IMG/VR virus record: IMGVR_UViG_3300046791_000074 | Span: 1 to 53,327 of that record | Direction: 5' to 3' (one strand) | DNA length: 53,327 nucleotides | From: a virus | Lineage: Duplodnaviria; Caudoviricetes | Shown here: positions 1-53,327 of the stretch, one piece after another | Position numbering within the stretch: the stretch's first letter is position 1 | How the letters are laid out: every line of letters begins with the position of its first letter | The notes under the pieces: model-generated | Databases searched by the model: none | Told to the model about the DNA's origin: nothing | Seen by the model: only the letters and a program-made list of their open reading frames with translations | Made by a program: the position numbers and the translations under genes

Positions 1-127
1 CGAACGAGTTGTTCGGGAAACCGAGTGAGATCTGCGTGAGGATCGCATCGATGTGCGTTCCACCGGATCCGGTAGGACTCCAAACAGTCACAGCGTTTTA
101 CCTCCCTTCCTGTTAGTAAGTGCCGCC
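1..127. repeat. Terminal overlap identical to 53201-53327 (circular contig)
   Basis: Exact match of 1-127 with 53201-53327. It cuts through the start of the capsid gene, and the gene order continues across the junction. Confidence 0.95.
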
Positions 128-529
128 GGGGGTCAGCAGCATGTCGAAGAATTCGTTGGCGTTGCTGGTGAGCGTCAGGGCGATGCCGAAGCACGGCTGA
201 GGCTGCGCACCTGCAGCAGCTCGTGTGATGGGTACACCGCGAGCGGAGGTGTCGTTGGTGATGCGAGCGCCCTTGGAGACCGCAGCACCGCACTTGACCC
301 GGACGATGCCGTAGAGCGCGATGCCCACGAACGCCTTGCCGGTGTTGATCCGGGCGGCGTCCACGTCTTCGACGCAGGCACCGAGCGGGAGGAGAGTCGC
401 AGCCGAAGTCGCTCGCGCGACTGACTGATCGACCGAACCCTGAATGACGAGCTCGCCGGCGACGTACGCCACCGAACCACCCTGGGCGAGGAAGCCCTTG
501 TTGAGTCCGTAGTTGGGACCGACACCCAT
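113..529 (-). CDS. Capsid cement/decoration protein (DUF2190-like)
   Basis: 138 aa, Ala/Gly-rich (GIVRVKCGAAVSKGARIT...GIAL), lying between the protease/scaffold and the major capsid gene. Confidence 0.7.
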   Translation of the reverse strand: MGVGPNYGLNKGFLAQGGSVAYVAGELVIQGSVDQSVARATSAATLLPLGACVEDVDAARINTGKAFVGIALYGIVRVKCGAAVSKGARITNDTSARGVPITRAAAGAQPQPCFGIALTLTSNANEFFDMLLTPGGTY

Positions 530-530
530 G

Positions 531-1652
531 TTAGTTCACCCCCGCCTGGTTGCCGTAGGAGTTGGTCGCGTAGTTCCGGTACGCGTCCGGGTTCTCCATC
601 GCCACCTTGCTGACGGCTTCGACGTAGGACAGCTTGGTGTCCTCCGTACGAGCCTTCGCGACGAGGTCGGAGAACGCCTTGATGGGATCGGCATCGCCCG
701 AACCGGTACGAGCCTGACCCTTCTCGCCCAGCTCCACGAAGCCGGTCTCGCCGAGGGCCTTGACCATGTCGAGCACGGCCTTGCCCTGGGCGTCGGGGCT
801 CTCGTGGAGGACGCGAGTCAGCACCTCGATGGTAGCCGCCGGAAGCGCGATGTGCTTCGTCCGGAGCTCCTCACCAAGCTGCGTGACGTTGTTGCGGACC
901 TCGGCCAGCCGGAGCGTGGCGGTGGTCTTCGCGTTGTCCTCCCGCAGCTGCTTCTGCTGCTCCATGAGGAGCTTGATCGCCGGGTTGGTCTCGGAGAGCT
1001 TCTGCAGCTCAGCGTCCGCGTCACTCAGAGTGATCGGAGGCTTGGTTGCCTTCTCCTGGAACTCCTTGATCTTGGCGAGCATGTCCTCTTCCGAGGCACC
1101 TTCCGCCAGACCCAGAAGTTCAGTGAACTTCTTCGGATCCATCTCGTTCCTTTCTTCTTCTGGGTCTTCGCCGGGATTCAGCATCTCGGAAAGATTGAGT
1201 GGTGAAAGGTCTTTCAGGAAGGGACGATTGGTGATAGCTCCACCCGAGAGTACATCCTGGAACACCGTCTTGCTCTTCGGGTGTTCCCACTCATCGAGGA
1301 ACTCGGGACTGAAGTACTTGTAGGCCTTCGACTTGATCTTCTGAACGGCATCTCCCGTCCACTCGACGAAGAGGTAAAGCCCATCCGCCCGGACTTCAGC
1401 GTTCTTGACCCATCCCGCAGCGTCACCGATTCGTGCCTTGTGATCGTAGTCGATGTCGGGATCGATGTCCCGCACCTTCTTGACGACACTTTCAGCGAAC
1501 CGGTTGAGGCGCTCCGTAGAGAAGTCAATCTCGCCGTACACGGGGTGCTGGTACTTGCCCTTGGTCATCGCATGGATCCAGGAGGAGGGAGTATCTCCCT
1601 CGCTCAGGACGACCTTGCTCAGGTCAACCAGGTAGCTCATCCGCTTGCTCAT
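531..1652 (-). CDS. Mu gpI-like prohead protease/scaffold
   Basis: DIDYDH...AAGWV...YKYFSPEF...GAITNRPFL protease motifs followed by a coiled-coil C-terminal scaffold region. Confidence 0.85.
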   Translation of the reverse strand: MSKRMSYLVDLSKVVLSEGDTPSSWIHAMTKGKYQHPVYGEIDFSTERLNRFAESVVKKVRDIDPDIDYDHKARIGDAAGWVKNAEVRADGLYLFVEWTGDAVQKIKSKAYKYFSPEFLDEWEHPKSKTVFQDVLSGGAITNRPFLKDLSPLNLSEMLNPGEDPEEERNEMDPKKFTELLGLAEGASEEDMLAKIKEFQEKATKPPITLSDADAELQKLSETNPAIKLLMEQQKQLREDNAKTTATLRLAEVRNNVTQLGEELRTKHIALPAATIEVLTRVLHESPDAQGKAVLDMVKALGETGFVELGEKGQARTGSGDADPIKAFSDLVAKARTEDTKLSYVEAVSKVAMENPDAYRNYATNSYGNQAGVN

Positions 1653-1674
1653 CGCACCACCCTCCTTACCTCTT

Positions 1675-1705
1675 ATTGTAGCTTATCCCTACCTGGGAAT
1701 AGCAA
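1675..1705 (-). promoter_or_regulatory. Putative promoter for the head genes
   Basis: Minus strand TTGCTA-N19-TACAAT followed by an AGGAGG RBS; resembles the sites at 10672-10702 and 12668-12696. Confidence 0.5.
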
Positions 1706-1759
1706 CCTCTGGGACCACTAGGTATCACAGGTCACAGCCAAAGCAATGACCACAGGGCG

Positions 1760-3847
1760 CTACGTGATGTGGCGGCCTTTGTTACCCGTAACAGTCCTGC
1801 CCGAGTTAGTTGTAACGTACTTCTTCTTATTGCCTACGGAGTAGAATGGTGGGACGAAGTGATAGACAATAGCCGTTATGGTGTCAGTGATGCCTACGAC
1901 CTCGCGGAAGTTCTTACCCTGTACCACTACCTGAGAGTCAGTAATGCCTACGACATCATCCGCTGACCTAGTCTTCAGAACTACCACGGTGACAGAGTCT
2001 GTAAGTCCAACAGCATCGTTGACAGGCTTGCTCACTAGAGCAGACATTGCGTCGCTAAGACTCAACAGGTCGCCGACAGGTGTACCGAAGGTAAGTCCTA
2101 CCTCGTCAGTGATACCTACAGCGTCGTACAAGATGTTGACTGATGCCCAGCTGGAGGTGATGGCATCCGAGATGCCGACGACATCATCTCTAGACGTACC
2201 GAATGCTAGCAGGACGCTATCTGTAAGGCCAACACCATCACTAACAGGCTTGCTGACTGTAACCGACATAGCATCGGTAATGCCAACCATATCATTGATC
2301 GTCGCACCGCTAGAGTCCGACTGGTCTACGACTAGCTGGTCTGTTAGTCCGACTGCATCGTTGATGGTGATGTTGTACGAAGCAACCTGAGTCACGATGT
2401 CAGTCAGGCCGACAGTATCACTCAACGCTAGGCCAGTGATCAGACTAGCGATGACAGAGTCAGTCAAGCCTACAGTATCGGCGACTACCTTACTCTGCGT
2501 AACCGATACCGTATCAGACAGACCAACAGTCTCCGCAATTACCTTGGACAGGATCAGTGCTGTCGTATCGGTAATGCCTACGGTGTCGTTCTGGGTTAGA
2601 CCCTTACCTGTCTCGACCGTGACGGAGTCAGTAATGCCTACGACGTCATCGACCTGCGACAAGAGTACGAACGAAGCTACTGCGGAATCGGTAATGCCTA
2701 CAGCATCACTGATAGCCTTCGACAAAGTTACTGCAACCGTATCCGACAAGCCTACAGTATCCTGAAGGCCTACAGTGATAGCGATGACAGTTACGTCTGT
2801 CAGGCCAACCGTATCACTGATCGGTACGGTCTTGGTTGCTGCGGCTGCATCAGACAGTCCTACAGTATCACTGATAGGTACGGACTTAGTTGCGGCTGCA
2901 GTATCTGTAATGCCGACGGCCTCGTTGGCTACGACCGAGATAGAGACAGCTATAGGGTCAGTAAGGCCAACGGTATCAGCTCGTCCTACACCAACCGTAA
3001 GAGCCATGGTCTCGGACAGGCCGACGGTGTCAGCTCGACCAGGACCAACAGTGATAGCCATGACATCAGACAGACCAACAGTATCCTGGACACCGTCGGT
3101 GATCTGGAGTGTGAAGTCTCCGGAGGTATCTGTAACGCCAATGGTATCGTTGACTGTTACAGTGAAGGCTGTCGAGAAGACCTTCGGACCAATAGCTGTA
3201 CTGGTACCGCTAGACGCTTTGACAGCATCTATCCAGTAGTCAGCAATGGTAGCAGTAGAGGACTTACCAATACCTAGATAGCGTCCTGTACCGCTAGTAG
3301 TGACCCCTGAGAACGAGATACTACTACCTGTCTCGGGTGTAGTACTTTGACCTAGGAAGGCTTGCAACGCCCCAGCAGTCGATGCAGTACCCAGACCTGA
3401 TGCCTGGTACTCTACTCTGTACAGGGTATTAGTTGACATCGTGAAGGTAGTAGTGGCTAGAGTTGTAGCACCGTCGGAGCTCTGCAGACGGAGACGGCCA
3501 TCTGTCAGCATCAATACCTGAATCATGTTCCCTGCGGCGGTACTGAAGATGCGCGTAGGGAAGTTTACAGTTGCACTAGGCAAGCCCGTAATGTAGATGT
3601 AGAACCTTACAGCAAAGGACGTAAAGCCATTCTCAATCTCGTACCGAATATAATTCGCTGCCGACGATGAGCTAGGAAACTTTATCGCCATCGTATCGCT
3701 AGCGGTATGATCGTCGTCGTAGGTGATCAGTCCTGCAGTACCAACTAGAGCGTCTACAATGGTGTCGCCAAAGTCGTCGCTGTTGGCAGTAGTCAGTGCT
3801 GAGGTATCAGTCTGACCTTCGTAGTTCGCTTCAATAGTAGCTGCCAT
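1760..3847 (-). CDS. Fibre-like protein: beta-rich N-domain plus about 23 D-x-V-G-[LI]-[TS]-D repeats
   Basis: 695 aa; the repeats recur every 18-22 aa from about residue 235 to near the C-terminus. Confidence 0.7.
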   Translation of the reverse strand: MAATIEANYEGQTDTSALTTANSDDFGDTIVDALVGTAGLITYDDDHTASDTMAIKFPSSSSAANYIRYEIENGFTSFAVRFYIYITGLPSATVNFPTRIFSTAAGNMIQVLMLTDGRLRLQSSDGATTLATTTFTMSTNTLYRVEYQASGLGTASTAGALQAFLGQSTTPETGSSISFSGVTTSGTGRYLGIGKSSTATIADYWIDAVKASSGTSTAIGPKVFSTAFTVTVNDTIGVTDTSGDFTLQITDGVQDTVGLSDVMAITVGPGRADTVGLSETMALTVGVGRADTVGLTDPIAVSISVVANEAVGITDTAAATKSVPISDTVGLSDAAAATKTVPISDTVGLTDVTVIAITVGLQDTVGLSDTVAVTLSKAISDAVGITDSAVASFVLLSQVDDVVGITDSVTVETGKGLTQNDTVGITDTTALILSKVIAETVGLSDTVSVTQSKVVADTVGLTDSVIASLITGLALSDTVGLTDIVTQVASYNITINDAVGLTDQLVVDQSDSSGATINDMVGITDAMSVTVSKPVSDGVGLTDSVLLAFGTSRDDVVGISDAITSSWASVNILYDAVGITDEVGLTFGTPVGDLLSLSDAMSALVSKPVNDAVGLTDSVTVVVLKTRSADDVVGITDSQVVVQGKNFREVVGITDTITAIVYHFVPPFYSVGNKKKYVTTNSGRTVTGNKGRHIT

Positions 3848-3858
3848 TACTAGTCCAC

Positions 3859-4215
3859 CTAGTCAGTCAGGATGGCAATGGTAAGATTACCCTCCGCCGC
3901 TCCACCGTTTGAGGGGAAGAGAAAGAACCTATACCGAATGTTGATGAAGCCCTCTTGTACGGGCAACTGCTCTGAGTCAGGCGACGGGGGCATCCAAATG
4001 CCCCACTCCTTGCGAGGGTCCTCTGTCTCAAGGTCCCAAGTACCGTACACGTTACTCTCGACGACAGAGAGAAACTTCGCACCGAGTGGAACAGGGATTC
4101 GAAAGTCTGCATAGAGCCCATCCTCGGGATAGATCTTCCCTCCAATGGTAATGTGATCCGCGACGAGATTGGCATCGACAGGCAACTCGTACCGCATAAA
4201 CTCGATCTTACTCAT
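3859..4215 (-). CDS. Hypothetical protein
   Basis: 118 aa, translationally coupled to the upstream gene. Confidence 0.6.
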   Translation of the reverse strand: MSKIEFMRYELPVDANLVADHITIGGKIYPEDGLYADFRIPVPLGAKFLSVVESNVYGTWDLETEDPRKEWGIWMPPSPDSEQLPVQEGFINIRYRFFLFPSNGGAAEGNLTIAILTD

Positions 4216-5366
4216 TACACACCGCTTCCTGTGAAGTTCAGATATGTAGACGACACGTTTGTCCCGCCTATGTAGCTACCTACACCAGGAGACCCACCAG
4301 ACCAGGTGCCCCCGACATAGACTTTGATGTCACCCATCTGAGCTAGCTGCGGATTGCCCTGCTCAGTACTAGGGTAGTACACTTTGATCTTGTTCGAAGC
4401 GCTTCGACCAATGGGGTCATAGATGTTGAGGTATGTTCGGCCTTGGTCGTTACCGTAAAAGATGTCCTGACCTGCCGCAATGACGGAGCCCCAGGTGTAG
4501 TTGACGACGTTCACAGTGCACATCGCCGAACTACTACCTCGGAACACCTCTCGACCCATACGTTCTAGGTTCAGGTTAGTACGATTGCCCCCAGTTGAGC
4601 CGCAACCAATCAGCGTATGCACTCCAGCACCTTGCCAAAGGGCGAATGCGGCTGAGTAAGGCTGGTTGTTGCCCCAACAGTTCTTGTACGTGTAGCCCCT
4701 AATGCCGTCGGTCGCTGAAAGTCCGTTAGCTCCGAAGGCTGAAGCGCCTCGAGGAGTACCGTTTAGCGTCCCGTCGATCGTTACGTTCTCGTAGTAGTGG
4801 TTGTCACCACCGTACGAAGCGATGCCGAAGGTCTCACCAGGCTGAAAGTACCAGTCCCCAGGAGCCGCTCCGTTGAGTTTGACGTTTTTGATCTGTGCAT
4901 TCTCACATTGGTGCATGCGAATGCCATTGTACAAGTGTCCTTGCTCAGATCCGTTCAGTCCAAAGCAGCTCAACGTCAGGTTCGAAGCCTTGTTGAAGTG
5001 CATCAGGTATAGTTGGTTCGTTCCACCCTGCGCTTGGGTAGGTACCGAAGCTGCTTTGGTGGACGTACTCGCTACCATAGAGAATGTCGTGAGGTCTGGG
5101 CCTACTCCGACGATACCCTGGGAGCCATTGAAGTAACCATTGACAACACCGTCTGTGGTCTGTGCGAAGTCGGAGAAGGTATTGTTGCCTGCAGGGAATG
5201 AGATGACGTTACTAGACGTCGCACTTGCGGCCTTAGCCGTTAGGGTCGAACCAGACAAGTCCTGGTTGCGCTGATACCCTGCTCCAGAAGCTTGCACACT
5301 GGAACAGGCCGCACCGCCTCCCTGGGAAGCGATGCGGCCTACCGTGACGCTGATTAACCTACCCAC
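4215..5366 (-). CDS. Putative right-handed beta-helix (pectin lyase-like) spike/depolymerase
   Basis: 383 aa, Gly/Ser/Asn-rich, with parallel beta-helix-like segments (GIRMHQCENAQIKNVKL, HYYENVTIDG). Confidence 0.55.
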   Translation of the reverse strand: MGRLISVTVGRIASQGGGAACSSVQASGAGYQRNQDLSGSTLTAKAASATSSNVISFPAGNNTFSDFAQTTDGVVNGYFNGSQGIVGVGPDLTTFSMVASTSTKAASVPTQAQGGTNQLYLMHFNKASNLTLSCFGLNGSEQGHLYNGIRMHQCENAQIKNVKLNGAAPGDWYFQPGETFGIASYGGDNHYYENVTIDGTLNGTPRGASAFGANGLSATDGIRGYTYKNCWGNNQPYSAAFALWQGAGVHTLIGCGSTGGNRTNLNLERMGREVFRGSSSAMCTVNVVNYTWGSVIAAGQDIFYGNDQGRTYLNIYDPIGRSASNKIKVYYPSTEQGNPQLAQMGDIKVYVGGTWSGGSPGVGSYIGGTNVSSTYLNFTGSGV

Positions 5367-5595
5367 ACCACTTCACGAGGTCCTTGACGTCCCACTCTTT
5401 GGCTGCTGCAGGATCGAGTCCGAGGCTGACAGCGTAGTCAACCCAGGCGTCCTTGTCCTTGTCCGAAGAGTGAGCCGGCTTCTCCGGAATCTTGGGCAGC
5501 GTGTACTCGCCCTGGATGACTTCGCCGTTCTTCTCCACGACGACCTCGTCCGTGAGTCCTGTGTCGTCGGTCTTCTCACCTGCGCTCTTCACCAT
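5359..5595 (-). CDS. Small protein with a helical C-terminal motif (KDAWVDYAVSLGLD)
   Basis: Likely start MVKSAGEK immediately after the upstream stop codon; 78 aa. Confidence 0.55.
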   Translation of the reverse strand: MVKSAGEKTDDTGLTDEVVVEKNGEVIQGEYTLPKIPEKPAHSSDKDKDAWVDYAVSLGLDPAAAKEWDVKDLVKWCG

Positions 5596-5596
5596 G

Positions 5597-6187
5597 TTAC
5601 GCTCCCAGGAACTTGTGGTTCCAGGTGACCGCCAGAGTGTCCAGCGCACCCTTGTTGACGGTCGAGAGGACAGCACGACTGTAGGTGTTCGCAGCCGTGC
5701 TGGTGGCGTTGGCGGCAGCGTCGTTGACGATGACCACCTCGTTGATGGTGGAAGAGGTTGCGACGCCGGCACCCCAGGTGGACTTGTAGGTCGCGTTCCA
5801 CCCGGTGTCACCACCAGCCGAAGCACTCGACGGGAAGGTCGAGTCGAATGCGATGTTGCTCGCGGTCAGGTACGCAACCAGCAGCGACCCTGTGGAGCTC
5901 TTCGCCGCCGCAGTACCCGTGGTCCCGAGCTTCATGCCCGAGGCGATGGTCGGAGCCGAGGGGGTCGAGGGCGAAACACCGACGATACCCTTCTGGCAGT
6001 AGTACTGGTCGCCAGCGGTCGTGACCAGGTTGGCGAACGGGACAAGCTGCTTGGTCTTCCCGTCCTCGTCGAAGACGTGAGCAATGCCGAAGCCCTTGAG
6101 CCCCATGCCCGACGGGAGCGAGCGGGTCATGAAGTCGGCCTCAGCGAGAGCCTCCTCCACCTCCGAACGCTTGGTGATGAGATGCAT
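5597..6187 (-). CDS. Tail-collar/fibre-attachment-like structural protein
   Basis: NLVTTAG...MKLGT...INEVVI...RAVLSTVNKG..DTLAVTW pattern, typical of fibre N-terminal domains; start MHLITK after a GGAG RBS. Confidence 0.6.
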   Translation of the reverse strand: MHLITKRSEVEEALAEADFMTRSLPSGMGLKGFGIAHVFDEDGKTKQLVPFANLVTTAGDQYYCQKGIVGVSPSTPSAPTIASGMKLGTTGTAAAKSSTGSLLVAYLTASNIAFDSTFPSSASAGGDTGWNATYKSTWGAGVATSSTINEVVIVNDAAANATSTAANTYSRAVLSTVNKGALDTLAVTWNHKFLGA

Positions 6188-6195
6188 TGGAACTC

Positions 6196-6522
6196 CTATC
6201 GCTGGACTTGGACTTCGCCCGAGAGGACGACAGTGCGGAGAGGCTTCATGAATACCAAGTTGAAGGGCTTGGTATCCCAACTGACAGTCGTGTCAGCAGC
6301 TGTGAGGGTGATAGTCACCCGATTGCCTACGATGGTCCCTGGCCACGAAGTGACAACGCCATTGACGTCCACCTCAAGCGATGAAGAGACCACAGAGGAG
6401 AGGTCGCTCGGTTGTGTGGCAGCTGAGTCTTCCCAGAACAGAATCTCCGGAGCGCTGACCGAGTTGTACGTAATGTAGATGATGGTAGAGATCAGCTTGT
6501 CGCCGATCTCGACCACCCTCAC
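6196..6522 (-). CDS. Hypothetical beta-rich structural protein
   Basis: 108 aa within a coupled operon; ends VLSGEVQVQR. Confidence 0.55.
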   Translation of the reverse strand: MRVVEIGDKLISTIIYITYNSVSAPEILFWEDSAATQPSDLSSVVSSSLEVDVNGVVTSWPGTIVGNRVTITLTAADTTVSWDTKPFNLVFMKPLRTVVLSGEVQVQR

Positions 6523-6779
6523 AGGTCACCGCAATGGAAATCCTTCGCCTGCTTGCGCAAGGCGTTCCAGGTCTTGATCTGCTGACGCTGTTGTACGACA
6601 CCGCTCGCAGTAGTGGGCGCTGGACGATCTGCCGGATTCTGTTCCGTCAGGATCTCGAACGTCGTGCACCACTTCTTGTTCTGCTCGGTGACGTAGTACA
6701 CAGCGAAGCCGCAGGACAGGAAGACCGACAAGATAGCCGACACTACCGTGTAGACTAGTCGCTGACGTTGCGTCGTCAT
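6519..6779 (-). CDS. Single-pass membrane protein
   Basis: N-terminal hydrophobic helix followed by a Cys-pair-containing outer domain. Confidence 0.6.
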   Translation of the reverse strand: MTTQRQRLVYTVVSAILSVFLSCGFAVYYVTEQNKKWCTTFEILTEQNPADRPAPTTASGVVQQRQQIKTWNALRKQAKDFHCGDL

Positions 6780-6786
6780 CGATTGA

Positions 6787-7038
6787 TCACCTCGACCCAG
6801 AGGATGGCGTACGTGGCTCCTGCGACTGCTCCGAGGGAGAAGTAGGTGGAGGCCTTTCTCCAGCCTGCTTCAGAAGTAAGAAAATGTTGGTTGCCGCTGG
6901 GATTCCCAGGACCGAAGTGAACACTCCCAGGAGGAGTGCGTTCACCTCGCCCGTCAGGAGCTGGTACATGATCCCGAAGATCCCGAGGGCGTAGAGGCCG
7001 ATGTCTTTCGCGATGAGTAGCCATGGAGGTCCGTTCAC
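6787..7038 (-). CDS. Two-TM membrane protein (holin-like)
   Basis: Two hydrophobic helices and a Pro/Ser-rich tail. Confidence 0.55.
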   Translation of the reverse strand: MNGPPWLLIAKDIGLYALGIFGIMYQLLTGEVNALLLGVFTSVLGIPAATNIFLLLKQAGERPPPTSPSEQSQEPRTPSSGSR

Positions 7039-7049
7039 CTGTCACCTGG

Positions 7050-8540
7050 TCACTTATTGCCAGAACGGTCGGTTCCAGCGTTGCCGGCGGGGAGTTGTGC
7101 CTTCGCTTTAGGCTGCTGCCGCGGAGGCCCTGCCTCTGGTGCTTTACCCGCTCCAGGCTTGCCAGCCTCAGATTCCCCAGGTGCTTGGGGTGTCTCCGTC
7201 TTACGGATGGTTGCTTCATCCAAAGGAGGCAGGTCCATTTCATCACGGATGCTCGTCTCGAGCGGACCATCCGGCTGGATGATCCCCGCACCGACGAAGT
7301 TCCGGATGGCGAACGACAATGTGCGCCAGTCGGCAGATTCACCAATACGACGTGCCCTGATGTGTGGGTACTTCTTCACACCAGGGAAGTTGTAGTCGAC
7401 GAGTTCCTTGATCAGGTAGTCGTTGAAGGTCTGGCAGACGATGTCAGCAATGAACCTTGTCGCCTTGAGGAACATGTCCGAAGCAACATCCTGACTACCA
7501 CCCTCGGTAAGGAAGGATGCCAGGATCGACTTCTCGATCTGCTTGTCATGGTGCTCGATGCTCTTCAGGCAGTCAACGGGCTGCCCTTCGAGCTTCAACA
7601 TGATCAGTTCCCAGTTCGGCGGGAGCACAACGTGTGCACGCTCGTTCGTCCTGAGGTTACGTCCCATGTTCTCCGCCAGCATCTTGTCGTCGCTGCTGAA
7701 GCCTGGCGGAAGAGTAATCATGGGGATGCCGATGCCGTGGCGCTCTTTCTGGATGGCATCGATCTTGTACAGCGTCTCCTTGTAGTACCAGTGCTTGTAG
7801 GGCGTCCGGAGAAGAGACATGCCCTCGATGTTACCTGCCTCCTTGTCAAAGGAGAACACCAGCATCTTCTTGATGTCAATGCGGATCGGGTTGCCCAGGG
7901 GATTCGCAGAAGGCCACATCTCTACGGCCTTCGGTCCACCATTGGCGTCGTAGAACCATTCCTTCACGTCCATGGGGTGGCGCGGTCCGAGCTTCTTCAG
8001 GACCGTCCGCATCTTCCCCTCGACCATCCGGTTCTCCCAGACCTTCTCGTACATGTAGTAGCCGAACTCACACATGAGCAAGGCTTCCTGCAGTACCTGA
8101 GACCAGGAGATGGACATGTGCTCCGTGAAGCACTGCCAGACGAAGTCCGCAATCTTCTTGTCCTTGAGGCGAATCGTCTTCTCAGGACCGAATGTCGCAG
8201 GCTCCATAAACCAGCGCGCAGCAAGTACCGGAGTCTTAACGAGGCGAAGAGTTCCCCGTACAGTTCCATCCGACCGACGCATCTGGTCGTACTTCTGCAG
8301 ACCCTTGATGCCCTGAAGGTCTCGGTTGTACTCTGCACGAATGAAGGAGGTGAATGGTGAGGGCGAGCTGGTACCGAGTTCGCGAAGATCGACATCAGTG
8401 TCAACCGTCTCCCTGAATACCTTCGGCGTCACGACCATGAACGGCTCGGCGCCTTCGTCGTTGACGATGGAGACCAAGTCGAATCGGTCCATGACTTCGG
8501 CCAGCGTTGCGATCTCAGAGACCACAGAGGGCTCGCTCAT
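7050..8540 (-). CDS. Portal protein (Mu gp29/DUF935-like)
   Basis: 496 aa downstream of TerL; G.SLLR..YKHW.YK...D....ERHG.GIP motif. Confidence 0.9.
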   Translation of the reverse strand: MSEPSVVSEIATLAEVMDRFDLVSIVNDEGAEPFMVVTPKVFRETVDTDVDLRELGTSSPSPFTSFIRAEYNRDLQGIKGLQKYDQMRRSDGTVRGTLRLVKTPVLAARWFMEPATFGPEKTIRLKDKKIADFVWQCFTEHMSISWSQVLQEALLMCEFGYYMYEKVWENRMVEGKMRTVLKKLGPRHPMDVKEWFYDANGGPKAVEMWPSANPLGNPIRIDIKKMLVFSFDKEAGNIEGMSLLRTPYKHWYYKETLYKIDAIQKERHGIGIPMITLPPGFSSDDKMLAENMGRNLRTNERAHVVLPPNWELIMLKLEGQPVDCLKSIEHHDKQIEKSILASFLTEGGSQDVASDMFLKATRFIADIVCQTFNDYLIKELVDYNFPGVKKYPHIRARRIGESADWRTLSFAIRNFVGAGIIQPDGPLETSIRDEMDLPPLDEATIRKTETPQAPGESEAGKPGAGKAPEAGPPRQQPKAKAQLPAGNAGTDRSGNK

Positions 8541-9970
8541 CAGAAGACACCTCCTGTGGTGAACATTCCGCCATCTCCTGAACTGGATAGGTCTGTAGTG
8601 CCCATGGTGAACGACCCGCTGTCTGAGCCACCACTCTCTCCCTGATACACTTCACTCAGGTGGTGGTGCGCGCCCAGCTTAAACACGTGCATAAGGCCGT
8701 ACCGTAGAGCATCGAGTGCGTGATCCTCAACCTTGTTACCGAACTCGGGAACGTTGCGTCCCTTGACTGGAGCATTCGACTTGTAGTTGTTAAACTCGTG
8801 AATGAGCCATTTGCAACTGTGGTCGACAAGCATTCCTGTCGTAGTAAGCGGTGTTCCGTACTCGTCAGCAACCAGCCCCGTGTCTCGGTCCTTGAGGAAG
8901 CTGGCAACCAGATCGACTCCGTCACGCCAGTTCTCCTTGGCTTCAGGTAGTGTCCAGCAACCTACGAAGTCGATGGAGATGGCGATCCCGGCTTCGGGGT
9001 CTGCGGCATCTCCGAACGCCATGTCGAGGTGGTATCCTTCAGGCTGCTCTCGGCCCTTGAGGATCCGAATATGCTCGCCCAAGGTAGTGAAGGCCAAGTA
9101 ATGTTCACGCCACACCCTAATCTCATCCCACGGCGTGACCTGGAACTCGATCGCTGCCAGCGGGTTGGTGTATCCGAAGTCGAAGGCTATGTAGTTAGGC
9201 CACGCAGGGTTGAACTCAACCTTCCCCACATGCTTCGTAACATCCCACTCAGGATAGATCTTGCCGACGAAGCTAGAGAAGTCCGCCGCGATCTCCTGCA
9301 GGAACTGTTCAGGCCGCATCGTCCGGAGCAGTAGCTGAATCTCTGGATCATCGTATCCCCCCGGGTATACGGCTGAGTTGTCCCAGCTAGGAAAACGCCA
9401 GCTCTCGTAGTCCGGGAAGTCCGGATTCTGTCCTAGCATCCATTGGGTATACAGCCAGTTGAATCCCTCTGGCGTCGTTGGGAAATCTGCCGACCCACGT
9501 TTGTCCGCCAGTGCTGGACGGATGAACCTCTCCCATGTCTCTTCCTTGTGCTTGGCAGCTTCCGACATGATCACGTGGTCGAGTGCTTCACCGACCAGGT
9601 TCTCCGGGTGATCCGCGGACCGTACCTCAAGTCGCGTCTGCCACGGGAACTCGATGAACATGTGGCCTTGCTTTTTGTTATACGCCTTCTTCACACGGCT
9701 GTCACGGCCGAGCTGCTGCTTGACGATCAGGTCGTCCCAGAGAACCCGGAACTCCTTCTCGCCCAGGTCGTACGTTGGCCCGACGATCCAGAACATCTTG
9801 CCGGGCTCGAACATCTTCGGCTGCAGGTCCTTTGCAGCCATCGTGCTCTTACCGAATCGCCGTCCGCAGTTGGGCAGACGAAAGCGCGCCTTCGAGTCAT
9901 GGTACAGCGCCTGCCGTCCGTGCGGCCGGTACTTGATGAATTCGAAGTACTGCGCTCTCGTCCACGCCAT
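8540..9970 (-). CDS. terL: Terminase large subunit
   Basis: Walker A GRRFGKS, Walker B VIMSE, TTPEG motif, nuclease motifs DFGYTNP and DHALDALRY. Confidence 0.95.
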   Translation of the reverse strand: MAWTRAQYFEFIKYRPHGRQALYHDSKARFRLPNCGRRFGKSTMAAKDLQPKMFEPGKMFWIVGPTYDLGEKEFRVLWDDLIVKQQLGRDSRVKKAYNKKQGHMFIEFPWQTRLEVRSADHPENLVGEALDHVIMSEAAKHKEETWERFIRPALADKRGSADFPTTPEGFNWLYTQWMLGQNPDFPDYESWRFPSWDNSAVYPGGYDDPEIQLLLRTMRPEQFLQEIAADFSSFVGKIYPEWDVTKHVGKVEFNPAWPNYIAFDFGYTNPLAAIEFQVTPWDEIRVWREHYLAFTTLGEHIRILKGREQPEGYHLDMAFGDAADPEAGIAISIDFVGCWTLPEAKENWRDGVDLVASFLKDRDTGLVADEYGTPLTTTGMLVDHSCKWLIHEFNNYKSNAPVKGRNVPEFGNKVEDHALDALRYGLMHVFKLGAHHHLSEVYQGESGGSDSGSFTMGTTDLSSSGDGGMFTTGGVF

Positions 9971-10233
9971 TACTGAACGCCGCGCGCCGTGTAGGACGAA
10001 AGCGACTTGACGGTGGTAGCAACCGGAACGTTGTCAAGAACCGTCGACCCGGGCGTGGTAGCCGAGGCCGGGTTTCGGATAACGAGCTTCAAACCCGAAG
10101 CGGTCCCTCCACCCACCACCAGCGCGTCGAACGTCTTCCCGGCTGCGTTCCGGTACGAAACCGTCATACGCCCCGCAGTCTTCATCTTGCCGTTCTGCGC
10201 CAGGGCCTTGGTCCTAAGGTTCTGAATCGGCAT
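9970..10233 (-). CDS. Small beta-rich protein, apparent paralog of 52072-52287
   Basis: 87 aa with an AAGGAGG RBS; see findings. Confidence 0.65.
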   Translation of the reverse strand: MPIQNLRTKALAQNGKMKTAGRMTVSYRNAAGKTFDALVVGGGTASGLKLVIRNPASATTPGSTVLDNVPVATTVKSLSSYTARGVQ

Positions 10234-10285
10234 CTCGCCTCCTTATATAAACACGGTCTCCCGAGAAGCAAAGACCACAGGGTGG

Positions 10286-10651
10286 CTATTGGTTGTAAGC
10301 CTGGTTCGCAGCTTCCTCGGCATCGGCCTGCATCTGCCGAACCATCTGGTCGAGGGGGCTGTCTGCTCGGTGCGTCTCTTTTCCCATCGGGCCAAGCACC
10401 CGATCGATCACGTACTTGCCGGCATCGAGCCGAAGTCGTTCAGAGCTGCCACGAAGGGCGATGTTCACCATCTGCATCGCGACCTGTGCCGCGTTCTCCT
10501 TGAACAGCCTGAACGTCAGCATCTCGTGCGTCTCGTCGGGATGTGTCTGCCGCTCCATCGCCAACGCACCCGCGATAGCCTCTTCATTGACAAATCCATC
10601 CGGGAGCATCTCACCCGTGCCGCGGAAGTCGTCGTCCTCTGAGTCCCTCAT
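10286..10651 (-). CDS. terS: Terminase small subunit (putative)
   Basis: First gene of the late arm; helical SERLRLDAGKYVIDRVLG motif. Confidence 0.65.
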   Translation of the reverse strand: MRDSEDDDFRGTGEMLPDGFVNEEAIAGALAMERQTHPDETHEMLTFRLFKENAAQVAMQMVNIALRGSSERLRLDAGKYVIDRVLGPMGKETHRADSPLDQMVRQMQADAEEAANQAYNQ

Positions 10652-10671
10652 GGTACACCTCCTATCCTCTT

Positions 10672-10702
10672 ATTATACCGTATCCACGCTCTTGCCTAAC
10701 AA
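10672..10702 (-). promoter_or_regulatory. Putative promoter for the terminase operon
   Basis: Minus strand TTGTTA-N19-TATAAT, then AGGAGG upstream of 10651. Confidence 0.55.
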
Positions 10703-10974
10703 CCTATGGTAAAAGAAGGTATCACAACCGCCTTGAGTCTCTCACCGACGGCGACGAATTATTATACGAGACCGAGCGACGTCGGTTGGACTAGGTAACA
10801 CATTAGGTGAAACCCATGGCGCGGTTACCGTACGGGTTCTAGGTAGGTGCGGGTCCCCTACACGAATATAGTTACGTAGTATGCACTACATGTAGGCGTG
10901 CCTACCGTACCGGAGCCTACCGTACCGTAGGGGAGGGTGGGGTATGGGGGTGGGTAGGCCGGTAGGGGGGCCTA

Positions 10975-11060
10975 CTTAAGTAAGTCTTACGTAAGAGCTT
11001 AGGCTGGATTTACGCATATAACTTAGGCTAGGTTTAGGGTGAGCTTAGGCTGGATTTACA
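10975..11060 (+). repeat. Array of YTTASR repeats phased at about 11 bp, including a 19-bp direct repeat
   Basis: Units at 10975, 10986, 10998, 11009, 11022, 11033, 11044 and 11055; GAGCTTAGGCTGGATTTAC at 10995 and 11041. Confidence 0.8.
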
Positions 11061-11068
11061 AGATCCTG

Positions 11069-11077
11069 TGTTATAAT
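11069..11077 (+). promoter_or_regulatory. Extended -10 early promoter
   Basis: TGtTATAAT upstream of the GAGGAG RBS and the ATG at 11120. Confidence 0.65.
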
Positions 11078-11119
11078 TAAGGTATAAGAAAAACACCAAC
11101 ACTACACGAGGAGCGCATC

Positions 11120-11437
11120 ATGGACGAGCAGGCCACCACCACCGAAATCAACATCCGGGACTTCTTTGGCGACACGGTCACGGGGTACGGGTTGATCAAG
11201 GGGACCAACAAGGCCCTCGCCAGCCTGGGCGTCGAGAAGGTCTTGCCGGGCCCCATGGGCTACACGTACCTGAAGAAGGGTTACGTGGTCGAGGGAGTCA
11301 AGGACATCAAGTCCTGCACGGGCGACCAGGCGGCCGAGTGGGCCAGCAAGTACATCGCAAAGCTGGTCCTGAAGGCACAGAGCGTCCCGGTGAACGAGAT
11401 GCAGGAAGCACTGGACGCCCTGAACGACGAGGCCTGA
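11120..11437 (+). CDS. Putative HTH DNA-binding protein
   Basis: Good RBS; PGPMGYTYLKKG motif similar to those in 18116-18718 and 20110-20292. Confidence 0.65.
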   Translation: MDEQATTTEINIRDFFGDTVTGYGLIKGTNKALASLGVEKVLPGPMGYTYLKKGYVVEGVKDIKSCTGDQAAEWASKYIAKLVLKAQSVPVNEMQEALDALNDEA

Positions 11438-11441
11438 GCGG

Positions 11442-11485
11442 CTAAGGTGAGTGAGTCACTCAAGTGAGTGACTCACTTGCCTTAG
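11442..11485 (+). terminator. Long inverted repeat, terminator-like
   Basis: AGTGAGTCACTCA/TGAGTGACTCACT plus an outer CTAAGG/CCTTAG stem, directly after the stop codon. Confidence 0.55.
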
Positions 11486-11737
11486 ACACTCAGTCTAGAC
11501 GAGAGGTAGGGATCATGCGACACGAACGGATTGATCAGGCCATAGAGAAGTACGGGAAGGGGTTACTCACACTTCCCGAGTTCGTCGAGGAGGTTACCCT
11601 CGCCTTCGCAGTGTTCGACTGTGACTGCCTAGGGTGTTCGGTATAGTCGGGACCTAGGTGGACCTGGAGGTTGGTACCTCAGAAGGGGTGCCTTCCTCTA
11701 GGGCCACCAGGGTCCTAGAATACCACAGGGAGTCCTC

Positions 11738-12217
11738 ATGAGACTGGTTCTCACGTCCGCCTTCGTCGCTTCGGCCATCGCGATCGGGACGTTCGGGGTG
11801 GCGCAGGGTGCGAGTTCGACCCTTCCCGCCACTCCTACGGAGAAGCTTTCTACCGGGGCGAGCCTGCTCAGGCACTCGCTTCCGACCACCTACAAGAGCT
11901 GGGCGACCCAAGCCCAGTCGGTCACGATCTGCCGCGAGATGCGGTCGATGCCGACCAAGACCTGGGCCGACTGCCTCGTGGGCCACTACGAGGCGAAGAC
12001 GGGATACCGACTGAACGAGTACGAGTTCACGGCCAACAAGGTCAAGAACACCTTCAAGGTGACCTACTCGAAGATCACACTTCCCAAGGGAGGTCGGGCC
12101 CTCAAGAAGGTCGAGAAGGAGAGCCGCAAGCTCCCGACGAGCGTGTACTTCAAGACGTACGGTCTCGACAACGGTAGCCTGATCCTCGGGTCGAACGGTT
12201 CGTCGTACCAGGAGTGA
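11738..12217 (+). CDS. Exported protein with a signal peptide
   Basis: MRLVLTSAFVASAIAIGTFGVAQGA signal peptide (hydrophobic core ending in small residues); two Cys. Confidence 0.7.
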   Translation: MRLVLTSAFVASAIAIGTFGVAQGASSTLPATPTEKLSTGASLLRHSLPTTYKSWATQAQSVTICREMRSMPTKTWADCLVGHYEAKTGYRLNEYEFTANKVKNTFKVTYSKITLPKGGRALKKVEKESRKLPTSVYFKTYGLDNGSLILGSNGSSYQE

Positions 12218-12289
12218 TGTAGCAGGTAGGTGGGTAGTCGGAGCTACCCACCATCCTGTACCATCAGTCCCTTGACAACTTCACAGTGA

Positions 12290-12661
12290 CTAGGACTCCA
12301 TAGCCTTCCGAACGAGACGCATTAGTTCCGTCTCGACGGGATAGCGAACGGCCTCCTCATCGAGAGCCTGTAGCCAAGCCTCGTTCACATCGTAAACGTA
12401 AGCGGCCTGTTGGAACCTCACCAGGTCCTTGAGTCGAGCGACGGCATGCGGTCCCTTCTGCGAGACCAGGTTACACTTCTTGCAGTAACTATTGGGGCGT
12501 CCGTACTGCTTTCCGGTCTCAGGATCGCCCCACCAGATGTCCTTGAATGAGCTGATGCCGAACTCTACTTTAGCGGTGTAAAACTCTCCGATGAACTTCT
12601 CTCCCTTGCAGAGTCCGCATCGAACCTTACCGTCCTCGGTCATATCGTTTCTTCTGCTCAT
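12290..12661 (-). CDS. Zinc-finger protein (CxxC...CxxC)
   Basis: CGLCKGEKFIGEFY...SYCKKC; isolated minus-strand gene with its own promoter. Confidence 0.7.
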   Translation of the reverse strand: MSRRNDMTEDGKVRCGLCKGEKFIGEFYTAKVEFGISSFKDIWWGDPETGKQYGRPNSYCKKCNLVSQKGPHAVARLKDLVRFQQAAYVYDVNEAWLQALDEEAVRYPVETELMRLVRKAMES

Positions 12662-12667
12662 ACATCT

Positions 12668-12696
12668 ATTATAGCGTAGTCAACTCTAAATAGCAA
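12668..12696 (-). promoter_or_regulatory. Sigma70-type promoter, probably giving a near-leaderless mRNA
   Basis: TTGCTA-N17-TATAAT ending 6 nt before the ATG at 12661. Confidence 0.7.
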
Positions 12697-13075
12697 CTCG
12701 CGAGGTGAGTGAGACTCGGTTAGACGCCGAGAACGCCGATAACTCTCAATTGAGGAGCAGCCCTAGAAGACCGAGAGATCTATGGACATAGAGATAGTGA
12801 CAGTGGTAGTGACATAGACTAATATACTAATATATATACTACCTATAATATATAAGACCTATAACTAGACTTAACTCGCAAAATTCAGTGTCATTGACAG
12901 GGACCTAAGACCAACGCAGACGCTGGTAGCTAGTAATCCCCAGACGATCAAACGGTCGTAGACGCATCCCTAAATAAGCTTACGCGAATCTTAAGGTTAG
13001 CTTAAGAGAGCCTGAGATATACTTAAAAGAAACACCAAACATCTAATATCCTTACCACACCAACGAGGAGTGCAA

Positions 13076-13249
13076 ATGCACCTCACCGAGCGAGAGATGT
13101 ACATCATCGCGATGTGCCTCGAGAACGCCATCGAGGAGTTGAAGGCGGATCCTTCTCCACACGAGGAGGATCAGATGACCTCGAACAAGTACTACCTCGA
13201 GGTCAAGGCACTGAAGGAGAAGTTCCCGTCCTTCCAGGAGGAGTCGTGA
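13076..13249 (+). CDS. Hypothetical protein (57 aa)
   Basis: MHLTEREMYIIAM... after a GAGGAG RBS; shorter than the ORF-track cut-off. Confidence 0.65.
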   Translation: MHLTEREMYIIAMCLENAIEELKADPSPHEEDQMTSNKYYLEVKALKEKFPSFQEES

Positions 13250-13614
13250 GACTACAACTCAGCGACGGAACATTCATCGACGCGAGTATGCTGAACGGCA
13301 CTTCTCGCAGTTCGAGTCGTAGCAGGGAGAACGCGCCTAGCAAGAGGCAGGTGAAGCAGGGTGGTGGGTCGCTCAAGCGTCACAACAGTCGCTCGTCCTC
13401 CTTCCAAACATCTCAAGGTCGGCTTCCGGCTTGGGGTCACTCGGTCAAAGCATCTTATGCTGACGTCGAGACTGATCCTGAGACTGGTGAGGTCATCAAC
13501 GTTGTACCCAAGGAGACAGCCATCGTTCGTCCCTTGTCTAGAGGGACGAAGTCCTACACATGGGAGCTAGGTGGTAGCACACCTAGCCCATACCGAGGAG
13601 GTAAGGGGCTATGA
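13246..13614 (+). CDS. Hypothetical basic protein
   Basis: GTG start overlapping the upstream stop codon, with an AGGAGG RBS. Confidence 0.55.
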   Translation: MRLQLSDGTFIDASMLNGTSRSSSRSRENAPSKRQVKQGGGSLKRHNSRSSSFQTSQGRLPAWGHSVKASYADVETDPETGEVINVVPKETAIVRPLSRGTKSYTWELGGSTPSPYRGGKGL

Positions 13615-13790
13615 GTGAACTCGCTGCACTGCTGGAGGAGTCCAAGGTACCTAGGAGATGTGAACTCGACCACCGAGATGGTCTTGTCTGCCGGACCAAA
13701 CTCATGTACGTCAGAGAGCTAGGCTGGGTCTGTCCTCAAGCACACGCACATGCCGAGCACGAGACCTTCAGGAGAGGGTGAGCTATCACC

Positions 13791-14057
13791 GTGGCTGACA
13801 ATCCACTGTTCATTACTACCTTCGATGAACGAGTCGAAGAGGTTCGGTTGATCATCTCGGCGCTCTCCTCACATGAGGGCATGTACCTCGAGGCTTGTAC
13901 CGACATGACACTCGAGCCCAAGGTTCGTGCACACTACCTCGAGCTGCACACCAAGGTGTGTCACCTCGTCGAGAAGTACCGGCTCAGCTACCAGATCCTC
14001 ACGGGTGAGCCGCACACCGACATGCAGGACATCGAGACGGAAGGGTTGGAGGGGTAA
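13791..14057 (+). CDS. Hypothetical protein
   Basis: 88 aa, phage-like codon usage. Confidence 0.6.
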   Translation: MADNPLFITTFDERVEEVRLIISALSSHEGMYLEACTDMTLEPKVRAHYLELHTKVCHLVEKYRLSYQILTGEPHTDMQDIETEGLEG

Positions 14058-14210
14058 TGGAGGCCTTTGTTGCTACGTGGAGGCACGGCAAGCCTGCACA
14101 GCTCAAGGCTGCGACTTGGGTTGCGGCTGTGCAAGAGGCACTGCAGGTGGGTCACGAGGACCCGAACCGTGACGAGCTGATCACCATCGAGTGGAAGGAA
14201 GGTCAGTAAC

Positions 14211-14675
14211 ATGAAGCGTACCAAGGTACAGGTCATCGAGAGGCGTATGCAAGCAGCCTACGACACCTACAAAGGTCTCGAGGCCAGCATCAGTAGCCTT
14301 AAGCAGATGAAGCCGCCAGTAACCGAGTGCTTCACCTGTGGTTCACCATTCACATCGGCGTTCGACTTCGACGCACACTACCTGGTCGACGACGAGCGCT
14401 ACCTCAACCTCGGTAACTGCCCGACGAGGTACAACAACAACCGACTGATGCCGGCACTGCACGACAGGTGGGGCTTCAAGGATCTCTGGGACACCGCACA
14501 CGAGGAGAACGAGAGGATCACTGTAGAGCGTAGTCCGGACTTGGGAGACGACATCAGCCTCACGAGGTACATTTGTACTGGGTGTGGGGCGGCTTACCAT
14601 TCCGACGAGGAAAAGGCTACGATCTGTAACAAGTGTACGCTCGAAGCGAGTCGTCGAGACGACATGCGGTACTGA
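14211..14675 (+). CDS. Hypothetical protein with two zinc-ribbon-like motifs
   Basis: CFTC...H...C and CTGC...CNKC. Confidence 0.65.
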   Translation: MKRTKVQVIERRMQAAYDTYKGLEASISSLKQMKPPVTECFTCGSPFTSAFDFDAHYLVDDERYLNLGNCPTRYNNNRLMPALHDRWGFKDLWDTAHEENERITVERSPDLGDDISLTRYICTGCGAAYHSDEEKATICNKCTLEASRRDDMRY

Positions 14676-14913
14676 GGCTCTGCGCTACTTGTTTCTGCAA
14701 CGGAAACCGGTAGTGCTGTACTTCAGAGACCACAGGGAGGTTAAGGTGCGCGAGCTTGTTAGGGCCACGTGGCCTTATCTCGTGTATGCACTACCGACAG
14801 TATGCCTGTTCTGTTCCATAGGCGTACAGAGAGGAGCAGTCTAGTCTACCATGAACTGGCCTAGCTCGAATCCGATCAGAGGGAACCCGCTATCGACCTA
14901 CGGAGGTCCAAGC

Positions 14914-15381
14914 ATGAACGACGAAGAGCTCCTGAAGAAGTACCCGGCTCTGAAGCAAGAGCTGCTCAAGAACTTCGAGGAGGACGACAGCGAGCACCAG
15001 GAAGTCGTCGCCAACATGACCAAGCAGGGCCTGTTGCCGAAGGGCATCACCGCTAAGGCGGAGGCCATCCTTTACGGAGGTGAAGGTCAGCCGACGTTGA
15101 CAGGGACACACCAGGAGATCGTGGACTCGGTGTTCGAGTCGCACTCGTACGGTGGTGAGTCGAAGTTCAAGCACAAGGCACTCGACCATCACTTGATCCT
15201 GATGCAGGTGGGACCTCACTCGGACAGCCCGTGGGTGGTCGTCAACCAGTCGTTCGACCTGGAGGAGATGGAGGAAGCAGTCCATACCCTCGACGAGGAG
15301 ATCGACGGTTACTTCGATCTTCGGCTGGTCACCGTGACCACTCAGGTGCTGGAGGAGGTACCAGTCGATGAGGGTCAGTAA
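14914..15381 (+). CDS. Hypothetical acidic protein
   Basis: Start MNDEELL after GGAGG. Confidence 0.65.
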   Translation: MNDEELLKKYPALKQELLKNFEEDDSEHQEVVANMTKQGLLPKGITAKAEAILYGGEGQPTLTGTHQEIVDSVFESHSYGGESKFKHKALDHHLILMQVGPHSDSPWVVVNQSFDLEEMEEAVHTLDEEIDGYFDLRLVTVTTQVLEEVPVDEGQ

Positions 15382-15634
15382 GATCGAGGGCAAGGAGCTG
15401 GCCGATGGTCAGGATCGCTACGAGCTGGAGAACCTGACCAAGCTCGATGCGATGACGATCATGGACGCCTTGAGAGGCAATCGACAGAACCTGTTGACCG
15501 AGATCAACAAGTCGGCCGCGATGGCTACGGAGACCGACGAGAGTCGGATGCTCGAGGACCTGGCCTTCCTGGGTGAGGTGCTCGGTCGAGTGTGCCGGAT
15601 GGAACTGCTACTGGGAGAGACGGTGGACCTGTGA
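15368..15634 (+). CDS. Hypothetical protein
   Basis: 88 aa with a GGAGG RBS. Confidence 0.6.
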   Translation: MRVSKIEGKELADGQDRYELENLTKLDAMTIMDALRGNRQNLLTEINKSAAMATETDESRMLEDLAFLGEVLGRVCRMELLLGETVDL

Positions 15635-16004
15635 GCCAGAAGGACGTGTTCATCACCATACAGGTGAAGCTGTCTGTTCCTTCAGACGGTGAGTACGACC
15701 AGGAGTCGTACTTCATTCCCATCAAGGAGGTGCTCGAGAATGCGGACATCTGGATGGACGTTGAGTCGGGTCACGTCTTCGACGAGGTTGACTCGATGGA
15801 GGTGACTCATGTCACTCCTCGAAGCCGCAGCGGCAGTTAGCTTCACCATCCTCGCCCTGTGGTCTCTGCTGACCTTGATACGCCGGTCGCCAGGGAGCAC
15901 GATCATGCGAGGCACGTTGGGGAATGTTCGACCTGAACAGACGATCCACGAACGGGATCACGTACGTCGATACCCGTACGACGACGGGCCCATCTGATCT
16001 AAGA

Positions 16005-16060
16005 GTCGAAACGCCGAGAGGCGTCGACCGGAATGGCTACCGGTCCTGAGGAGACAGCCA
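16005..16060 (+). ncRNA. Type II hammerhead ribozyme with pseudoknot
   Basis: GTC-GAA-ACGCC(GAGA)GGCGT-C^-GACCGG(AATGGCTA)CCGGTC-CTGAGGA-GAC-AGCCA: all core nucleotides and all three stems are present. Confidence 0.88.
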
Positions 16061-16072
16061 CAAGGAGAGACG

Positions 16073-16273
16073 ATGTCCAGGAAGTACATGGAAGAGAAGA
16101 AGGCAAAGAAGGCTGCGTTCTCACGAACGAACAAGCGTCGAGGGACGAAGGGTAAGCTGGCTCGCCAGGAAGCCTTGGTGGGCTACTACAAGCGCTACCG
16201 AAACGGTCGCAACATGAACAACCCTGCATACCTCGACCACCTAGCACAGCTGCGAGCCGACGACATGTTCTGA
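16073..16273 (+). CDS. Small basic protein downstream of the hammerhead
   Basis: 66 aa, Lys/Arg-rich, AAGGAG RBS. Confidence 0.7.
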   Translation: MSRKYMEEKKAKKAAFSRTNKRRGTKGKLARQEALVGYYKRYRNGRNMNNPAYLDHLAQLRADDMF

Positions 16274-16353
16274 TCTCACTGGCCGAGTTAGCGGTGTGCC
16301 ACTATAGCCTGAAGCTGTAGGGCGCACTGCTAGTTCTACCAAGGAGGAATGGA

Positions 16354-16914
16354 ATGAGAGCACTACTGTATCGTCCGCACTGGCAGTCGCTTCGGGTCTC
16401 CTTGCTGAAGGAGAACCGGAACGATGGTGGCTGGACGACGATGGAGGGCACTGAGGCCAACCTCAAGACCCTTCTGGACTACAACGTCTGCCCTGACCTC
16501 GCATCGTTCTCTCAGCGTCTCACTGAGGCAGAGGTGATGGGCTACCAGGAGAAGCACGAGATCGATGCGCGCCTCTACCGAACGATCAACTGCCTGAACG
16601 CTGTGCGGATGGGCAACTCAGGAATGGGTACCAAAGGCAGTCGGCAAGATGCCTTGGTGTTGGCTGCACGGAACTTCTACCAGGGTCGGCAGACAGCTAT
16701 GTACCATCAGTACTTGACGTACGCAGCTGTGCGTTGGGACTGGCGAGTGGTCGAGCGTGAGCTCCTGGAGATCTGGGACATGGGTGACTACCAGGGGAAC
16801 TTCGAACACATCGAGACGAACCTGAAGGCAAGGATGAAGGACAAGAAGAGTACGGCTCGACCGGAGCTCTTCACGTTCATGGCGCTGATGGAGAAGGTTC
16901 GTCTCGGTGGCTAA
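16354..16914 (+). CDS. Hypothetical protein
   Basis: 186 aa with an AAGGAGG RBS. Confidence 0.7.
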   Translation: MRALLYRPHWQSLRVSLLKENRNDGGWTTMEGTEANLKTLLDYNVCPDLASFSQRLTEAEVMGYQEKHEIDARLYRTINCLNAVRMGNSGMGTKGSRQDALVLAARNFYQGRQTAMYHQYLTYAAVRWDWRVVERELLEIWDMGDYQGNFEHIETNLKARMKDKKSTARPELFTFMALMEKVRLGG

Positions 16915-17230
16915 GCCGAAGATGCCTTGGGTTCGGATGGCTTGCTTCTTGCCGTTCGCACTGATCGAGGTCGCAGCTAGCTTAGCCGTCCTGGCTACAG
17001 GTATACCGTTCCTGTTCCCGATCAGCATCGCACTACTGCTACTGGCAGGAGTACCGTACGCCAAGTGGTTGTCGAAGCACATCAACGACTCCGTGGCGTA
17101 CGAGTTCAGAGACCACTCACTCAACGAGGGCGAAGAGAAGCCCTGGGAGAGTGAGGACGGAAGTGTCACCGAGGACGAGATGCTGGACATCATCCTCAAC
17201 TCCGACGGACGAGGGAGTATCAACCCATGA
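16907..17230 (+). CDS. Membrane protein
   Basis: Two hydrophobic segments and an acidic tail. Confidence 0.65.
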   Translation: MAKPKMPWVRMACFLPFALIEVAASLAVLATGIPFLFPISIALLLLAGVPYAKWLSKHINDSVAYEFRDHSLNEGEEKPWESEDGSVTEDEMLDIILNSDGRGSINP

Positions 17231-17592
17231 ATGATCAAGTCATCGACCAGGACGGAAATGATCTGAGGATCATGACCGACCACGAGAGTCCGATGTTCAG
17301 TCAGCTGATCGTCGACTGGTTCTCGGGTATGCCCGTCGAGCAGCAGATCGACTGGCTCAAGCTGATCGGTGTGCCGCACGATCGACGTGAGGCTTACATC
17401 CAGGCCATCGCTGGTCGACCGGTCGCCATCAGTACGACGACACCAGCAGCGTTGACGTCAAGCCTTCCGATCATCACTGAGGTCGACATCACACCGACGA
17501 TGGCGATCGAGGGTGCACCGGGACAGGATCGGCCGATGCCTCAGGTGGGCAGTCGTCAGCCGAAGGTCGTTCAGAGCAAGCGCCTGAGCTAG
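17227..17592 (+). CDS. Hypothetical protein
   Basis: 121 aa, ATGA overlap with the upstream gene. Confidence 0.6.
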   Translation: MNDQVIDQDGNDLRIMTDHESPMFSQLIVDWFSGMPVEQQIDWLKLIGVPHDRREAYIQAIAGRPVAISTTTPAALTSSLPIITEVDITPTMAIEGAPGQDRPMPQVGSRQPKVVQSKRLS

Positions 17593-17760
17593 TGCTCGTG
17601 GCATCTTCACGATGTGAAGATGCTACTGGTTCTACCTAAGGAGGAGTCATGGCAAAGTTCCCCAACTGGGATCACAGCGAAGGCATCTACAGGCCTGAGC
17701 CGAACATCTCGGAGCAACTGGATGCAGTTGCCGACCTACTGGAAGAGGAGGAAGAGGACA

Positions 17761-17994
17761 ATGGGTAGCTACAGTCGACTGGTTGAGGCACTGAAGCCTC
17801 ACGTGCAGGAGAAGGACATGCACGACGTCGTTACAGCCATCGAGCTCCTACAGGGTGCGGGTGACGACCTAGGTGACATCGTGTTCATGTGGTATGACGA
17901 ACAGGGTGAGGCCAAGGACGACATGATCGACAAGGCTCGGGCTCACATCCTGAAGCTGCAGAAGGCCATCGACCGGATTGCCATCTCTCAGTAG
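17761..17994 (+). CDS. Hypothetical protein
   Basis: Likely start MGSYSRLV; preceded by a 39-aa ORF at 17649-17768. Confidence 0.55.
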   Translation: MGSYSRLVEALKPHVQEKDMHDVVTAIELLQGAGDDLGDIVFMWYDEQGEAKDDMIDKARAHILKLQKAIDRIAISQ

Positions 17995-18115
17995 AGACCG
18001 ATCCAAAAAGAAATTCGATGTCTCGCGTGATTGCCTATAGGGGCCCGCGCTATAATTAGAATAGAGCGGAATGATAAAGGGTCTTCCGCTTCCGGATCAC
18101 ACAGGAGAAACCATC

Positions 18116-18718
18116 ATGGCACGAAGGAGAGCAACCGTGGACGAGAGCACCGCTGTCGAAGAGGTCGTCGAGGCCGACGAGTCCGGACTCGAGGTCGAGC
18201 ACACCGAGTTCGAGGACGTCGACGTGCCGGCGGAGGACGACGAGGTCGAGGAGATCGCGACCGGCGAGGCCACCGAGGCCGAGGCGAAGCCGAAGAAGGA
18301 GGTCGCGCCGAAGCGTGGCGACCTGCAGGAGGGTGACGTCACCCCGGTGCAGCTGGCCAAGGAGCTCAGCAAGCCGATCGACGGCAACCCCGAGAACGAG
18401 GACCCGAGCAACTGGCGGTACACCAAGAAGACGGACGGCAGCCACGTCGTCGTCCCGCAGATGGTGTACAGCTACCTGAAGAACCCGGGCGACCTGAAGA
18501 TCCGCAACGGCGTGGTCGACAGCAACGGCGTCGCGCGGAACAACATCGTCAACCTCACCGAGGCGCTCGCCTGGTGGGACGCGAAGGCGGAGAAGGCCGT
18601 CGAGCGGGCCGCCAACGCCAAGACCAAGGCGGAGAAGGCGGCCGCGAAGGCTGCTGCTGCTCCGGCCGAGGGTGAAGCTGCCTCCGAGACCAACGGGACG
18701 GTCGAGGAGGCCGAGTAA
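18116..18718 (+). CDS. Acidic N-terminal region plus HTH-like DNA-binding domain
   Basis: TATAAT at 18051, AGGAG RBS, strongly biased codons; VTPVQLAKEL...VPQMVYSYLKNP. Confidence 0.75.
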   Translation: MARRRATVDESTAVEEVVEADESGLEVEHTEFEDVDVPAEDDEVEEIATGEATEAEAKPKKEVAPKRGDLQEGDVTPVQLAKELSKPIDGNPENEDPSNWRYTKKTDGSHVVVPQMVYSYLKNPGDLKIRNGVVDSNGVARNNIVNLTEALAWWDAKAEKAVERAANAKTKAEKAAAKAAAAPAEGEAASETNGTVEEAE

Positions 18719-18852
18719 CCTAGGGGCACCCCTCGAGTGTTGGATCCGGCAAGGGACAGCTTGAGGGACTAGGTTACTCAGAGTGTAAGCCGGGTGTGTG
18801 TACCAGAGGATAGATGGTCTCCGTCCTCCGAGGAAAGCACCCGGCTTACACT
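18713..18852 (+). other. Two tandem long RNA hairpins
   Basis: GAGTAACCTAG/CTAGGTTACTC (18713/18769) and AGTGTAAGCCGGGTG/CACCCGGCTTACACT (18782/18838). Confidence 0.7.
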
Positions 18853-18888
18853 TTACCAGGAAGTTATACCAACTAGAACAGGACCAGC

Positions 18889-19098
18889 GTGCAGATCCAG
18901 GTCAGTGACGAAGATGCAGAGGTGCTAGGCCGCTGCGTCGAGATGATGATCGAACAGCACGAGCACGCCAAGGTACATACGGAATCGTGTGTCAGCGTGA
19001 CGGACGTTAATATGCTTACGGAAATCGTAGCTGACTATGACGCAACGCTAGTTGTGTTACGTAAGTTCCAACTAGAACTGGGGAGTGCAAGTGTCTGA
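18889..19098 (+). CDS. Hypothetical protein
   Basis: 69 aa ORF. Confidence 0.5.
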   Translation: MQIQVSDEDAEVLGRCVEMMIEQHEHAKVHTESCVSVTDVNMLTEIVADYDATLVVLRKFQLELGSASV

Positions 19099-19504
19099 GC
19101 TTGAGATGGAGGCTCCTGTTGCCGTCTTCCGTCACAGCCTGACGGTGTACGCGGAGATGGAGAACCAGTCTCGACTGGTGACGGTCGAGGGTATCAAGAT
19201 GCTCGTGTACGAGGGCAAGCTCACGGAGCTGGTCGTCAACACGTGCGAGCTCTCCGTACCGTACTACAGCAAGGTGACTCAGGCCCTCAAGGGTATGGGT
19301 TGCTGCAGGCAGCTTCGTCGTGGTGGAGGCCCTAGCCTTAGCCAGTGGGAGCTGATCAAGGAACCTACCGTCGAACTGTACGAGGAGTACATCTCGACGG
19401 GTGAGCAGGCTGAAGAGCCTACGCAGTTCGCAACGAAGCAAGAGGTTCGAGACGTCAACAACCGATTGATGACCGTCGAGAAGGCATTGGGGATTCGCAC
19501 ATGA
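19085..19504 (+). CDS. Hypothetical protein, possible winged helix
   Basis: YSKVTQALKGMGCCRQLRRGGG..SQWEL (helix then hairpin) plus a C-terminal coiled segment. Confidence 0.6.
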   Translation: MQVSELEMEAPVAVFRHSLTVYAEMENQSRLVTVEGIKMLVYEGKLTELVVNTCELSVPYYSKVTQALKGMGCCRQLRRGGGPSLSQWELIKEPTVELYEEYISTGEQAEEPTQFATKQEVRDVNNRLMTVEKALGIRT

Positions 19505-19833
19505 GTGCAACAACGTTCGAGGAAGCGAAGTGCTGCCCGAAGTGTAAGGAGCCGGGCGAGGACCGAAAGACCGAATCGGTCCCGAACAAGCCAGGCGTGA
19601 CGCTGCACTGGATCTACTGTGCAACGGCTCGCTGCAAGTGGTTCGACACGCCGTGGGCTGTGCAGGTCAACAAGGACGGAAGCATTCCGCCCGAGACCAA
19701 TCACACCGGCAAGCCCAAGATCTACCAGGGCTTCGAAGGTCACGACCAGATGGCCAACCAGATCCTCATAGCTGCCGAGAACGACCGACTCGCCAGCCTG
19801 GAGAAGCACTCCGAGATCAAGCGCCGGCGATGA
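19501..19833 (+). CDS. Zinc-ribbon protein
   Basis: CPKC...CATARC. Confidence 0.65.
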   Translation: MSATTFEEAKCCPKCKEPGEDRKTESVPNKPGVTLHWIYCATARCKWFDTPWAVQVNKDGSIPPETNHTGKPKIYQGFEGHDQMANQILIAAENDRLASLEKHSEIKRRR

Positions 19834-19964
19834 AGATCAGGATCTGGAAGTGGGAGTATGACGTTCGTAAGGGCGACGTCATGCTTCTGCTATCTTCCCT
19901 TACCTGGATCGGCATAGTGCTCTTCGTACTTTTCCTCATGCTCGTTCTAAATGAGCTACTCAGC

Positions 19965-20075
19965 TGAGACTAGTAGTTAGACCGCTGAGACCTAAGGTTA
20001 GACTCGTTGGAATAGCTGGTCTAGTACTAGTTATCGAGCTGAGGATCTTGCTAGTTAGACTCTCAGCTAGACTGA
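19965..20075 (+). repeat. TTAGAC/TGAGAC intergenic element, copy A
   Basis: Hexamers at 19965, 19977, 19986 and 19998; homologous to 39990-40095 and 49103-49123. Confidence 0.8.
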
Positions 20076-20109
20076 GCACAGAGGTTGTGTAGAGACCACA
20101 GGAGGATCG

Positions 20110-20292
20110 GTGAGCCAGCTCCGGTTGATGGCAGTTAAGGACTATGCCACGTCGAGAGGCTTAAGTCCTCAGCTGGTGCACTACTACATTCGTACGGGTA
20201 AGCTTGAAGAGGACCAGTGCGAGTGCGGTCGAAGGTGTGTACGTGTCGAGGAGGCAGACGCCTTCTTCAAAGAGAAGGGAAAGATCGAATGA
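20110..20292 (+). CDS. Excisionase/MerR-like HTH protein
   Basis: MAVKDYATSRGLSPQLVHYYIRTGKL...RVEEADAF. Confidence 0.75.
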   Translation: MSQLRLMAVKDYATSRGLSPQLVHYYIRTGKLEEDQCECGRRCVRVEEADAFFKEKGKIE

Positions 20293-20486
20293 ACGAGACC
20301 GGTCCGGTGATCGGAGAGGTTCGTGGATCATAACCACCCGCTATGGGATGTCTGGGCCGATGGCGGTCGGACTCCTATGGCTACGGAGCTGACACTGGAA
20401 GAAGCCATCGAGGTCATGGGTGAGAGCCCGTCGACCCGGTACATCAACTGTTCTGCCTGTGGTGCTCCACATATCCCGGAGGCATA

Positions 20487-22049
20487 ATGAGAGAGAAGTT
20501 CCAGCTGTCGAAGTTCCAGATCGAAGACACGATCAGGATTGTCAAGGCTGGAAGCGGTGCGAACGGCTCCGAGATGGGTAGTGGTAAGACCCACGTAGGG
20601 ATTGCCTGTGACACGATCTGGTACAAGACGGCCAAGGTCAAGTCACCGACACTAGTCGTTGCACCTATCAACGTCTTCCAGTCCTGGGTTGACAAGTACA
20701 AGTGGCAGTCACCTGAGACAGAAGTGTTCGTGATCGACCGTAAGAACCGCCCGGCTTTCATCGAGGCCATCAAGAAGGGTAAGGCGGATGTCTACATCTG
20801 TCACTGGGACGCGCTCCGACTTCTTCCGGAGCTCAGCAAGATCCGCTTCAATACCGTCATCGCGGATGAAGCCCACCGCGCCTCGAATCGGAAGGCGCAA
20901 GCGACCCAGGCACTCAAGCGTATCCCAACCGTACATAAGCTGGCTCTGTCTGGCACTCTTAGTGGCGATCAGCCTCAAAATCTCTGGTCGGTACTGAACT
21001 GGCTTTGGCCTAAGGTGTACTCCAGCTTCTGGAAGTTCGACAAGCACTACGTTATCAGAGGCATGGACGCTACAGGTAGCTACATGGTCGTCAAGGGTGT
21101 ACAGAACGCTCAGGCTCTGAAGAAGGAGATGAGTCCGTGGTTCGTTCGACACCTGAAGAAGGAACAGTGCTGCCCGGACCACCCCGATGGCGTCATGTCG
21201 TACTTGCCGGACAAGACGTACGACACAGTGTGGGTGGATCTGTCACCAGAACAGCGCCGAGTGTACAAGCAGATGTCGGAACAGATGGTAGCCTGGGTGA
21301 ACGAGAACCAGTCTACTCCGCTGGTTGCAGCAGTTGCCGTTGCCAAACTAACTCGGCTGAGTCAAATTGCACTCGCTACACCAGAGATCCGAGTAGAGAC
21401 GAAACGCCGTAAGGTGAAGCGGTGGGCTATTGCTTCGACGGGTGAGCTGATCAAGACACGTGACCAGTACAACGACCTCCTGTCGAACAAGGTACCGGTG
21501 AAGAGGATCGATGTGCTCGAGCCGTACGAAGCTCAGGTCGTCTACCTCAAGCTGCCGAGTACCAAGGTCGAAGCAGTGCTGGACATCCTCAAGGAACACC
21601 CAGAGAAGAAGTTCGTCCTGTGGTCAGCTTCCAAGAAGATGTGCTACCTGTTGCAGAAGGCTCTACTGGATCACAAGATCAAGGCACACGTCCTCAGCGG
21701 AGACACTCCACAGGGGCAGCGTGACTCGATGCTGGCGAACTGGCAGACGGACGACTACCAGGCATTCATTGGTGTCATCTCTGCTGCTGGTGAAGGCATC
21801 GACGGACTCCAGCTGACGAGCGACACAGCTATCTTCCTGGACCGAGACTGGTCGACCAAGGCGAACAAGCAGGCCGAGGATCGTCTGCATCGACCAGGAC
21901 AGAAGAACAACGTCAACATCATCGACATCATGGCCAAGGATACCGTGGACCTCGGACGCCATACCCGCCTCGCTGAGAAGTGGGAATGGATCAGAGCGAT
22001 CCTCGGAGACAAGGTCAACCAGAAGACTGGGGAGATCAAAGCCGCATGA
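20487..22049 (+). CDS. SNF2-family helicase
   Basis: EMGSGKT, DEAH, LSGT, GEGIDGL and QAEDRLHRPGQ motifs. Confidence 0.93.
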   Translation: MREKFQLSKFQIEDTIRIVKAGSGANGSEMGSGKTHVGIACDTIWYKTAKVKSPTLVVAPINVFQSWVDKYKWQSPETEVFVIDRKNRPAFIEAIKKGKADVYICHWDALRLLPELSKIRFNTVIADEAHRASNRKAQATQALKRIPTVHKLALSGTLSGDQPQNLWSVLNWLWPKVYSSFWKFDKHYVIRGMDATGSYMVVKGVQNAQALKKEMSPWFVRHLKKEQCCPDHPDGVMSYLPDKTYDTVWVDLSPEQRRVYKQMSEQMVAWVNENQSTPLVAAVAVAKLTRLSQIALATPEIRVETKRRKVKRWAIASTGELIKTRDQYNDLLSNKVPVKRIDVLEPYEAQVVYLKLPSTKVEAVLDILKEHPEKKFVLWSASKKMCYLLQKALLDHKIKAHVLSGDTPQGQRDSMLANWQTDDYQAFIGVISAAGEGIDGLQLTSDTAIFLDRDWSTKANKQAEDRLHRPGQKNNVNIIDIMAKDTVDLGRHTRLAEKWEWIRAILGDKVNQKTGEIKAA

Positions 22050-22440
22050 AGGTCAACCACAACTACTACGTCATTCAGGGCGTTACGGACGTCGACAAGA
22101 TGCGTGACGAAGCGTACCGGAAGTCTCAGGGCGACTACTACGCGGAGCCCGAGACTTCAGTCCTGCACCATCACAAGCAGACCGAGGAGTGCAAGAACGA
22201 GCCCGAGAAGCACGAGATCTGGTTGAAGAAGGAGAAGGAGTAGTGCCGCACAGAGTTGATTGGAACACCTACGGTCCAGACAACACAGCGAGTCCGGAGC
22301 CGACGCAGCACCAGTTGGAGAAGTCGGATCAGTTCAGGACGTATCGGGACTTCTCAAGAAGCTTCCTCGATATGGGAAGCAACAACGTGCAGGGTCGCAC
22401 ACTGCCAAACAATCCGCCACTACAGCAAGGAGAGTCGACC

Positions 22441-22779
22441 ATGATCGACAAGGAGACCGCTGACAGTCTGGAGCGTCAGGCAGCACGACTGATGGAACGG
22501 GCCGCAGAGGTCCGCGCACGCTACGAACGCTTCGGTGTGGACGACTTCGAACCGGGAGCGGTCATCGTCTTCAACAAACGGTTCAACGAGTACGGCGGAC
22601 GTTCGATCCCGTGGAGCAAGCCATACTTCTACGCAGCCACCAAAGACCCGAACGGCCTGTGGTCTACTACGGGACCTCGTTCGCCGAAGGGTTACACCTG
22701 GGACGAGCTCATCCGGTGGATGGGTGAAGGCGTTACGAACATCAGCTACGTCTCGGAGCTCACGGAGTTCGTCGGATGA
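22441..22779 (+). CDS. Hypothetical protein
   Basis: Start MIDKETA after AAGGAG. Confidence 0.6.
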   Translation: MIDKETADSLERQAARLMERAAEVRARYERFGVDDFEPGAVIVFNKRFNEYGGRSIPWSKPYFYAATKDPNGLWSTTGPRSPKGYTWDELIRWMGEGVTNISYVSELTEFVG

Positions 22780-23102
22780 TCGAGTACAAGGATAGCGGCG
22801 AGCCGATCCCCGATGGCCGTCTGGTCGTCACGGTGTCTCGAGAGCTTGCCAATGCTTGGGACCCGCGCAGCGAGGGTTTCGAACACTTGGCAGAGGACAC
22901 CTACACCTACTGGTTCAAGGAGATCAGGTCGCACATGCGACTCGATGGCTGTTTCCTGATCAACTTCGCGGACGACCACCCCGAGCGGGCGAACACACGC
23001 CTCGAGATCCCCTTGGTTCACATCCTCGCCATCGAGGTGCACATGAACTCCCGAATGGTCATCGACGCACGAAGGACATGGAAGGCACTCAATGGCAGTT
23101 AG
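22776..23102 (+). CDS. Hypothetical protein
   Basis: 108 aa, coupled to the upstream gene. Confidence 0.6.
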   Translation: MIEYKDSGEPIPDGRLVVTVSRELANAWDPRSEGFEHLAEDTYTYWFKEIRSHMRLDGCFLINFADDHPERANTRLEIPLVHILAIEVHMNSRMVIDARRTWKALNGS

Positions 23103-23538
23103 AGTCGTAGTCGAGTTCGAGTCGGACGACGACGCCAAGCGCTTCGTCAAGGGCATGATGAACGATGACATCGTCATCACCGAGAACGTCCTGGCTAGTG
23201 ATGGTCAGTACTCATTGGCCTACAACGTCGTCAAGGCTATCGTCACGGCGGCGTACAAGAAGCCGACGAAGTTCTGCGAACCAGACGACGGCCACCGCGG
23301 GCGGAAGAGAACCACAGGGTGGACTCGTGGTAGGAAGTACGGCTGGTGGGTTTGCGGAGTGTGCGGCAAGCCGACCAAGAAGTGGGCCACTGGAGACATA
23401 TGGCAGTACTCCATGGGCTACAACCTACTGCCACCAGAGGTATCGGACCTCGACCGAGGCGTCCGTAGCACAGTCGAATGGACTGCCGAAGAGCTCGGCG
23501 TCGAAGCAACTACTCCGAAGGATGATGACAATGGGTAA
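23092..23538 (+). CDS. Hypothetical protein with a zinc-binding motif
   Basis: PTKFC....H...GWWVCGVCGKP. Confidence 0.65.
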   Translation: MAVRVVVEFESDDDAKRFVKGMMNDDIVITENVLASDGQYSLAYNVVKAIVTAAYKKPTKFCEPDDGHRGRKRTTGWTRGRKYGWWVCGVCGKPTKKWATGDIWQYSMGYNLLPPEVSDLDRGVRSTVEWTAEELGVEATTPKDDDNG

Positions 23539-24007
23539 GGTCGTCACGATCGAGTTCGACTCTGAAGAGTCGGCCGAGGCCTACAAGACAACCATTGAAG
23601 AGACGCTCTTTATGGTAGGCAGAGCAGGTGTAGGTTTCCTAGGTGTGAGGAAGGTAGAGCTGGACTATCATACTCCTCACGAGCTGTACGAACACCGCTA
23701 CGAGCTATGGCGTGCACTCTGCTTCACCGGTACCTACCGTCTCAAGGCTTGGCGCTCGCGTCTCCATCAAGACGGTACGATGTTCAAGGACTCGTTTATC
23801 GTCGGCATCAACCTCGTTCGGAGTCACAGTGCCTTCAGTACTCGGCGCAACGACATCACGTACCACCTCCCGCTGAGCTGGTGGGACAAGTTCGAAGGCA
23901 TCACCACCTACGATAAGGCTCCCGAGTACGACGGAGCTACTCCGGAGGAGGGCCTCAAGCGTCTGGCTGAGTACACCGACTGGAGCATGGGACCCACTAC
24001 TCGTTGA
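23531..24007 (+). CDS. Conserved phage protein (HTxxELYxHR...ITYHLP...APEYDG family)
   Basis: Recognisable motif string; function unknown. Confidence 0.65.
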   Translation: MGKVVTIEFDSEESAEAYKTTIEETLFMVGRAGVGFLGVRKVELDYHTPHELYEHRYELWRALCFTGTYRLKAWRSRLHQDGTMFKDSFIVGINLVRSHSAFSTRRNDITYHLPLSWWDKFEGITTYDKAPEYDGATPEEGLKRLAEYTDWSMGPTTR

Positions 24008-24029
24008 CACTTGGTCGTCAAGGAAAAAC

Positions 24030-24059
24030 TTGACTACACAAGGGTGACTCCTATATAAT
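24030..24059 (+). promoter_or_regulatory. Sigma70-type promoter
   Basis: TTGACT-N18-TATAAT upstream of 24084. Confidence 0.7.
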
Positions 24060-24083
24060 TAGAGTATCGAGACCGCAGAAAGG

Positions 24084-25358
24084 ATGCCAGTGGACTTCAA
24101 CTGGTACGTGGACCGTCGCCTTGTGCATGAGTTCCATACGTCCGAGCGGAAGTCATTCCGAGGCTGCCGTCGTCGATGGGACTGGGTCTTCCGTGAGGGC
24201 TTCTACCCGAAGATCACCCCCAAGCAGTTGGACTTCGGTACGGCCTATCACAAGGGTGAGGAGGTGTACTATGCACCAGAGACCTGGAGTCTCCCTCGTG
24301 GTCCCGTCCTCGAGCTAGCGATCAAGGCCTTCAAGGACAAGAACAACGAGCAGCGCGCCGCAGCCCACGACGCTCTGATGTACAAGACACCTGAAGAGAT
24401 CGATCAGGACTTCAACGATAGACGTGAGCTCGGTATCGGTATGCTTCGGTACCAGCACGACGTCATTAGCCCGAAGGAAGACCAGGACTGGAAGCCCGTC
24501 CGTGTCGAGATCCCCTTCATGGTTCCGATTCCCCATCCGGATACCAAGGAGCACATGTGGTGTGAGTGCGACGCCTGCAAGCACAAGTACATTGCATGGC
24601 TGCACAAGATGGCAGAAGAGGAAGGCATTACCAGTACACCTCCCACCTTCGAAGACTACGACTGGAAAGGGTCTAAGGTCTGGAAAGGTCTGCCGGTTGT
24701 CTACGCAGGTCGTATTGACTGTCTGGGGGAAGACGACAACGGTGACCTATGGATCATCGATTGGAAGACCGCAGCTCGTATCCCGGATGACCATTCGTTC
24801 CTCGACCTTGACGACCAGGTTGCCTCGTACTGCTGGGCTCTGTGGTCTATTGGAATGAACGTTCGCGGGTTCATCTACCACGAACAGAAGAAGGGGTACC
24901 CGCTACCCCCTCCCAAGAACAAGAACGTTCGGTTGGGTCGATCCTACTCGGTCAAGGCCGACATGGACACCGACTACGAGATGTACCTGAAGACCGTTAG
25001 CGAGGGCGACCAGACAGCCTACAAGGTCGGACTGTATGATACGTACCTCAACTACCTCAAGGTAGAGGGTGCAACCTTCTACTACAGGGAGCAGATCTAC
25101 AAGACCGAGGACGAGCTCTTGAATGTCCAGGAGAACCTTGGCCTGGAAGTGTTGGACATGCTAGCAGCTGACCTCCGCATCTATCCTAACCCGCACAGGT
25201 CTGGTTGGGGAGGTTGTAGCGGCTGTGCATTCATTCAGCCCTGCACCGAGAAGAACCGTGGCGGAGACTATCAGTACGGCCTCGAGACCATGTACGATCG
25301 ACGTGAGGCGTACTACCTTCGTGAAGAGCCTTCTACGGATAAGAAGAGTGCAGAATGA
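24084..25358 (+). CDS. PD-(D/E)XK (Cas4/RecB-like) exonuclease
   Basis: CRRRW...FGTAYH...VEIPF...GRIDCL...IIDWKT...QVASY...CSGCAF..PC. Confidence 0.9.
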   Translation: MPVDFNWYVDRRLVHEFHTSERKSFRGCRRRWDWVFREGFYPKITPKQLDFGTAYHKGEEVYYAPETWSLPRGPVLELAIKAFKDKNNEQRAAAHDALMYKTPEEIDQDFNDRRELGIGMLRYQHDVISPKEDQDWKPVRVEIPFMVPIPHPDTKEHMWCECDACKHKYIAWLHKMAEEEGITSTPPTFEDYDWKGSKVWKGLPVVYAGRIDCLGEDDNGDLWIIDWKTAARIPDDHSFLDLDDQVASYCWALWSIGMNVRGFIYHEQKKGYPLPPPKNKNVRLGRSYSVKADMDTDYEMYLKTVSEGDQTAYKVGLYDTYLNYLKVEGATFYYREQIYKTEDELLNVQENLGLEVLDMLAADLRIYPNPHRSGWGGCSGCAFIQPCTEKNRGGDYQYGLETMYDRREAYYLREEPSTDKKSAE

Positions 25359-25621
25359 ACCCGTTCCTACTCAGCCCCACACCTGACTTCGCTGTGCCTC
25401 GTAAGGCCAAGAGCCAGACCATGGTGACCAAAGAACCACCCAAGCATGCGAAGCGCTGCGTGAACGACCACCCATCCTGGAACCTGTATTGGGTTCGCAT
25501 TAGCCCTACTGAATCGGAACAGCGTTGCCGTTTGTGTGACTAGTAAGGCTGGCGGGTGTCAAGGCAATGGGATGTCGGGTGCATCCGCCAGTCTAATCCC
25601 ATCCCAACAGAAAGAGACACG

Positions 25622-27172
25622 ATGAAGATACGAAGGAGAGTTGCTGCCCTGGTGGTTGCAGCCCTGAGTGTTACGGGGTTGGCTCTCGTCGCCGAGACGG
25701 TGAAGGCTCCACCCGCACAGGCGGCTACGGCAACTGGCATTCACACCCTGTACTACGAGTGTCACAACGGGTCGCACAACTCGACGACCAGCTTCACGTA
25801 CGACATGACCTTCACCGGAACCAGCAACGACGGTCACACCAACAACTACACGTTCCAGATGCTGTCGTCTCACTACACCGGGACGACGCCGAGCGCTGGG
25901 CGTGGACCGACGCTCGCAATCACCTTCTCTGGCAAGAAGGCCAACGGCGGCGACTTGTGGTTGTCGTCCGGATTCGGAGGCTCGCAAGGCATCACCAACT
26001 ACGTGTGGCCGCGAAACACGGCGTTGAACGGAGCGACGCTGACTGACGGGATCAATGTCGACTGGGGTGCTCTGGAGCTCACGGTGACGCCGGAGTACGA
26101 GGGAAACCTTTGGGCGAACTACTACCAGTACAGCCAGGGGCCCTGCTCGGTCTTCACCGACCTTGGATTCCCGGACGAGCCCCAGACGGGTGCACTCTCG
26201 CGGACGATGAACTGTGATGCCTCGAACGGTACACTGAGTGATCCCGATTGGGAAGACCACCTCACCTTCGATTACAACCTGACTCGGATTGGGGGCAATC
26301 ACTTCAGTCTCCAGGTGACAGAGGCTGAGTGGATCAACGGCGACGGAAGTGGCGTGTTCGGCCCGGACTTGCCGAGCGAGATCGCTCTCGTGCTGAAAGG
26401 TGCTCGAAACCAGACGGGGCTGATCTTGGACTCCGGAACACCTAACTGGACCCGAATGGGTTCTGTCACCAACGACAGCTTCCACGAGGTCGACGGACTG
26501 TTCGGTGTGAGCTTCCCGACGATCGAGTTTGACTACATGCCTGGTGACAACCCGATCATCGCAGGACAGTTCACACGGACGTACTTGGGCTTCCCGGAGG
26601 CGACTCACGACGTGACGTGTGAGGCGGAACTGCCGCTGGCGAAGCTGTTCTCCGGGAACATCGATTCCGATCCGCAGTACGAGGACATCACGTTCGACGA
26701 CTGCTCCTCCAATCCCACACAGGTCAGCATCAAGCCGATCTGGGAGCGGACGAGCGACAACTTCACCTACCGCCTCAAGGCGCTGTCAGTCTACCAGCTG
26801 AACAGCTCGGGGTCGAAGATCGTTCTCGACGCTGGGACGTCATCGACTCCGGGCGGCATCACGCTGTCGAACCAAACCGGGATCTTGCCGAACAACCTGG
26901 TGACGCTGAGCAGCAACGTCAGCCTTGCCAATCGGACGATCCTCAACAACACCACCAAGGTCTTCGCAGTCAACGACCCTGGGTCGTGGACGCGAATGAA
27001 CCTACCGTACCCCGAGTCCACGGCGATGTCGAGCATCTACATCGAGGACGACGAACACCCGAAGCTCACCATCCGGGCGAAGGTGTACAGCTCCACGGGT
27101 GTGGAGTGTGTCCCCAGCGTGCCAGGCGGCTCCGGTGACATCAGCGAGTTGGACTACGCACCCAACCCGTAG
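25622..27172 (+). CDS. Large secreted beta-rich protein
   Basis: Signal peptide MKIRRRVAALVVAALSVTGLALVA...AQA; Ser/Thr/Gly/Asn-rich; six Cys in three spaced pairs. Confidence 0.8.
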   Translation: MKIRRRVAALVVAALSVTGLALVAETVKAPPAQAATATGIHTLYYECHNGSHNSTTSFTYDMTFTGTSNDGHTNNYTFQMLSSHYTGTTPSAGRGPTLAITFSGKKANGGDLWLSSGFGGSQGITNYVWPRNTALNGATLTDGINVDWGALELTVTPEYEGNLWANYYQYSQGPCSVFTDLGFPDEPQTGALSRTMNCDASNGTLSDPDWEDHLTFDYNLTRIGGNHFSLQVTEAEWINGDGSGVFGPDLPSEIALVLKGARNQTGLILDSGTPNWTRMGSVTNDSFHEVDGLFGVSFPTIEFDYMPGDNPIIAGQFTRTYLGFPEATHDVTCEAELPLAKLFSGNIDSDPQYEDITFDDCSSNPTQVSIKPIWERTSDNFTYRLKALSVYQLNSSGSKIVLDAGTSSTPGGITLSNQTGILPNNLVTLSSNVSLANRTILNNTTKVFAVNDPGSWTRMNLPYPESTAMSSIYIEDDEHPKLTIRAKVYSSTGVECVPSVPGGSGDISELDYAPNP

Positions 27173-27235
27173 CACGGCTGGCCCCGGCAGGGTCTATATG
27201 GGTCTGTCGGGGCACTCAGACAACTAGGAGGAACT

Positions 27236-28537
27236 ATGGTAGACGTCAGTAGGGAAGAGTTCGACGCTCTCGTCAAACGCGTCACAGCTCTGGAGGGTAC
27301 TCCTCCCAAGCCCATCGGACTCCAGGTCAAGGCACTCGCGACCGGAACCAGTGAGGTTCGGATTGACTGGACTCCGACCATCGGCAAGCCCGTACTCAAG
27401 TACGAAGTCGGTCGAGACGGTACCGACAACACTGGCTACGGACCCTGGACGGGGACGTTCGTCGCTTCGACCAAGTCGACAGTCTTCAACAAGCTGGGTC
27501 AGAGCATCTACGGCTTCACCGTCAAGACGTACTACACCGACGGGACGAGTGAGTCGGTACTCGTACACGCTGCGCCACTGGTGCCAGCACCAACCGTCCC
27601 GGTAGAGACCACAGGGAGGGGCGCGCTGAGTGGGTTGCCGTTCAACATGACCATCTTCAACGGTGGGGACAGCAACGCTCAGCGAATGCGTGACCTCGGT
27701 GTCGTGCTGGGCATGCCGAGCTTCGATGGCATCCTGACCTTCATGACTCGGGACAACGGGTGGGACGCGGCCAAGGACAACGACCTGGCGAAGAAGGCCA
27801 AGGCAGTCCTCGACGCGGGTGGCATGGTGATCTGGTCGCTGCCGCACTCGATGGACGGCGACGCCAACATGAACAGCATCGGGGCGAAGAACGGTTACTC
27901 CCTGAAGCAGCAAGACCTCGCCAGGTGGATGGTCGAGAAGGGTCTCAACCACCCCAAGTTCTACCTCCGCCCCGACTGGGAGGGTAACGGTTCCTGGTAC
28001 CACTGGACCATCCACGGACCGGCTGGCGTTGAGGGTCTCCGTGACTCTCTGGCCTACATGCGCGACAACTTCGAGCTCGGTGGCATGACGGAGCCGAGGT
28101 GGATCTTGTGCTTAAATATCTCTGACGGCGGAACGGAGTGCACCTGGAAGGACCTCGACAAGAACCGGGACGTCTTCGACGTCTACACCATCGACCAGTA
28201 CGACGCGTGGCCTGGCGTGACGTCGTCGGCGGTCTGGGAGCAGAAGATGAAGAGCCCCCAGAGCCTCCGGAACGCTATCGCTCAGGCTAAGGAGGTCGGT
28301 TGTCTGGCAGGCATCGACGAGGGTGGCCCGTGGCACACCGGCGACGGAGCAGGAGACAACCCCTTCTACATGGGTGCAGTGCTCAGCGAGCTCATGGGTA
28401 GCGTCGACTTCATCTCGCACTGGAACATCTACAACGACGCAGGTGCTCCGGCGAACCTCTTCCACGACTTCGGCCACAACCCGAAGGCGTATGAAGCTCT
28501 CAAGATCCGACTGAAGCCCCTCATCAGGAAGGTGTGA
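27236..28537 (+). CDS. Fibronectin-III domain plus GH26-like glycoside hydrolase
   Basis: FN3 pattern (PIGLQV...VRIDW...YEV...YGFTVK); GH26 motifs LRPDWEGNGSWYHW, DVYTIDQYD and GIDEGG. Confidence 0.8.
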   Translation: MVDVSREEFDALVKRVTALEGTPPKPIGLQVKALATGTSEVRIDWTPTIGKPVLKYEVGRDGTDNTGYGPWTGTFVASTKSTVFNKLGQSIYGFTVKTYYTDGTSESVLVHAAPLVPAPTVPVETTGRGALSGLPFNMTIFNGGDSNAQRMRDLGVVLGMPSFDGILTFMTRDNGWDAAKDNDLAKKAKAVLDAGGMVIWSLPHSMDGDANMNSIGAKNGYSLKQQDLARWMVEKGLNHPKFYLRPDWEGNGSWYHWTIHGPAGVEGLRDSLAYMRDNFELGGMTEPRWILCLNISDGGTECTWKDLDKNRDVFDVYTIDQYDAWPGVTSSAVWEQKMKSPQSLRNAIAQAKEVGCLAGIDEGGPWHTGDGAGDNPFYMGAVLSELMGSVDFISHWNIYNDAGAPANLFHDFGHNPKAYEALKIRLKPLIRKV

Positions 28538-28672
28538 CATGGAGAATCCGATCGAAGAGGTCAGGCCTCCGGAAGACTCCTGGTTCCAGCGAGCCCTCGA
28601 ACGTCGTCAGGCGGAGATCGACGGCGAGCTCGTGATCCAGGGAGCAAGGTTCAACAGCTACATCTGAGTGGA

Positions 28673-28768
28673 TGGCCCCTGACCAGACCTAAGAAGTTTG
28701 GACAGGCGATACTTCCGTTAGTCCGTCCAGGGCAGGGAGAAGAGGCGGTTCGATTCCGTCCGGGGCCG
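28673..28768 (+). ncRNA. tRNA-like element (atypical)
   Basis: Acceptor-like stem TGGCCCC/GGGGCCG, T-arm GGCGG-TTCGATT-CCGTC, and hairpin CCAGAC-CTAAGAA-GTTTGG. Confidence 0.55.
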
Positions 28769-28790
28769 CGTCAATCGAGAGGAGGTTACA

Positions 28791-29591
28791 TTGACAGTTG
28801 TAACGAAGCTGTCTCCGGGTAGGACTATCGGAGGCATCAAGACGGAGAAGGTCGGCAACAAGAACCCGGCCTTGAACATCTTGATCTACGGACAGTCAGG
28901 AACTGGAAAGACCACGCTCTGTGGTTCTTCCGACGACGTGCCGGAGATGCGTAACGTCCTCGTGGTCGACCTGGAAGGCGGTACGGAGTCGTTGCGTAAC
29001 AACTACGGCGACGTCGATACCGTCCGAGTCAAGAGCTGGAAGGAGATGCAGGCGGTATACGACGAGCTCCATCGAGGTCAGCATGGCTACAACACCGTAG
29101 TCATCGACTCCTTGACGGAGTGCCAGAAGTTCAACATGTACACCATCATGCAGAACCTGGTGAACAAGAAGACGGACGAGGGCAAGGAAGTCGATCCTGA
29201 CATCCCCTCGGTACGTGAGTGGGGCAAGAACATCGAGCAGATGCGGAAATTTGTTCGAGCGTTCCGTGACCTACCCATGCACACCATCTTCACCTGCCTC
29301 GAGCAGACCAAGGTGGACGAGAAGACCGGAGCGGTGCAGATCAAGCCTATGCTGTCCGGGAAGCTCGCTGACGAGGTGGCAGCCTTCCTCGACGTGGTGC
29401 TCTACTACTACGTCAAGGAGATGCCAGCTCAGGATGGTGAAGAGCCGGAGCTCAAGCGCATCCTGCTCTCACGCAAGACTGCACGACACACGGCCAAGGA
29501 TCGTACGGGCAAGTTGCCCATGCTGATGGTTGACCCCAACATGCAGTCGATCTACGACCTGATGTACAAACCTCAACCAGTGGCTGACTGA
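28791..29591 (+). CDS. AAA_24/Sak4-like ATPase (recombinase)
   Basis: LIYGQSGTGKTT, DLEGG, VVIDSLT and AKDR motifs. Confidence 0.88.
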   Translation: MTVVTKLSPGRTIGGIKTEKVGNKNPALNILIYGQSGTGKTTLCGSSDDVPEMRNVLVVDLEGGTESLRNNYGDVDTVRVKSWKEMQAVYDELHRGQHGYNTVVIDSLTECQKFNMYTIMQNLVNKKTDEGKEVDPDIPSVREWGKNIEQMRKFVRAFRDLPMHTIFTCLEQTKVDEKTGAVQIKPMLSGKLADEVAAFLDVVLYYYVKEMPAQDGEEPELKRILLSRKTARHTAKDRTGKLPMLMVDPNMQSIYDLMYKPQPVAD

Positions 29592-29605
29592 AAAGGATAC
29601 AGGAC

Positions 29606-30199
29606 ATGGCTCGGAACGACGACAGCTTCTCCATCACCGACGAGGACCTGCTCCCCGACGGTGGCTCGCTCGACCCGGACGTGGACGGTGAGGAAGGCTT
29701 CAACATTGCCAACCTCCACGTCAACTTCTCCCAGCAGGAGGCCGACTCTGAGGCGAAGGACTTCTCGCCGGTGCCGACGGCGAAGTACCACGTGGCCATC
29801 ACGGAGGTCAAGCCCCAGCAGTGCGGACCGAACTCCAAGAACACCGGCAAGTGGTTCTACAACGTCCAAGTCACCATCCAGGACGGCCCGCACGAGAACC
29901 GGAAGTGCTTCGGCAACGTGATGCTCTTCGACGGGGCACTGTACAGCCTGGCCCAGATCAACAAGGCCCAGGGCTGGCCGATGAAGGTTCCGGCACCCGA
30001 GGATCTGCTGGGCACGCACTACATGTGCCAGATCAACAAGCAGCTCGACACGTACAAGATCAACAAGTCCAAGGAGGATGGTTCGTTCGACCCCGCCGAG
30101 CCGAAGCCCTACAAGAACGAGATCAAGAACTGGGGCAAGTACGACGGTAGCGTGTCCGTCCACGGGGCATCGTCCGGTGGCGACACCCTGATGCCGTAG
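29606..30199 (+). CDS. DUF669-like single-stranded DNA-binding protein
   Basis: FSPVPTAKYHVAITEV...IQDGPHENRK...YKNEIK; follows the Sak4-like gene. Confidence 0.8.
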   Translation: MARNDDSFSITDEDLLPDGGSLDPDVDGEEGFNIANLHVNFSQQEADSEAKDFSPVPTAKYHVAITEVKPQQCGPNSKNTGKWFYNVQVTIQDGPHENRKCFGNVMLFDGALYSLAQINKAQGWPMKVPAPEDLLGTHYMCQINKQLDTYKINKSKEDGSFDPAEPKPYKNEIKNWGKYDGSVSVHGASSGGDTLMP

Positions 30200-30311
30200 T
30201 AGCACAGCACCACAGGGAGGCTGGGTGACTTGAGGCACCACCTAGATGGGCCGGAGCTTACATCGTGACGCCACGTAAGCTCGTGGGCCCCTAACCGTAA
30301 GGGCGGGATGA

Positions 30312-32549
30312 ATGGACTTGCTGTCGAGAGCTTCTGACGAAGCTCGTGAGGCATTCCTTCACGCTGCGTTCGGTACGAGTAGAGGTTACGTTGCGCTAGC
30401 GTTCCTCACACCAGACAAGTCGAACTTCTTCGAAGAGTACTTTATGTACCCAGGAGAGGTACCCGAACTCCTCATGGCTGTGAAGCAACGGTTCGCTTCG
30501 CACAACGTATACATCTGTCCGCAACTGTTCGCCAGTAAGCGAAGGAAAAAGGAAGAGGTCGTATCCACTCCTACAGCCTGGGCGGACTTGGACACTTGTC
30601 ATCCAGACAAGATGCTCCGCAAGCCCTCCCTGATCATCGAATCGTCCGCCAATAGATGGCAGGCCCTGTGGACTCTGGATAGCGTAGAAGCCGACGATGC
30701 AGAACGTATCTCCAAGCGCATCGCCTACTACCACGCCCCAGATGGTGCTGACCGCTCCGGTTGGGACCTAACGCAGTTGCTCCGCATGCCGCTGACGTAC
30801 AACTTCAAGTACAATGCGGTGCAGGGCGAACAGCAGATCGTCTACCTCCGAGAGTTCCACCGCAGCTCGTACCGCCTGAAAGACTTCGAGTGCTACCCAG
30901 CTCAGGCTGAGTCAGACGTAGACATCATCCCGATGCCTGAAGCAGCTGACCTTCCCGAGACAGCTGAAGAGCTCTTGCAGGCGAAGAGTCGAATGATGAA
31001 CCCCCGGATCTGGCAGCTATACAATACAGAGCCAGATGATGACTGGAGCAAGCCGCTCTGGGAACTTCACATGATGCTCTTCGAGGCAGGCTTCAACCGC
31101 GAAGAGTCGTACGTCATCGCACGTGAAGCGAAGTGTAACAAGTACGTACGGGATCAACGTTCACTCAGATTGCTGTGGAAGGAAGTACTCAGAGCTCATG
31201 CACGGGGTGAAGCTACTGCCGGACTCTTGGAAGTACCTCAAGGGCCTGAGCGCACTACCCTCCTCACTGAAGAGGAGCAAGACCAGGTACGACGTCAGCC
31301 AGAGTCTTTCGTCGAACGCTACATCACTTGGGCCCGGGGCCTGGGAGATGCTGCACACCAGTACCATCAAGCAGGTGCATTTATCATCCTGTCAACGTTG
31401 CTCTCAGGCAACGTTCGACTTCCTACCAGCTTCGGAACGTTCATCCCTAACCTCTGGTTCATGATCCTTGCAGACACAACGCTGACACGTAAGACGACGG
31501 CGATGGACATCGCCATGGATCTGATCGCCGACTTGGACAGCGATGCCATCCTAGCTACGGATGGTAGCATCGAGGGGCTCATGACCTCGTTGTCACTTCG
31601 GCCAGGACGTCCGAGCATCTTCCTTCGTGACGAGTTCTCCGGCCTGCTGGACTCCATGACCAAGAAGGACTACTACGCAGGCATGGCGGAGGTGTTCACA
31701 AAATTATACGACGGGAAGATGCAGAAGAGAGTCCTCCGCAAAGAGATCTTGGAGGTGCGCGATCCGCGGTTGATCTTGTTCGCTGGTGGCATCAAGAACA
31801 AGGTCACGGGTCTATTGACCTTCGAACAGGTCTCTTCGGGCTTTATGCCTCGCTTCATCTTCATCACAGCCGAGTCGGATGTGACGAAGCTCAAGCCGCT
31901 AGGGCCGCCAACAGATGGAACGCTCAACAACAGGCAGCTGATCCTGGACGAGATGGAGGACTTGCAAGCGCACTACCAGGTGATGACTACGACGACTCTG
32001 AAGAACGTCCCGGGGAGCAAGATCGAGATTCCTCAGATGTGGGACGCTCAGATGACCGACGCAGCATGGCTGAGGTACAACGAGTTGGAAGTCCGCATGT
32101 TGGAAGCTGGGACTGCGAGTGAGTTCCGAGCCGACGTCCTCACACCTACCTACGACCGACTCAGCAAGTCGATCCTTAAGGCAGCTGTTCTCTTGGCTGC
32201 CTCCCGTAGCAGAGCAGAGCAGATTGTTGTCGAACTCGATGATGTGCTTCGGGCTATCCATTACGGAGAGCAGTGGAAGATCCACGCCGATGATGTCATG
32301 GCTAACATCGGCAAGACTACCTACGAGCGACAGATCGTCAACATCCACAGAATGATCTGGCGTAAGCCGGGATGTAGTCGTTCGACAGTCATGCAGCATT
32401 ACCACCTCAATGCCAAAGTCACCACAGAGGTGTTTCAGACTATGGAGCAGCGCGGCCTCATGGTCATTAGACGGACAGGTAAGACAGAGCAGCTCTACCC
32501 CACACAGGTAGCCCCACCAGAGGAGTACAATGGAAACCAGCCAGCCTAG
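30312..32549 (+). CDS. RepB-type (AEP) primase fused to a DUF3987-like helicase
   Basis: WADLD, IESSANRWQALW and LLRMP...NFKY in the N-domain; TRKTT, RDEF and SGFMPRF in the C-domain. Confidence 0.85.
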   Translation: MDLLSRASDEAREAFLHAAFGTSRGYVALAFLTPDKSNFFEEYFMYPGEVPELLMAVKQRFASHNVYICPQLFASKRRKKEEVVSTPTAWADLDTCHPDKMLRKPSLIIESSANRWQALWTLDSVEADDAERISKRIAYYHAPDGADRSGWDLTQLLRMPLTYNFKYNAVQGEQQIVYLREFHRSSYRLKDFECYPAQAESDVDIIPMPEAADLPETAEELLQAKSRMMNPRIWQLYNTEPDDDWSKPLWELHMMLFEAGFNREESYVIAREAKCNKYVRDQRSLRLLWKEVLRAHARGEATAGLLEVPQGPERTTLLTEEEQDQVRRQPESFVERYITWARGLGDAAHQYHQAGAFIILSTLLSGNVRLPTSFGTFIPNLWFMILADTTLTRKTTAMDIAMDLIADLDSDAILATDGSIEGLMTSLSLRPGRPSIFLRDEFSGLLDSMTKKDYYAGMAEVFTKLYDGKMQKRVLRKEILEVRDPRLILFAGGIKNKVTGLLTFEQVSSGFMPRFIFITAESDVTKLKPLGPPTDGTLNNRQLILDEMEDLQAHYQVMTTTTLKNVPGSKIEIPQMWDAQMTDAAWLRYNELEVRMLEAGTASEFRADVLTPTYDRLSKSILKAAVLLAASRSRAEQIVVELDDVLRAIHYGEQWKIHADDVMANIGKTTYERQIVNIHRMIWRKPGCSRSTVMQHYHLNAKVTTEVFQTMEQRGLMVIRRTGKTEQLYPTQVAPPEEYNGNQPA

Positions 32550-33336
32550 TGCAGTCGTCGTCTTCAGTGGCGGACTGGACAGTACGACCTGTGTGTACGA
32601 CGCGATCGACCAGGGCTACAAGGTCGACCTCGTCAGCTTCAACTACGGGCAGCGACACAAGAAGGAACTGGACTTTGCCAAAGCTACTGCAGTTCATCTC
32701 AATCTACGTCACGACGTGGTTGATCTGTCTGGCCTTACTCCTCTGCTGGCTGAGAGCGGTTCGTCGCTCGTCTCAGTCGAGGAGGTCCCGGAGGGGCATT
32801 ACGCTGAGGAGACGATGAAGGCTACGATCGTCCCGAACCGCAACATGATGATGCTGTCCATCGCGACGGCCATCGCCGTGAGTCGGAAGATCGAGTACGT
32901 CATCACCGGAGTACACTCGGGCGACCATGCCATCTACCCCGACTGCCGGCCGCAATTCATTGGTGCTGTCGACCAAGCAGCTCTCCTAGCCACCAATGGA
33001 TCGAACTTCTACGGCATCTTCGCTCCGTACGCTTCTCGGAGCAAGGCCGACATCGCACGACGTGCCATCATCCTCCGCGTCCCGTTGGAGAAGACCTGGA
33101 GCTGCTACAAGGGTGACGAGACCCACTGTGGTCGTTGCGGCACCTGCGTCGAGCGCCTCGAGGCCATCCACGAGGCTGTCCAGCAGCTCCGCAACGAGGG
33201 TAGTGGCTTCGTCATCGACGGTACGTACCAGGGCGAGACCCGCTACAAGCTGTACGAAGACCTCGACCCGACCGAGTACCAGGACTCCGAGTTCTGGATG
33301 AAGGCCATCGACGACGCTGCGAAGGAGGACAAGTGA
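32530..33336 (+). CDS. queC: 7-cyano-7-deazaguanine synthase
   Basis: SGGLDS, YGQRH, VPNRN, YPDCRP and SCY...CGRCGTC. Confidence 0.95.
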   Translation: METSQPSAVVVFSGGLDSTTCVYDAIDQGYKVDLVSFNYGQRHKKELDFAKATAVHLNLRHDVVDLSGLTPLLAESGSSLVSVEEVPEGHYAEETMKATIVPNRNMMMLSIATAIAVSRKIEYVITGVHSGDHAIYPDCRPQFIGAVDQAALLATNGSNFYGIFAPYASRSKADIARRAIILRVPLEKTWSCYKGDETHCGRCGTCVERLEAIHEAVQQLRNEGSGFVIDGTYQGETRYKLYEDLDPTEYQDSEFWMKAIDDAAKEDK

Positions 33337-33839
33337 CCGTCGACATCTATACCGTTTCCAAGGAGGTCGAGTTCGATGCCGGGCACCGAGTTCCGAATCA
33401 CAAGTCGAAGTGTCGTAATCCTCACGGCCATCGCTACCGCTTGCGAGTTACTATTACTGGCGAGCTGGTTACGGAGCCTGGTCGATCCGACGAGGGGATG
33501 CTTGCCGACTTCGGAGACCTGAAGACGATCATGACGACGCACGTCCACGACGTGCTGGACCACGGCTTCATCTACTACAAGGACGACCCTTGGGCAGTCA
33601 AAACCTTCCAGACCAAGATTGGTGCCTTCTGGGAAGGTGCTACGGAAGAGGAAGCTAAGGCTTCCTTGGAAGACTTCACCTTCAAGGCCATCAACGTCCC
33701 GTTCATCCCGACGGCAGAGAACCTAGCGCGTTGGTGCTGGGACCAGATGGTCGAGCCCGTGGAGCAGATGGGCTTCGGCCTCGTCCTCGTCGAACTCTGG
33801 GAGACTCCCACTTCACTGGCAACGTTCGCGAGGTACTGA
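33333..33839 (+). CDS. queD: 6-carboxytetrahydropterin synthase
   Basis: FDAGH, CRNPHGHRY, DFGDLK, LDH, PTAENLA and WET. Confidence 0.95.
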   Translation: MTVDIYTVSKEVEFDAGHRVPNHKSKCRNPHGHRYRLRVTITGELVTEPGRSDEGMLADFGDLKTIMTTHVHDVLDHGFIYYKDDPWAVKTFQTKIGAFWEGATEEEAKASLEDFTFKAINVPFIPTAENLARWCWDQMVEPVEQMGFGLVLVELWETPTSLATFARY

Positions 33840-33988
33840 TGCAGACCATTTCCGGTAAGAAGGCAGAAGCTACCTCAGGGTGGCATCCCGTCGATCGAGC
33901 GAACTGCACCGAGAAGTTCCTCGGTAAGTTGGACAAGCGTCGCACCAAGAACAAGGCCGCGAAGAAGTCCAGGAAGAAGAATCGATGA
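33839..33988 (+). CDS. Small basic protein
   Basis: 49 aa coupled at both ends; Lys/Arg-rich tail. Confidence 0.5.
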   Translation: MQTISGKKAEATSGWHPVDRANCTEKFLGKLDKRRTKNKAAKKSRKKNR

Positions 33989-34704
33989 CAAAGATCCGTT
34001 CGTCTGAGGTCTACCTCAGCATTCAAGGTGAAGGTCCGAGGGTTGGCACTCCTACTGTTTTTGTCCGTAGTGCCGGGTGTAATCTGCGTTGCCCTGGTTG
34101 GGCTTGCGATACTCCTCATGCTATTGATCCGGCTCTGTATCGTCTGGATAGCAAGCTTCTTACCCCCACCGAGATCGCCCAACAGGTGGAGGTGGTTGCG
34201 CCGCATGGTGCGAACATCTGTTTCACAGGGGGTGAACCCTTCCTACAGAATCATGAAGCATTCCACGAGTTGGCTGATGGACTCGCCAAGCGAGGATACA
34301 TCATCCAGGAAGTCTTCACCAACGGAACCATAAGGTTCCCTGACTGGGTGTACGACTACATGTACGTCATCATGGACTGGAAGCTCTCCGGTGCTGGTGA
34401 GGAAGTTAACATCTTCGGCACCGAAGGTGTTCAGTCGATTCGCCTCCGCAATGTCGAACGGATGTCCGAGGGTGACGTGGTCAAGTTCACCATCGCATCC
34501 AAGTCAGACTACGAAGAAGCCAAGCAATGGTACACCGAGCTTGCCAAGCTCAACGCCGGTATCGACTTCATCTACGGAGTCGTCTGGGGGAAGCTCGAGG
34601 CGAAGGACCTGATCGGATGGGTCCTTCGTGATAGTCTGGTCGAGTGGACGTACAGTCATCAATTGCACAACGTCATTTGGGATAGGGAGAAGCGTGCCAT
34701 CTGA
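33985..34704 (+). CDS. queE: 7-carboxy-7-deazaguanine synthase (radical SAM)
   Basis: SIQGEG, CNLRCPGWACDT, TGGEP, TNGT and QLH. Confidence 0.95.
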   Translation: MTKIRSSEVYLSIQGEGPRVGTPTVFVRSAGCNLRCPGWACDTPHAIDPALYRLDSKLLTPTEIAQQVEVVAPHGANICFTGGEPFLQNHEAFHELADGLAKRGYIIQEVFTNGTIRFPDWVYDYMYVIMDWKLSGAGEEVNIFGTEGVQSIRLRNVERMSEGDVVKFTIASKSDYEEAKQWYTELAKLNAGIDFIYGVVWGKLEAKDLIGWVLRDSLVEWTYSHQLHNVIWDREKRAI

Positions 34705-35338
34705 ATCGGAATTCCTGGGTAATGCTAAGCCCTTCATCGAGAATGGTCTGCTCTTTACCAGGAAGCGCAAGACGGACTTCGAGCCCGTCGCCTTCCGTAC
34801 ACACGAGGACGTCGCACGAGAGTTCCTGTCCTTGTTGGACGGCTGGGCAGAGGTCGACGAAGACCACAGGAAGGAGACGCCCGGCCGTATGCTGAAGATG
34901 TTCCAGCAGATGACAACCAGGGAGGAGTTCAACTTCACGACCTTCCCGGCGAAGAATCAGGACATGATCACCCTGGGACCGATTCCGTTCTACACCATGT
35001 GCGCACATCACACAGCTCCGTTCTTCGGCAATGCCTACATCGGTTACGTTCCTGGTGCCTCGATCGCAGGCCTGTCCAAGTTCGTTCGTGCAGTCCAGTA
35101 CTGTGCGAAGGGGTTCCACGTGCAGGAGGATCTGACGCATGACATCTCCAAGTACCTCGAAGATCGGTTGGCTCCGAAAGGTGTGGCTGTGGTGCTCCGG
35201 GCCGAACACCTCTGCATGGCAATGCGAGGAGTGCAACAGCCGGGAGTCGTCACAACCACGTCAGCCATGACTGGCGTGTTCGGAGATCACAGTCGAACTG
35301 CCAAGGCGGAGTTCATGAACATCATCGGAGGTAACTGA
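34694..35338 (+). CDS. folE: GTP cyclohydrolase I
   Basis: ETPGR, CAHH..PFFG, GLSK, VQE and HLCMAMRGV. Confidence 0.95.
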   Translation: MPSESEFLGNAKPFIENGLLFTRKRKTDFEPVAFRTHEDVAREFLSLLDGWAEVDEDHRKETPGRMLKMFQQMTTREEFNFTTFPAKNQDMITLGPIPFYTMCAHHTAPFFGNAYIGYVPGASIAGLSKFVRAVQYCAKGFHVQEDLTHDISKYLEDRLAPKGVAVVLRAEHLCMAMRGVQQPGVVTTTSAMTGVFGDHSRTAKAEFMNIIGGN

Positions 35339-35652
35339 TGTCGCGTATGGCAATCATGGCCGCAGAGGCCGACGGGGACAGTAGGCGCTGGTTCCCTGAG
35401 ACGGCGACCGATCTCTTCTTCATCACCGCTTGCATGTCGGGTGAAGCTGGTGAAGCGGTCAACAAGTTGAAGAAGGCTAAGCGCGCCGGACGCAACATGA
35501 CTCCGGTCGAGAAGCACGAGTTCGTCATGGAGCTGGTCGACACTCTGACGTACCTGCTCGATGCGTTCGCTCTTGTCGGAGCGGACCCGGAGAAGGCCTA
35601 TTACCAGAAGCGCCTGGAGAACGAGCAGCGCTTCGGAAAGAAGGGTGCATGA
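35338..35652 (+). CDS. MazG-like NTP pyrophosphohydrolase
   Basis: GEAGEAVNKLKK...ELVDTLTY. Confidence 0.85.
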   Translation: MSRMAIMAAEADGDSRRWFPETATDLFFITACMSGEAGEAVNKLKKAKRAGRNMTPVEKHEFVMELVDTLTYLLDAFALVGADPEKAYYQKRLENEQRFGKKGA

Positions 35653-35954
35653 ACGAGACTGTAGATCCGGCAGAGCTTATCAATGAGCTGTCAGTCGAGT
35701 TCGACGTGCAGACGTTGGAACGGCACCAGGTCGGTCAGGAAAAGTACGGAGCGTTCAGCTTCCTGGGCAAGGACATGTTCCAGGAAGCTATGAACGAGAT
35801 CCTCGACATGGCTAACTACGCCCGCTACCAGTACATCAAGCTGCGCATGCTACAGATGTTCATCGCAGCCGATCCTCGCGTTGCCGGCCTTGCCGACGAC
35901 GAGGGCAACATCACCATCGGTGCGGAGAGCTTCAAGGCTGGAGGCCTCGGATGA
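35649..35954 (+). CDS. Second all-alpha NTP-pyrophosphatase-like protein
   Basis: R..VGQEKYG...EAMNEILDMANY pattern. Confidence 0.55.
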   Translation: MNETVDPAELINELSVEFDVQTLERHQVGQEKYGAFSFLGKDMFQEAMNEILDMANYARYQYIKLRMLQMFIAADPRVAGLADDEGNITIGAESFKAGGLG

Positions 35955-36739
35955 CGAAGATGATCTTCATTCCGCCATTCGCAATGTTGGACTCGACGCT
36001 GAACTCGTATCGGCATCTGATGCTCCCGCATCTGCTGACACACCAGGTGTACTCCAACCACTTCAAGAGGGTGAAGGGGCTGGGTCAGTACATCATCCTG
36101 GACAACGGTGCAGCCGAGGGTGTCAAGGTTACGGGTCGGCAGCTCGTCGACACCTGCTACGACTACAAGGTCGACGAGCTTGTCCTACCCGACGTAATGG
36201 GTAGCAGCGATGCTACCTACGACGTAGCTACCGACTTCCTGACGGACTACCGCAACAGACTCCCGGTATCGACGCGACTGGGCTACGTGCTCCAGGGCCG
36301 TACCGTGACGGAAGCGGTAGACACATACCACAGGGTGCGCGGCAATACTCGGTTGCTGGCGAAGATCAACGTCTGGTATCTGCCGAGGTTGTTGGTGACT
36401 CCGGAGAATCCAGACGCACGGATCGATGTCGCGGAGTACATCCTGGACCTAGAAGGTAAGCTACCCAAGCCGATCCACTTCCTTGGTGCAGCTCCGACCT
36501 TCATCAGTGAGATCGCCACCGTGCGAGATCGTCATCTGCGAATCCGGAGCATGGACACATCTGCTCCGTTCGTGTACGCATTCGCTGGAAGGTTCATCGC
36601 GGAGGAAGGTGTGCAGCGTCGAGACCAGGAGAAGTACTTCACTTCCCTGGTCGACAACACGACGCGAGCTTTGGCCATGCGCAACTGCTCGGTGATGGAA
36701 GGCTGGGCTGGTGCGCAAACACCCACTAGCGAAGTGTGA
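35951..36739 (+). CDS. TGT-fold (DpdA-like) base transglycosylase
   Basis: ILDNG, LPDV, VLQG, IHFLG and SMDTS motifs in TGT order, inside the que cluster. Confidence 0.75.
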   Translation: MTKMIFIPPFAMLDSTLNSYRHLMLPHLLTHQVYSNHFKRVKGLGQYIILDNGAAEGVKVTGRQLVDTCYDYKVDELVLPDVMGSSDATYDVATDFLTDYRNRLPVSTRLGYVLQGRTVTEAVDTYHRVRGNTRLLAKINVWYLPRLLVTPENPDARIDVAEYILDLEGKLPKPIHFLGAAPTFISEIATVRDRHLRIRSMDTSAPFVYAFAGRFIAEEGVQRRDQEKYFTSLVDNTTRALAMRNCSVMEGWAGAQTPTSEV

Positions 36740-39089
36740 GGAGTGCCCTCTTGCGGCCGTCGGTAAGTTCGTTCCGTCGGAGATTCCTGCAGCAGGAGCT
36801 AAGCTCGCATTCGTCGGGGAAGCACCGGGGCTCCAGGAAGCTCGGACGGGGAAGCCATTCATGGGTCCCTCTGGCGAGCTTCTTAATCGTGTTATGCGTC
36901 ATCATCGTATCAAACGTAGGGAGGTGCTTCTAACCAATGCGTGCCTTTGTCGCCCGCCTGATAACGCGACACCTGCAGCGAGTGCTGTCAAGGCGTGTTC
37001 AGAACGTCTCGTGGGCGAGCTGGAGCTCGCGGGGGTCAGCACAGTGGTGGCACTCGGTAACACTGCGGCTCAAGCACTTACCGGTCGAACTGGTGTTACG
37101 AAGCTCCGTGTCGGGTCCGGAATCCCATCGAATTTCGATCCGAATCTACGTGTCGTCTCAACGCTCCATCCCGCGTACTGTTTGCGAAACGCTGATGGAT
37201 TCCCATCCCTTGTCGTCGATGTCGGAAAGGCAGTAAACCCAGGTGTTGTCTTCACCCCTCCGGTGTACCGAGTTGTCGAGTCTAGCGTTGACGCTATCAG
37301 GGTCATCCGAGGACTTCTACTCGGATCAGGCCCAGTCGTTGTCGACATTGAAAGCGACGTTGAGAAGGATGTCGGCTTCGGACACCCTAACCAGCATACT
37401 CTGCTCTGTGTGGGGATCACTGCAAGAGGACGAGTCCGCTACGTACTCGCTGACAGTGCACTCACACCAAGAGTCTGGGCAGCACTCCGTATCCTATTCC
37501 TTCGAAGGGGTGCATCAGCTCAGAACGGAAAGTTCGACCTCGCAGGACTCTACCGCTTCATCGGGGCCGTACGTCTAAAGTTCGATACGCTGCTAGCGTC
37601 CTACGCGTGTGACGAGCGTCCAGGCATTCACGGCCTAAAAGTTCAGGCCCAGGAGTATCTGGGCGCTCCGCCCTACGATGATGAGGTAAAGAAGTATGTC
37701 GGTCCGGGTGAAGGTTACGGCAAAATCCCGAGACATATTCTATACCAGTACAACGCGTACGACATTCATTGCACGGATCTCTTGCAGGAGATGTACGAGC
37801 GGAGGTTTAGTAACGACCCGGACGCTAAGAGACTACACGATTTTCTCTTGGCAGCATCCGAGCAACTCATGTTCGTCGAGCTCAATGGTATGGCAGTGGA
37901 CCTGGAATACCTGAAGGTACTCGAGAAGCGGTTCTTTGCCAGCCTCGCAGTCCTGGAGCTAGAGCTTGACGACCAACTGAAGAGCAACCCCAAAGTCCCT
38001 GTGGACTTTGTCAACCCAAGGTCGCCGCAGCAGGTCAAGCGAGTACTACATTCGTTGGGTGCTAAGGTTACTACTACGAACAAGGAGATGCTCTGGAAGC
38101 TACAGGATCATTGTAAGGACCTAGCTGTCGCCAAAGGCTTCGAGGGTCCGGAGGTCTTCCCGATATACAACTTCGTGACGACTCTTCTGGATCACCGGAA
38201 GGAAGCGAAGCTCTATGGAACGTACGTCAAAGGTATTCGGAAGCGACTGTACCGTGGACGGGTGTACCCGACATTCCTTATCCATGGAACTACTTCCGGA
38301 CGGCTCTCTAGTCGGAACCCTAACATGCAGAACATCGTTCGAGGTAGCGACATTCGAAATATGTTCGTCCCAGCTAAAGCCGGAAACGTCTTCGTACAAT
38401 CAGACTACAGTCAAGCTGAACTGCGTGTGCTCACCTGGCTCGCTTCCTGTATCTATTTCCGCGACATCTTCAACGCTGGTGATATTGATCTATTCGACGA
38501 GCTCACACCGGTGCTCTACCCGAAACTTCCACCTAAGCACCTTGTACATCCGGGAGAGTGGAAGGAGATCCGTATTCGTGTCAAGGCTTTCGTTTACGGG
38601 TTGGGTTACGGTCGCGGAGAAGGATCCATCGCGGAAGAGTTCAAGATCCCGTACAGCGAGGCACTTACTCTCAAGCGTAACTTCTTCTCGGTCATCCCGG
38701 AGATCGTCAGCTGGCAGCGTGAGATTCAGGAAGCAGTCTTCTCGGGAGAAGACCTCAAGACACCGTTTGGACGGACCCGCCGCTTCGGACTGATCACGGA
38801 TCAGAACCGACACGAGATCGAGAAGGAGTGCCTTGCCTTCAAACCACAATCCATCTCCTCAGACATCTGTCTGGGAGCAATGGTCACACTACGCCGCGAG
38901 CTCAAGGGTATGGCCTGGATACGGAACATCGTACACGACTCCATCCTGGCTGAGTGCGCTCGAGAAGACGCTGAACGAGTCGGATCGCTTATGGATCGAC
39001 GCATGGTGGAATCCGCCCGCAACACTGTCGGAGACTACGTTATCTTTGCTACAGACAGCAAGGTCGGAAACAACTGGGGAGAGGTCTGA
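36711..39089 (+). CDS. Family A DNA polymerase with an N-terminal family-4 uracil-DNA glycosylase domain
   Basis: UDG motifs CEEC, VGEAPG, PFMGPSG, CRPPDN, LG and HPAY; exonuclease motifs DIE, NGKFD and YNAYD; polymerase motifs TTSGRLSS, DYSQAELR, KAFVYGLGYG and VHDS. Confidence 0.93.
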   Translation: MRKHPLAKCEECPLAAVGKFVPSEIPAAGAKLAFVGEAPGLQEARTGKPFMGPSGELLNRVMRHHRIKRREVLLTNACLCRPPDNATPAASAVKACSERLVGELELAGVSTVVALGNTAAQALTGRTGVTKLRVGSGIPSNFDPNLRVVSTLHPAYCLRNADGFPSLVVDVGKAVNPGVVFTPPVYRVVESSVDAIRVIRGLLLGSGPVVVDIESDVEKDVGFGHPNQHTLLCVGITARGRVRYVLADSALTPRVWAALRILFLRRGASAQNGKFDLAGLYRFIGAVRLKFDTLLASYACDERPGIHGLKVQAQEYLGAPPYDDEVKKYVGPGEGYGKIPRHILYQYNAYDIHCTDLLQEMYERRFSNDPDAKRLHDFLLAASEQLMFVELNGMAVDLEYLKVLEKRFFASLAVLELELDDQLKSNPKVPVDFVNPRSPQQVKRVLHSLGAKVTTTNKEMLWKLQDHCKDLAVAKGFEGPEVFPIYNFVTTLLDHRKEAKLYGTYVKGIRKRLYRGRVYPTFLIHGTTSGRLSSRNPNMQNIVRGSDIRNMFVPAKAGNVFVQSDYSQAELRVLTWLASCIYFRDIFNAGDIDLFDELTPVLYPKLPPKHLVHPGEWKEIRIRVKAFVYGLGYGRGEGSIAEEFKIPYSEALTLKRNFFSVIPEIVSWQREIQEAVFSGEDLKTPFGRTRRFGLITDQNRHEIEKECLAFKPQSISSDICLGAMVTLRRELKGMAWIRNIVHDSILAECAREDAERVGSLMDRRMVESARNTVGDYVIFATDSKVGNNWGEV

Positions 39090-39204
39090 TGAAAGACTAC
39101 ATCCGAATTATCGGTTACACGTGGAAGGGAATCTACCTGGTCGTGACATGCTGGTACATCCACGACATCGCAGCTGTGTCAACGAACCTATGGTAGGGGG
39201 GCTA

Positions 39205-39456
39205 ATGCCTGAACGCGTACGCATCTTCGTTCATCCGGGACACGTCAGGTCTCGAAGCGACGGAGACGAGCACTTCATCAGCTTCCCTGCACTGTGCCAG
39301 CTCTATGGACTCCATCCCGACAATCGGAAGTTCCGAGAGAAGTTCGAAGTCATCAACGCCCAGTACGGTCTGGAGCGAGGTGTGCATCGAGCACAGAAGG
39401 GTGACATTCACCTCGCACCCCGCACTGACGGTAACTACTTCAAGTACGATGGCTGA
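39205..39456 (+). CDS. Conserved phage hypothetical protein
   Basis: PGHVRSRSDGDEHFIS...LYG...L.PR.DGNY. Confidence 0.6.
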   Translation: MPERVRIFVHPGHVRSRSDGDEHFISFPALCQLYGLHPDNRKFREKFEVINAQYGLERGVHRAQKGDIHLAPRTDGNYFKYDG

Positions 39457-39697
39457 ACATGGTACCCGTGCCAGATACATCAAACACATCCGGGACGGCG
39501 AAGAAGCCTGTACAGAATGTAAAGCAGGTAATGCGGCAAACAGTAAGGCGTACGCAGCTAGCTCTCCGGAGATTACGGAGAAGGCGAACGCCAAGAAGCG
39601 TGCCATCTCTCGTGCTCAGGTCAGACTTCGGAACCTCTATCCCGTCGAGTTCGAAGTCCTCTACCAGGAAGAACTAAGAAAGGAGGAACTGGAATGA
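39449..39697 (+). CDS. HGT-x-Y...CxxC small protein
   Basis: HGTRARY..H...EEACTEC motif, common in actinophages. Confidence 0.65.
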   Translation: MAEHGTRARYIKHIRDGEEACTECKAGNAANSKAYAASSPEITEKANAKKRAISRAQVRLRNLYPVEFEVLYQEELRKEELE

Positions 39698-39993
39698 GAG
39701 GTCAGGCAAGTAAGACCGGCGACACGAAGACTGCCCGCAACGGATACCACTACACTCGGACAGAGGACAGGTGGCGACTCACTCATCACATCGTTGCGGA
39801 GACCAAGCTCGGAAGGTCACTCAAAGAGAGCGAGCGAGTGACCTTCAAGGATCGGAACCGGAAGAACTTGGATCCGGACAACCTGATCGTCGTAGTGAAA
39901 GGTGCCACGACTGTTGCTCGGGAGCGTGCCAGATTGGAAGCTCGCATTGCGGAGTTACAAGCACAGCTGAGAGAGCTGCTCGAGAGTCCTTAG
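39694..39993 (+). CDS. Degenerate HNH-like protein with a C-terminal coiled coil
   Basis: HHIVAE..LGRSL...ERVTFKDRNRKNLDPDNL. Confidence 0.7.
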   Translation: MRGQASKTGDTKTARNGYHYTRTEDRWRLTHHIVAETKLGRSLKESERVTFKDRNRKNLDPDNLIVVVKGATTVARERARLEARIAELQAQLRELLESP

Positions 39994-40095
39994 ACTTAGT
40001 ATTAGACCGCTGAGACTATAGCTTAGACCGATTGGAATCGGTGTTCGTTATAGCTAACACAGCTAAAGGATCATGCTTGTCTAACAAGAGTCTAG
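39990..40095 (+). repeat. TTAGAC/TGAGAC intergenic element, copy B
   Basis: Hexamers at 39990, 40002, 40011 and 40023, with the same 12/9/12 spacing as copy A. Confidence 0.8.
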
Positions 40096-40122
40096 CCGCT
40101 TGACGATGAATGGAGACCACAG

Positions 40123-40623
40123 ATGGTGTTAGACCCGAACGTTAGAGTCATCGCCCTTGATCCGGGTGGCACTACGGGGTGGGCTACCTGGCAAGCTCTT
40201 ATCATCCCCGGCATCACACTGGGGTCGCTGAAGAGTTCGCAGAGCTATCACTGTGGACATATTGGCGGACCCGAGCACGGACAGGAGCTCGTCAACTTCC
40301 TCGGCCATCAGAGGGTGATGCAGACCGTGGTCGTGTGTGAACGCTTCGACGATCGTCATGCCGGACATCACGTCGATCCCGTGGCCCTGAAGTACATCGG
40401 AGCAGTCGAAGTCTGGTGCAAGGAGAACGACGTTCCTCTACACATGCAGATGCCTGGGACAGCCAAGGCGTTCGTGAAGGATGCGAACCTCCGACGCCTA
40501 GGTGTCTACCAGGGCAAGCAGTGGAAGCACGCCATGGATGCCTACCGGCACCTCTTCTGGTACCTCATCAACGGGGAGCCGAAGCGTAAGGACCTGCTAG
40601 CGAAGGGCTGGCCTAATGCATAA
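40123..40623 (+). CDS. RuvC-like Holliday junction resolvase
   Basis: IALDPGGTTGWA, VVCERF and HAMDA. Confidence 0.8.
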   Translation: MVLDPNVRVIALDPGGTTGWATWQALIIPGITLGSLKSSQSYHCGHIGGPEHGQELVNFLGHQRVMQTVVVCERFDDRHAGHHVDPVALKYIGAVEVWCKENDVPLHMQMPGTAKAFVKDANLRRLGVYQGKQWKHAMDAYRHLFWYLINGEPKRKDLLAKGWPNA

Positions 40624-40801
40624 CAAGGAGTTGCAGATCATCACAGTGTTGATGGCGCAGCTCGAACTGACTAGCATCGTTCTGGACTACGAAGTTCTCG
40701 ATGCTGCCTACAGCACAGCTAGTCCTGTCATCACTGACAGTGCGCAGCGCGCGCAGGTTATCATTCACTTGATGCCGAGATTCAAACCTGTTGAAGGATA
40801 A
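40616..40801 (+). CDS. Hypothetical protein
   Basis: 61 aa; last gene of the plus-strand arm. Confidence 0.5.
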   Translation: MHNKELQIITVLMAQLELTSIVLDYEVLDAAYSTASPVITDSAQRAQVIIHLMPRFKPVEG

Positions 40802-40873
40802 CAGAAGCCTGGCCTCCTACGAAGGGTTCGATCTACCGGGAAGGGATCGCGTAGGAGGCCAGGCAGTTCTGTT
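40800..40873. terminator. Bidirectional terminator-like hairpin where the two arms converge
   Basis: 15-bp stem GCCTGGCCTCCTACG/CGTAGGAGGCCAGGC (40807/40850) with outer AACAGAA/TTCTGTT. Confidence 0.75.
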
Positions 40874-41060
40874 AGACCTTGTTCTTGGCTCCGTAGACGC
40901 CGAGAGCCGTCAGCAGCCCGAGAGCTGCGACCGCGTACGTCTTGTAGGGCTCAGGCACAAGACCTGTGGCGAGCGTCGTAGCGATGAAGCCGGCCAGCGC
41001 GACACCGAACTTCTTCGCCTTGGTGGTCAGCTGGATGAAGTCGGGCTTGAACTCGTCCAT
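40872..41060 (-). CDS. Holin
   Basis: 62 aa, two TM helices, LTALGVY...N C-terminus; directly after the amidase. Confidence 0.75.
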
Positions 41061-41061
41061 G

Positions 41062-41859
41062 TTACTTCTCCTTCAGCAGTGAGAGGATCTCGTCGAGCTT
41101 CATGGAGTTCTTGCGAGCGAGGGTCGGGTAGCGAAGCATCTCGTTCACCGACACCTCCGAGCCTTCCTTGTACTCGTCGGTGTTGCTGTAGGCGTTCCAG
41201 ACCTCAGCGTCCTTCTTGGTCAGCTTCCACTTGTCAGTCAACTGCATGTCGATCAGCTCCTGTGGATCCGTGATGCGTAGCTTCCGCTGCACCTCGGGGA
41301 TGATGACGTTCTTGAATTGACGGATGCGAGCCGGACCTGGGCAGACCTTACCTGCCGACAGGCTCCAGTGCTCTCCGCCATTGACTACGTTCGGAGTACA
41401 CCCCTGAGCATGGTACGCCAAGCCTCTTCTACTTGGTTTCGTGTCAGGAATGAGCTCGGCGGGAATGTCGTACTTCTCGCACAGCTCCGCAATCAGATTG
41501 ACGATGGACTCCACCTGCTTGGGGGTCCATGCCAGAATGTCTTCCGGGAGCTTCGGAGCGTTGTCCGCCGTCTCGATGGAGATGACGTGCCAATGTCCCT
41601 CGAGATTGGCATCCGCTTCGAAGTCCGTATCTTGCCATTGGTACACGACGCCGTCAAGGTCCCTATCCTTGTCGCCGCCCCACTTACCACCGACACCGAA
41701 GTGGGACTCAGTGCCTGTGTAGCCGTCCTTCTTGAACATGACATCTGTCGAAGACAGATAGCCCACCATCGTGTGAATGCAGATGATGTCCTTACTCTTG
41801 AGCCGTGCTTCTGTCTGCTTGCCCAGCGGCTTTCGTACCGCGCTCTCGAGCCAGCTCAT
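41062..41859 (-). CDS. Endolysin, N-acetylmuramoyl-L-alanine amidase (Amidase_2)
   Basis: ICIHT, SHFGV, ISIET, AYH and KVCPG zinc-amidase motifs. Confidence 0.9.
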
Positions 41860-41985
41860 TGTTTGCCTCCGTCAGTTCTTTCTCCAGTTGCTCCAGATAG
41901 ACCTGCTGGATCACCTCCCGGCCCATGGCCTCGCCCAGCTTCTGAGTAAGACGCTGGATGACGAGGTCTGCATCGATGGATGCCA

Positions 41986-42531
41986 CTATACTCCTTCCTT
42001 CTCCCGGATAGCGTCAATCATCTTTGCCTTGACAGAGAACGTTTGACGGGCCTGAATAAGCTGCGTCTGTTCGAACTGCTCCTTCATCCTGTCCCTGACA
42101 AGTAGAGCTAGCTGGTGATCGACCACGAGGGTCTCTGCCAAGGCATCTAGTACTTCAACATGCGTCTCGTCCTCTTCGCGGGACGTGTTTCTCTTACGTG
42201 CATGGAACTTGTCTCGCTTCTCCCTACAACGACCCAACTGGGTCTCTCGTGCCTCTTCCAAGGTCGCGGCCGTCATCAAGGGAATGTCTTCCCCTTCGAC
42301 CATCATCTCATGGAGGATGATATCGATGACAGCTTCTTTATCCTCTTCAGGGTCGAGACCGTACTCCCCCGCCCTGATGGATAACGTCTCAGCAGGCATG
42401 GCGATCAAGCCAATGACGCCATTACCTTCTTTGTCTGTCACGCTTCGGTAGAGGACAAGCCTACCATCTCTACGCTCCAGACCAATGTACCTGATGGACA
42501 TCATACCTCCTACGTTGTCCGGAAGGCCCAA
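41986..42531 (-). CDS. Hypothetical protein (possible fibre chaperone)
   Basis: Follows the fibre gene; start uncertain. Confidence 0.55.
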   Translation of the reverse strand: MGLPDNVGGMMSIRYIGLERRDGRLVLYRSVTDKEGNGVIGLIAMPAETLSIRAGEYGLDPEEDKEAVIDIILHEMMVEGEDIPLMTAATLEEARETQLGRCREKRDKFHARKRNTSREEDETHVEVLDALAETLVVDHQLALLVRDRMKEQFEQTQLIQARQTFSVKAKMIDAIREKEGV

Positions 42532-44285
42532 TAGAGCAGGTTCGCATTCTGGCTAATGGTAGCCCAGACGGTAAAGTTTGTCGTGGTAGCGTTCGTTAGC
42601 TTGTGTGCAGGTGTAGTAGCGTTAGAGGCAGTACCCTGCTGATAGGCATACACGACACCTGGACGAGTAGTCGACGTTGCACCATAAGTAATGGTCCAAG
42701 TCTGTGCAGCACCCAGACCTGCTAGGCTGTTACCAGCAATGATGCAGTCAGCAGGAGCGTTAGAGTTGGAAGCATTGTCAGAGAACTGCCCAACGATATA
42801 CACACGCGAAGTATCATCAACGTAGAGGACTGCGGCTTCTGTACCTGTATTGGTAACGCGCAGTCGTGCAGTGGTTTGTCCACAATCAACCTGTCCACCA
42901 TCTTGCACGTTACCAGTACCGTTGTAGCAAGACAGAGTACCACCATTAGCATTTAGCAAGAGTCGACCACCAACGAGACCACCCCCACCTGTGGTCTTGT
43001 TCGTCTCTAGCAGGATGCCTGAAGCGTTAGCCATGAACAACCTGTGGATGCCTGTAACACTGGGTGTCGTGGCGTATGTGAACGTACCCGTGTTCAGGCC
43101 GAGCATAGAGACGCTGCTACCGTCCTGCGGCGAGTTGATGAACGCGTTGTTCGTACCTGCAGCATTGTACATGGTGATGGTAGTCCGGTCACCACCGTCG
43201 ACCATATCTAGGTAAGGACTGCCACCACCTGGGAAGCCTGTCTGGAACTTACCTGTGAAGGTAGCTGCACCTGTAGCTGAGGCGATGTCAACAGTCTGGC
43301 CGCCGCCAGAGTTGAATGCCTGGATGCCATTGATGTTCATCTCAACGCGCGCACCACTTGCGGCTGTCATGATCCGAGCACCCACGGTCATGTTAGCCGT
43401 TAACGTACCGACCGTAAGCTTACCGACAGACAGATCTGAGATCTTAGCATTGTTAACTGCAAGGTTCTGAATGTTCGCCGTAGCGATAGCGTTCGCACCG
43501 ACGTCTGCGTTGACTAGGAGTTCTGGGATCCCTGACCCAGCCGTCGAGGCTGGAGACCTGTTTCCAACAGTATCAACAGCAACCAGGCGAGCGAAATAAG
43601 TGGAACCGTAAGTAAGATCGGTGGCAACCCAAGTACCACCGCCACGAAGGATAGTCCCGACAAGAGTAGCAACAGTGGGAGTAAAGGTTGCTCCGGTCGT
43701 GCTAAGATGTACTTCACAAAACCTAAAGTCAGTCGGAGGCTGCCCAGCAGATACATCTTGACCATTCCAATCGATTGCCAGCTGACCCAAGTACGGCGTG
43801 ACTGTAGGTGTGCTAGGCTGGAAGGGTGCAGTAGAGTCTGTAGTGGTAGTGTTGTTGATGGTGCTATACGCACCAATGGTACCCTTCCTCGTCCTGGCAC
43901 GCACTCGGAAGGTAACACTCTGACCTTGTGTGAAGGGTCCAACGTCTACGAAGGTATCTGTCGTGAAGAGGTCTGCAGTCCAGTGAGTACCGTCAATGGT
44001 CCATGAGGTGAGGTAACCATCGAGCGGGTCCTTGTTGTACTCAGACGGGTCATCCGGAATAGCAGACCAGCTATAGCGAAGCATGACACGATAGAAATCG
44101 TCCGCACCAATGCTCGTCTGGGTCGTCAACGCCAGGCCGGTCACCGCAAGCGACGCAATGACCACAGGGTCATCGCCGCCCGTTGAGCCCTGCACTCCGC
44201 GTTCCAGTCGAGCCAGCCTGCGCTCGAGCATCCGCATGTAGTCGATGAGGTCAGTCTCACCTGAGGAGTTCGTATAGCCAGGCAT
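42510..44285 (-). CDS. Minor tail/fibre protein with two FN3 domains
   Basis: TFRVRART and YFARLVAVD..GN.S FN3 strands; AKISDLSVGKLTVGTL fibre segment. Confidence 0.85.
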   Translation of the reverse strand: MPGYTNSSGETDLIDYMRMLERRLARLERGVQGSTGGDDPVVIASLAVTGLALTTQTSIGADDFYRVMLRYSWSAIPDDPSEYNKDPLDGYLTSWTIDGTHWTADLFTTDTFVDVGPFTQGQSVTFRVRARTRKGTIGAYSTINNTTTTDSTAPFQPSTPTVTPYLGQLAIDWNGQDVSAGQPPTDFRFCEVHLSTTGATFTPTVATLVGTILRGGGTWVATDLTYGSTYFARLVAVDTVGNRSPASTAGSGIPELLVNADVGANAIATANIQNLAVNNAKISDLSVGKLTVGTLTANMTVGARIMTAASGARVEMNINGIQAFNSGGGQTVDIASATGAATFTGKFQTGFPGGGSPYLDMVDGGDRTTITMYNAAGTNNAFINSPQDGSSVSMLGLNTGTFTYATTPSVTGIHRLFMANASGILLETNKTTGGGGLVGGRLLLNANGGTLSCYNGTGNVQDGGQVDCGQTTARLRVTNTGTEAAVLYVDDTSRVYIVGQFSDNASNSNAPADCIIAGNSLAGLGAAQTWTITYGATSTTRPGVVYAYQQGTASNATTPAHKLTNATTTNFTVWATISQNANLLYWAFRTT

Positions 44286-45313
44286 TACAACTCCCTCAGG
44301 TCTTGGGTGTACATCACGATGGTCTCGTCGCCACTCTTGTTCACAGTGACCTGTGCACCCTTGTAACGGAACTGTTCGTCGATCTGAGTGTAGCCGTCCT
44401 GGATGGTGATCTTGACTTTGTCGCCGTAGGTAATAGTAAAGGGATCAAAGATATTCAGGTACTGTCCGCGAAGGACAATGGTCGGGTAGCCCTTGACATC
44501 CTTACGCATGTCGCGGAGGTGACCCGTGTACTCCGTCAGGTCGTTAGCTGTCGCTGCATCCTTTAAGGCGTCAGCATACTCGCGTAGCCCGTAGGTGGAA
44601 AGTGAAGTAGTGTCAACGGCCACGACGTACGCGGGATCAGGTCCTTGAACAACGACTCTGTTCCGCAAGTACTTACCATAGTAAGATACTGCGTAACTAC
44701 TGATGTGTTGCGGGTAGACCAAATGAAGAGATCGATCGATGGCTGGACGAGGGTAGATGGCGTTGAAGGTTCTAGTTGCGGGGCTAATCCAGAAGTCAAA
44801 GCCGTCCTCCAACTCCGTCATATCCTGAATAGCTTCCAGGATGTACTTACCGTCGTATGTCTTGTACTCAATGGACCTGGTGATGCCTCCGAGGAGCACT
44901 CCGGAGGTAAGGCCGAGACCACCATCAGTGTAGGCCTGAGAGTCATTGACCAGGTCCCAGGCGATGTTGACCTGATCTATTACACTGTACGATACATCCC
45001 TAACCAGCCTCACGTCCAGGTAGTCTTCCAAAGACTGGGCTGAACATGTCATAGCCTTGGAGTCCGTACTGACTGTGATGTCCCAGATTGGGCCAGCCGC
45101 AATACAAGTACCGTTACGCATCACTGCTACCTCGTGGAGGCCTGCCGAGATGTTCGCTTCAGTAATCTGTTCATGGTAGAGCGGACTCGTCCATCGAATG
45201 CCTGACGGACCGTTGAATCCTACTTCGAACTGTAGGTTGTAGAACGGGATCTTGGCAACGAAGGCTCCAGTCCTCGTACGAGTCTCGAGCCAATAGGTTG
45301 CCACTACAGCCAC
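44285..45313 (-). CDS. Minor tail (Tal/hub-like) protein
   Basis: 342 aa after Dit; GPIW...GFDFWI...YGDKVKI pattern. Confidence 0.8.
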   Translation of the reverse strand: MAVVATYWLETRTRTGAFVAKIPFYNLQFEVGFNGPSGIRWTSPLYHEQITEANISAGLHEVAVMRNGTCIAAGPIWDITVSTDSKAMTCSAQSLEDYLDVRLVRDVSYSVIDQVNIAWDLVNDSQAYTDGGLGLTSGVLLGGITRSIEYKTYDGKYILEAIQDMTELEDGFDFWISPATRTFNAIYPRPAIDRSLHLVYPQHISSYAVSYYGKYLRNRVVVQGPDPAYVVAVDTTSLSTYGLREYADALKDAATANDLTEYTGHLRDMRKDVKGYPTIVLRGQYLNIFDPFTITYGDKVKITIQDGYTQIDEQFRYKGAQVTVNKSGDETIVMYTQDLREL

Positions 45314-46107
45314 GCACTCCTCGGGATGGAAGTACCGTTACCAACGTTCGACGTGACTCTCCATGTGTTGAGGCCCGTGTTCACTGTGGGCCACGCCCCA
45401 CCCGTCAGCACCATCGATACGTTACGTAGAGTACCGTTCACTCTGACGATAAGTTTTTCCGTGTCGATCGTAATGACCTGGCCAGACGTGATTGCTGTCG
45501 AGAAGACATACGAGCGTGCCTGGGTCTGGTTAGAAACCGTGATGGTGGCCGTTGTCGTTGACGTCGCAGTGATGGAGATAACCTGGTTAGAAGCTGTATT
45601 GCCAGCGTTAGTGAATGTATAGTTAACAGCTGTCGTCCAACCGACAGAACTGATGTCAATGTAAGACCTTGGGTCTGTGCAACCAATCTGTAGTTGAAAT
45701 GGCATTCTACCAGTGCGTCGACCTGTTTCAACGTCAGATGCATAAGCAACCGGCTTGCCCATGAAGTATCGTTGTGTCTTGTTTGGATGCTTCCAGTAGA
45801 ACGGGTAGTCGATCCCATCGGGAAGTATGGTCGCCTTCAGTAGTTCGTTGTTCGTTTCAACATCTACAGGAGCAGAAAACAGAGTACCCTTAGGCACAAG
45901 CAATCGATGCCTAAAGTAGTTACCGGTAACAAACCCGCCGTGCTGCCCATCAAGATCCAGTACGTCCCAGGCAAGCTCGGGGAAGTCTGCAAGGCCTGCT
46001 ACGCTTTCGATATCCCAAAACGGGAGAGCCGACGTACCGTTGAGCAGCACTCCGACTCCAGCATCCTTGTACTGGTACTCGTAGTCGTTCAACGTCGGAG
46101 CAGCCAT
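45304..46107 (-). CDS. Distal tail protein (Dit)
   Basis: Follows the tape measure; HGG...CTDP...N.GN...G.N..R...AWL. Confidence 0.8.
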   Translation of the reverse strand: MAAPTLNDYEYQYKDAGVGVLLNGTSALPFWDIESVAGLADFPELAWDVLDLDGQHGGFVTGNYFRHRLLVPKGTLFSAPVDVETNNELLKATILPDGIDYPFYWKHPNKTQRYFMGKPVAYASDVETGRRTGRMPFQLQIGCTDPRSYIDISSVGWTTAVNYTFTNAGNTASNQVISITATSTTTATITVSNQTQARSYVFSTAITSGQVITIDTEKLIVRVNGTLRNVSMVLTGGAWPTVNTGLNTWRVTSNVGNGTSIPRSAWL

Positions 46108-48365
46108 TACCCCACCTTCGATGCCAGCAGGAAGCCGAGGTCGGCTGCGTGCTTCTTGGGATCAATCTCTTGCGTAGTGATGTAGAAGTTCTGGGTGACT
46201 TCGCCTCCACCACCATTGCCTTCACCCTGACCGGGAACCCAACTCGGGATCCTCTTGGTCATGCCGCCTAGCTTGGTCTTGATGGCTCCGGCACCATCTT
46301 CGATGCCCTCACCATAGCCCTGCATAGTCAACTGACCCGCTCCGTACAGGAGCTTCTTGTCGACGTTCGCGGGGCCCTTCCAGGACGGGATGAGGTTCGT
46401 GATCTGGGAGAACTTGTTCTTCAGGGAGCCAATCATGCTCGACACACCATTGATTAGGCCCTGGACAATCGATCGTCCAATGCCATTCAGCATAGACCCG
46501 GGAGAGGGAATCGCACCCCTGATCTTGCCAGGCAACGTTTTGAACCAGTTGACCACAGAGGTGAACTTGCTCACGACTGTGTTCTTCACTGCAGTGCCGA
46601 CGGACGAGAAGAAGCTAGTCAGACGGTTCTTGATAGATACGACTGCGTTGTAAGTCCTGCCCGGCAGTAGCTGGAAGAAGTTGATGATCGCATTCCACAC
46701 CGTCATGGTTGCGCTCTTGACAGCCAGCCAAAGGGTCTTGAAGAAGTTGCTGATCGGGGTCCAGATGGCCTTCAGCTTGTTGACGGCATTCGTTCCGACG
46801 TTGGACAGCCACTCGAGAATCGCTGTCCAGACTTGCTTCGAAACGATCTTGACGCCCTCCCAGACATCCTTCCAGAACTGGATGAAGCCCTTCCAGGCAT
46901 TGACGATTCCATCTTTCCACCGCTGGATGTCCTTCAGGAACAGATCCCACTGCTCGCGGAACCAGCTCATGATCGCATCCCAGTTATCGTACAGCAACCA
47001 CGCTACTGCGATGATTGCGACAATGACTGCGATGACAACACCAATGACAACTGCTACGGTCGAGAGTGCTACCCCAGCTAGAGCTGCGGCACCCATGATC
47101 ATGAGGATGCCGCCTGCGACTATGACCAAGATGCCGACGAGGACCGTAAGGACAGATGCTACCGCGGCAGCGATGACGATAAACTTCTGCGTACCTGGGC
47201 TAAGCCTATCCCAAGCGTCGAGTACCTTCATGATGATCTCGACAAGCTTCATCTTGATCGGCAGCAACCGATCGCCGACTTCGACCCGCATCGCCTGGTA
47301 CTTGTTAGTCATCAACTGCATCTGTGCCTGTGGCGTATCGAACATCGTCTTGTAGGCACCCTCCATCGTACCAGCGGAGTCGTGCATCTCCTTGGTACGA
47401 AGGTTGAGTTCCTTGAAGCCAGGGATCGCGAGGTCGAAGAACCGTCGAGCCTGGATGGTACCACCAGAACCGAGGAACAACTTCTTCAACGCATCTGCAC
47501 GTTCAGGTGCAGTCATGTTCTTGAGCTTGCCATTCAGCTCTTCGACGACCTGCGCCATGGGCTTGAACTCGCCCTTGGCGTTACGGACGGAGAGGCCAAT
47601 GTCCTTCATGTGCTCTTCGGTAGCCGGGTTCGACATCGCGTCGAAGGCTCGTCCAGCAGACGTTGCGGCCTGTGCTGTCGAGAGTCCGTTACGGGTCATG
47701 AACGCCATCATACCGGCAAGGTCTTCGATGCTGTTACCAGCACGTACGGTCGACGGAATGGCTCGACCGATGGCAGACGAGAACTGCGTATAGGTACCGA
47801 CGCCCTTCTGAACCAACCGGAACATAACGTCGTTGACCCTGTTGACCTCAGTTGCAGGCAGCTTCCACGCGTTCAGGATCGCGATGGTACCCTTGCCTGC
47901 GGTCTGAAGATCTGTCTGTCCCGCAACAGCTGCCTTGGAGAACTCGGTCAGAAGGTTCTGCGCCTGAGGAACTGTTACGTCCATCGATGAGAAGATGTCG
48001 TACAGACCACCTTGGATCTCTTCGAATGGAACTGGAATGGTCTTCGCCAGGTCCAGTCCGATCTTGCTCAGTTCCTTCAGTGACACCTGTACCTTGTCGG
48101 TCTGCGTTTTGGTATACGCAACCTGGGTGTTGTAGTCACCTGCAGCATTCGTACTGTCTACCAACCACTTGACGCCTAGCGCACCGGCGTAAGCGATACC
48201 TGCACCCACCGTGACTAAGCTCTTACCCTGGTCGATGTGTGCCTGTGCCGCCTTCTTGGAAGCTGAAGACATGTCATTGATGTTGCCAGCAGCTCCACGG
48301 AGGACGCGCGTTGCCTCATCGCGAGCACGCAGGATCAGCATTAGCTCACGTGTTCCGAGACCCAT
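46107..48365 (-). CDS. Tape measure protein
   Basis: 752 aa, Ala/Gly-rich helical, with a TM segment and aromatic-periodic repeats. Confidence 0.92.
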   Translation of the reverse strand: MGLGTRELMLILRARDEATRVLRGAAGNINDMSSASKKAAQAHIDQGKSLVTVGAGIAYAGALGVKWLVDSTNAAGDYNTQVAYTKTQTDKVQVSLKELSKIGLDLAKTIPVPFEEIQGGLYDIFSSMDVTVPQAQNLLTEFSKAAVAGQTDLQTAGKGTIAILNAWKLPATEVNRVNDVMFRLVQKGVGTYTQFSSAIGRAIPSTVRAGNSIEDLAGMMAFMTRNGLSTAQAATSAGRAFDAMSNPATEEHMKDIGLSVRNAKGEFKPMAQVVEELNGKLKNMTAPERADALKKLFLGSGGTIQARRFFDLAIPGFKELNLRTKEMHDSAGTMEGAYKTMFDTPQAQMQLMTNKYQAMRVEVGDRLLPIKMKLVEIIMKVLDAWDRLSPGTQKFIVIAAAVASVLTVLVGILVIVAGGILMIMGAAALAGVALSTVAVVIGVVIAVIVAIIAVAWLLYDNWDAIMSWFREQWDLFLKDIQRWKDGIVNAWKGFIQFWKDVWEGVKIVSKQVWTAILEWLSNVGTNAVNKLKAIWTPISNFFKTLWLAVKSATMTVWNAIINFFQLLPGRTYNAVVSIKNRLTSFFSSVGTAVKNTVVSKFTSVVNWFKTLPGKIRGAIPSPGSMLNGIGRSIVQGLINGVSSMIGSLKNKFSQITNLIPSWKGPANVDKKLLYGAGQLTMQGYGEGIEDGAGAIKTKLGGMTKRIPSWVPGQGEGNGGGGEVTQNFYITTQEIDPKKHAADLGFLLASKVG

Positions 48366-48377
48366 CGCGCGCCCTCC

Positions 48378-48970
48378 TTACTTCCTCTTCGACTCGCGTT
48401 CGGCCTTCTCGCCTAGGGCCATTGAGTAGGCCTTCAGCATTAGTACGTGGTACGGATCCTGATCAAGCAATCCACCTTCGTGCGGCAGTACTCGGTACTC
48501 CTTGCATATTGCTGCGATCTCGATCGCGAGTGCCGTCTCGGCGTCCGGTGCCCGGGAGAGCACCACAGAGGCGGCTACTCGCTGGATGAGTTTCCCGGAT
48601 CCTCATCGCCCGAGTCCTCGTCCTCGAAGTTGTTGAGCTCGTTCATGTACTTCTCGATCTCCTGGCCCACCTTCGGATCCAGCATCTCGACGTCGTTCGG
48701 GTCGGAGAGATTGAGGAGCTTGCCCTCAACCTTCTCCAGGTTGTGCTCTACGACGCACTGCTGGAATTCGTAGAGGTTCACCTTCTTGTTCGCCATGGCG
48801 ATTTCGCCCTCGACGTTCTTCGACTTTCCCTGAGTCTGGAACGTGAGTTTCATCATGGCGCGACGAGTCAGAATTTGTCCGTACGACATAGCACGGAGAG
48901 TAATGAAGCCCCCTGCCAGGGTCTTCAACTGATACGTCGTCGTTCCGGTATCTCGCACTGCGACAGGCAT
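48378..48970 (-). CDS. Tail assembly chaperones G (48575-48970) and GT, joined by a -1 frameshift
   Basis: Slippery G-GGA-AAC at 48596-48590; the -1 frame reads KLIQRVAASVVLSRAPDAE and continues into ORF 48378-48566. Confidence 0.85.
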
Positions 48971-49009
48971 TTCGTCTCCCTTAAGACTAGGCCCTGTGGT
49001 CTTTGATTC

Positions 49010-49131
49010 TCAGAGTACTCGTTTGAGTCTCTCTGTATTTCTAACCGAGTCTCTTGAAGTCTAATAGGAAATTCCCCTAGCTCAGGCCTCCTAAGTAACT
49101 AAGAGGATCTTGCTAGTTAGACTTCAAGAGA
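49010..49131. repeat. TTAGAC-family element with a 15-bp inverted repeat
   Basis: TCTCTTGAAGTCTAA (49060) / TTAGACTTCAAGAGA (49117); 21-bp identity to 20041-20061. Confidence 0.8.
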
Positions 49132-49133
49132 TA

Positions 49134-50057
49134 CTAGGTGATGTTCTCCGTAGTCGTGATCGCAGCACCGTAAGCGTTGCCGGCTCCCAGTGTCCCGACG
49201 TACTCGATCGAGGCCCGCACCAAGTCACCCTGACCATCCAGGTTGACCTCGTACGTGTCCTTGACGGCTGTTGCTGCGACCAGCGAGATGATGTTGGCAC
49301 CCTGCGTAGCTGCGAGGGTGATCGACTGAGCGGTCAGCGCCTTGAAGGCGTCGTACTCAGTACGTGCTTCGAAGTCGCGCTCCGACTTGATGTTCACGTC
49401 CCGCTCGCCGTACGAGATGAACTGTGCACCCGTTCCGGTGTTCTTCAGACGGAAGGCCGGCTCTGCCTTGTCGTCGATCTTGAACTCGAACGTGTCGGCA
49501 TCGAAGACCTGAGAAGCCGTCGGGATCTGAAGCGAGTAGCTTCCCGCTCCGAACGGAACCGAGGTAGGCCAGGTAGGAGTGGGAGCTGACTGAACCAGCT
49601 CGTCTCTCCCGACGATGTCCGGCTTGAACATCAGCATGCCCTTGTCGATGCTGAACTCGAAGCCGCCGACGACGCAGCCGGAGTAGCCGAACACGATGCC
49701 GTTGCGGACGATCGTGATAGACAATGTCTTGAGAGGGATCGCCGAAGCGGAAGGCGTGAAGGTGTACACGTACGGACCCGCACCAGTCTTGATGAAGGTA
49801 GCTCTCGCTGCCATCAGGAAGTACGGGACACAGTCGTGCAACGCTTCCATCTCGATGTCACCGTTGACGAACGAGTCACCTGCGACGGCACCGACGACGT
49901 CGGGAGTCTGACGAATCGGCCGACGCCAGTTGGTGTCCTGTTCGTACTTCAGGGACTCCTTGTAGAACGGGACGTACTTGGTCGGTGCGAGGTAGGTTCC
50001 CGCGACCGTCTCGAGGGCAATGCCCATGATGCCTGATGCACCAATACCCGGAGCCAT
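49134..50057 (-). CDS. Major tail tube protein
   Basis: GIALETVAGT...YVYTFTP...YSGCVV pattern and gene position. Confidence 0.88.
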   Translation of the reverse strand: MAPGIGASGIMGIALETVAGTYLAPTKYVPFYKESLKYEQDTNWRRPIRQTPDVVGAVAGDSFVNGDIEMEALHDCVPYFLMAARATFIKTGAGPYVYTFTPSASAIPLKTLSITIVRNGIVFGYSGCVVGGFEFSIDKGMLMFKPDIVGRDELVQSAPTPTWPTSVPFGAGSYSLQIPTASQVFDADTFEFKIDDKAEPAFRLKNTGTGAQFISYGERDVNIKSERDFEARTEYDAFKALTAQSITLAATQGANIISLVAATAVKDTYEVNLDGQGDLVRASIEYVGTLGAGNAYGAAITTTENIT

Positions 50058-50329
50058 TAGTTGCTACCCCCTTCCTGCTTCGCAACCTGCACGGTTACAC
50101 CTTCGACGTCCTTGTAGGCCTCGAGGAGGGTGCGACCGAGCTCCCACTCCGTGACTCCCGTATCTGCAGAGACCACAGGGTGCTGATGAGCCACTCGGTA
50201 CGCTTCCGCTTCCGCTGCCGAGATCTTGTAGGTGTGACCGTTCTTGAAAATCCCGGTCAGACCCGTGATGTCGATCTCCCCGTCCTTGGGGAGGTTCGGG
50301 AAGTCGAACTTGACTGTGTACACGTACAC
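50057..50329 (-). CDS. Hypothetical protein
   Basis: 90 aa with an AGGAGG RBS. Confidence 0.6.
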   Translation of the reverse strand: MYVYTVKFDFPNLPKDGEIDITGLTGIFKNGHTYKISAAEAEAYRVAHQHPVVSADTGVTEWELGRTLLEAYKDVEGVTVQVAKQEGGSN

Positions 50330-50332
50330 CTC

Positions 50333-50782
50333 CTAAGGATTGTTGGGGAGTCGTTCTTGGGATTGGATGTCGAACGTAACTCTGGTGGAACGCAATGTGG
50401 TGTTCTGCTTCTGGGAGTAACCCGACTGGACTTCAGACACGAAGCAGTGGATAGCATTCCCATAGAAGTTCGCCTGCGAGTTCAAGAGGTCGGTAATGGT
50501 CTCAGCTAGCAGGTCTGCATCCTTACGGTTGCTACCTACGTCCCTGAGCTCGCTGTGGTACACCATGACGTAGACCTGAAGAGCTACCTCAGTCATCCGT
50601 CCTGCACCATACAGTGCGGACTTCTTGACGTTGGGCTCTACGCATACAGCAGGTGAAACTGGAATGCGTTCCTGGTCTCCGTAGAAGACTCCACCCTCAG
50701 CGATGCCGAGGCTCTCTGCTTGGTCCTCGAACAGCTGCACGAGTACGTCGCAGGCTTCGGAGAGCTTGGTCACGAGTGCCAT
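50333..50782 (-). CDS. Tail terminator-like protein
   Basis: Position, size and the VFYGD...PAVCV pattern. Confidence 0.65.
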   Translation of the reverse strand: MALVTKLSEACDVLVQLFEDQAESLGIAEGGVFYGDQERIPVSPAVCVEPNVKKSALYGAGRMTEVALQVYVMVYHSELRDVGSNRKDADLLAETITDLLNSQANFYGNAIHCFVSEVQSGYSQKQNTTLRSTRVTFDIQSQERLPNNP

Positions 50783-51294
50783 CAGCGACCACTCCAACGC
50801 TTAACGATTCGCTCGTCCAACCACTTGGCGAAGACCTCAGCGATCTTGTCACCGTCCTCGTCCTGAAACATGATGAAAGGTCGAGCAGGAATAACTCCAC
50901 CTGCACCCTTACCACCCTTGCCCCCAGTCTGATGAATGTTGCCATACCAGACACCCTGTGGAAGACTTGTGAAGGTCGCAGACTCTTTGGTAATGGTCCA
51001 GAGGTTCAGCTGTTGGGCTGCACGCTTCAATGCACCAGTCTTGACCAGGAGACTCTTCGACATGTCGATGCCGAGCATCTGGTGGAACTCGATTGTAGTG
51101 TCGGCGTAGGGTGCCCACGCAGGACGACCCTGAGCATCGAAGTTCGCACGAAAGCTAGGAATGAGAACCTGCTGGATGGAGCGCTTCAGCGGTTCATTGA
51201 ATGATCTGATGTCGACGCCGAGCGCGTCAAGGTCCCGCTTCACGGATGCCAGTGAAGGCTTAAACTCCAGAACGAGAATGGGCTGCGCTGCCAT
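50782..51294 (-). CDS. Mu gpG-like virion morphogenesis protein
   Basis: NFDAQGRPAW...L.KTGAL...YGNIHQTG...IPARPF. Confidence 0.85.
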   Translation of the reverse strand: MAAQPILVLEFKPSLASVKRDLDALGVDIRSFNEPLKRSIQQVLIPSFRANFDAQGRPAWAPYADTTIEFHQMLGIDMSKSLLVKTGALKRAAQQLNLWTITKESATFTSLPQGVWYGNIHQTGGKGGKGAGGVIPARPFIMFQDEDGDKIAEVFAKWLDERIVKRWSGR

Positions 51295-51302
51295 GTCTCC
51301 TC

Positions 51303-51758
51303 CTAGAATTTAGTCTGCATTGAAAACGCGGCTGGACCGAGGCTCTGGTCGTCCCAAGTGGGGCACTCTGCTGACGAGGCGTCAGTGGGGTAGAACGCCG
51401 GAGCCCCGGAATCAACTGTTGGGTCGACTCCGGGGATCTCCGTCGTTCCATCTAGCAGGTTGACGAGCATGGCTTCCGCCATCTCCATCAACTTGTCCGC
51501 GTACGCGTTCGTGTCGTCGTTGTCGTCCGAGTACCGTTTGTTGTACATCCACGCGGCGTAGAACATCGCAATGATGGTCTTCACTACCGGAGGGGTGGTA
51601 AGCGTGGTTGTCCAGGTACTCGTATTGTACGTCGACCCGAGACGTGCGAGGACGGTCGAGGCGACCTGACCTTCGAGCCCACCATCGAGAGAAGATCCCA
51701 AGTCGAGCTTGGTGCGCTCGCACCAAACCTGAGCTTCCTCGACGATGATGTTCGACAT
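51303..51758 (-). CDS. Head-tail adaptor (Mu gp36-like)
   Basis: RL...Y...PPVVKTI.A..YAAW.Y; helical. Confidence 0.7.
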   Translation of the reverse strand: MSNIIVEEAQVWCERTKLDLGSSLDGGLEGQVASTVLARLGSTYNTSTWTTTLTTPPVVKTIIAMFYAAWMYNKRYSDDNDDTNAYADKLMEMAEAMLVNLLDGTTEIPGVDPTVDSGAPAFYPTDASSAECPTWDDQSLGPAAFSMQTKF

Positions 51759-51760
51759 GG

Positions 51761-52070
51761 TTAGGCCTTACCTGCCGGAGGTGCGACGGCCTTCTTGGCG
51801 GCCGGCGGGTTCGGGGAGGTCTGCTGCTCGGACTGGGCCTGCGCGTCGCCGAGTGCCTTCTGCAGCTGATCGATCCTCCGGAGGAGCTCTTCGCGCTCCT
51901 CGTCCTTGTCAGCCTGCGTCACGGCCGGCTCGCCGATGGCACCGTTCTCACGGAAGCCGTCCAGCACGTCGGCGGGAACCTTGTCGACCTTCGAACCCTC
52001 GGGGACGGAGACGCGCTGCCCGTCCTCGTCGATGTATTCGAGACCCGTGAGGGCCACTTCGTTGCGTGCC
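51761..52070 (-). CDS. Hypothetical head-associated protein
   Basis: Follows the capsid genes; start approximate. Confidence 0.6.
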
Positions 52071-52071
52071 A

Positions 52072-52287
52072 TTAGTATGGCCTCCAAACGTTTGTCTGCG
52101 TCCCTGTGGTGCGGCGGGCGACAGCAACGCCCCCGTTGATCGCTGAGCGCGTCCGGTCGCTATTCACAATGGCCAACACGAGATTGCTCTGGTCGGTGAT
52201 CGAAGTCACCTTCGCAGAGACCCACTTGGCTCCGGGTGTGAGATAGGAAACGTTCGAGCCCAGACGAACAACGGAGGCATTGGCCAT
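52072..52287 (-). CDS. Small beta-rich protein, paralog of 9970-10233
   Basis: 71 aa coupled to the capsid gene stop codon. Confidence 0.65.
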   Translation of the reverse strand: MANASVVRLGSNVSYLTPGAKWVSAKVTSITDQSNLVLAIVNSDRTRSAINGGVAVARRTTGTQTNVWRPY

Positions 52288-53291
52288 TACGCGATGGCCG
52301 CCTTGATGAGGTAGCCGGTGACGGACTTGCCGAAGTCACCCGAGGCGGGGTTGATCTCGTTGCCGACCAACTTGAGGTCGTAACGCCGCTGGGTGCGGAT
52401 GAGGTCGGACTTGCGGTGCTCTTCACGCCACCGGTCGGTCGTCATCACCTGGCCGCCGTAGCTCCAGACGAACTCGTAGCCGAAGGCCGGCAGCTTCAGA
52501 CCCGCACGCGGCGGGACCCAGGCGAGGAGGACATCCTTGCCCCACAGGTAGCCGACGGTGAGTGCGTTGCCTAGGGTACCCATCGGACCGGTACCGTAGC
52601 CGACACCGGGCACGATGACCCGCTGGATGCCGAAGACCGCGGCGATGATCTCCGGGGTCAGAATGGCGCGCTCGGAGTACTTGATGCGCTCGATGATGTC
52701 CGGGTGGTCCTCCAGGGTGCTCATCACCAGGTACGGGATGATCGCCGTGTTGGGCTCCATGAAGATCTTCGCGTGCACCGCGCGCATGCCCTTGCGGATG
52801 TCACCGATCGGGTCGGACGTGGCGTACGCGTCCCACTGGGTCGTACCGGCCGACAGCGTGACCGTGAGACCGGTCGCGTAGTTGGCTGCGGTGGTGACGA
52901 GGTTCTTCATGGCGATCTCGCGACCGAGCAGGATCTTGGCCGTCACCAACTCGGTGGCGTCACGATCCGGGGAGAAGGCCGAGTCGACGTTCTCCCGCTC
53001 CTCATCCGGGATCGCCATCTGGAGCGCGTGCTCCTGGGCGTAGTACGTGTCCTGGCTGACGGTGTAGCCGGGGATCTCGTTCGCTTCCGTACCCGGGGCA
53101 CGGTAGTCGGTCGTCTCCGCCAGCCACATCTCGCGGCCGAAGATGTAGTACTTGTCCGACTGCTTCTGGACCCCGACAGTGGGGAAGAGAGCTTCGCCGA
53201 CGAACGAGTTGTTCGGGAAACCGAGTGAGATCTGCGTGAGGATCGCATCGATGTGCGTTCCACCGGATCCGGTAGGACTCCAAACAGTCAC
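52287..53291 (-). CDS. Major capsid protein
   Basis: 334 aa with strong codon bias; D..LT.IS.G...LFP.V.V...RAPG...EHAL...FGY pattern. Confidence 0.9.
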   Translation of the reverse strand: MTVWSPTGSGGTHIDAILTQISLGFPNNSFVGEALFPTVGVQKQSDKYYIFGREMWLAETTDYRAPGTEANEIPGYTVSQDTYYAQEHALQMAIPDEERENVDSAFSPDRDATELVTAKILLGREIAMKNLVTTAANYATGLTVTLSAGTTQWDAYATSDPIGDIRKGMRAVHAKIFMEPNTAIIPYLVMSTLEDHPDIIERIKYSERAILTPEIIAAVFGIQRVIVPGVGYGTGPMGTLGNALTVGYLWGKDVLLAWVPPRAGLKLPAFGYEFVWSYGGQVMTTDRWREEHRKSDLIRTQRRYDLKLVGNEINPASGDFGKSVTGYLIKAAIA

Positions 53292-53327
53292 AGCGTTTTA
53301 CCTCCCTTCCTGTTAGTAAGTGCCGCC

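Follow-up and report, generated by a model that had tools for sequence, protein, structure and literature searches.

A dispersed ACCACAGRG word in a Caudoviricetes genome as a candidate recognition signal of the phage's own primase-helicase

The window analyzed here, the full 53,327 nucleotides of the IMG/VR virus record IMGVR_UViG_3300046791_000074 (Duplodnaviria; Caudoviricetes), comes from an uncultured soil phage and carries a short word, ACCACAGRG, scattered along its length, which raises the question of whether the word exceeds what base composition and coding produce and, if so, what reads it. Twenty exact copies were counted in the whole window, 15 on the plus strand and five on the minus strand. 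An earlier note had listed 18 of these, all with correct positions and strands, and had overlooked two (28917, minus; 36327, plus); the enrichment beyond chance that it claimed was borne out, as 100 dinucleotide-preserving shuffles contained a mean of 1.39 copies (sd 1.06, maximum 4). Against an order-3 Markov background for the window, ACCACAGGG was seen 13 times vs 0.36 expected and ACCACAGAG seven times vs 0.38 expected, and the word was over-represented ∼15-fold genome-wide. The excess also survived 300 within-gene synonymous-codon shuffles, in which the total was 10.86 ± 0.83 (maximum 14) vs the 20 observed; because this shuffle leaves copies outside called genes unchanged, it was the 10 copies contained entirely within called genes that dropped to ∼0.9. 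Genic copies occupied all three codon offsets and both senses. The motif is real, and selection acts on the DNA itself.

The plus-strand exact copies lie between two minus-strand genes (1749–1757, ACCACAGGG); at 6389–6397 (ACCACAGAG); antisense to the opening codons of the portal gene (8521–8529); in intergenic DNA at 10274–10282 (adjoining the small terminase gene, with the top matrix score), 11722–11730, and 14729–14737; in sense within the WDGH-domain gene (23311–23319, kept in the related genome G001) and the gene at 27236–28537 (27608–27616); in intergenic DNA ∼100 nt upstream of a primase gene (30209–30217, kept in G001 and G002); in sense at the end of the primase gene (32421–32429) and in a DpdA3-like gene (36327–36335); antisense in a tail gene (44161–44169) and the tape measure gene (46552–46560); at a gene end (48562–48570); and antisense in the gene at 50057–50323 (50172–50180, kept in G001 and G002). 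Those on the minus strand lie at 15855–15863, antisense in the exonuclease gene (24838–24846, kept in G001 and G002), antisense in the Sak4 gene (28917–28925), in intergenic DNA (48992–49000, kept in G002), and at 52102–52110. Several copies in the window are followed by GGAGG-like letters, and the extension AGACCACAGRG occurs nine times (six plus, three minus).

A weight matrix trained on the 20 exact copies gave 30 window sites at a score of at least 11, a cut-off picked once scores had been seen, vs 4.5 in shuffles. The variants thus added were ACCACAGGA at 20095–20103, which closes a gap in the plus-strand row, and at 34863–34871, and ACCACAGAT at 40116–40124 (score 11.4), all on the plus strand; and, on the minus strand, ACCACAGAC at 5151–5159, TCCACAGGG at 5888–5896, 30664–30672, and 37997–38005, ACCACAGGC at 22655–22663, ACCACAGTG at 33124–33132, and ACCACAGGT at 42987–42995. 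Seven of the eight near-matches proposed earlier reached a matrix score of at least 10.9 (20095, 34863, and 40116, plus; 5151, 21616, 22655, and 42987, minus), whereas the eighth, at 8551, holds the CCACAGG core only.

The plus-strand polarity described in the earlier note holds for the strict 9-mer (15:5; two-sided binomial ∼0.04) but not for ACCACAG (18 plus, 16 minus), for the matrix sites (18 plus, 12 minus), or for relatives, in which the word uses both strands (G002, 11 plus and 9 minus; G007, 12 and 17; G014, 10 and 13). KOPS- or packaging-like signals, which need strong polarity, are disfavored, such polarity being absent across the clade. Over 11 genomes, 318 CCACAGG sites were found, 211 of them in called genes and 107 elsewhere, and relative to the local gene 158 were sense and 160 antisense, in keeping with the earlier statement that copies ignore the direction of transcription. 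Stoperators of cluster A mycobacteriophages occur as tens of asymmetric ∼13 bp copies across both genome arms, point in the direction of transcription, and are bound by an immunity repressor. Unlike these, the word in the window's clade is random relative to gene orientation; stoperator-like sites should follow transcription and are disfavored by the same split. The window annotation contains no integrase or repressor, as had been noted before. A broader regulatory role, as stoperator-like operators, promoters, or ribosome-binding-site-linked sequences, would account for the GGAGG-like letters and for a non-genic share of copies (107/318) about twice the genomes' non-coding share; given the even split in orientation, the two thirds of copies that are genic, the missing repressor, and a copy upstream of the primase gene in 9 of 52 loci (vs a background of 0.33, and so not general), this role is considered very improbable.

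The word extends well beyond the window. The CCACAGG core or CCACAGG-type 8/9-mers ranked first in enrichment in 10 of 11 related whole genomes spanning 42–57% GC, CCACAGG-type words also ranked top in G013 and G014, and the density of CCACAGGG in the phages was 0.34–0.56 per kb. Immediately before CCACAG, clades A2 and B have T, clades C and D have A, and clades E, F, and H have C; these dialects match the primase clades but could equally follow the overall phylogeny of the phages or hosts. At ∼70–75% nucleotide identity, 4 of 10 aligned sites were kept between G000 and G001 and 4 of 9 between G000 and G002; the remainder turn over while site number is unchanged. The sites are also evenly spaced: across 12 genomes, most of 23 strand sets had gaps with a coefficient of variation (CV) lower than random (Stouffer Z −6.87), for example 0.20 and 0.24 on the plus strands of G002 and G008. 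In the window, the interval is ∼3 kb on the plus strand and 3–4.5 kb on the minus strand. The plus-strand row is more even than chance for ACCACAG (18 sites, CV 0.41, p = 0.0002) and for matrix sites on a circle (CV 0.41, p = 0.0001), and the minus-strand row is weakly even (16 ACCACAG sites, CV 0.67, p = 0.08; matrix sites, CV 0.56, p = 0.03). The sites alternate strongly between strands in G007, G008, and G014 (for G014, 18 of 22 switches, p = 0.001), a pattern that would be expected of two interleaved rows.

The window has 72 genes, of which the primase gene alone tracks the word when co-occurrence is scored over word-bearing genomes that hold the replication region: it is present in G001–G009, G013, and G014 and absent from the word-less G010, G011, and G012, of which the last two are 100% complete. 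In trees of TerL and portal proteins, the word-less clade is nested within the word-bearing phages as sister to G009 and G013. In the corresponding slot of G011 and G012, flanked by Sak4 and the polymerase, lie genes for a Prim-Pol (PF09250) and a Dda-like helicase, neither of which was found in any word-bearing genome. The primase–word link within the clade thus depends on a single evolutionary event, one clade with one swap.

This distribution bears on two other enzymatic readings. Sites for another phage DNA enzyme, such as the site-specific single-strand nicks behind the localized interruptions of T5-like and some Pseudomonas phages, would be a natural thought, since nick sites are typically short, asymmetric, dispersed words and the window encodes an HNH gene (39694–39993). 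That gene was not found in the word-bearing G009 or in G013 (100% complete), no window gene other than the primase tracks the word, and the nick systems known to us mark one strand whereas the word uses both; this reading is considered quite improbable. In the second, the DpdA3-like 7-deazaguanine transglycosylase (35951–36739) would target the word and replace the central G of the complementary-strand TGT, in the way that tRNA-guanine transglycosylases act at U-G-U. The window does encode FolE, QueD, QueE, and QueC alongside the DpdA3 homologue, and TGT lies at the center of the word's complement. Strong enrichment of the word is nevertheless seen in G006, in G009, and in G013, which is complete, and none of these three genomes has any of the genes at E 1e-4 or better, so a DNA-modification target is unlikely; moreover, a modification target need be neither enriched nor evenly spaced, and DpdA3 phages studied to date have every G replaced, as far as the available text of PMC10516641 extends. 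We give this reading hardly any weight.

The gene that tracks the word (30312–32549, plus strand) encodes a 745-aa primase-helicase matching RepB_primase (PF16793), and its fold is predicted to comprise a RepB'-like AEP domain (1–195), a pRN1-like helix bundle (198–305), an MCM-like P-loop helicase (DUF3987, 328–665), and a winged helix (670–733). A profile of the N-terminal part had no sequence match in the PDB; its model (pLDDT 86.7) matches full-length RepB' (3h20_A, Z 18.8, residues 7–305), the closest structural relative of the predicted enzyme. The predicted helix bundle matches that of pRN1 (6gt7, Z 8.0, rmsd 3.6, 98 aligned) as well as 3m1m and NrS-1 6a9w.

The earlier note's general proposal of a site system for some phage protein is supported, and of its five options primase initiation sites are favored, while stoperator, KOPS/packaging, and DNA-modification sites fare badly. 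We consider it probable, with a fair measure of doubt, that the phage's own primase-helicase uses the word as its template recognition (priming) signal. By analogy with known systems, we infer the reader, the strand read, the start nucleotide, and a role of the primers in Okazaki fragments. On single-stranded DNA that the fork exposes, the helix bundle would read the complement of the word, 5'-CCCTGTGG(T)-3', which holds the GTG triplet used by RepB', pRN1 ORF904, and NrS-1 prim-pol. The AEP domain would start the primer at or next to the T of that triplet and then copy the C-run, so that the primer would begin with the letters of the written word (ACAGGG...). As either strand can serve as lagging-strand template, each would have a separate row of words, and selection would maintain even rows, writing the word through genes where a spacer is absent. 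A literature search found no published description of an evenly spaced word of this kind.

Precedents for the parts of this mechanism exist. In the available text of PMC8567376, RepB' depends on its helix bundle and starts its primer with dATP at T32 within a GTG triplet; in that of PMC8718748, pRN1 ORF904 reads 5'-GTG-3' and NrS-1 prim-pol reads 5'-GTG(G/A)-3' and 5'-TTTGGTTA-3'; and a DUF3987 protein is described as having 5'-3' helicase activity and as binding to its AEP partner (PMC11724360, in part). The window enzyme resembles pRN1 ORF904 and NrS-1 in its predicted AEP domain and helix bundle, and the word in being a short single-strand signal without a hairpin whose complement holds GTGG. 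Unlike theirs, the putative priming site has 8–9 letters, lineage-specific flanks, a ∼15-fold excess, and an even row per strand, and the available text of PMC8718748 reports no genome-wide excess or even spacing for the pRN1 and NrS-1 words. The likeness to RSF1010 ssiA/ssiB lies in RepB' and its primer start at the T in GTG; however, the ssi signals are 40-nt hairpin elements found once per strand at one origin, where replication is by leading strands only (PMC8567376, in part), whereas the window has ∼30 short, hairpin-less words genome-wide and a primase fused to its helicase. An ssiA-like hairpin was sought at the window sites and not found, and the RepB' precedent is therefore partial. 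The T7 gene 4 primase-helicase uses 5'-(G/T)2GTC-3' sites (PMC12839067, in part). It shares with the window enzyme the fusion of a primase to a replicative helicase meeting short lagging-strand template words, but its primase is of the DnaG/TOPRIM type and its word has five letters. We know of no selected, evenly spaced word grid in T7.

The same protein could act differently, with its C-terminal winged helix binding the word in double-stranded form at dispersed helicase-loading or origin-like sites. The predicted winged helix can be aligned to the winged-helix domains of MCM proteins, some homologues bear PF12802 or a transcriptional-regulator label, and the co-occurrence with the primase gene is explained equally well. 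A double-strand binder needs no separate even row on each strand, however, and the word includes the GTG triplet that three studied helix-bundle primases use on single strands; to our knowledge, ∼30 origins in 53 kb are without precedent. This alternative is judged unlikely.

Presence of the primase is insufficient for the word. The 51.7-kb contig G016:C526 encodes a 40% identical primase, yet has no CCACAGG excess, and among 51 primase-bearing loci (each at least 12 kb, with four being parts of G001–G004 included again), CCACAGG ranked in the top three 7-mers in 12 and the top ten in 21, and had <5 copies in 12. A difference in host could explain such relatives if a host enzyme reads the word, for example as a Chi-like signal taming a RecBCD/AddAB-type nuclease that enters linear DNA from either end, a role in keeping with a word that is spread evenly over both strands and blind to transcription. 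Against this, the core persists across phages of 42–57% GC, and the word-less clade has a GC content similar to that of its word-bearing sister. Among 201 Bacteroidota genomes, the maximum for CCACAGGG was 175 in 2.4 Mb (∼0.07 per kb, below the phage densities), which counts against a host reader but is a weak test because sigma-70-like promoters in the window argue against a Bacteroidota host. A host reader is thus rated as distinctly unlikely, all the more as members of the primase family are also found in Actinomycetota and Gammaproteobacteria phages whose genomes carry related TGTG words at even spacing. In these cultured phages, with distant primase homologues (24–30% identical), CTGTGC occurred 89 times vs 27.9 expected in Stenotrophomonas phage Jojan60 (even spacing per strand, p = 0.0002 and 0.026) and GTGTGC 92 times vs 28.9 expected in Arthrobacter phage Amigo (p < 0.0002 and 0.003).

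The word ACCACAGRG was found 20 times in the window, 15 times on the plus strand and five times on the minus strand, compared with 1.39 ± 1.06 copies over 100 dinucleotide shuffles, none of which exceeded 4. The 18 copies listed in the earlier note were all at the right coordinates, but two had been overlooked, at 28917 (−) and 36327 (+). A maximal-order Markov ranking of k-mers, in which the motif is hidden because its sub-words are enriched too, was abandoned for an order-3 background, under which 0.36 and 0.38 copies were expected of the two 9-mers that make up the word. The enrichment also survived the codon-preserving shuffle proposed in that note, with 20 copies against 10.86 ± 0.83 (maximum 14) in 300 synonymous shuffles within genes; this shuffle leaves copies outside called genes untouched and nearly all of the remaining 10.86 are such copies, so the 10 copies lying wholly in genes fall to ∼0.9. 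Genic copies occupied all three codon offsets and both senses. When these 20 copies were turned into a weight matrix, 30 sites scored at least 11, versus 4.5 in shuffles; six of the eight near-matches reported previously reached this score, the one at 21616 fell just below it (10.9), and the one at 8551 (−) retained only the CCACAGG core. The proposed preference for the plus strand held for the strict word (15:5) but not for ACCACAG (18:16) and less so for the matrix sites (18:12); thus, the word itself is real, and its polarity was overstated and is fragile.

Whole genomes of related phages (G001–G015) were collected via the head protein. Of the first 11 genomes, which span GC contents of 42–57%, 10 had a word with a CCACAGG core as their top enriched 8- or 9-mer: (AG)ACCACAGGG in the window (G000), G001, and G002; ACCCACAGGGC in G003–G005; CCCACAGG in G006 (34 copies); TCCACAGGG in G007 and G008 (29 copies); and CCCCACAGG in G009. 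The same pattern was seen in G013 (CCCACAGG, 47 copies) and G014 (CCACAGGG, 23 copies). Three genomes, G010, G011, and G012, were without the word, with 4, 0, and 1 copies of CCACAGGG, respectively. Conservation of individual sites was partial: in G001 and G002, whose alignable parts are ∼70–75% identical to the window, 4 of 10 and 4 of 9 aligned sites, respectively, were kept and the others were replaced elsewhere, indicating that some places are conserved and that copy number is maintained.

Over 11 genomes, 211 of the 318 CCACAGG sites were genic and 107 were outside called genes, and 158 were sense versus 160 antisense to the local gene; the copies are therefore not linked to transcription, as had been supposed. 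This indifference to gene sense and the genic location of most sites both speak against regulatory sites such as stoperator or operator arrays, a reading that is further disfavoured because no repressor was found in the window annotation, which, in agreement with the earlier note, contains no integrase either. A polar word of the Chi/KOPS type would be expected to show marked strand polarity, which was missing in most relatives.

When each strand was taken separately, gap lengths varied less than expected at random in most of the 23 strand sets, which came from 12 genomes (Stouffer Z −6.87), for example on the plus strands of G002 (11 sites, CV 0.20) and G008 (19 sites, CV 0.24) and on both strands of G007 (CV 0.39 and 0.38); the exceptions were the plus strand of G009, both strands of G013, and the minus strands of G003 and the window. 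For ACCACAG in the window, the CV was 0.41 on the plus strand (18 sites, p 0.0002) and 0.67 on the minus strand (16 sites, p 0.08), and the matrix sites on a circular map, with a score cut that was set after the scores were seen, gave 0.41 (p 0.0001) and 0.56 (p 0.03), respectively. In G014, G007, and G008, the strands nearly alternated (18 switches of 22 in G014, p 0.001), which is what two interleaved even rows would give.

The window is a complete virus record of 53,327 bases with a 127-base terminal repeat, and its annotation divides into two arms. The structural arm, on the minus strand (40872–53291 and 113–10651), encodes the major head protein (52287–53291), tape measure (46107–48365), portal (7050–8540), large terminase (8540–9970), and, by a weak match, the small terminase (10286–10651). 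The early and replication arm, on the plus strand (11120–40801), encodes an SNF2 helicase (20487), a PD-(D/E)XK exonuclease (24084), Sak4 (28791), a primase-helicase (hereafter primase; 30312–32549), QueC, QueD, QueE, and FolE (32530–35338), and a family A polymerase (36711–39089). In a tblastn comparison of all 72 window genes with 16 genomes, the primase was the only gene whose distribution matched that of the word. It was present in all word-bearing genomes that cover the replication region (G001–G009, G013, and G014) and was not found by tblastn in the word-less G010–G012, of which G011 and G012 have a completeness rating of 100%, while the helicase, exonuclease, Sak4, and polymerase were also present in word-less genomes. 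Neither the Que and DpdA3 genes nor the HNH gene were found in the word-bearing G009 and G013, and G006 likewise yielded no Que or DpdA3 genes. A word serving as the target of DpdA3 is disfavoured by these three genomes, which carry it without DpdA and the preQ0 pathway genes. Localized nick sites, as in T5-like and some Pseudomonas phages, are a very improbable explanation, as the HNH gene and the word differ in distribution; in addition, the window had no matches to the consensus at which Pseudomonas LUZ24/tf-type phages are nicked.

The Sak4–polymerase slot of G012 was occupied by a Prim-Pol (PF09250) of 340 aa and a Dda-like SF1 helicase of 417 aa (L139, a piece of that genome, 1443–3715), and the same pair was found in G011 (199–2489) and in none of the word-bearing genomes. 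Judged by gene content, this pair is a non-orthologous replacement, in G011 and G012, of the RepB′-like primase-helicase that fills this slot in the other relatives. In FastTree phylogenies of TerL and portal, rooted at the midpoint, G010–G012 were sister to G009 and G013 (support 98 and 88) and lay inside the word-bearing diversity. One lineage thus seems to have exchanged its primase module and lost the word; as a single event, this swap is suggestive and not a statistic. The primase ORF of G009 (51539–54811; L115, 11539–14811, −) is longer, at 1,090 aa versus ∼745 elsewhere, and its match covers only half of the window primase; it may contain an insertion such as an intein.

To extend the comparison, 51 loci of at least 12 kb were gathered around primases 48–80% identical to that of the window, four of which are parts of G001–G004. 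CCACAGG was among the top three 7-mers in 12 of the 51 loci and among the top ten in 21, and had fewer than five copies in 12. On a quick IQ-TREE tree of the primases, the base preceding CCACAG followed the clades: A2 and B have T, C and D have A, and E, F, and H have C. A weak CTCCACAC was seen in clade G3, and no clear word in G1 or G2. A 51.7-kb contig from a Chitinophagaceae MAG bin encodes a primase 40% identical to that of the window and is without the word, and the Prim-Pol of G012, used as the query, was not found in it; within this sample, the primase is therefore necessary for the word and not sufficient.

More distant homologues (24–30% identical) were found in cultured phages, namely in 15 Arthrobacter, seven Streptomyces, four Clavibacter, three Curtobacterium, and one Stenotrophomonas records. 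In the first 50 kb of Stenotrophomonas virus Jojan60, CTGTGC occurred 89 times versus 27.9 expected, with a pyrimidine-rich 5′ flank, and in the first 50 kb of Arthrobacter phage Amigo, GTGTGC occurred 92 times versus 28.9 expected. Both formed even rows on each strand, with a spacing of ∼1–1.2 kb (evenness p 0.0002 and 0.026 in Jojan60, <0.0002 and 0.003 in Amigo). That phages infecting two host phyla share a TGTG core favours a phage-borne reader. A Chi-like word read by the host is weakened by these findings and by the position of the word-less clade as sister to the word-bearing G009 and G013. A survey of 201 Bacteroidota genomes weighs weakly in the same direction, with a top density of 175 copies per 2.4 Mb versus 18–29 per ∼52 kb in the phages, although this phylum may not be that of the host. 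We accordingly consider a host-read Chi-like word quite improbable.

The primase belongs to a large family: of 8,000 proteins scored, 1,296 matched it at E 1e-10 or better, and members typically have PF16793 (RepB primase) and PF13148 (DUF3987) domains; the window protein itself matched PF16793 at E 1.3e-8. Predicted models (pLDDT 84.1 for the full-length protein and 86.7 for the N-terminal part) place an AEP domain resembling RepB′ (3h25_A, Z 17.9) and the S-2L PrimPol (6zp9, Z 18.2), a helix bundle (198–305), an MCM-like helicase (328–665, Z ∼20), and a winged helix (670–733) that ends at residue 733. Full-length RepB′ (3h20_A) matched the model over residues 7–305 (Z 18.8), and the predicted bundle matched that of pRN1 (6gt7, Z 8.0, rmsd 3.6, 98 aligned residues), followed by 3m1m (Z 7.2) and NrS-1 (6a9w, Z 6.5), with unrelated helical proteins at no more than 5.4. 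By predicted fold, the window primase belongs with the helix-bundle AEP primases (RepB′, pRN1 ORF904, and NrS-1). Residues D92, D94, H141, and D147, candidates for the catalytic residues of the AEP fold (D77, D78, and D134 in RepB′), were invariant in 21 homologues; a profile of the N-terminal domain had no match among PDB sequences.

RepB′ is reported to begin priming with dATP at T32, in a GTG triplet of ssiA, and to require its helix bundle (PMC8567376); pRN1 ORF904 requires GTG, while NrS-1 uses its bundle to recognize GTG(G/A) as well as another word of 8 letters (PMC8718748); and a DUF3987 protein is a 5′-3′ helicase that binds its AEP partner (PMC11724360). The complement of every exact copy in the window reads C(C/T)CTGTGGT and so contains GTG and GTGG, sharing with the sites of RepB′, pRN1, and NrS-1 the reported GTG. 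We favour, with somewhat more confidence than doubt, the reading of the word as priming signals for the RepB′-like primase-helicase. The candidate template strand would be 5′-CCCTGTGGT-3′, the complement of the word, with the primer predicted to start at the T of its GTG. Whereas ssiA and ssiB have a hairpin of ∼20 nt adjoining the start site, no such hairpin was found at words of the window type: 110-nt windows at the sites folded like random windows in the window genome, G002, and G008, and somewhat lower in energy in G014 only. That the winged helix of the same primase-helicase binds the word as double-stranded DNA is an unlikely alternative, which would share the tie to the primase gene. 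Autoregulation through a copy upstream of the primase gene was considered and rejected; nine of 52 loci have such a copy versus a background of 0.33.

A wider proposition, which we consider evenly balanced, is that this primase shapes the genomes of a large phage group: an 8–9-letter word, co-evolving with the helix bundle, would be selected at intervals of a few kb on each strand, coding sequence included, making lagging-strand initiation hard-wired instead of opportunistic, and TGTG-core words of other lengths would act likewise, from soil siphophages to the Arthrobacter and Stenotrophomonas phages with a RepB′-like primase-helicase. Primase recognition words as such are already known. Among the titles, abstracts, and passages covered, there was no account of a long word selected genome-wide and evenly spaced on each strand, and nothing relevant on primase recognition with over-representation in phage genomes; a literature search on the word yielded nothing but lists of macrophage primers. 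If the proposition is true, primer start sites in such phages could be read straight from sequence, primase specificity would become predictable, as a protein domain and a DNA word that evolve together, and replication, not coding or regulation, would constrain a visible part of the intergenic and synonymous sequence. The word would also be a genomic marker of which primase a phage uses, the T, A, or C before CCACAG would offer natural specificity variants for studying how a helix bundle reads DNA, and sequence-specific primases would be possible tools; for annotators, such dispersed words would not be operators, methylation sites, or mobile-element repeats. The reading is testable in two cultured systems, Arthrobacter phage Amigo and its relatives, and Stenotrophomonas virus Jojan60.

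The only public run containing the window is a soil metagenome; 20 kb of the window had no megablast match to deposited phages, leaving it with no close relative among them, and no tRNAs were found in it. Intergenic TATAATT boxes at 11072, 18051, and 24054 (+) each head a plus-strand gene block, the last with TTGACT 17 nt upstream; by sequence, the three have the form of canonical early promoters of the sigma-70 type, which speaks against a host in the Bacteroidota. A search of bacterial genomes returned one phage-like contig, in the Chitinophagaceae MAG bin, and one distant prophage-like match in Gemmatimonadota, both too weak as host pointers.

Several other features were recorded. A complete 7-deazaguanine DNA-modification set (32530–36739, +) comprises QueC, QueD, QueE, FolE, and a 262-aa protein (35951–36739, +), whose phage matches include Cellulophaga phiST CGPG_00065 (23% identity, E 4e-6) and whose sole PDB sequence match was an archaeosine TGT (E 0.79). 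CGPG_00065 is named DpdA3, of a subfamily linked to full replacement of G, by Hutinet et al. (2023), and heavy modification of the phage DNA is probable. A second enriched word, AAA(T/C)CGGACA(T/A)A, was strongly one-stranded in G004 and G009–G013 (L098–L100 and L113–L133), with AATCGGACA 10 times on the plus and once on the minus strand in G012 and AAATCGGAC 0 and 12 times in G009; it looks tied to transcription and independent of primase type. Overlapping poly-C octamers in G005 (L101–L103), with CCCCCCCC counted 23 times on one strand only, may be an assembly or end artefact. In the window, the strand-biased 7- and 8-mers ACAGTAT and AGGCATTA are repeated at multiples of 60 nt within the gene for a 695-aa protein (1760–3847, −; PHROG 12240, function unknown) because of its internal periodic repeats. 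The window genes for helicase, exonuclease, Sak4, primase, and polymerase follow one another much as in the replication modules of Amigo and Jojan60, both of which have annotated WhiB-like genes, and a weak WhiB-like match was also found in the window at 39305–39697 (+; PHROG 12112, E 1.3e-6).

Follow-up and report, generated by a model that had tools for sequence, protein, structure and literature searches.

The class of type II hammerhead ribozymes, its pseudoknot and its habitat in bacteria and prophages were published in 2011 (Perreault et al., PMC3088659, cited here from excerpts), together with the proposal that these elements cut long phage transcripts into gene-length mRNAs. Class, pseudoknot, phage habitat and proposed processing role have been known since then. 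According to the same excerpts, cleavage takes place after C17, leaving a 5'-OH on one product and a 2',3'-cyclic phosphate on the other, and fast cleavage at physiological Mg2+ requires the pseudoknot. A 2019 review, also cited from excerpts, still treats the role of the hammerheads of bacteria and phages as no more than a suggestion (PMC6765202).

Several described cases can be set beside the locus studied here. The clustered prophage hammerheads of Agrobacterium tumefaciens, Azorhizobium caulinodans and Clostridium scindens are likewise intergenic, lie on the gene strand and flank single small varied genes, but they form arrays of several ribozymes, whereas our phage carries one, and the downstream boundary of its cistron is a long hairpin (PMC3088659, excerpts). 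Three type II hammerheads near phage-like genes of Desulfovibrio vulgaris cleave in vivo, as seen by cyPhyRNA-seq (PMC8782182, excerpts); they belong to the same family as ours in a different organism, and cleavage in cells was seen there, whereas our element is known from its sequence. HHphage of the haloviruses HF1 and HF2 lies 13 nt before the start of an early gene on a polycistronic early transcript, and a 5' end has been mapped near its cleavage site (PMC3088659, excerpts). Unlike the present element, HHphage belongs to an archaeal virus, has a variant of the hammerhead core and stands at the first ORF of its transcript rather than between two ORFs.

Phage T7 carries RNase III processing hairpins between its early genes, and the intercistronic cuts leave hairpin-ended, separately stable mRNAs. 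The likeness to our site is in function only, since a host protein enzyme does in T7 what self-cleavage would do here, and the end chemistry differs. In RiboJ-type insulators, an engineered satellite-RNA hammerhead with an added hairpin is placed just upstream of the ribosome binding site, and the mRNA leader is identical whatever lies upstream. Our element shares the position of a hammerhead just before the ribosome binding site; RiboJ is engineered, whereas a natural insulator role is a candidate. To the published picture we add a quantified stop-ribozyme-start layout, a contrast of presence and absence with a close relative, a neighboring hairpin that sequesters a Shine-Dalgarno sequence, and multi-copy Streptomyces phages.

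The window, i.e., the whole stretch of 53,327 bases that was analyzed, is the IMG/VR record IMGVR_UViG_3300046791_000074. It is a complete tailed-phage genome with direct terminal repeats of 127 nt (positions 1-127 are identical to 53201-53327). The structural genes, which also encode tail proteins, lie on the minus strand, and a plus-strand arm from about 11.7 to 41 kb holds many small ORFs of unknown function followed by replication-type genes (Table 1). Going by gene order only, this is plausibly the early/replication arm. The hammerhead site sits among its small ORFs and on the same strand as them. Cultured phages are only distantly related, the nearest of them with capsid and PolA below 36% amino acid identity, and a DNA search of positions 15000-17500 against the GenBank phages returned no match. 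No tRNA genes were found in the 53-kb genome. A scan for promoter and terminator consensus sequences gave sites no more frequent than in shuffles, and no promoter was mapped.

Table 1. Features of the phage genome and of the ribozyme locus, in window coordinates.
Feature	Position	Strand	Remarks
Head protease	531-1652	minus	
Mu-like portal	7050-8540	minus	
Large terminase	8540-9970	minus	
Upstream 62-aa ORF	15809-15997	plus	weak in-frame codon score, +0.008 bits/codon
Type II hammerhead ribozyme, whole Rfam match	16004-16063	plus	RF02276 Hammerhead_II, 40.1 bits
Stem II, 5' strand GUC	16005-16007	plus	pairs with GAC 16053-55; G10.1-C11.1 = 16053-16007
G12-A13-A14 (GAA)	16008-16010	plus	direct reading; GAAA 16008-11 includes A15.1
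Stem III, ACGCC/GGCGU with GAGA tetraloop	16011-15/16020-24; loop 16016-19	plus	direct reading, Rfam, folding
Cleavage triplet GUC	16023-16025	plus	C17 = 16025; predicted cut 16025/16026
Stem I, GACCGG 16026-31/CCGGUC 16040-45	16026-16045	plus	6 bp; 8-nt loop AAUGGCUA
Catalytic core CUGAGGA (C3-A9)	16046-16052	plus	direct reading, aligned to Rfam model core
Stem II, 3' strand GAC, then pseudoknot strand	16053-16060	plus	pseudoknot strand AGCCA 16056-60
Shine-Dalgarno AAGGAG	16062-16067	plus	1 nt after pseudoknot strand, 5 nt before ATG 16073
66-aa basic ORF (pI 10.5), ORFan	16073-16273	plus	starts 9 nt after Rfam match
Long hairpin	16268-16356	plus	MFE -44.4 kcal/mol, z -6.1, 0/200 shuffles as good
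186-aa ORF	16354-16914	plus	kept in relative L002, 55-56% aa identity
SNF2 helicase	20487-22049	plus	
PD-(D/E)XK nuclease	24084-25358	plus	
RepB-type primase	30312-32549	plus	
UDG-PolA fusion	36711-39089	plus	
Tape measure	46107-48365	minus	structural gene
Major head protein	52287-53291	minus	structural gene

A sequence-only reading of this DNA had recognized a type II hammerhead just upstream of the 66-aa ORF and had named a Hammerhead_II covariance scan as a check. The scan returned that very element, 3 bits above the gathering score of 37 bits set for RF02276. Its E-value is 2.1e-8 for RF02276 alone and 8.8e-5 when both strands of the whole window and 4227 families are counted, and none of 14 control genomes gave a match. 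A permissive Rfam scan of the window (E up to 5) yielded no second credible RNA family, and both Rfam and our own covariance model place the ribozyme in single copy in the whole genome.

Direct reading of the letters agreed with every element coordinate in the sequence-only reading, from the stems, core and triplet to the pseudoknot and AAGGAG. The invariant core C3-U4-G5-A6-N7-G8-A9 with G12-A13-A14 is complete, with no deviating position; the A15.1-U16.1 pair is present (A16011 with U16024), and the triplet satisfies N-U-H. The core-adjacent pairs 10.1-11.1 and 1.1-2.1 are intact (G16053-C16007 and G16026-C16045); broken pairs at these places are the rule by which hammerhead candidates were rejected by Perreault et al. 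(PMC3088659, excerpts). The topology is type II, in that loops close stems I and III and stem II is open with the RNA ends. Five Watson-Crick pairs join UGGCU 16034-38 of loop I to AGCCA 16056-60, at offset 0 after stem II, to form the pseudoknot. Identification as a type II hammerhead with a pseudoknot between loop I and the 3' tail passes every sequence-level test available. Compared with the pseudoknotted RF02276 class (PMC3088659, excerpts), the element has the same core, the same permuted topology and a pseudoknot right after stem II, and we see no structural difference. It differs from that class in its setting, as a single copy upstream of an ORFan, in an uncultured phage without close relatives in culture.

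Folding energy says less. The nested fold alone has a z of -1.98 against shuffles, and 9 of 200 shuffles fold equally well; as its lead over the shuffles is modest, the significance of the element derives from the intact core and the match to the covariance model rather than from folding energy. Furthermore, in a 146-nt context the minimum free energy fold favors a competing, extended stem III in which GUCGA 16005-09 pairs with UCGAC 16024-28, and in this predicted fold stem II, G12/A13 and the cleavage site would be masked.

To place the element in its family, we scanned IMG/VR with a pattern running from C11.1 to A9 and carrying the window's stem III, which matched at least 118 stretches; re-extraction of the pattern gave 134 matches in the collected loci and the window. 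When 20 of the matches, from 19 loci, were checked with Rfam, 11 reached the gathering score, so the context statistics given below include sites under Rfam's own threshold. One pattern-matched locus also carries a twister ribozyme. Our own covariance model, built from 15 sequences that were picked for good stems and a pseudoknot and included the window, gave 164 matches over the window and 98 loci (942,627 bases) with an E-value of 0.001 or less. Within the window it found the known site only, and 25 additional sources held 38 further matches.

The best 150 of the 164 matches, 148 of them distinct, made up the alignment for covariation. Pairing was found in 94.1% of its cells, compared with 68.9% in shuffles, none of 500 of which reached 94.1%, and with 24-44% in controls with slid partners; the three stems were fitted to the model, and the stem percentages therefore lean towards it. 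Both sides changed in 18 of 19 pairs among these best 150 of 164, and in stem I all six pairs covary in the family. The GUC/GAC type of stem II occurs in 13 of 129 family sites, and its pair covaries. The pseudoknot helix is absent from the model, so the alignment was not fitted to it, and among the best 150 of 164 matches it is 74% paired, with double changes in all five pairs. An alignment-free permutation test gave the same picture among the matches listed: 52 of 80 loops form at least four Watson-Crick pairs with their own tail, whereas with the tails of other sites the mean was 13.9 and the maximum 24 in 1000 permutations. Covariation in related phages had been named in advance as a check; it holds at the family level, across the 148 distinct sequences, and no orthologous copy was found in a related phage.

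The window's element is also ordinary in its architecture. Among the matches listed, stem II most often has 3 bp (63 of 129 sites), and the combination seen in the window (3-bp stem II, no insert after A9, 6-bp stem I) is the commonest among the pseudoknotted members, with 12 sites. The start of the pseudoknot directly after stem II is part of that commonest pseudoknotted architecture as well. In the 150-match alignment, where each locus spans at most about 15 kb, the ribozyme is single in 69 of 95 sources and present several times in 26. Multi-copy sources never mix strands, and their copies have a median spacing of 557 nt.

Where do these ribozymes stand with respect to genes? Near-duplicate clustering reduced 126 sites to 116 clusters, of which we kept the 106 with a stem I of at least 5 bp and a stem II of at least 2 bp. 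The search pattern holds nothing outside C11.1 to A9, so the flanks are unbiased; genes were called by simple ORF rules and not by a gene finder. A stop codon that closes a frame of at least 40 codons lies no more than 15 nt before C11.1 in 97 of the 106 ribozyme sites listed (92%), compared with 256 of 2120 random same-strand positions (12%) and 20 of 106 antisense controls. On the downstream side, a Shine-Dalgarno sequence with a start and an ORF of at least 40 aa follows within 40 nt of A9 in 67 of the 106 sites listed (63%), at 230 of the 2120 random positions (11%) and in 10 of 106 antisense controls. Both features together occur at 61 of 106 listed sites, against 27 of 2120 and 1 of 106, respectively.

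The spacing is tight on either side. Over all 123 usable sites among the matches listed, the stop precedes the ribozyme by a median of 2 nt, and the 5' flank before C11.1 has the consensus U-A-A/G-G-C, which means that the stop codon usually touches stem II. Among the matches listed, a start codon follows within 60 nt at 39 of 49 sites whose pseudoknot has at least four pairs. A median of 6 nt separates their pseudoknot from the Shine-Dalgarno sequence, and in 20 of these 39 the gap is 6 nt or less. Measured from cut to start, the leaders are 47-86 nt long (median 57 nt), and the window's 47 nt, counted from the predicted cut at 16025/16026 to the ATG at 16073, is the shortest of the sample. 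It is also the distance that the sequence-only reading had given, and the start belongs, as it had said, to a small basic ORF, with an AAGGAG that adjoins the pseudoknot. The window fits this intercistronic class, on the same strand as both genes, 6 nt past a stop and 9 nt before a start.

The stop in question is the TGA at 15995-97 of the 62-aa ORF; from there it is 6 nt to the Rfam match and 9 nt to C11.1. An out-of-frame TAA at 16000-02 was considered as the stop of the upstream gene and rejected, the TGA being in frame. The 66-aa ORF, which a strong Shine-Dalgarno sequence precedes, scores +0.49 bits/codon in frame and -0.44 and -0.62 off frame, where the accepted genes of the window score 0.32-0.55. 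Its product has no family in Pfam or PHROG and, among 1.84 billion cluster representatives, no relative except itself; Atlas look-alikes score 0.80, which is the noise level, and tblastn against the loci compared gave no match in any of them. Antisense ORFs across the ribozyme site are not coding-like by codon score. For annotation, the gain is that 16004-16063 is occupied by a ribozyme and not by a protein gene, with a predicted mRNA 5' end at 16026.

Directly past the stop of the 66-aa ORF stands a long, nearly perfect hairpin, in whose outer helix UCUC 16274-77 pairs with GAGG 16344-47 of the next gene's Shine-Dalgarno sequence. It is possible that this hairpin is a second site of processing or of translational control that bounds the 66-aa cistron. 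If it were cut in an enzyme-dependent way, which is speculative, a transcript of about 310 nt would be left for the 66-aa gene. A second ribozyme in this place was considered and rejected, since no Rfam family matches the element there, which is simply a long hairpin. The plus-strand arm has at least five long hairpins, this one included; the others noted are intergenic and lie at 11434-11493, 12211-12270, 17583-17641 and 18782-18852.

The only close relative that protein searches found is a complete genome of 53,200 bp (L002, the same as L121 and L123), whose SNF2 helicase is 81% identical. In viral contigs, the 186-aa and 66-aa proteins led to no relative and SNF2 to L002 only; an alignment of the 186-aa orthologs found L002 again plus a distant locus, L122 (34% identity), in viral contigs, and L002 only in metagenome contigs. 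Neither Rfam (E up to 1) nor our own covariance model detects a hammerhead in L002, and none was found in L122. The element is thus dispensable for this phage type. The orthologs in L002 of the 88-, 82- and 62-aa ORFs show 31-37% identity, less than the 186-aa ORF. The 62-aa ortholog (3128-3304, 36% amino acid identity) extends past the start of an acidic, unrelated ORF of 59 aa and leaves no spacer. After the 59-aa ORF follows a hairpin with 84% nucleotide identity to the one at 16268-16356 and a compensatory apical stem, which in L002 precedes an extra 82-aa gene. Given the synteny of the flanks and the unrelated 59-aa ORF, the ribozyme and the 66-aa ORFan stand where L002 has another small gene.

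We consider it probable that the element is a genuine and likely active type II hammerhead, which serves as an intercistronic processing site in a plus-strand early operon of a tailed phage. Transcription of the site, its cleavage and the consequence for expression in this phage are what we infer from the observed motif, structure, family covariation and placement. After transcription, stems I and III would form and the 3-bp stem II would close, and the pseudoknot between loop I and the 3' tail would align stems I and II. The early transcript would then cut itself after C16025, between 16025 and 16026. The upstream product would keep the stop of the 62-aa ORF, and the stem III hairpin, bearing a 2',3'-cyclic phosphate, would form its 3' end. 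In the downstream product, the new 5'-OH end would sit on the stem I hairpin and pseudoknot, 47 nt ahead of the 66-aa start codon, and the Shine-Dalgarno sequence would be left free. Folding of the two predicted products gives a stem III hairpin at the 3' terminus of the first and, for the second, a stem I hairpin at the 5' terminus and an unpaired Shine-Dalgarno in the minimum free energy fold. Since both products of the type II topology end in a hairpin, this permutation could be suited to intercistronic sites. Through the cut, the stability and translation of the 66-aa cistron and of the genes that follow would become independent of the upstream cistrons. The effect of a 5'-OH on RNA decay depends on the host RNases. 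The role put forward in the sequence-only reading, the cutting of a polycistronic early RNA, is supported by the anatomy of this locus and of more than 100 other viral sites, which it fits. The stop-ribozyme-start layout at about 100 viral sites listed sharpens this hypothesis.

Could the ribosomes on either side decide whether the site cuts? In an alternative that we hold to be unlikely, the ribozyme would be gated by translation or switchable: ribosomes that end the upstream ORF, or 30S subunits loading at the Shine-Dalgarno, would compete with stem II and the pseudoknot, cleavage would report on translation or be tuned by it, and the off state would correspond to the extended stem III. Ribosomes that terminate or initiate occupy at least a dozen nucleotides past the codon. 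The stop codon that in most sites touches the 5' strand of stem II or lies inside it (within 15 nt in 97 of 106 listed), the short gap between pseudoknot and Shine-Dalgarno, the window's leader as the shortest of the sample and the alternative fold predicted for it are all consistent with such gating. On the other hand, simple genome economy equally predicts that stop, ribozyme and start lie close together, and the in-frame stop of the window, at 9 nt from C11.1, falls outside stem II.

A further alternative is distinctly unlikely in our judgment: the ribozyme would mark or even promote mosaic gene exchange, and any effect on expression in this phage would be secondary. It would persist by insulating a newly acquired gene or by offering a short shared sequence for recombination. 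This reading is in line with the exchange of ribozyme and 66-aa ORFan for a non-homologous 59-aa ORF between syntenic flanks, with the small size of the downstream genes (median 101 aa, n = 90, among the matches listed) and with the inconstancy of the flanked genes reported by Perreault et al. (PMC3088659, excerpts). It was also confronted with a tblastx comparison of the 400-nt flanks of all sites, with pairs taken from different loci. Among 43 pairs with flank homology, the upstream flank is shared in 37 and the downstream flank in 25; 19 pairs share both, and 24 share one only (18 upstream, 6 downstream). From this comparison, the ribozymes appear often to lie at mosaic junctions. However, the small early genes of phages are mosaic whether a ribozyme is present or not, and travel of the ribozyme as a cassette with its downstream gene is unsupported, the upstream-only pairs outnumbering the downstream-only pairs; when the one-sided pairs are counted by independent groups, the result is mixed, with 3 upstream-only and 6 downstream-only.

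That the motif is an inactive relic or a chance match, cleaving at no useful rate in the host, is very unlikely: the score exceeds the cut-off by little, folding predicts a competing structure, the closest relative lacks the element, and extra base pairs in stem I or II can strongly lower activity (PMC3088659, excerpts), but no core position or core-adjacent pair deviates, the E-value of 8.8e-5 is already corrected for the window and 4227 families, the 3 bp of stem II are the commonest length among the family sites listed, and the gene context is exactly the typical one, which is not expected of a chance match.

Intercistronic processing by an active ribozyme is the reading we prefer. In a wider reading, possible though doubtful, the type II hammerheads of phages would not be mere passive cut sites but a standard punctuation module, with the upstream stop as their 5' edge and a pseudoknot strand adjoining the next Shine-Dalgarno; their folding would be gated by ribosome traffic, and they would act as natural insulators at mosaic junctions. 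Here, the ribozyme and the hairpin at 16268-16356 would jointly release a single-gene mRNA of about 310 nt for the basic ORFan protein. If this were true, the short structured leader with its 5'-OH would be identical for every downstream gene, irrespective of the upstream sequence.

Cultured phages carry the family too. A short blastn search of the ribozyme against the GenBank phages matched intergenic DNA of Streptomyces phages. Caelum (NC_054666.1) has 10 Rfam matches, 5 of them above the cut-off, and Marav (OQ995441.1) has 14, of which 11 are above it; in both phages all matches lie on one strand, in the right arm. Three weak Rfam matches were seen in Wentworth. We found no paper that states the presence of hammerheads in Streptomyces phages or the layout with stop and Shine-Dalgarno; the excerpted text of PMC3088659 lacks the words 'stop codon' and 'Shine-Dalgarno', and its supplementary alignments and context figures may show such cases. 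Caelum and Marav offer a cultured system in which the role hypothesis is testable. In two annotated stretches of 3 kb, 5 and 5 matches fall in the gaps between annotated genes, where a stop lies 0-16 nt ahead of the match or a start 10-21 nt beyond it. One match lies within an annotated 30-aa ORF of Caelum, which makes the annotation of that ORF doubtful.

Could the long hairpin that follows the 66-aa ORF control the expression of its neighbors? We found that it folds with a minimum free energy (MFE) of −44.4 kcal/mol (z −6.1, folding versus shuffles) and that, in its outer helix, UCUC (16274-77) pairs with GAGG (16344-47), the Shine-Dalgarno sequence of the next gene. The sole close relative of the phage, the complete genome L002, carries a counterpart at 3496-3582 with 84% nucleotide identity and a compensatory apical stem, and the gene that follows the conserved hairpin there is a different one, of 82 aa. 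The hairpin is present in one copy within the window, and the Rfam scan of the window returned no match to it. It may act as a site of the RNase III type or in translational control.

Four additional hairpins were found in the early arm, the plus-strand arm of small ORFs and replication genes, with MFE values of −36 to −46 kcal/mol, z-scores of −3.0 to −5.9, and arms of 15–29 nt. The hairpin at 17583-17641 ends in GGUUCUACCUAAGGAGG, which resembles the 3' side of the hairpin after the 66-aa ORF. This resemblance suggests that structures adjoining ribosome binding sites form a family here.

Hairpins, repeats, and a repeat-built ORF of the window
Feature	Position	Strand	Location or character
695-aa ORF	1760-3847	−	made up of many periodic repeats of 54 nt (families D1-D6)
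Long intergenic hairpin	11434-11493	+	early arm
Long intergenic hairpin	12211-12270	+	early arm
Long near-perfect hairpin	16268-16356	+	between 66-aa and 186-aa ORFs
Long intergenic hairpin	17583-17641	+	early arm
Long intergenic hairpin	18782-18852	+	early arm
58-nt intergenic repeat	19964-20021	+	one end of replication block; TTAGAC-like motifs abundant
58-nt intergenic repeat	39989-40046	+	other end of replication block; TTAGAC-like motifs abundant

The 58-nt repeats are candidate promoter or operator sites, as is a 19-nt motif that occurs four times in the window (1740, 10265, 44152, and 50163), near the minus-strand structural genes. The ~800 nt at 12270-13070, which hold no convincing ORF, may be a regulatory region for the plus-strand arm; GC is reduced to 0.525 over 12-14 kb, and the promoter scan gave a single sigma-70-like site on the plus strand, at 12797-12825 within this segment. 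The repeat-built 695-aa ORF matched only a PHROG of unknown function.

Upstream of the window ribozyme, the in-frame stop is TGA (15995-97). An out-of-frame TAA (16000-16002) lies 4 nt 5' of the stem II nucleotide C11.1, and in many members of the hammerhead family the stop codon of the upstream gene occupies the place where this TAA stands. This TAA may be a remnant of an earlier context, or it may serve as a stop in other reading frames.

Hammerhead_II matches were also found in two cultured Streptomyces phages, all on a single strand within each: 10 in Caelum (NC_054666.1, 43.4-49.0 kb), 5 of them above the Rfam cut-off, and 14 in Marav (OQ995441.1, 40.8-49.7 kb), 11 above it. In the two annotated 3-kb stretches, the matches occupy gaps between small right-arm genes. 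The literature searched yielded no report of these matches. A 51.8-bit Hammerhead_II match (2485-2549 of the Caelum locus L124) covers almost all of gp79, an annotated 30-aa ORF (2471-2563), for which a ribozyme is a likelier identity than a gene.

Among the matches listed from viral contigs, 13 of 129 sites (in L008, L014, L024, L045, L055, L059, L068, L082, L085, L088, L103, L112, and L116) form a subclass in which stem I is short, the pseudoknot is absent, and the 3' tail exactly equals the reverse complement of the CUGANG core, compared with a mean of 4.8 and a maximum of 10 such tails in permuted-tail controls. The window ribozyme lacks this tail. Where present, the tail may pair with the catalytic core in a hairpin and so mask it. 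Separately, in the viral contig L007, a type-P5 twister ribozyme (1434-1487, minus strand, 64.9 bits) and a type II hammerhead share a strand and lie ~500 nt apart.
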